Below, in pieces: positions 1 to 64,000 of a DNA stretch of 64,000 nucleotides (within the stretch, counting starts at the first letter, position 1; each line of letters begins with the position of its first letter). The notes under the pieces are model-generated. The model made no database searches. It was given only the letters and a program-made list of their open reading frames with translations, and was not told the origin of the DNA. Position numbers and translations under genes: made by a program. The DNA is from Orbicella franksi. Lineage: Eukaryota. The stretch lies in contig OZ116702.1 in the NCBI GenBank assembly GCA_964199315.1, forward strand, positions 9,858,001-9,922,000, read 5' to 3'.

Positions 1-164
1 AAAAGTTTATATGATATTGTTCATTAACTTCATTCCAAGGATTTTGAAAAGGGATACAGTGTTCTTAATAGGTATGTGAAGGGGGGGGGGGGGTGGAACC
101 TTTTTATAGTTCTTTGTTATAGTTTGCTAGCTTCTTTTTATGTAAAGTTCTTCGTTTTTTTCAC

Positions 165-250
165 GTAAAGCGCTTTCGAATATTTCATAGTATTAGCGCT
201 ATATAAATGTATAATTATTATTATTATTATTATTGTTATTATTATTATTA
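165..250 (+). mobile_element. LINE/SINE-type 3' tail with (ATT)n microsatellite
   Basis: gtaaagcgct...gcgctatataaat followed by (ATT)n at ~212-250; it interrupts a GC-tailed MITE-like fragment (40-360). Confidence 0.5.
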
Positions 251-1092
251 AGATGGGTACTTTTTCTGTAAAAAAATGGTATACGAAAGGGTAAAAGGGC
301 TAAACTTCGGCGCGGAGCCCCACCGTATAAAACTTTGTAGATTACTCTCGCCCCCCCTTTCGGATATCATCTTACTATCCATTGTGAGTGAAAGATTACT
401 TCTTTGGAATTTACAGATTGTGGCAAACGACACTGACATATTTATTGCTTTAATTTTAATAAATTGAGCTTTATTTCTACTCAGACAGTTTGGAAGCTTG
501 CTATGGTCTCTATAACTAAAAGGTAGCCCTCTCCGGATACAGAAGAGGAAAACGTCCAGTGTTAACTCCGAGAGCTTCATATCTAGCATAAGACTCCTTG
601 AAATGTTTCTCTTAACGCTACGAGTAATGCCTCAAAGATTTTTCTGACCCGAGAATATATTAGTGAAGTGTCCGATAGTCTTTTTTATAACCGTTATTTG
701 CATTATTAACAGATTTCCGTTAGAGCGTTGGAACCGAGACCCCTCGCTAACTAAGTTTTTTTGATAAAAAAGGAAATAACAAACTGTTCTAACTATGACT
801 AATAAAGGCATCCGCGGCACAAATTTCAAACCTTTTTATTAAAGTTAACTAAGCCAATAATGACAAGCTCGTCGGCCACTTGGGAAACAAGTAGGAGCCT
901 GGAACCGATAATCATAGCACGCGATTGAACATCTAGGAAATGGCACGCAGCAAAAAAGACAGCTGCCAAAATTCAGAAAAGTGGCTAGTTGCTATGCGAG
1001 ATAATATTCATAAGTTAATAGCCGACTACTTCCTAAAAGCTTTCTATAGCAAACAACTTAGCAAAAGAACGCTTATATTTTTGTTACTCATA

Positions 1093-1172
1093 TTTATTCT
1101 ACATCACAGATGTACACATTTTCACAAACACCTCCATATTGTTTCACGATCGATTTCTTTGGAAGCGCCCAC
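1093..1172 (-). CDS. Candidate terminal exon (RGRFQRNRS*, stop 1144-1146) with AATAAA at 1093-1098
   Basis: Strong polypyrimidine acceptor tttttcccctttag, phase-1 compatible, polyA signal about 45 nt after the stop. Confidence 0.5.
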
Positions 1173-4100
1173 CTAAAGGGGAAAAATATAGAAAGTTTAA
1201 GTATTGTATGCTCGCAACTTTTTTGCTCACCATATATTTCATCTAACAATTGGTCTTTGTCTTCACCTATCCTTTCCCTTCCCCATACACAACACAGTGT
1301 CGATTTCTTTTCTATTCAACTTTGCCACAATATGTCAACATTAGTCTGGCGAAGGGGATTCGAAAATGGAATATTTAATTAACCATTCAAAAATATCTAT
1401 CTATGGGTGTTTTTAACACTACTTAGTGTAGTATCTTTATAACTTACGTGTGGGAAAACAGAACGCTTCAGTAAGCTTCTGGTTATCCAATAATCGTGTT
1501 AAGTCCTCAAATGACTCGACAAGGAAGAGATCATCTACTGGGTTCTGCACTATGGCCCTCAACTCGTCTTTATCGACATCATCACCGATACCAACAACAA
1601 TAACCTGTGAGAGTAACGTTTATTTAGCTCAGAGCTTGGGACCATTTGTTTCGTGCAACATAATATATAAATAAATGAGCTTTGTTCAACGAGGAGAGCA
1701 GTCTTACGAGTGACAAACACGTGGTAATCGGACAACGAGTCGACTTACACAGGGGTTTGGTCCATGAAGGGAAGAAACAGAGAACATTTATCACATCATA
1801 TCATAGAACGTTGGTGAAGGGCTGAGGAGAGGTGGGCAGATGGGGTGGAAATACACCAAAGTGGTTTAGATGGTTGTGTTTTCCTGGAAATACAAGCATA
1901 TGAATGATGAATAGGGCAGGTACAACCGTTATAGACTTATCCAACAGTATTCCCCTTATTCCCATTAAATCCATTAATCGAGGCAGACCCTTTGTCCTGT
2001 GTTTTTCGGAGGCTAAAAAGAACACGCTGAATTATAATTTTGTACATAACTACCTTAATGCTCTGATCACGCAACGGTCGCACGGCGTCCACCAACTCAA
2101 TCGCCCCAGGATCGTTTGATTGACGGCCATCAGTTATCAACAACAACACCTGAGGTACAAGGCTTTGACGTCCTTCGGGAAACAAGTTGTTGGCAGCCGT
2201 CTCTAGAGCGCTGTCTATGCGAGTGCGACCGCGAAAATATGGCACGCCATCCACTGCTGCAGTAAAGGAGAAAAGGTCGGTACTTCTAAGCGTGCCAAAT
2301 CTGATGGACATGATTGGTACATCGCTGAAAACAATAAGACCTAGTTGGACGTTTCGAGGCCCAACGGTGAGTTTACTGGCTAATCCCTTAATGAAATTCC
2401 TCTGTTTTTGGTAGTTGCCATCTCGTATGGAACCGGAGGAATCCATTGCGATGCCCAGGTCAAAGGCTTCGGCGCATGTAGAACCGGTTGGAGCGCCTGT
2501 TGTAAATGGAATGGTGGGTCCTGTGGAAACAACACAGTGGCACTTTATATAAGTATTATTTAGGACTAAGCTGCGGGATTCGCGTTTAAGAACCTAATAG
2601 AGAAGATACTCATGAAAAGGAAATTCTCAGGGTTTTTTTTTTCAGATGCACATTAGTAATGTCGAACAGTGTAATGCGTTCGTTACATTTTCGCACAAAC
2701 TGTGTGGTAAAACGCATTTCCGTACATTCGTTTGTTTTGTTTATTCGCATTAACAACCACCACTTACGTATGGTTTGCCGTCTGTGTGCGAATCAGGCCC
2801 AAAACAGAAATCTCTCGCCTAGCTGCTCATTTGCAATCAGAGTTGAGATTTGAAAACGCGCGATTACCGGCATGGCATGGGGACAGCAGTAGTACTCAGC
2901 TCCCAGTGGCATGGATACCTTTGTCCTTTCCCTTAGCCAGGAAAGTAAGGTTTACTTTTTCGGTCCAAACATCGCCTTAGAGTGTTCTTGAGCTCAAAGC
3001 ATTTTTCTGCAGGACTAAACGGCAACTTAAGCCTTGCTAAAGAGGTGGTAAGAGCAAGGGAAGGCTAAAGGCAGGCCCTTTCTTGTTGTTGTCATTAGGT
3101 GATAGCTGAAAGCTGAAACGACATTGATCGCATTGCCAATACTGGCTCTAACTGAGCAATAAGAAAAAACACCTCTTGGGGTATTTACATTTATACGACG
3201 AGAGTTTGTACTCGTATTGCCCTAATAACCAGATGTAGCCATAACAACTACAACAACAATAACAACGGTAGCAATTACCGGTTACTTCACCCACAGACGG
3301 TAGACATGTAAGCCGACAGCCGTCAAAACAGCAAAGGAAACCGGAGGAACACTGTTCGTCAGACAGGCAAGTGTGGTTGTAGGTAAAACAGGAGCCACCA
3401 GAAGGATCGGATATCTCTGGACACTGACCAATGGGACTAACCGTCGTTGATATTCCTGTAGCAAAAACACAATAGCTGCTTATTAAATGGTGTAGTTGTA
3501 TTCTGATAGCCGGTCATTCCTCCTCCCTTGCTGGGAATGGTCGGTTACAAAGGAAACAGTACTTTTACCTCTTTCCTATATTTAACTGCAATCCTCTCTA
3601 CAGGTTGTTTGGATAACCTTGACTATGAACAAGAAGAGCTCGCAATATGTTGCAATCTGCGCACACTACATTCATGTAGTTAGACCATATCCGACCGGTC
3701 TTGACACGTAGGTCTTTTCTCCTGTTTCTTTAGCAGTAACCACGGGGAGTATGCGTATTGCACCATTATAATGCTATATCGCGACATGGGACGCATAAGA
3801 CCTTCTGTCAAAGATATGGTTGCCATTGAAAGAGAAGGTTCTAAGTAAAATTAAATGCAGTGCCAAATCGTTTCCAATGAGTTCAATTCCAGATAGAGTC
3901 GCAGAGTTTGGCAAAAGTTATTGCCGGTTAAGGTCAGCGTGGGCACTTTCTGCACCACCCCCTCCCCGACCCAGTATGAATTAGAGTTAAGAGGGGATTC
4001 CTGACCTCGGGCTCTGATGTTTGCGTTCGACGCAAAATAAACTCGATAAGTAAATCGTGTGCCATCATTTGTGCCGAGAGACAAAAGAGCGAATTCTTTC

Positions 4101-4952
4101 ATATGCGCACTTCCTTCGGCATTCACTTTCTGCACTATGGCATTCTCACCTGACGGATAATAATGACTGCTTTGGAATTAAAATGAAAACTTTCTAGTTC
4201 ACAAATACAGCATAAACACCTGCTTCCACTCCAAAATAACTCAAGATGAGCCGAAACAATGGATGTGATTTAATTTTCAAATGCAAATAAAGAGGCAGTT
4301 GGCATAGCAATCTTCAAAACTAGCGAGTAATCACCATGTAAAAAGCAGGAGATGATTATTGTTACCGCGCATCTTTTACTAAGTAGGATGACTGGCAATT
4401 CACCTACAGTTGGAAATGTTGGTCATTGTAACAGTTGGAAATGAAAATTACGAATAAAGCTATTCAAAAATAACTTCCTTAAAAAACTGCAGGTATGAAT
4501 ATCTTGAAATGATACAGCAATCTCCTTCTAAAATGTACAAATTCTAAAATTGCTAATCTGTTAGACTTTAAAGAGAAAAATGACATTATCATAATCAACA
4601 ACAACGACAACAACACGATTTACAATAACAGCAACATCAACGGCAACGAAAGAGAGAACAGAAATATTAACAACAGTGGCAGAAAGTGCATCATTAACAT
4701 GAATAACAATAGCGTCAACAGCAACAACAACAACAACAAAACAGCGACAAAAAAAAAAAAGCAACAGCAGCAGCGGTAGTTCAGCGACAGCGAAGGTGGA
4801 ACAACAACCACCACAACAACAACAATAAACGGAAAAAAAGCAACAATAAAAACAGCGACCACAACATTAGCAACAACCGCAACAACAACAAAAGCACCAA
4901 TGATAAACTTTATCATCATCAGTCCTTGTCGCGTCATGGGACGCGTGAGATT

Positions 4953-4996
<44 letters not shown>

Positions 4997-5415
4997 GAGA
5001 GTTTGGCTATTATATTTTATTCTGAGAATGTCGAAACGAAGGAAATCACTGTAAAACTACTAAAGATAATTGAACATACTTTCAGGAACAAAACTTACAG
5101 TAAACCAATAACATTTCGCCTCACCATGCAATATTAATTTTTACGATAACTGCAGAAATTCTCGCGCGCTCGTTGCCTAATCTTTATTGTCAATAAGTGG
5201 ACAGACACACGAATTTATAATTTATGCGATGCGTCAATGAGCTTTCTCCAGCGAGTCTGCGGATCCACTCGGCTATCGCCTCGTGGATCCACAGCTACTT
5301 TGAAAATGTTATGACGAAATTCATGATCAATAACAGGACAGACACAGACAAACTGACGTCAATTTGTTAAAGTTTCGATGGCATCGAAAATGGTGGAGGC
5401 TGGCTAGGGTCCTGT

Positions 5416-5462
<47 letters not shown>

Positions 5463-8400
5463 AAACCTTTATTAACGTGTCTGGGGTATTTAGCATTGCT
5501 GCTAATTGGGGACACAATTAGCAGCAATGCTAATTGTGTCCCCTAACAATAAACTCACCTGGATTGACACATGCAGAAGCAGCCACATCACGACTAGCCT
5601 TTCTCAAGCCCTCGAATGATTGGACAGTAAAAACATATGAAGAATCTTTCGCAATCAAACGAAGTTCATACTGGGATATTTCAGGTCCGATTCCAACCAC
5701 CAACACACGCGCGCCCTGACGGTGAATAGGGTCGGCGGCGACATCGAGATCAACTGCATCTGGATCACGTGTTTGACGTCCATCAGTCATGACGATCACC
5801 ACACTCGGGAAGCCTGGTCTGTAAAGAATGATAAAAATAATGACAAAAATGTTTGTTCAAAGCTTTAAAATGTGCACAAAAATTCTCCCAAATCGTGGGA
5901 TAAAGTATAGAAACAAATAAATGCAGAAGAAACTTCCTGGGAGAATTTCCATTCATTTTCCGTTCATGTCGGGACAATTAGCGTTTCACTTGGGAACAAC
6001 AACCAATCCAAGATAGTAAACCGATGTCCAAAGTTCTTTTTCGTCGGCACAACTCTACGAGAAGTGTGGAATTTATTAGATGTACGTAGCAATGCCTTGT
6101 TTAGTCTTGTCTACATAAACTTACGAAATTAAGGTGGAAAACCGCACCTGGCCTGCTGTAGTACTCGAGAGGTCATAGTAAGCGCCTTGTCAATTCTCGT
6201 TCGCTTCTGAAGGTAGGGCAACTCGTCGACTGCCAACAGGAAGTTATCCAAGTTATTGTACTGGTCAAAAGTAATCTTCAGCTGCGTATCGTCGCTGTAG
6301 ATGATCACTGCTGCTCGACTTCCCGCTCCAACATTAAAAATGGAGGCGAGTCTCTTGACAAAGTTTTTCCCTTGCTGATACTGTGGCGCGTCGATACTCC
6401 GCGAAGAGTCCATCACGAAGACAATATCCAAAAGCTGGTCACACTTCGGGTCGGGTTCGCTAGGAGTCGTACTGACTGACGAATGTGTTGTGGAAGACTG
6501 CGTCGTTGGTATTGGTGAAGTTGTTCCGGTGGTTGGTTCTCTTGGTGTTGTGCTTGCAGTGGTTGCTTCTCTTGGTGTTGTGCCAATGAGACCTGGTGGT
6601 TCTTTTAAGTAATTGTATAAAACAATATCACTATGAATTCTAAGTTACGTGAATAAACGCTAATAGAGTCTACCTTTTAAGCGACGGATTACTGAAGGGG
6701 AAGAATGTCAGTAGCTCATTGGGAGATGATAGCTTATGTCACAGAATGTAGATGATTCTTGTTCAACTTCGTTTATTTGTTGATGGATTAGGAAAAAAGA
6801 GCTAACTGGATTATTCTAATTACAGAGTTAATATGAAAGGCATCGGCTTTCTGTTATATTATGTCATTAAATAGCTAATCGAGAGAATCAAGGGGAAGCC
6901 TAGGTTGCTGATAAATCCACGACGTTTCGTTTTTAGGTAAAGAACAAATGACACTGAAATCGCTTTTGGTATTGACCGTTGATTTTAACAATTTCACTAA
7001 AATCCTTGCAGAGGTATTGTTCCTTCATATTTAACCTTGGTTTTTTTTGTTTACTTACGTGGGCAGACGGCTTCCAGAAGCTTATCAGACTTGTCCAGTA
7101 ATTCCTGAAACGAGCTCATCTTGAAAACATCCTCCTGACTGGTAACCAATTCCTCCAACTCACTCCGGTTCACCCTGGGTCCCACGCCCACCGCGAGAAC
7201 GCGTACCCCCTTTGAACGCAGAGGTACCACAGCCTTACCAAGAGGCTCGACATTAGGTTCGGGTGTTTGCACCCCGTCGGTCATCACCACAGCAATCGAG
7301 ATCACAGAAGGACGCCGATTCAAAAACAGAGAATCCGCAGCATAGCGAAGGGCAAGATCTATCCTTGTCTTACTACGTCTGTGTGACAGGGCTTCCACCT
7401 CAGACTGAAAGGTGTCCAAGGAACTTTGACTTCTGAAGTCAATGCTTAGTTCTGGTCTACCGCTATACATGATGACACCAGCTCGGCTTTTTCGCGAGGC
7501 TTTTAAGAATTTTCGAGCTATCTCCTTCACGGCCTTCTTTTCCCGTTCAAAATCTTCGTCGGTGATACTTTCCGACGAGTCCATTAGGAAGGCAACGTCA
7601 ACCCCTTGGACGCATGACGGTTCTAGAAAAAAAATAAACATGAGAAAATGTAGACTAGTGAAATCAGGAATCCAGAGGGAATTCCAGTTATACATGTATT
7701 CATGTAGGTATTGTGACAGAGAAGAAAATAATCAACTAAAAACATTGCTTTTTGTTATCTCTAACAGAGTACTACCACAAGAATAATTATGGATTGCCCG
7801 TTTATCTAAACTACGGAAAAATGGGCAACCTGTGTACAGAACGTCAACTACATAGGAAAGGGTATAGGACGCTAAAGAAAGATTTAGCAATAATCTTGTC
7901 ACTGTCAAAGCGAAAGTCTTTTTTAATAACCAGCTTGGCACTTCTGACGAGCTGGCTTAAATCTGGAATGAGACGAGTCTGCCGTGCAGAGGTTGAACAG
8001 TTGTAGGGTTGCACGTTTTAGAACTTTCAAAAGTGGTCATTGCTGTAAGTCTTTGTTTATCAAATATGGGAGTGAGGCAGAATGAGAGCTGGCCTTTCAT
8101 TGACCCAATGATGCAATGATGTCAGAGCGCGGGCATTTCGCACATACTGGCCTTATATTTTTCAAAAAGCACAGCCTAATCCCCTAGCTCCAGTGCCTAC
8201 AATTTAACAGTACTATTTGTAGATTGTAAACAATTACTGGATGAGGTTTTTGTGATAACCCTTACCGAGACCTTGATTATTCTGAATGCCACAAAAACCG
8301 AATCTAATAATTATTTTATTATACATTGAACAGAAAAAAAACTGGAAGCCATGTTTGTGCTTCTTCACTGACGGCAAGCAACACAAAGCGCGCGACCTTG

Positions 8401-11400
8401 ACAAGAGTAACCTTAGAAGTCATGCAACGCGGTCATACATGACATGATTACCCGTGACCTTGAGTGTCCCTGACATGATTATTGTATAAGCTGCAGCTAG
8501 ATGACGTCACAGGCGCTGATTTCGAAACTTCACTGTATGCTTTCGGCCAATAAGAAAAAGAGATAGTGACTTCAACGTAAATAATGTAGGTAAAGAAATA
8601 AATTCGAGTGCAATTTGGATAAATAAGTAAATTATTCAAAGACTAAAAACAATCACGAGCCCATGGGGGGAGTGTGAAAAATATTTCAAATGTATTCCAA
8701 ATTGCGCGAGAAAAATCATTTGATTACTTGTATAACATGCATACAATTTTAAAATTCGTGTAGTCAATTTTAATTTTTATGCACTCAATTTTAACTTTAT
8801 GCACTGTTTGTATTAATTGACCTGCTCTCAGCCAATCACCATGCTAGAACTTTTGCATTTACATTGTTAAGATATGATTAACTGTGACTGTAAACCCTGT
8901 GTGCAACTTGACCTTGTCTGGGCCCTTTATTCGACTTAATCAAAGACCTCACCAGCTTACGCACCATTGTGCCAACTAAGATCTAGTTACGCCTACCAGC
9001 TTTCTTCCTGCACAACCGTCGACACCCGTCAAAGCAGCACTTGTAACCATCATCCTCATCGCAGTTAGAATCACATGTACATTCATCTTGAACTGAGCTT
9101 GGACATTTTTTATTTGGCGAATACGGTGGACACCTTCCTTTGAAGGGATCTTCAATTTAAAGAAGAGAACAGATATGATTTAATCTCGAAAATGTTGAAA
9201 ACTGAAAAACTTATGGAAGTGTTTCTCGTTGAGATTTTCCATAGTGCTTACTTACCAGGCGGTGGGGTGTAGTCGGTTGAGACGCAGATCTTCCCACAGC
9301 CGTTGTTACAGCATTTGAGGTCTCCACTGCAATCAGTATCATAGTTGCACTCTTTTGGTCGAGAAGAACATGACGATGGCCGTGGAAGGTAAGGACAAGA
9401 CCCTGCTTTATTAAGCTGCACCACTGTGCAAACGGAAAAAAGACAAAAGAAGAATTGATATATGGGAACGTTCTAACAAAGGGCTCCGCTCCACTGCACA
9501 GCATCAGTTTCTTTGCTCATTTTGGTAATGAGGAGAACAATGTCGCTAGATGAAAAGTTGGTCTTGTTTTCGAAAAGAGTGATTGGTTCTGATCTGACCG
9601 TGAAAACGTAAAAAGGTCGAAATAAGTAAAGTAGTAAAAAGTCACAGTGTGACAGTATTATAGGGAAACATTTCAGGAAGATAACTAAAGAGAAATCAAT
9701 TATTCATCAATTATTCGTCCGTCTGTCATTTTGTCTGTCTTTTTGCCTTTCTGTCTGTCTGTTCCTCTCTGTGTTCTTGTCTGCCCGGTTACGAACGCTT
9801 GTTTCTTCTGAGTATTTAGGAGATACTCAAAATAACGGAAGCGAATTAAACACCAAGAAATACATGTATTCACGTGATGTCCTCTGCTTGTCAGGGCCGT
9901 AGCCAGAAAAAGAAAACGTGACTGACGCAATCCCCACGACACATTTGAATAGTGCTCTTAGTTGTTTATCTTGGTCTAGCATCACTTAATCTGAGCGTAT
10001 GTTAGACACAAGCTTGTCCTCTTACTCTTTGTACAGGCCAAAAATCCACAAGAGTGTTTGCAGCACTTTTCATCCGCGGGGCACTGGCGGTCGTGTTCAC
10101 ACAGGTGATCGTTGGGACAGGGTGTGGTGTATTTTGTAGGACAAGCGCCAGGCTTTTTTGGTGTTGGTTTTGGCAGGGCTGAAAAATAAATAGCGGATAA
10201 TAAATCCAGATCATGAAGCTAAATATGATCTCTTGGATCTGATGCTGTCCTGGGCATTTCTCTAGGTTTAACCAAAGGATGGAGTAAGTGTGTTGGGACA
10301 AAACAGAAACAACAACGATAACATCAATAACAACAAACTGAAAAAGTAAACAAGCCAATCAACACAACAAACGGAACAATTTACCTCAAACGACAAATGA
10401 TTATTTCATTCATCTCGTTTAAACTAAGACCACACTAAAGTAGAAAGTTTAGTTTCTCGTAGATGGCATAAGGAGACGTATTGCGTGCAGAAATACGAAT
10501 TTAATAAAGGATTATTTTTTCAGTGGAACGTTGTGCCAGAGGCGTTTCATTGATTGTAAGGGTTCACAAGTGGCCAGATTTTGGAAACATTTTGTCTCGG
10601 ACTTGAGGCAAGGCTGATCTCAGAGTTCTCGACAATTTCATCTCTAAAAGAAGGCCCATATTCCTCCGATCACCAAAATGAGCAGATTCCTTGTCAATGA
10701 AACCATGTAACTGAAACGTTTACTTACATGTTGTTGTAGATAGTAGAGGTGTCGCAGCTGTGGTTATTGGTTCGGGGGTGGTTACAGCTCCGGTTGTGGC
10801 TGGTATGGTTGGTGTGGTAACATCCGTCATCACAGTGGTGGAAGGCTAAATGCAGCAAATAGACACTATGTTATTTTACATACCGGACTGATTCTATTTA
10901 GCTATTCTATTTAGTACATTGCGATCATCTGTTTTTCGTCGTCCTGAACTGTACATTCTTTTCCCATCACAAAAAAAAAGGTCTTTTAAGTATATCTGTT
11001 GATATTTTAAAGCGAGAGCACTATTTCCTTTACTAAACTGGGATCTCTGTTCCGGTTTACATAATCAGATGATCATATCAATAAGTGACTATTTTTCAGT
11101 TCCCAAAATAAAATAAGCTCTCCATCAAATCCCTGTGGCAGTCGAAAACAGGTAACTAAATATAAATTGCCTGTCAGAGATTTAGGCCCAGAATGTACCA
11201 TATCCGAAAAAGAAACTAAACACATGGCTAAAAGTAGTTTTCACTTCTTACCGTGTCCAAATTCGCAATTAACTAATCCGAGGCCTTGTTTAATGTCCTG
11301 ATATCGTGTGATATCAAGTGACAGACCTGATACGGACAGATGGCCAAATTCGGATACAGTGAATAAAAGTACTGAAATAAAAGTCATTGGTAGCGTATTT

Positions 11401-14400
11401 GCGTACACTGAATGTGGAAACTTCTTTTTCCGCAGTCTAAAAGAGAATGGGAAACAAAAGAAAAAAAAAACCGCTATATATATATTAAGAACAAAAACCA
11501 AAACAAACCTCTGTTGCCGTGGTTGCAGCAGTGGTAGATGGAACTGTCTCTGCGAAAAGGAGCACAAAATATAATCTTAGTCATCTGAACTACTTTCTTG
11601 GTTAGATATTTATCGACCTTCGACTATAATTACTGCATGTTTCTTTGTTACAACTTTGTATTTCTCAAATCTACGACTGGTTCACTATACTCTTGCAAAG
11701 TCTTTCCTCGATTGGTGCCGGTTGTTAGATGGGTAGGTAGGTATTCTTTATTTATCCACGGTTTCAATTCACATAACGTGCTCTTCCATCGAGCCGTGCA
11801 TACTTACCTAATTAAATTATCTAATGTAACTAAATTAATTATTTTCACAGAATTAGACTAAAAACTATTAAAAAACTATCCTATATAATCATTAGCTATA
11901 GTTAAATTTAATTCTAATTATATAAATGATTAAAAAAAAAAAAACTAAGAGTGGGCTGTATCTTAGCACTCAAAGGCAAACTGTTCCAGAGAACAGAATC
12001 GCGATATTGAAAACTCCTTTTGCCTGCTTCAGTATTCGGTCTAGGAACGAAAAGGTTACATTTTGAATTTCTTAGATTATGTGAGTGAACACTGGATGTA
12101 GACTTAAAAACACTATTCAAACTAGTCGGAGAAAGATCATGGAGAGCCTTAAACAGAATAATTGTGAGTTGCTTAGAACGCATTTTTAACCTGATGTCAT
12201 TTATACAGGGACCCTATGGATACCAGCCATGAGCTGAACGGGCTACCCTCTTTAAATAAAGTTTTACTTTTCTTTACTAACGCCTTCGCTCCAAAGAATC
12301 CCAGCCGAGGTCACCGTGTAAAGTGGAAGATCTTTTATTTAAGTCAGAGAAAGTAATTAAACGTGCAGCCCTATTTTGTAGTTTTTGGAGTCTCTCATAC
12401 TGACACACACCTTTTCGGCAGTGTCACGCATCGTATGAATTTTTTGCTACAACTTTTCGGCAGTGTTACGTATCGCATGAGTTTTTTGCGCATTCCTACT
12501 GAATTTGACACAAACCTATGCTGTCCCAGGCAGAGCTACACTAATCAAAGTATGGTTGGTATAGATCTTATAGATGACATAGCTCTTTCTATTGGGCTCC
12601 TTATGGTGCTCATACCCTTGTACATATTTTCCCTTTTTCGTACGGTCCTTTTCGACGCCCGAACACAAGGGGACAAATTAAATATGTCTCAAACTCACGT
12701 GCTAAAATGTTCGAAGCAATTGAAGGAACGTAGCTCATCACATCAGCAAACGCCTTCGGCGTGTACATGTCCTCAGGTCGAACAACCAGTCTTTGAAGGT
12801 TCGGAAAATCGGCCTCGTTTCCAACAGCTATGACGTACACAGCCTTGCCTTCCTGTCGAATGATACCGGCTAACGAATCAATGGGCCCTCTATTTGGCGG
12901 ATCTTTGTTGGTAATCACGATGATTATTTTAGGTACGTCGGGCCGATTAGTTGAGAAGCCTCTCGTAGCAAATGCTAGAGCGAAATCTAGTCGGCTGCTG
13001 GAACCGCCAAGGTACCGAAGATTGGTGACAGCTTCCGAAAAACTACCAAGTTCTCTATAACTTCCCATGCGAATCGGTGTTTCAAGGAAGGAATCAAATA
13101 TGATGACTGAAGATTGTGTATGATCGGGGCTGTGGTTTAACACGCGCGCCAAAGATTTGACAAAATCTTTCTCTGTCTGATAGTTGTCTAATCCAACAAA
13201 AGAGGACGAATCCACGACATAGATCACTTCAGCTTTGTAATCCTTTGGTGCACTAGTATCTAACAGGTAAGAAAGTAAAGCAACAATAACAGTCAATTAT
13301 TAAATGTTCGGCGCACTTGGCGTACTTGTTTTGTTTTTTGTTTTTTGTTTTTGCACTTGTTAAAATGGAAGTCTGCGTTCGTGACTCACTAGGCAGGCGC
13401 TTATTTCCCATTTCAGTTCCAAAAAGCAACCACGAGTATATGGCTTCCAATGGACGAGATGTAGTCCATCGCAAGGTTACCCCCGGCATTTCATTTGCCA
13501 CAACCCATTTAATAACCTTCGGTTGTCCAAAAGAAGGGTTAATGCAACAGTCATGTTAAATCGTCTAAAACGCAGTTTAAATTTTATCCGAAGGTTAGTT
13601 CTGTTGTTAGATTTGAATAATATAGCTACATGTAGGTGGGTTAAGGTGCTACTATCTTCGGGCTAAAATCAATCGAAATGGCGAGCTTGATGATTATGGA
13701 CCAGAGAGACGAGAAATAATGATAAAAAGGAAGTCACTGGAAAATCACGTCACTCAACCGTCGACATAACCATGCCTTGCTGATGGTGTTTTGTTGCTGC
13801 AAAATGGAGATTTTCCATTTCACTCGAACTTCTCATTGTTTTACTACGCGATTTATACCACGGGTTAAATATCATGCGGTCTAAATATCTAACCTCCAGT
13901 TAATCAACCCAACGTGAGTTTCACTAATTTTTCCGACACCTATGCTTTTTTGCACTGACCTTCAATCAGAATTAACCGGAGGTTAACTGAAGTCCTAATC
14001 GCATGATTGTAATTGGCTTACCAGTTCTGGAAACGACATAATACGCAATGGGTTGCACGTAGGAATTTAAGTCGCTTGAGGATGGAATCTCGAAAAAGTC
14101 ACTCCGTCTTTCCACAACCGGCTGCAACTGCGGATCATTATCATCGACATCTACACCAATGATATACAAGACAGCACGCATGTCCCTGACACTTTTTGCC
14201 ATCTCCCGAAGTCGCTGGGATCCAAGCTCGCGCGCCTGCTGTCCGTACGTTATAAGGAAGAGCACTCGAGGAACGTCGGGGCGCGCACTAGTAAGCAGTC
14301 GTTGTGTTTGCTGAAGAGCTTCCTGAATATTTCTCCTACCTCCAGTAAGGGTCACGGAGTCTACGATATCCTCAAAGCTTTTGCCCATAAGATAATCAAA

Positions 14401-17400
14401 AAATCCACCAATCAGTATTGGTTTGTCGCTGTAACTGATTACTGCAGCGTGTGAGGAACTAGGAGCAATGCCAAACTGTTTAGCCACGAGTTTCGCGAAG
14501 TCCTTCTGTTGTCTAAGGTCGCTTTGGGTGACACCGTTTGATGTGTCTAAAAGAAACACGATGTCCACTGAAGAAGGAGGTGTACCTGAAAATTGAAAAC
14601 AGTCGTACAATGGTATCGTAAAGTAACTGCAATGTGATCAAAAGGATTGCAAAACCGAGAGACACGAGGGCGTGATATGAGTAAGTTGGAGACCTAGTCA
14701 AGTGACTGCGGATCTGAGCCGCGGTCATTGTTCATGTTTGTGGTTTTGGACTAGACAGTTTATTACTTTCACAATGCCTTTAAACGCATCGTGACCCTGC
14801 AAAAGACTGGGGTTGTTTGCAACGGACTAGACATCCATTTAAAGGCAGTAGTGATACCTAAAGACTTCGTTATCAAAATGTAGATTTTACGGCTACTCAT
14901 CTTGACTACAGCTGCAAATTTTAGTGAGCTTATTGCAAACCTTATGTACAGCGTAGCTCTTCTACGGAGGATAACAAACCCTAACAATTAAATTCTGAAT
15001 TAATATGGCATCAGGCTGACAAAACGAAGAGAGTAAAATCAATATTCTATTGGCAATTAACACAATCTTCATCAACAACTTGCACACTAAAAACAGGTAA
15101 GTTTTGATAACGAAAATTATACATACCTGGACACTTCCTGGTATTGCATGCTCGGGATTGCTGTCTTGGTCCTTCGCAAGGCCTTCCGCCATATTGTGGT
15201 CTAGGATTATCGCATCTACGTTCTTGAGACTGTGTCCCCGACCCACACGTCTTAGTACATGTACTCCATGCACCCCACCGGCCCCAGCCGCCGTGCACTA
15301 AAAGCGAAGACTAAACGGTCACTGATCTCATGCTCTCTAAAGATACAGCGCAGAATTTCGACTACTGAGTACCTATTGTCTACTAGCTCCTATAAGTTAA
15401 ATTTATTATGAATATGGCAAGAAGCTAAAACATGGTTAATAATTCATTGCGCAAGGTGGACTTTGACTACCTTCTCTCTAAGAGACGAAGATGGATAACT
15501 ACGTTTGACATATATCAGGGGTAAACAATACCTCTGAAACCCACTTCGCGGGGATTTGAAGAGCGTCAAAGATACCAGCAACACGAATTAAAGGTACCTT
15601 TAACACAAAACAATCCACAGCACCTTTGTCACAGCTTGAACAAGCCATACCTGTTATCTTTGATCAAATTATGAGAGAAAAATGGCCTGATCTGGACACA
15701 GAGGTATGGCAAAGACGTATTTTACAACCTTTGAGTAAGATATGTGTCGTACGCGATTTTTCATACGGTGTAGATTAAAGTACTGGGGTTAAAATTGCAA
15801 ACTTATCAATAATTTATGAAGACATACCAGGACAACTTCTGGTATTGCAAGCACGGGACTGTAGTCGGGGTCCATTGCACGGCCTTCCGCCATTTTCTGG
15901 TGTGGGACTATCACATCTGCGTTCTTGAGTCTGCATCCCCGACCCACACGTCTTGGTACATTTCCTCCATCCGCCCCACGGGCCCCAGCCCCCGTGCACT
16001 GAAAGCGTAGTTTAACGGTAACTGATCTCATTTTCTATTTATGATAGTCGTATATGCTAATTTATATAGAGATCGAGTCCAGAATTTTGACGACTGAGTA
16101 CCTCTTGTACGGATGTTTAACTAGGCCTGTAGATCGTGTTTCATCTAAAACGTGTTTCAGGCCGGCAATCTTCTCTCTGTTTGCCGGCTGTGGGATGCTA
16201 CAAGGTTAGCTATGTGTTTGTTGCCTATTAACTGTTGTTCGATAACTTTAACTAAATTTTGGCTCCCCTTCGAGCAATTCCTTATAAATTAGTATTTACC
16301 AGCGGTAAAAGCCGAATACCTAACTTACGTGTGGGTTTCGTTCTGCAGATTTTAACTTTCGAGAACTCAAACTCATCATATACAATTGACCAGCTTTCCA
16401 TTTTTCCTGAAGGGTTCGAGTTAGTAGGATTGACAGTTTGCTTTAAAACACCAACCTTTTCTCCCAGTCAAATACTCATTGTACAACTGGATATATTACC
16501 TTTCACAGGAACAGTAGTTGTTTCCCTTGGTTCCGTTGTCGATGGTATTTCTGATGGAGTAGTTTCTTCTGCCGTCGTTGGGCTTGGTGTAGCAGTTTGA
16601 GGTTCCCGAGGGGCAACTGTTTGCGATAAAAAACATAGCTTAACGCTCCTCTTTATGGTCTTCTTTAATGGGAACCGAGAGAGATTAATGAAAGGAAAAC
16701 GAAAGGAGTCAAAACTTATCCTACTACTTTGTTTCACCTTCTCATAATCTTTTGTGCTTGCGTTTCTAGAACTGACATCATTAGACTGTGTTCTTACTCC
16801 AAGGAGACATCTTATGACGGCTTATTTGCTACATGTGATCTTCAAATGGTGACCTGGATTTCTTTTTCTTTCTAATGTTAGCTCTTACAACCTGCTGGCA
16901 ACTCAACTTCCAGCACATAGAAAAGAAGCTTCCGGAACATTGCAATTGGCATCTACGACCAACTGGTCACCTCTCAATATGCATAGCAAAAAATTCAAAC
17001 TAACGCGGAATAATAATAGCCTACCATAGTCAACCAGAAGGTCAGTCGAGAGCCTTTCCGCCCCTTGTGCCAGATCAAGGAAGGAAGGAACAGATATAAC
17101 ACTGGATTTGTTTTTACCGTCCCCTTGGAAGTAACTGGGATCAACCTTGTCTCCAACTGCCATTACGTGAATTTTCGTTCCAGTACGATGGAGCGGTTTT
17201 ACAGCAGCACTAAATGTTTGTGAACCTGGTTCATCGGTTTGTCGACCTGCAGCTACCAATACGACAAACTTTGGATGATCAACATCGATGTCCCTCAGGG
17301 CGTCCGTTGCCGCCTTCAAAGCTCTGTCGATTCGCCTGGCACCTCTCAAATGGGGAAGGTTGTCGATGATCGTCTCTAGACTGGACTTGCTTTCCTGGTT

Positions 17401-20400
17401 TTGGAAATCTAAGACCATTGTCGGGCCATCACTGTAAACCATAATACCGACTCGAGAACCGCTGTCGGCTGGATAAATGTTCAGTTGGCTGATTAAGGAT
17501 TTTATGAATTCTTTTTCTAGTCCAAAGTTGGAAGGCGTCACCTCAGCGGACGAATCGATGACGAACAAGACGTACATCGTGAGATTGAACTCGTATGACC
17601 TCACTGAGGAAAAATTTCAAGGAAGTTTATTTAAAAACAGTCACTTTAACAAGCAGCAGCTAAACAAAAACTAACGTAGCTGGTCTACTAATTACGAAAA
17701 CGTTTTCGATTAACATGTGTCAGGGTAGGGGTGATGCTATTAAGAAGCTGTGAGCCATTCACTTGGATCGTTTTGCTTTACCGCACTCTCTCATTAAAGG
17801 TGGAATTTAGCTTACCAGAGTCCGTCAACACCTGACTTCCGATCTGATTGATCTGCTCTGGAATATCGCTGCGTGAAGGTATGGAAAACACGTTTTCTGG
17901 ATTTTCCAAACTGGAACTAAAGTCTGGAATGCTAGGAGATGGGCCAATCAGAGCAACGTACGTCCTCACACCTAGGGCGTATAGCCTGTTAAGGACGTCA
18001 CCAAATGAATTCCAATCCTCGTTTTGCAGTGGCTTCCCAGATGTCACAAGGAAAACAACTTTGGAAACAGAAGACGGGGACTTGGGAAACATCCCTGCAG
18101 CAGTTCTCAAAGCCTCACTGACACTCCTGTCTCCTCCATAGTGAGGAACGTTATCAACGACGGATTCGAAGGCAGAAGCTGATCTGAAGCTTTCAAAGTC
18201 GGAGATTACCACAGGCCGGCCGTTGAATACAATGAGAGCTGCCCTGGTTCCCTGGGGGTCGATGTTAAGGTATCTTGCAAGGGATTTGATGAGGTCTTTT
18301 TCCGTGTTATACGTGGAAGCCGTCTCGCTGGACGAATCCATCACAAATATAACGTTGGCCGAGTACTTGGCTTCGGGATCTTGTGGAAAGATGTTCATAT
18401 GTTTATGTCATTGAGAGTTTAAAGCACGCACTCTGATATTAATGAGTTTAAGGTTACTAAGCATTCCTAATGCATCAAATGAGACGAAACAAAAAATGAA
18501 AATGAGCTACAAGGTCTAAACAGTGTATGTGCCTGAAAACTAAGACGTTTGACGCATTGTTCTGAAATAACTAATAAAGCGAAGATCCCAGTTTCGGAAC
18601 AAGTGAAGGGAACCTTCTTACGTAGATTTACCGTTACCTTCACATATTCCAGTTCGGATCCGCGGTGCAATGGTCCGTAGTGCCCTGAATGAAGACGATG
18701 TAAACACGTACTCAGAATCCGACGCAATCTCTTCTAGCTCATTCCTGTCCACTCCGTTTCCAACTCCAATAGCGTACACTGTAGCGCCCGTGTTCTTGAT
18801 ACCTTCTGACGCTACAACAAGGCTGGTGTATACACCAGTTTTAGTTTGCTTCCCATCTGTGATGACAATTGCTATCTGTAAACAAGAAATTGAAAATTGT
18901 CTTAGTATCCTCTCAAAAGCGCGGAGAGCTTTTAAAAACCTACTTCAGGATGTAGGTAGGGTTAGTTCGTTAGAGCCAGAATTAGTCAGTTAGTGTCAGA
19001 TATAGAATTCTCTGCTTGCAAGTATTGAAAAATGAACAAAACCTTCGTCTTTTTGAAACTTGTAACAAGATGGTTATGACTGATATAAAACAAGCTAGGC
19101 TCTGCATATTTACCCGCTTAAACAACATTTAACAATCATTGAATGCATTAACCCACTATATAGGCCATATAATTTCTTAGCTGCAAATAACTTTACCTTC
19201 GCTACATTTGGTCTCATGCCGTTTGAAGTCTGAAACAGGTCTCTGTCTGCAAGCTGGAGGGCTTTGTCCGTGTAAGTAAAACCACGCTGCCAAAGCATTC
19301 CATCAAACAATCTATTCACCTCGTCCGTATCCTGCGCGTCCGTGAACCTCATCACAACCACAGGATTGGTGCTGTATGCTACAGCTGCTACATGCGTAGC
19401 TGATGGGCTGACATCAAGTTTGCTGACCAATGCTTTAATGAATCGTTTCATTCTTTCCCAATTCGTGCGCCCAATAGATCCAGATGAATCGATGATAAAA
19501 GCAATATCCACGAGGGGACTGCAATCCGCATCTGTTTTGATTGTCAAAATGAGAAATCATAACAAGTAATGTACAGTATGTGGTCCAGTATGTGATTCAA
19601 CATTATCCGACCAGTTCTTATTGCTTTTCTTTTTTAAATATAAATTCAAATTTTTATTTCGTGTTTTCTCTTTTGTAAAAAAAAATATTACTGAACGAAG
19701 CCCAACATTTCAGCCTCCCAAAAACAAAAAAGAAATGTCAGCGGGCAATCACCTTGGGGAACACTTGCAAATTAAACGACTCTGTTTTGCTCAAGCGAGT
19801 GACATTTTCATGGCTTATAATTGCATGATTTCATCTATCTGATGTTGCTCATTGAAAGAACAATGGATTTCAAATTGAAACGGTTGAAAATTAAAAAAAC
19901 GCTTATTATTAGTAAAATAACCTTGTTCACGGTTAAGAATTACGTGTACCGCCCCCCCCCTCCCCACCCACCGAAAAAGGAGGGAAGAAAACAAAAACGC
20001 AGAGGACAAAACTGTAACCAGAAATAAAATAATCCATGCGGCACGGATTTGTCAAGAATCTAACTTTGCAATCAAAGTAAGGATCGACCTACCACAAGGG
20101 CCCCGCTTCGCAGTAAAAACAACCATATCCCCTTGACAAGCTTGTCGTCTCAGATGACACTCGCTCAGATCTTGTACGTCATCTGATGCACAAACAGGCC
20201 TTGATATGTTGGGACAAGTAGGACAGATACATTGGGCTTGATTGTCCACCACACGACATCCGACATTGTATGGAGCACGACAGCCCAGGGTCTCACAACG
20301 ATCTGCAACAAATGAAATACGAAATTATATTTGAATGATTATGTGCTGCACAACTGCATAAAAGAAATTCCAGTACAATAATTTTTGATAACACAACAAA

Positions 20401-23400
20401 CTACGTCTTGTTGTAAAATACCAGGAGTGACTGGTGTTGTGGTTGGTGCTTGTGTCTTTGTTACTTTCGTTGTTGGTGTTGAATCTGTGAATAAAGACAA
20501 CGACACACGCAAAATATTAAACCTAGCATTCAAGCGCTGAGTATTCGCAATATCAGAATGATAAAGCGTTAAAGGATTACGTCGGAGATGACGAATATGA
20601 ACATTCTTAGCCTAAATTTATCAAGTTCTTTGCCCTTAATAAGTTTTTGGATCTTCCCAGAATGCACCATCCTCGTTCCTTTCAGCTATAATACGTGTTA
20701 TTTGATTTACTTTACGTCTTTAATGCTGTTCTGCCTTATAACCCCTTCAGTTTGAGATTTCCTTTGATTAGCCTACAATAACATGCTTAGCAGCTTGCGG
20801 TTTCTACGACTGGCACACAAGAAAAATGAGAGCAAAAATCGAATTTTTGGGTGGACGAATTTAAATTATTTTTCTACATTGTAAAGTATCATTATATGGT
20901 TATTATATGGCTTGTGTTTGTAGTCGATATAACGCGCGCGCTGATTAGCTATAGCAGGGCATTATTTAGCTCTTATTAACCGAGCTTAGTCGGTCTGTAT
21001 GGGAGAATCTTGACCGAGGTCATGAGTTCAGACCGAACGTAGGCAGGTCTGTACTCACGACCGAAGAAAACCAGAAAACTTTATACTTCTTAAGGTGGCC
21101 GAACACAGTTTTCAAGTGCCTGTGCCTAATTCACCATTACTTTTAAACTATTTATGCTTTGGCACCCGTTTTTCTGCAAGAGTCAAGGTTAACCTCAGAA
21201 GGGTTTATTCTTACATTTTTGCTAAGGTGTGTGCTGTTGCCATGGCAACGGGGCTGGTTAAAAAAACAAGGCTTAAAAATGGTTTTTGTTTATTCAAAAA
21301 AAATCCAGTCGATAGATTTTTTTAATAATTTGCCCACTACGAACTGACATTAAATCCCTTCCGTCAACACTGTTCTAATAAAATTTTGACACAGACGATT
21401 TTCGTAATTCGTCGTAAATCGTTTTCACTGCATGTTCTGTATTATTAAAACTTCCCTATGCTATAATTCAGATTTTTTGTGATAGATCATTCACGTGGTT
21501 TCTGAACTGTTTTTTTTTGCCAAATTTCTTGAAAATAGTAGTGCGCGCAAGAGGCACGTCACAATTCAAAGGACGCTGAAATTTATATTAAGACCGTTGG
21601 GCTGAACGGTTCCTAGCCGGAAAATAATCTTCATTTCACGCTGCTTCCATTGGTTGGTTCCACCGCATAATGCCACACCACGCACCTGTACATTACAAAT
21701 ACTATGGCCCGTGGAGTTTTCTGAACACTGAAGAAGGGTTATGGACCCGAAACGTCTGTTTCTTCAAAGACTTTTATGACACTGTTTGATAATTTGTTAA
21801 AATATCAACCTATAAGCTATGTAACTGCAAGTGTCACGTATCTTTGGCAGTTTTTCCGTTCACCACTCATTTCAAAATGATCTACCGGTTTATAATATGC
21901 GAGAAGCCAGGCCAATCACATTGTAGCATTAACATTACAACACTGGTATACGTATCTCTCAAAAATCGACTTCGTGCATTTTTACCTTGACAAAATCGCC
22001 TTGTTATCCTTGGAGCGATGTTCTGGAGATCTCTAAATGACGATGATGTGATTACGTACTCTGACCCAGATGCGATCTCCTCCAACTCTGCTTTATCGGC
22101 TCCACTTCCAACTCCAAGAGCATACACCGTAACGCCTTTATTTTTCATTCCTAGTGAAGCTACTGAAAGTCTCGTGTAAGGTAGTGTTGTTGTCTGTTTC
22201 CCATCTGTGATTACAATGGCCAACTACACAAACATCACGAAAAGTTCTGATTGTCAAAAATCCCAACTTAGAGAAAATAACAATGATTTACACGACACGT
22301 CCCAAGTTCTTTAAGTTCTTATTCTATACGAAAATGAAGGAACATTTATGCAGAAGGTAATACCATCACTCAAGATGTTTGAATACCGATAGTCACATTT
22401 TTAAGAATAAAAATGATGAGCGAAATTTTGATTTTGGATTTCCACTCAGATAGGAAACCTACTTACTTTGGGCACATTGGATCTCATTCCGTTGGACAAC
22501 TGAAATAGATCACTGTCTGCAAGAAGGAGTGCTTTGTCTATGTAAGTGAAGCCACGCTGATAACGCATCCTGTCAAGCAACTGATTAACCTGGTTTGCAC
22601 CCTGAATACCATTAAACCTCATGACTACCTCAGGACTGTTACTGTATGCTATAGCTGCTATGTGGGTGGCGGATGGGCTGACGTCAAGTCTGCTAACCAA
22701 TGCTTTCAGAAATCGTTTCATTCTTTCCCAATTGGTGCGACCAATAGATCCAGATGAATCAACAACAAAAGCGATATCCATAACGGTGCGACATTCTTTA
22801 TCTGATAAAAATGGGAAACAAAATAATGAATGTTTTCATTTCATGTTTAATTTCTTGGAAGGCATATAGAAACTTATTTTCGAACTTACAAATGTATGAT
22901 ATATTGCTATTTAAAAAGAGTCAAGAATACAGTCGAACCTCCGGTTACGACCACCTCGAACTCTCGTACGCCACCACCTCTCGTCAGCGACCAGTTTTCC
23001 AAAACACCAAACGTTTTCAAGTCAAATCACCATACTTGGAACCTCTTGTCAACGACCACCTCTCGTAAGCGACCGCGACCACTTTTAAAGTTAAAAGTTT
23101 GAAATTTTCTTTTGTTTTTAACCTCCCGTAAAGGACCACTTGGCAGATAATAGAGCGGAAATTGAATAATATTGTTGTAACATTATCGCATTCTTGAATA
23201 GTAGAAGAGACGGAAATTTCTGAACGAAAAGTGTTGTATTTTTTCTCGAAATCGACTTTCACATGAATAACACATTTAAAATATGGGGTAAGTCTCTGCA
23301 GTTACCATATTCTAATGAGGGAAAAATTTGACCCAATATGGTCTAAGCTCTCGTATACGACCACTTAGGCTTGGCATTTTGGGTGGTCGCTTATACGGGG

Positions 23401-26400
23401 TTCGACTGTATTACATACGGACCTAGAAAAACCAAGGCATACGTTGCCTCAAATTTAAATCAATGGTCAACATACCACATGGTCCCTGCTTTGCAACAGC
23501 AACCGTTATATCTCCCTGACAAGCTTGCCGTCTCAGATGACACTCGCTTAGGTCTTGAACACCATCCGTTGCGCAAACAGGCCTAGGAATATTGGAACAG
23601 GTAGGACAAATACACTGTGCTTTGTTGTCCACTACTTGGCAGCCGATATTGTATGGAGCACGGCAGCCTTGAGTGACACATGGATCTGAAAAAGTGCAAG
23701 TTTTCGTTTATCACTCGTCCTTTGTGCAATTTGAAGCAAATTTTCGCTCACATTTGTTTTTCAAACAAAAGTAAACAAAAATACCTGAGGTTGTAGGTGT
23801 CGGGGCTGTTGTTGTCGTTTGTGTCGGTACTGTTGGAATAAAAGCAAAAACGTATAACTGCAAACTTCTAAATACTCCACTATCAAGAAAAGGCAAGAGA
23901 TATAAAAATTATCAGACGGAAACGTGCATGATATGTACTCTTACCGGTACAGAATCGCTTTGTAATTCTTGGAGCGATGTCCTGGAGATCACTAAATGAC
24001 GAAGATGTGAAAACGTAGCTTGGCTCAGATGCAATCTCCTCAAGTTCTGCTCGATCGGCTCCACTGCCAACTCCAAGAGCGTAGACAGTAATGCCTTTAT
24101 TTTTTATTCCTCGTGAAGCTACTGAAAGTCTCGTGTAAGGCAGTGTTGTTGTCTGTTTCCCATCTGTAATCACAATGGCCAACTACACAAACAGTACGAA
24201 AAAAGGTGATTGTCAAGAATCACAACATGGAAAAAGAGACGTGACACGTACAAGTTTAGAGCTCATTAAAGGAGCTCAGTCACGGTGTTTTGCCCCTTTT
24301 TTTGGCCACGCACAAAATCTCCTTTAAATGGGAGGAAACCTGAAAATAATAGTTTACTAAAACAGAAAAACATCAATGAGATAATAATAAACCATAAAGG
24401 AACAAGGATGGTCAATGGTGGCGAAGATTGACACGGATTGCAAACGACGAATTTGAAAAATTTAGGCGAAACTTTTCAAAATATGCAAACCGTGACTGAG
24501 CTCCTTTAAGTTCTTATTCAATGAGAAAATGAAGCAAAATTTTAACCCAAGATGAAAACAAGTGCACTCATCGTGTATTAATACTGTTGGTCACTTTAAA
24601 GACAAGGCAGGAAATTTTGATATGGGATTCCCACTCGGATAGGAAAATCACTTACCTTGGGTACATTGAATCTCATTCCGGTGGAAGACTGAAATAGATC
24701 ACTGTCCGCAAGAAGGAGTGCTTTGTCCGTGTAGGTGAAGCCACGCTGATAACGCATCCCGTCAAGCAACTGATTAACCTGGTTTGTACCCTGAATACCA
24801 TTAAACCTCATGACTACCTCAGGACTGTTACTGTATGCTATAACTGCTATGTGTGTGGCGGATGGGCGGACGTCAAGTCTACTGACCAATGCTTTCAGAA
24901 ATCGTTTCATTCTTTCCCAATTGGTGCGACCAATAGATCCAGATGAATCAACAACAAAAGCAATATCCATAGCGGTGCGACATTCTTTATCTGATCAAAA
25001 AGGGAGACAAAATAGTGAAAGTTTTCATGCCATGTTTTATTGCTTGGAGGGAAAATAGAAACGTACTTTCACATTCAAGACTGTAGGATAAAACGCATTA
25101 GCAGTGGCGGATCCAGACCTTGAGCTAAGGGGTTGGGGGGCGGGGGGGGGGGGGGGAGGGGAGGGGCGGCGGTTTTGTTTTGCTTGCCCTGCCGGCTTTT
25201 CTTCCTTCTGTAAGTATTTCTTTTTTACCCAAAATAAGGGGGGTGACCCGGGCCCCTGGCCCCTCCCCTAGATCCGTTACTGATTAGTACAATATATGAT
25301 TATTGTAAAAGGTCATGAATATTACATACCCGAGTTAGAAAAACCAAGAAATAAGTTATCATGAATGAAGAAATTAATGAATGGTCAACATACCACATGG
25401 TCCCTGCTTTGCAACAGCAACCGTTATATCTTTCTGACAAGCTTGTCGTCTCAGATGACACTCGCTCAGTTCCTGTACACCATCGGTTGCGCAAACAGGC
25501 CTTGGAATATTAGAACAGGTAGGACAAATACACTGTGCTTTGTTGTCCACTACTTGGCAGCCGATATTGTATGGAGCACGGCAGCCTTGAGTGACACATG
25601 GATCTGAAAGAGTGCAAAAGAAATTTTGGTTTATCACTCGTCCTTGGTGCAATTTGAAGCAAATTTCGCTGCCTTGTTTTTTTTACAAACGTAATAAAAA
25701 TACCTGTCGTTGTAGGTGTCGGGGCTGTTGTTGTCGTTTGTGTTGGTACTGTTGGAATAAAAGCAAAAACGTATAACTGCAAACTCCTAAATACTCCAGT
25801 ATCAAGAACAGCCAACCAATCTGAAAATTATCCCATGAAAAAGTGCATGGTTTGCACTCTTACCGGCACAGAATCGCTTTGTAATCCTTGGAGCGATGTC
25901 TTGGAGATCACTAAAAGACGAAGATGTGAAAACGTACTCCGACCCAGATGCAATCTCTTCCAGCTCTGCTCGATCGGCTCCACTGCCAACTCCAATAGCG
26001 TAGACAGTAACGCCTTTATTTTTTATTCCTCGTGAAGCTACTGAAAGTCTCGTGTAAGATTGTGTTGTTGTCTGTTTCCCATCTGTAATCACAATGGCCA
26101 ACTACACAAACAGAACGAAAAGGGCTGACTGTCACAACTTGGAGAAAATAAGACTGATTTATACGACATGTTCCAAGTTTAAAAGTTCTTATTTCATATG
26201 AAAATTAAGGAACATTTTATGCACAAGGTAATACCATACACTTATGAAGTTTCAATACTGTTAGTCACATTTCTAAAAACAAAAAAGAAAATGATGAGGA
26301 GATAAATTTTGATTTTGGATTTCGACTCGGATAGGAAAACTACTCACCTTGGGTACATTGAATCTCATTCCAGTGGAAGACTGAAATAGATCACTGTCCG

Positions 26401-58299: not shown

Positions 58300-60072
58300 C
58301 AGTCGAACCTGTATATAACGGACCTGTATCAAGCGGCCAGTTTTCCAAGTCCCGAATTTTCCTCCGTACAGACGCTGTATTTGTTACCTGTATTAGGCGG
58401 CCACCCTGTAGCAGTCCTATGTTTGTCTTTCGTTATTATTTTTACCCGTATTAATTGGCCACTCTGAACGTACAACTGACTATGAAATTGAACGTTACAA
58501 CTAGGAAATAACGGAATGAGATATTTTGTTGTGAACTGTACGTCATAGAAATACAGTAATGTATACCGTAGAAGAGTAGAGGACAATTAATTGCACAGTA
58601 TTTTTTCGCAATGTTACGTATATTATACCGTTAAGTTACAAGTTGGCACTGAATATTGTTTAAAGTACTGACGGCACTTGTGTAACAGCCGTAAAATCCA
58701 TCGTTTATTCGTCTAGATCAACGAGGGAAACGCTCGACACTGTCCCGTTTACAATACGAAAATTCGTGTTACCGTAACCTTGATTCATGAGTGTTCGTAA
58801 TGCATCAGTCAATTCCAGCAGTGCCCACCCCCCCCGGCCAACCGCGGGGCATTTCCTCACGTTGTCAGTCCCAGGGGTGGGGCATCTGCAATTTTATCGC
58901 GACCCGGGGGCTGGGCATTTGCGTACCTCGGGGCGACCCCCGGGCATTCGACACACGTGTTTTGGAAAGTGCCATGGATGAGTTCATCGGGAAAGACGAG
59001 GCGTTTGTCGAACAATGGCTTGTCCGTCAGAGACTAGAGAAACTTGCAGATGTTTTTAAAGGTATGTTTTCTTAATTATAGATATTTCTTCATTACTTGT
59101 AAGCATATTACTATAAGCGAAAAGGTGAACTATATTTTGTTTATCACAAAAGACTCATTGACGTGAACACGACTATTTCGCATTTCGCATTCAAAACTAG
59201 CCTAGCATTCTTTCAATTCATGAAAGTGGAGTTAAAATACTTAAGGTTTGCGAATTCAAATGAAGCGATCTTCAAGACAGATCTTGCGAGCTTAAAATGC
59301 AATGCATCATCATTTAAAATGTCTTGATTCTTCACAGAAAAAGTAGCCTGCGAATACAGGCGCCTATCATCGCTCGCGGCTGGGGGCACGTCCGCTGCAA
59401 TCCCAGCTATCCTCTAGCAAACTGCTAAACCAAATATAAAGAAATAAATATAATCAGAATCAACTAACACGTACTGTTGCCCTTGAAGTCTTACCGTTAC
59501 ATTAAAATACTGAACAGTTGACCGTTTTATTCACTGATCAATTAAAAAACTGCAGAGGTGTTGGAAGGCGACGATCGCGGGGGCGAGGCATTTGCCCATT
59601 TTTTTTTTTTTAAAAAAATGCTAATGCCCGGGGGATGGGCACTGCTGGAATTGACTGATGCATTAATGTTCGATCCCTTTGATTCTCCGTAAGTTCCTTA
59701 ACAAAATGTCAGTCCGGTTAGTGTTCCTTAACCATACACAAGGGAAATAACAACGCAATCAACGAAAACGTGTAGCGCCGAGGTTTGACCTAAACTGGAA
59801 TGAACCTCGATCAAATCACGGGTCCTAAACGCTCGGACGGACTGGTCCGATTACACAGGATAACCAACAAATGAAACTGGCATTTACAACTTGAAAGAGT
59901 TTTGATTTTCCTGTTGTTTCTTACATGAAATGTTTTTGTAGATATACGGTATTGAAATTGGCATTAAACCAGGCACAATAGTATTTTTAGTGATCCTATA
60001 TAAAGCGGCCTCCTGTATTAAGCGGCTAGTTCCTCAAGTCTCGAGGATGGTCGTTATACACAGGTTCGACTG
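58300..60072. mobile_element. Non-autonomous Tc1/mariner-type element carrying a nested insertion
   Basis: ~21-bp TIR CAGTCGAACCTGT(A/G)TATAACG; TA on the left, TG on the right (probably a mutated TSD). Confidence 0.7.
58798..59665. mobile_element. Nested TIR element containing a SAM-like exon fragment
   Basis: Perfect 30-bp TIR TAATGCATCAGTCAATTCCAGCAGTGCCCA, including the terminal TA. Confidence 0.85.
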
Positions 60073-60892
60073 TGTACTAAAATGCTTTGCGTTGTTCGAT
60101 CCAGATCCTCTCGGGTGAATTTGTTCTTGTAGCGATGCTGGTCATTTTCCTGAAAATCATGGTCAGCGGGAAAAGTCGTTAAGGTTTTTTTCCATGTGAT
60201 CACTACGACCGCTGCAGGTATTAAAGAAAGCGTTGATATCATTCCGACTTTGCCAGCTAACCAGTTTCAATATGATCGCCACGATCCCCAGCGGAAAAAA
60301 AAATCCCTAGTGGACCTGAGTGCAACAAAGACGGGAAGCATTCTGGTATATCTCTGTTTTCATCACTACAATTTTCTGAAGAGTAATCTCCACTGAGTGA
60401 GAGAAATATGAAGTCTATCGTAGAGATGCTGAAGCACTGAAGACCATAAGTTTTTAGTGTTTGTGGGCATCCTTATTGCCCAGCACCAATTAACACGCTA
60501 CGTCGCTGCTTCTGTGACCCCTATTTTTTCTTCCGACCGATCGCTTTCTTTACCATTTTCCTAAGTCTTGTGAAAATATGTCTCTTTGTTTAAAATTGTA
60601 GAGGAATGAAAACATTTGGGACCATTAATACAACAGACCCACTTATACAAAATAAGACAGGATAGGCTGCCTCCTTTGACCCACATTATTTGCCAAAAGC
60701 CCTGGGGACCATGCTAGGTTTCTTGATCATTTTTCAGCGCGCTTTATCACTGAAGAGAAGTCGGTGACTCCTATGTTTTGCTATTTCTAAGGCAAGTAGC
60801 TCATTATCTACCCGAAGTAGAAGTTAGGAAAAATCTTATGCGCAGGTCCTTGTTCTGAACGAACACTAGCCCTGAGTTTTCCCACGATCCAA

Positions 60893-61002
60893 TAGGCTCG
60901 ATTACCAGCTGCTGTTTCCGGAAATGAGCCCGCGCTCACCCCCCGTAAAGACCCTTCTCGGGGAGGCACGCGGACCCGAGAGAGCGGCGCAAATCGAGCC
61001 TA
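60893..61002. mobile_element. 110-bp TAG..CTA MITE with 9-bp TSD
   Basis: TIR taggctcgatt / aatcgagccta; perfect TSD ACGATCCAA. Confidence 0.85.
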
Positions 61003-61913
61003 ACGATCCAAGCGATCATATGGAAACCAGGTATTGGGTTCACCGGCCAAGTCGGAAATCGCGAAGATGATGACAACGAAGATATATCAAAGGTTTACGT
61101 GAGCGACTCCTGAAAGATAATAGACACTGTTTTTACAAACCAGGATTTCTGTATAAACCAAATTACTTGTTTATTTTTATATAACTGCGCTTCGATGCTT
61201 AACTCTATTTTTAACCTAAGAATACACGAGAAAGCAGTCTGATCCAGTAAAGGTACAAGTTTTCTCAGTGTAAAGTAGCTTAAAGTTCTTGGTCAAAAGA
61301 TCCCACAATTTGATACATGCAAACCACTAAGTTACAGTGCAAGTAAAAGAAACGTTCATAGTTTACTGTAAACTGGAAAGTATCAAAACTGAACCTTCTT
61401 GTGCCTTGAGGAGATGAGTAATATGTCACCGTCGACAGTTCTGAAAGTTAGAAACATATAAACTAACTGCCCTGACCAAATAACAACGAAAAACAACAAT
61501 AACAACAGCAAAAAGCTGTTTACTCCAGAACCTACAAGAGAGCATTTCAAACAAGCCTCTGTTAAACGTAAAGCTTGAAATGTTTGTATAAAGCTTCAAC
61601 AGACCTTTTAATTAGGAAAAGAAGGCAATTTTTAAACCTCACACTTGCAAGAAATCAAGAGCGAATCACCGCGTAGATCTCAAAGCAAAATACACCGGGT
61701 AGTAAAAGAGGGGTTTCGCAAACGGGTCGAGCGAAGGGAATCTAAGAGACCGATTTTCCCGCTCGATTTTAAGCCTCCTGCCGTTCAGTTTTGTCGTTTA
61801 CTCACCCGTGCTTCCTTCATCGCTCTAGGGATTGAATGAAGAGGCTGTAAAAGTTACGTGGAAAGATAAACGGATGATCAAATGCGTTCGTTTTATGCAG
61901 GCTTCATTAGCCA

Positions 61914-62132
61914 TAGACTGTTCACAGCATTCTATTTCTTCGTGTTTTTGTAGATCGTTGAACGTGCGGATAGAATCACGAGAGAACTGGACTCCAGCTG
62001 AAAAGGGATTTGACTGGGTGGAGGGTGGGAACCTAGATTCTTCTTGCTCTCAAACCCCACCGCCCACCTATCCCTCGTGCTTCGCTCGCTTTTTCTTTCG
62101 CGTGCGTAAATAGAGAGGCTGTGAACAGTCTA
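61914..62132. mobile_element. 219-bp TAG..CTA MITE with 9-bp TSD
   Basis: TIR tagactgttcacagc / gctgtgaacagtcta; perfect TSD CATTAGCCA. Confidence 0.85.
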
Positions 62133-62324
62133 CATTAGCCATAAAGCAATTAACCGACCAATACAATTTATCATGGTTTCCTGGTTTCAGATCTCATTTG
62201 TATTTGGTAGCAACAAACCCTAAAGCAATATTCTAACGTTGTTATCGTGAATCAGCAATTTGCAATGACTCATCATATACGAGGACTAAATATTGATCAT
62301 TTAGGCATTACATCTACATGTAAA

Positions 62325-64000
62325 ATGGCAGCTGAAGTGCAATCTGCTGATAGTTCTGAGCAAGCTATCCCAAGCCGAAGGAAGGAAAGTGTGAGTGAAC
62401 TTTTTATACCAAAGGACACACTCGATCAGCCATGCGATGTTGTTTTGATGGTCAAAGATGGCAAATAATTCAAAGCTCACAGGCGAGTTCTCTCAGAGGC
62501 CAGTCCTTTCTTTGAAAAGATGCTGAACAGCGACATGAAGGAGACTAAAGAAGGAGTAGTTCGGTTGGAGATGTTTACCGAGTCAGTCATAGCGGCTACG
62601 CTTCAGTTTATTTACACCGGCGATGTTCAGATATTGGCTGAAGACAATGCCCGAGACCTAATAGTTGTGGCCGATTATTTGTTTCTTGACAAACTAAAAC
62701 TTCTCGCTGGAGGGGTTTTAATACAGACGCTAAACAGTTCAAATTGTATTTCAACTTACTATTTTGCTGAAAGATATCAATGCGAAGACCTTCTTTCGAA
62801 AACAAGTGAATTTATCCTCGCCAATTTTACTCCCATTTACGCTGTGAACCGTGAAAATGTTTTGAATGTGTCGAGCAGAGAGGTTGAAATGTGGATTTCA
62901 AGTGATGAAATAGATGTTAACGCCGAGGAAGATGTGTTTAAGATCATTCTAGCATGGATTGACCATGACAGAAGCCGGCGAAAAAGATATTTCGTCGAGT
63001 TATTTCGTCACGTTAGGCTTTATGTATCGCGTGACTTTCTGCGGCATGATATCGTGACAAATGAGCTCGTGAAAGACAATAACAGTTGTGTGACACTGGT
63101 AAAGGATGCCATCAAATTACTTGACTCAAAAAACTTCGAGAGCCTCAGTGTTCCACCCAGGAAGACGCTCGAGACCCCTGTTGTAGTAGTCAGTGTGGGT
63201 GGAAATGTTCTGTGTCACATTCTTCGTGAGAATAGCTGGTGCAAGTTAGGTGAGATACCACCCTTATGTATGTCTGGTAATTTTGTCCCTTGTGACGGTC
63301 AATTGTATCGTACTGTACAGGAGATGTCGAATTATCGACTTCAGTCTTTAAATCAAGTAACATACAATCCGTATTCTAACAGTTGTACGCAATTACCAGT
63401 CTTGGAAGAAGGACGATATTTGCGGAAAACATTTGTTAGAAATGGAGATGAAATGTACGCTTTGATGTCTGAACCATGTGTTATGGACCATTTACGAAAT
63501 CGGCAGGTCCGTGATGGACGCTGCGTTGTCAGTGTTAACTCTCCAGGAACAGAAGCAGACCAAAAGTGCGGCAGCCGAAAACATACTTCCTTCCTCACGA
63601 AGTACGAACCGGAATCAAACTCGTGGGATGATGTAACATCATTTGATCATTTGGACCTGAGAGATGATTTCTGTATTGAAGCCAATGACAATTTTATTTA
63701 TTTCATTGGTGGCAGCGAATGGTGTGGTGACAAACGCACCCTCCTGACTGATGTTGACAGGTTTGACCTCAGCAGAAAACAGTGGGATAAAGCCGCTGAC
63801 ACTCAAATGGCGAATTACTGGGCTAAGGGTGCTGCTGTGAACGAGAAAATCTACATAACTTTTCGAGCTCGTCGGAAGGAATGCCATTCTTCTTATGATT
63901 GGGAGGTGTACGATGAAACAACAAATGAATGGCAGATTATTACGGGCATCAGAGATGGACTGAGATACAATGTCCATATTTTGCCCGTTGATGGTGAGTT
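62325..64000 (+). pseudogene. Intronless BTB-BACK-Kelch (KLHL-like) gene with premature TAA at 62466-62468; runs off the window
   Basis: QPCDVVLMVKDGK*FKAHRRVLSEASPFFEKML (BTB), NCISTYYFAERY and AEEDVFKIILAWI (BACK), YIGG..DRFDLSRKQW and YDETTNEW (Kelch). The frame stays open after the stop to 64000. Confidence 0.85.

What the first reader, a model, noticed from the sequence alone, without database searches (positions are those of the whole stretch)
1144..56149. A ~6,000-aa secreted VWA-follistatin-WAP-TSP1 'bead chain' protein, apparently complete in the window
Seen: a signal peptide plus about 69 in-frame exons encoding 24 VWA, 9 ten-Cys follistatin, 6 WAP and 2 TSP1 domains joined by Thr/Pro mucin-like linkers, with no Gly-X-Y helix and no TM or GPI tail. 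Established: VWA domains bind matrix through MIDAS, WAP and Kazal folds are protease-inhibitor scaffolds, and VWA, TSP1 and WAP proteins occur in invertebrate skeletal organic matrices and adhesives. Inference: this combination is not one I recognise. Pipelines would probably fragment it or call it collagen VI/XII-like. It may be a self-protecting adhesive, mesoglea or biomineral scaffold protein.
Basis: partly seen in the sequence, partly recalled or inferred. Interest (0 to 1): 0.9.

Follow-up and report, generated by a model that had tools for sequence, protein, structure and literature searches.

The report
Giant secreted multi-VWA coral matrix gene
The window holds one very large coral gene (68 exons, about 6,000 amino acids) for a secreted extracellular-matrix protein built from common adhesion modules; the gene is real, but it is an enlarged variant of a protein type already listed in sea anemones.

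Summary
On the minus strand, from the ATG at 56149 to the stop ending at 1144, I rebuilt a 68-exon model. It has a 17,982-nt coding sequence, 5,993 aa, all GT-AG introns and one stop. It encodes a signal peptide, 24 VWA, 9 ten-Cys follistatin, 6 WAP and 2 TSP1 domains, plus Thr/Pro linkers. There is no Gly-X-Y run, no membrane segment and no GPI-like tail.

The assembly gap (36635-36762) lies inside a predicted intron between the two halves of one VWA domain, so its length cannot change the frame. No read bridging it was listed, and hidden whole modules cannot be excluded.

RNA from the same coral confirms twelve exon junctions exactly as modelled. These junctions put WAP, VWA and TSP1 exons in one spliced transcript, and follistatin and VWA exons in another read set. 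Transcript contigs fit the model from follistatin domain 9 to the polyA region. The 5' half (exons 1-12) has little junction support. It rests on frame, on read depth over exons 10-12, and on colinear orthologues in other corals.

The nearest described relatives are the Nematostella mesoglea protein NvvWFA-WAP and the WAP/vWFA part of Hydra collagen Hcol3. The most likely role is a multivalent, glycosylated matrix cross-linker, and this is inferred. The scan also noted a second giant VWA/follistatin/WAP mosaic elsewhere in this genome. Interest is moderate.

The parts
56196..56202 (-). TATA-like box (TATAAAG), 52 nt upstream of the ATG
   Evidence: Read directly from the sequence. An in-frame stop lies between it and the ATG. 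Promoter function is inferred.
56083..56149 (-). Exon 1: start codon and signal peptide (aa 1-23), ending in a phase-1 donor
   Evidence: It is one of the two most hydrophobic 19-residue windows in the protein and the only one at the N-terminus. No RNA junction was tested.
54287..54472 (-). Exon 2: WAP domain 1
   Evidence: Pfam WAP, 33.4 bits. A WAP1 homologue sits at the same relative position in another coral.
53321..53506 (-). Exon 3: WAP domain 2 (weak splice scores)
   Evidence: Pfam WAP, 27.1 bits. The order WAP2 then VWA1 is kept in three relatives.
41605..51548 (-). Exons 4-10: VWA1 to VWA7, one exon each. Coordinates: 51548-50976, 50207-49632, 49058-48480, 47986-47414, 46818-46249, 45504-44932, 42171-41605.
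   Evidence: Pfam VWA on VWA1 and VWA5. All are phase 1-1. RNA depth covers exon 10. The order is colinear in relatives. VWA2-7 have a degenerate MIDAS site.
38991..40070 (-). Exons 11-12: VWA8, split by a phase-0 intron (40070-39742 and 39213-38991)
   Evidence: RNA depth lies on both exons and not on the intron, apart from a repeat near 38770-38875.
36297..38336 (-). Module 1: linker 38336-38292, follistatin 38196-37987, VWA9 N-half 37501-37167, VWA9 C-half 36534-36297
   Evidence: Spliced reads join 38292 to 38196 and 37987 to 37501. Pfam Kazal_2 and VWA.
36635..36762 (.). Assembly gap (N run) inside the intron between the two halves of VWA9
   Evidence: Both flanking exons are intact and complementary. 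The bridging splice was not observed.
29628..35848 (-). Modules 2-4 (exons 17-28), older copies 73-83% identical at nucleotide level
   Evidence: The acceptor at 32033 scores poorly (-3.6) and is placed by homology to the other modules.
21986..29513 (-). Modules 5-8 (exons 29-45): the young or homogenised core, 86-97% identical by exon type (follistatin and VWA N-half exons 94-97%)
   Evidence: Identity matrices for the follistatin, VWA N-half and VWA C-half exons. The first repeated 31-mer of the mRNA lies just upstream, in exon 28 of module 4.
27526..27772 (-). Partial tandem duplication: an extra linker exon (27754-27710) with intact splice sites, plus a frame-broken stub of a follistatin exon
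   Evidence: 86% identity to 27499-27253 with 4 gaps. Whether the extra 45-nt exon is included is untested. Either way the frame is kept.
18632..20484 (-). Module 9 (exons 46-49): linker, follistatin 9, and VWA17 in two exons
   Evidence: Transcript contigs start 65 nt before the end of the follistatin 9 exon, which is where the model mRNA becomes unique.
17025..18379 (-). Exons 50-51: VWA18 and VWA19, which lack a MIDAS site
   Evidence: Pfam VWA. Their summed length fits the contig offset of 2,075 nt.
16500..16616 (-). Exon 52: Thr/Pro/Glu-rich linker
   Evidence: Loose read ends beyond 15998 match 16502 onwards, so 16500 is joined to 15998.
15127..15998 (-). Exons 53-54: the two TSP1 repeats (15998-15828 and 15297-15127)
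   Evidence: Pfam TSP_1, 47.3 and 52.2 bits. Spliced reads and contigs join 15828 to 15297 and 15127 to 14585. These repeats are absent from the orthologue of one relative.
12699..14585 (-). Exons 55-56: VWA20 and VWA21
   Evidence: The junction 14022 to 13259 is seen in reads and in three runs' contigs. Pfam VWA.
10728..11549 (-). Exons 57-58: mucin-like linker in two exons (11549-11509 and 10845-10728), joined by a phase-0 intron
   Evidence: Predicted, then confirmed by the junctions 12699 to 11549, 11509 to 10845 and 10728 to 10178.
8997..10178 (-). Exons 59-61: WAP3, WAP4 and WAP5
   Evidence: Pfam WAP, 39.4, 46.0 and 25.4 bits. The join 10026 to 9423 is shown by loose ends.
7059..7622 (-). 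Exon 62: VWA22 with a complete MIDAS site
   Evidence: The relative's orthologue is 76% identical.
5559..6601 (-). Exons 63-64: a 46-residue Thr/Ser/Pro stretch, then VWA23, split by the only phase-2 intron
   Evidence: The exact acceptor at 6601 is uncertain (score -0.5).
3279..3455 (-). Exon 65: WAP6
   Evidence: Pfam WAP, 31.4 bits. A homologue is present in the relative.
1448..2520 (-). Exons 66-67: VWA24 (2520-2054 and 1604-1448)
   Evidence: Pfam VWA covers profile positions 1-139 on the first exon. The second exon supplies the remainder by alignment but gave no Pfam hit on its own.
446..1172 (-). Exon 68: the last 9 codons, the TGA stop (1146-1144) and the 3' UTR. AATAAA signals lie at 1098, 840 and 475.
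   Evidence: The length of the 6,752-nt transcript contig places its end near 504, just before the signal at 475. This is inference.

Best explanation
This is a single protein-coding gene of a stony coral. It spans about 55.7 kb on the minus strand, with 68 exons and at least 5,993 codons. The product is secreted and non-collagenous.

Domain order: signal peptide, 2 WAP, 8 VWA, nine repeats of (Thr/Pro linker - follistatin - VWA), 2 VWA, linker, 2 TSP1, 2 VWA, mucin-like linker, 3 WAP, VWA, mucin-like stretch, VWA, WAP, VWA, short basic tail.

Almost every domain is one phase 1-1 exon, or two exons split by a phase-0 intron. Modules can therefore be duplicated, inserted or skipped without breaking the frame, and the locus shows this has happened. 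Four of the nine modules are 86-97% identical, depending on the exon type. There is one partial duplication. One relative lacks the TSP1 pair and WAP3 but has six extra VWA units.

Most likely mode of action (inferred, not shown): a long, flexible, O-glycosylated matrix cross-linker. Thirteen VWA domains keep a complete metal-ion-dependent adhesion site and would bind collagens or other matrix ligands multivalently. Eleven have lost the site and would act as spacers or self-association units. The agrin-type follistatin, WAP and TSP1 units would add glycosaminoglycan or growth-factor binding, or possibly protease-shielding surfaces. The mesoglea or basal matrix is the most probable location.
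For: Shown:
- The open frame is uninterrupted across 68 GT-AG exons.
- Pfam domain calls score above the curated cut-offs.
- Twelve exon junctions are confirmed by polyA RNA reads and transcript contigs from four runs. They include TSP1-TSP1-VWA-VWA-linker-linker-WAP-WAP in one chain and linker-follistatin-VWA.
- RNA depth is confined to the predicted exons.
- Transcript contigs of 3,683 and 6,752 nt start 7 nt after the last repeated 31-mer of the model mRNA. The longer one ends just upstream of an AATAAA signal.
- There is only one signal-peptide-like start. There is no membrane segment, no Gly-X-Y run and no GPI-like tail.
- A colinear orthologous locus runs from WAP1 to VWA24 over about 69 kb on one strand of a 3.46-Mb contig from another coral. 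A second relative matches over the part fetched.
- The MIDAS site is complete in VWA1, VWA9-17 and VWA22-24.

By analogy:
- Nematostella NvvWFA-WAP (NV2.11346) is classed as core matrisome, scored as a hit in the paper's proteomics comparison, and listed as a gastrodermal marker (PMC12549020).
- The nearest solved VWA sequences are collagen VI alpha-3 and the collagen-binding mussel thread protein PTMP1.
Against: - No read or contig was examined for exons 1-9 or for most module-to-module junctions. For these, continuity rests on frame, conservation and the absence of alternative first exons.
- The splice across the assembly gap was not seen.
- Read depth is about 3-5 times lower at 36-42 kb than at 10-16 kb. 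This fits the 3' bias of polyA libraries on an 18-kb mRNA, but it would also fit separately expressed units.
- No protein-level, localisation or binding data exist for this gene.
- Orthology to the Nematostella protein was not tested.
Confidence: 0.72

Rival explanations
1. The locus is two or more adjacent tandem genes with the same phase-1 exon design. For example, a 5' gene (signal peptide, WAP, VWA1-6 or VWA1-8) and a 3' gene. They would only look like one reading frame because all the exons are symmetrical.
For: Phase 1-1 exons are in frame whether or not they are spliced together. The longest introns (2,760 nt between VWA6 and VWA7; 1,534 nt between VWA7 and VWA8) were not bridged by any read examined. 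Depth differs between the middle and the 3' third.
Against: A scan of all 37 kb of introns for ATG-led hydrophobic first exons with a phase-1 donor gave 3 candidates at 2 start sites. One start site lies in an intron shown to be spliced out; the other lies in an intron covered only by the contig-length inference. Nothing is conserved between species in the VWA6-VWA7 interval. The same order and strand are kept over the whole length in a relative at 50-80% protein identity. RNA depth is present on VWA7, VWA8 and module 1 alike, and the linker-follistatin-VWA9 junctions are confirmed.
Confidence: 0.1
2. It is one gene, but the full 5,993-aa form is rare. Cassette skipping of the symmetrical exons would produce a family of shorter isoforms with variable numbers of follistatin-VWA modules.
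For: 54 of 67 introns are phase 1, so any run of whole modules can be skipped in frame. An extra 45-nt linker exon with good splice sites sits next to a dead follistatin stub.
Against: Every junction listed in the two stretches examined joins neighbouring exons, and no skipping junction reached the listing threshold. The repeated core, where skipping is most likely, was not examined. Short reads map ambiguously there.
Confidence: 0.2
3. Its main role is as a polyvalent protease inhibitor or 'self-protecting' scaffold, acting through its 9 Kazal-containing and 6 WAP units.
For: Kazal_2 and WAP profiles match. Octocoral sclerite matrices contain Kazal-repeat plus WAP proteins (PMC7533068). Adult Nematostella mesoglea is enriched in protease inhibitors (PMC12549020).
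Against: The follistatin units score far better against agrin and follistatin than against true Kazal inhibitors: 120 and 49 bits versus 25 bits. The Kazal 'T-Y-x-N' core is replaced by 'Q-D-L-S' in eight of the nine copies (Q-E-L-S in one). The residue at the presumed P1 position is Asn (the P1 assignment comes from my own knowledge). Inhibitory activity cannot be read from sequence.
Confidence: 0.12
4. It is a component of the skeletal organic matrix, or of tissue-to-skeleton anchoring, rather than of the mesoglea.
For: VWA, TSP1 ('coadhesin') and VWA-only proteins recur in coral skeletal proteomes (PMC7853314 and PMC7533068). The host is a coral.
Against: No skeletal proteome entry with this architecture was found in the papers read. 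The protein has no acidic or low-complexity mineral-binding region apart from the Thr/Pro linkers.
Confidence: 0.15

Closest known systems
[quoted passage not shown]
   Same: A cnidarian, secreted, non-collagenous protein with extensive WAP and vWFA repeats. It is classed as a core-matrisome ECM glycoprotein in a cnidarian-specific orthogroup, and its automatic name is collagen alpha-6(VI) (PMC12549020).
   Different: That paper reports no follistatin-VWA module array and no TSP1 pair for it.
Hydra fibrillar collagen Hcol3 (N-terminal alternating WAP and vWFA domains)
   Same: WAP and VWA domains alternate in a cnidarian matrix protein (cited in PMC12549020).
   Different: Hcol3 has a collagen triple helix and an NC1 domain. 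This protein has no Gly-X-Y run of four or more triplets.
Vertebrate collagen VI alpha-3 (N-terminal array of VWA domains, C-terminal Kunitz unit)
   Same: It is the best solved-structure sequence match for VWA1: 175 bits summed over its VWA domains. It has a long tandem VWA array, many domains without a functional MIDAS site, and an inhibitor-fold module appended.
   Different: This protein has no triple helix and no FN3 or Kunitz domain. Its domain number, exon design and follistatin/WAP/TSP1 content all differ.
Mussel proximal thread matrix protein 1 (PTMP1)
   Same: It is the second-best solved match to VWA1. It is a secreted invertebrate protein of tandem VWA domains. From my own knowledge, it binds collagen in a load-bearing matrix.
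   Different: PTMP1 has two VWA domains and nothing else.
Agrin and follistatin (follistatin modules)
   Same: Same ten-Cys follistatin module. Profile match: 120 bits to agrin and 49 bits to follistatin. Long library hits to the follistatin profile were agrins.
   Different: This protein has no NtA, laminin-EGF or laminin-G domains. Its follistatin units alternate with VWA domains.
A second giant mosaic noted by the scan in this genome (s1-234098: thyroglobulin-1, VWA, follistatin-Kazal, WAP)
   Same: Same genome, and the same kit of VWA, follistatin and WAP units in a protein of more than 7,000 aa (an unchecked note).
   Different: That mosaic is dominated by 49 thyroglobulin-1 repeats, which are absent here. 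It sits at a different locus.

Membership tests
Collagens with VWA domains (VI, XII, XIV and similar) | At least one Gly-X-Y triple-helical segment | tested here: not met
   No run of four or more G-x-x triplets in 5,993 aa.
VWA domain superfamily (PF00092) | Profile match above the curated cut-off | tested here: met
   Every VWA exon submitted scored 37.7-114.6 bits against a cut-off of 23.8, except the short C-terminal exon of VWA24, which gave no hit on its own. 24 domains align.
VWA domain superfamily (PF00092) | Complete MIDAS site (D-x-S-x-S, Thr, Asp) | tested here: inconclusive
   Complete in 13 of 24 (VWA1, VWA9-17, VWA22-24) and degenerate in VWA2-8 and VWA18-21. Metal and ligand binding were not tested.
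Follistatin module (FOLN plus Kazal) | Ten Cys with follistatin-type spacing, and a profile match to Kazal, follistatin or agrin | tested here: met
   All nine copies have the pattern. Kazal_2 scores 30.2 bits. The profile matches agrin and follistatin in the PDB.
Kazal-type serine protease inhibitors | A canonical reactive-site loop with a protease-matched P1 residue, and demonstrated inhibition | not testable with these tools
   The presumed P1 residue is Asn and the T-Y-x-N core is replaced. Activity needs an assay.
WAP four-disulfide core (PF00095) | Eight Cys and a profile match above the cut-off | tested here: met
   Six domains score 25.4-46.0 bits against a cut-off of 20.8.
Thrombospondin type 1 repeat (PF00090) | W-x-x-W and C-x-x-[ST]-C-G motifs, and a profile match above the cut-off | tested here: met
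   Two repeats score 47.3 and 52.2 bits. Both motifs are present.
Cnidarian WAP/vWFA-repeat matrix glycoproteins (NvvWFA-WAP type) | Secreted, repeated WAP and vWFA domains, no collagen helix or NC1 domain | tested here: met
   Signal peptide, 6 WAP, 24 VWA and no Gly-X-Y run.
Cnidarian WAP/vWFA-repeat matrix glycoproteins (NvvWFA-WAP type) | Sequence orthology to NV2.11346, and presence in mesoglea | not tested
   The Nematostella sequence could not be fetched, and there are no proteome data for this coral.
Agrin | NtA domain, laminin-EGF and three laminin-G domains next to the follistatin repeats | tested here: not met
   All 68 exons are accounted for as signal peptide, WAP, VWA, follistatin, TSP1, linker or tail. 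True agrins in the library carry these domains.
WFIKKN (WAP, follistatin/Kazal, Ig, Kunitz, NTR) | Ig, two Kunitz and NTR domains after the WAP and follistatin units | tested here: not met
   No exon is left unassigned that could encode them.

The most novel reading that the evidence does not exclude
The follistatin-VWA array might be a coral-lineage invention. It would couple collagen binding, through the 13 MIDAS-bearing VWA domains, with capture of TGF-beta/BMP-type ligands or glycosaminoglycans, through the agrin-type follistatin units, on one 6,000-aa glycosylated thread. Its rapidly changing module number between species would then tune matrix signalling or tissue-to-skeleton anchoring. 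In that case the locus would be a natural example of ongoing exon shuffling acting on a functional trait.
Probability: 0.12. Interest if true: 0.7.

Novelty: new variant of a known kind. Interest (0 to 1): 0.38.

Why it matters
The result gives a checked, near-complete model for one of the largest matrix genes in a reef-building coral, in a form that annotation pipelines usually break up or misname.

The locus is also a clear case of evolution by symmetrical-exon shuffling. It shows a recently amplified four-exon module, a half-finished duplication, and gain or loss of TSP1, WAP and VWA exons between related corals.

For coral biology, it is a candidate structural component of the mesoglea or the tissue-skeleton interface, and it can now be searched for in proteomes and cell atlases. 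It does not open a new class of mechanism.

Tried and rejected
1. A simple exon-chaining program trained only on VWA exons skipped the WAP, follistatin and TSP1 exons and invented frame-compensating boundaries. I corrected it by phase analysis and paralogue comparison. RNA later confirmed the corrected boundaries in the stretch tested.

2. A profile of the nine follistatin units searched against 1.84 billion proteins found multi-Kazal proteins, agrins and single-exon ORF fragments from genomic contigs. It found no spliced full-length relative.

3. A search for PacBio runs holding the locus listed none.

4. The metagenome scan returned only unspliced genomic contigs. These were useful for conservation but not for splicing.

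5. A protein search with the VWA7 exon returned only naive ORFs with no source names. One hit (P0155) looked like a longer product. It is an allele in which the intron reads through, colinear with 42043-41030.

6. A signal-peptide exon could not be recognised by similarity in the relative. The one 6-residue match is not an exon.

8. Two of the four raw-read RNA runs held no reads from this locus.

Full report
**What is in the sequence**

Long open stretches of about 190-240 codons recur on the minus strand between 1.9 kb and 51.6 kb. Pfam assigns representative pieces to VWA, WAP, Kazal_2 and TSP_1, all above the curated cut-offs. A second batch confirmed the remaining three WAP units, the second TSP1 repeat and further VWA exons.

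A ten-Cys pattern with follistatin spacing occurs exactly nine times. The nine copies align without gaps at 86% mean column identity. As a profile they hit agrin (120 bits) and follistatin (49 bits) among solved structures, and true Kazal inhibitors only weakly.

**Gene model**

It is followed by a strong phase-1 donor and preceded by an in-frame stop and a TATAAAG box 52 nt upstream. That segment is reached from the second exon of the last VWA domain through a phase-1 intron.

A first exon-chaining pass was biased toward VWA exons. Enumerating phase 1-1 exons then showed a regular design:
- follistatin unit: one 210-nt exon
- Thr/Pro linker: one exon of 36-63 nt
- VWA domain: either one exon of about 570 nt, or 335 + 238 nt split by a phase-0 intron
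- TSP1 repeat: 171 nt
- WAP domain: 153-186 nt

After manual correction the model has 68 exons and 17,982 coding nt. It gives 5,993 aa with a single terminal stop, and every intron is GT-AG. The intron phases are 54 phase 1, 12 phase 0 and 1 phase 2. No further good phase 1-1 exon hides in any intron over 500 nt.

The protein has no Gly-X-Y run. Its only N-terminal hydrophobic segment is the signal peptide, and no other 19-residue window exceeds a Kyte-Doolittle mean of 1.54. The C-terminus is hydrophilic and there are ten Thr/Pro-rich segments.

**The assembly gap**

The N run at 36635-36762 falls in the predicted intron 37166-36535. The exon before it (37501-37167) ends in phase 0 at a good donor. 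The exon after it (36534-36297) starts at a good acceptor. Together they form a complete VWA domain colinear with the other eight modules. The frame therefore does not depend on the gap's true length.

RNA reads cover both flanking exons and leave the interval empty, but a bridging junction did not reach the 3-read listing threshold.

This module is one of the old, divergent copies, about 75% identical to the others. Collapse of near-identical repeats is therefore not the obvious cause of the gap. Even so, whole hidden modules of 828 nt would stay in frame and cannot be excluded, so the protein length is a minimum.

**Transcript evidence**

The host is a coral.

In polyA RNA reads of run X23, depth over 36250-42249 lies on the predicted exons only, apart from a repeat near 38770-38875. 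Spliced reads join 38292 to 38196 and 37987 to 37501, which is linker to follistatin 1 to VWA9.

Over 10020-16019, reads from X23 and transcript contigs from three other runs show six junctions: 15828-15297, 15127-14585, 14022-13259, 12699-11549, 11509-10845 and 10728-10178. Two of these involve small linker exons that I had predicted only one call earlier. Loose ends match 9394-9423 and 16502 onward, which adds 10026-9423 and 16500-15998. TSP1, VWA and WAP exons therefore sit in one spliced chain.

Contigs of 3,683 nt (X12) and 6,752 nt (X13) share a start 2,075 nt upstream of 15297 in transcript coordinates. In my model that point is 7 nt after the last 31-mer that is repeated anywhere in the mRNA, inside the follistatin 9 exon. 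A k=31 assembly is expected to break exactly there, so the exon lengths from follistatin 9 to TSP1 must be right in sum.

The longer contig would end near window position 504, just before the AATAAA at 475. These two points are inferences from lengths, because I could not see the contigs outside the 6-kb stretch.

**What remains untested at RNA level**

Exons 1-9 and most junctions inside the repeated core were not examined. Supporting evidence for them:
- A scan of all introns for ATG-led hydrophobic first exons with a phase-1 donor found 3 candidates at 2 start sites. One start site lies in an intron shown to be spliced out; the other lies in an intron covered by the contig inference.
- The largest intron (VWA6 to VWA7, 2,760 nt) holds nothing conserved between species.
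- The orthologous loci described next are colinear.

**Relatives**

A metagenome contig 98.8% identical to 56728-43443 is unspliced DNA of the same species.

Contigs at about 72% protein identity keep the order WAP2, VWA1, VWA2, with a much shorter intron.

On a 305-kb contig and a 3.46-Mb contig of other corals, the order VWA3 through VWA8 followed by follistatin-VWA modules is kept. I walked the 3.46-Mb contig in 10-kb steps. This gave about 69 kb colinear with the whole gene, from WAP1 to VWA24, on one strand at 50-80% identity.

That orthologue differs in informative ways:
- It has seven follistatin-VWA modules.
- It has five tandem copies of a divergent VWA-only unit (about 40% identity), plus one more extra VWA near the 3' end.
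- It has no TSP1 repeats and no WAP3.

Within the window, modules 5-8 are 86-97% identical by exon type (94-97% for the follistatin and VWA N-half exons), while modules 1-4 and 9 are about 63-83%. A 247-nt partial duplication has left an extra linker exon and a broken follistatin stub. The locus is thus conserved as a unit, but its interior evolves by duplication and insertion of symmetrical exons.

**How it probably works**

Thirteen VWA domains (VWA1, VWA9-17, VWA22-24) keep D-x-S-x-S, the Thr and the T-D-G Asp of the metal-ion-dependent adhesion site, and most are bracketed by Cys. The eleven others (VWA2-8, VWA18-21) have lost it.

The closest solved sequences are collagen VI alpha-3 and mussel PTMP1.

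The literature holds a close precedent. [quoted passage not shown] It is classed as core matrisome, scored as a hit in the proteomics comparison, listed as a gastrodermal marker, and automatically named collagen alpha-6(VI). The study also cites Hydra Hcol3, which has alternating WAP and vWFA domains (PMC12549020).

I therefore read the coral protein as a secreted, O-glycosylated, multivalent matrix cross-linker, most likely of the mesoglea. This step is inference.

A protease-inhibitor role is possible but not favoured: the follistatin units resemble the binding modules of agrin and follistatin more than true Kazal inhibitors. A skeletal-matrix role has no specific support in the papers read.

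**Novelty**

No protein with this exact architecture was found in the library searches or the papers read. The kind, however, is known: giant cnidarian mosaics of VWA with WAP and related modules. The scan itself noted a second such mosaic in this genome (unchecked). I rate it a new variant of a known kind, of moderate interest.

Noticed in passing
window 62469-63998 (+): An open frame of 510 codons running off the window end encodes a BTB-BACK-Kelch protein (Pfam BACK 74.8 bits, BTB 52.8 bits, Kelch motifs). It lies about 6.3 kb beyond the giant gene's start, on the opposite strand.
   Followed up: partly
window 38770-38875: A short repeat inside the intron between VWA8 and module 1 attracts many RNA reads. 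They show several sequence variants, loose ends on both sides and 'opposite strands' joints. It looks like a dispersed inverted-repeat element transcribed elsewhere.
   Followed up: no
window 11620-12450: Part of the 1,149-nt intron between exons 56 and 57 is covered by reads and high-depth contigs (up to 111x) with loose ends, which suggests a dispersed repeat. The 99-codon open frame at 11917-12213 has no Pfam match.
   Followed up: partly
window 21723-21761: An earlier scan note proposed a Penelope-type minimal hammerhead ribozyme here, in the 1.5-kb intron before module 9. Rfam found nothing, either at gathering score over the whole window or at E up to 1 over 21600-21900. Minimal hammerheads can escape such models.
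   Followed up: partly
window about 4560-5050: Low-complexity, strongly A/T-skewed tract in the 2.1-kb intron before WAP6. It gives poly-Val, poly-Gln and poly-Asn reading frames on the two strands.
   Followed up: no
window 41030-42043: A Logan-derived ORF (P0155, 338 aa) is colinear with VWA7 and runs on through the following intron at 98% identity. At least one allele therefore lacks the intronic stop codons seen in the window. It is unspliced sequence, not an isoform.
   Followed up: yes
L008-L010 (relative's contig, merged coordinates 32139-40179): The orthologous gene of another coral carries five tandem copies, period about 1.83 kb, of a split VWA unit without a follistatin partner. It is only about 40% identical to any VWA in this window.
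   Followed up: partly
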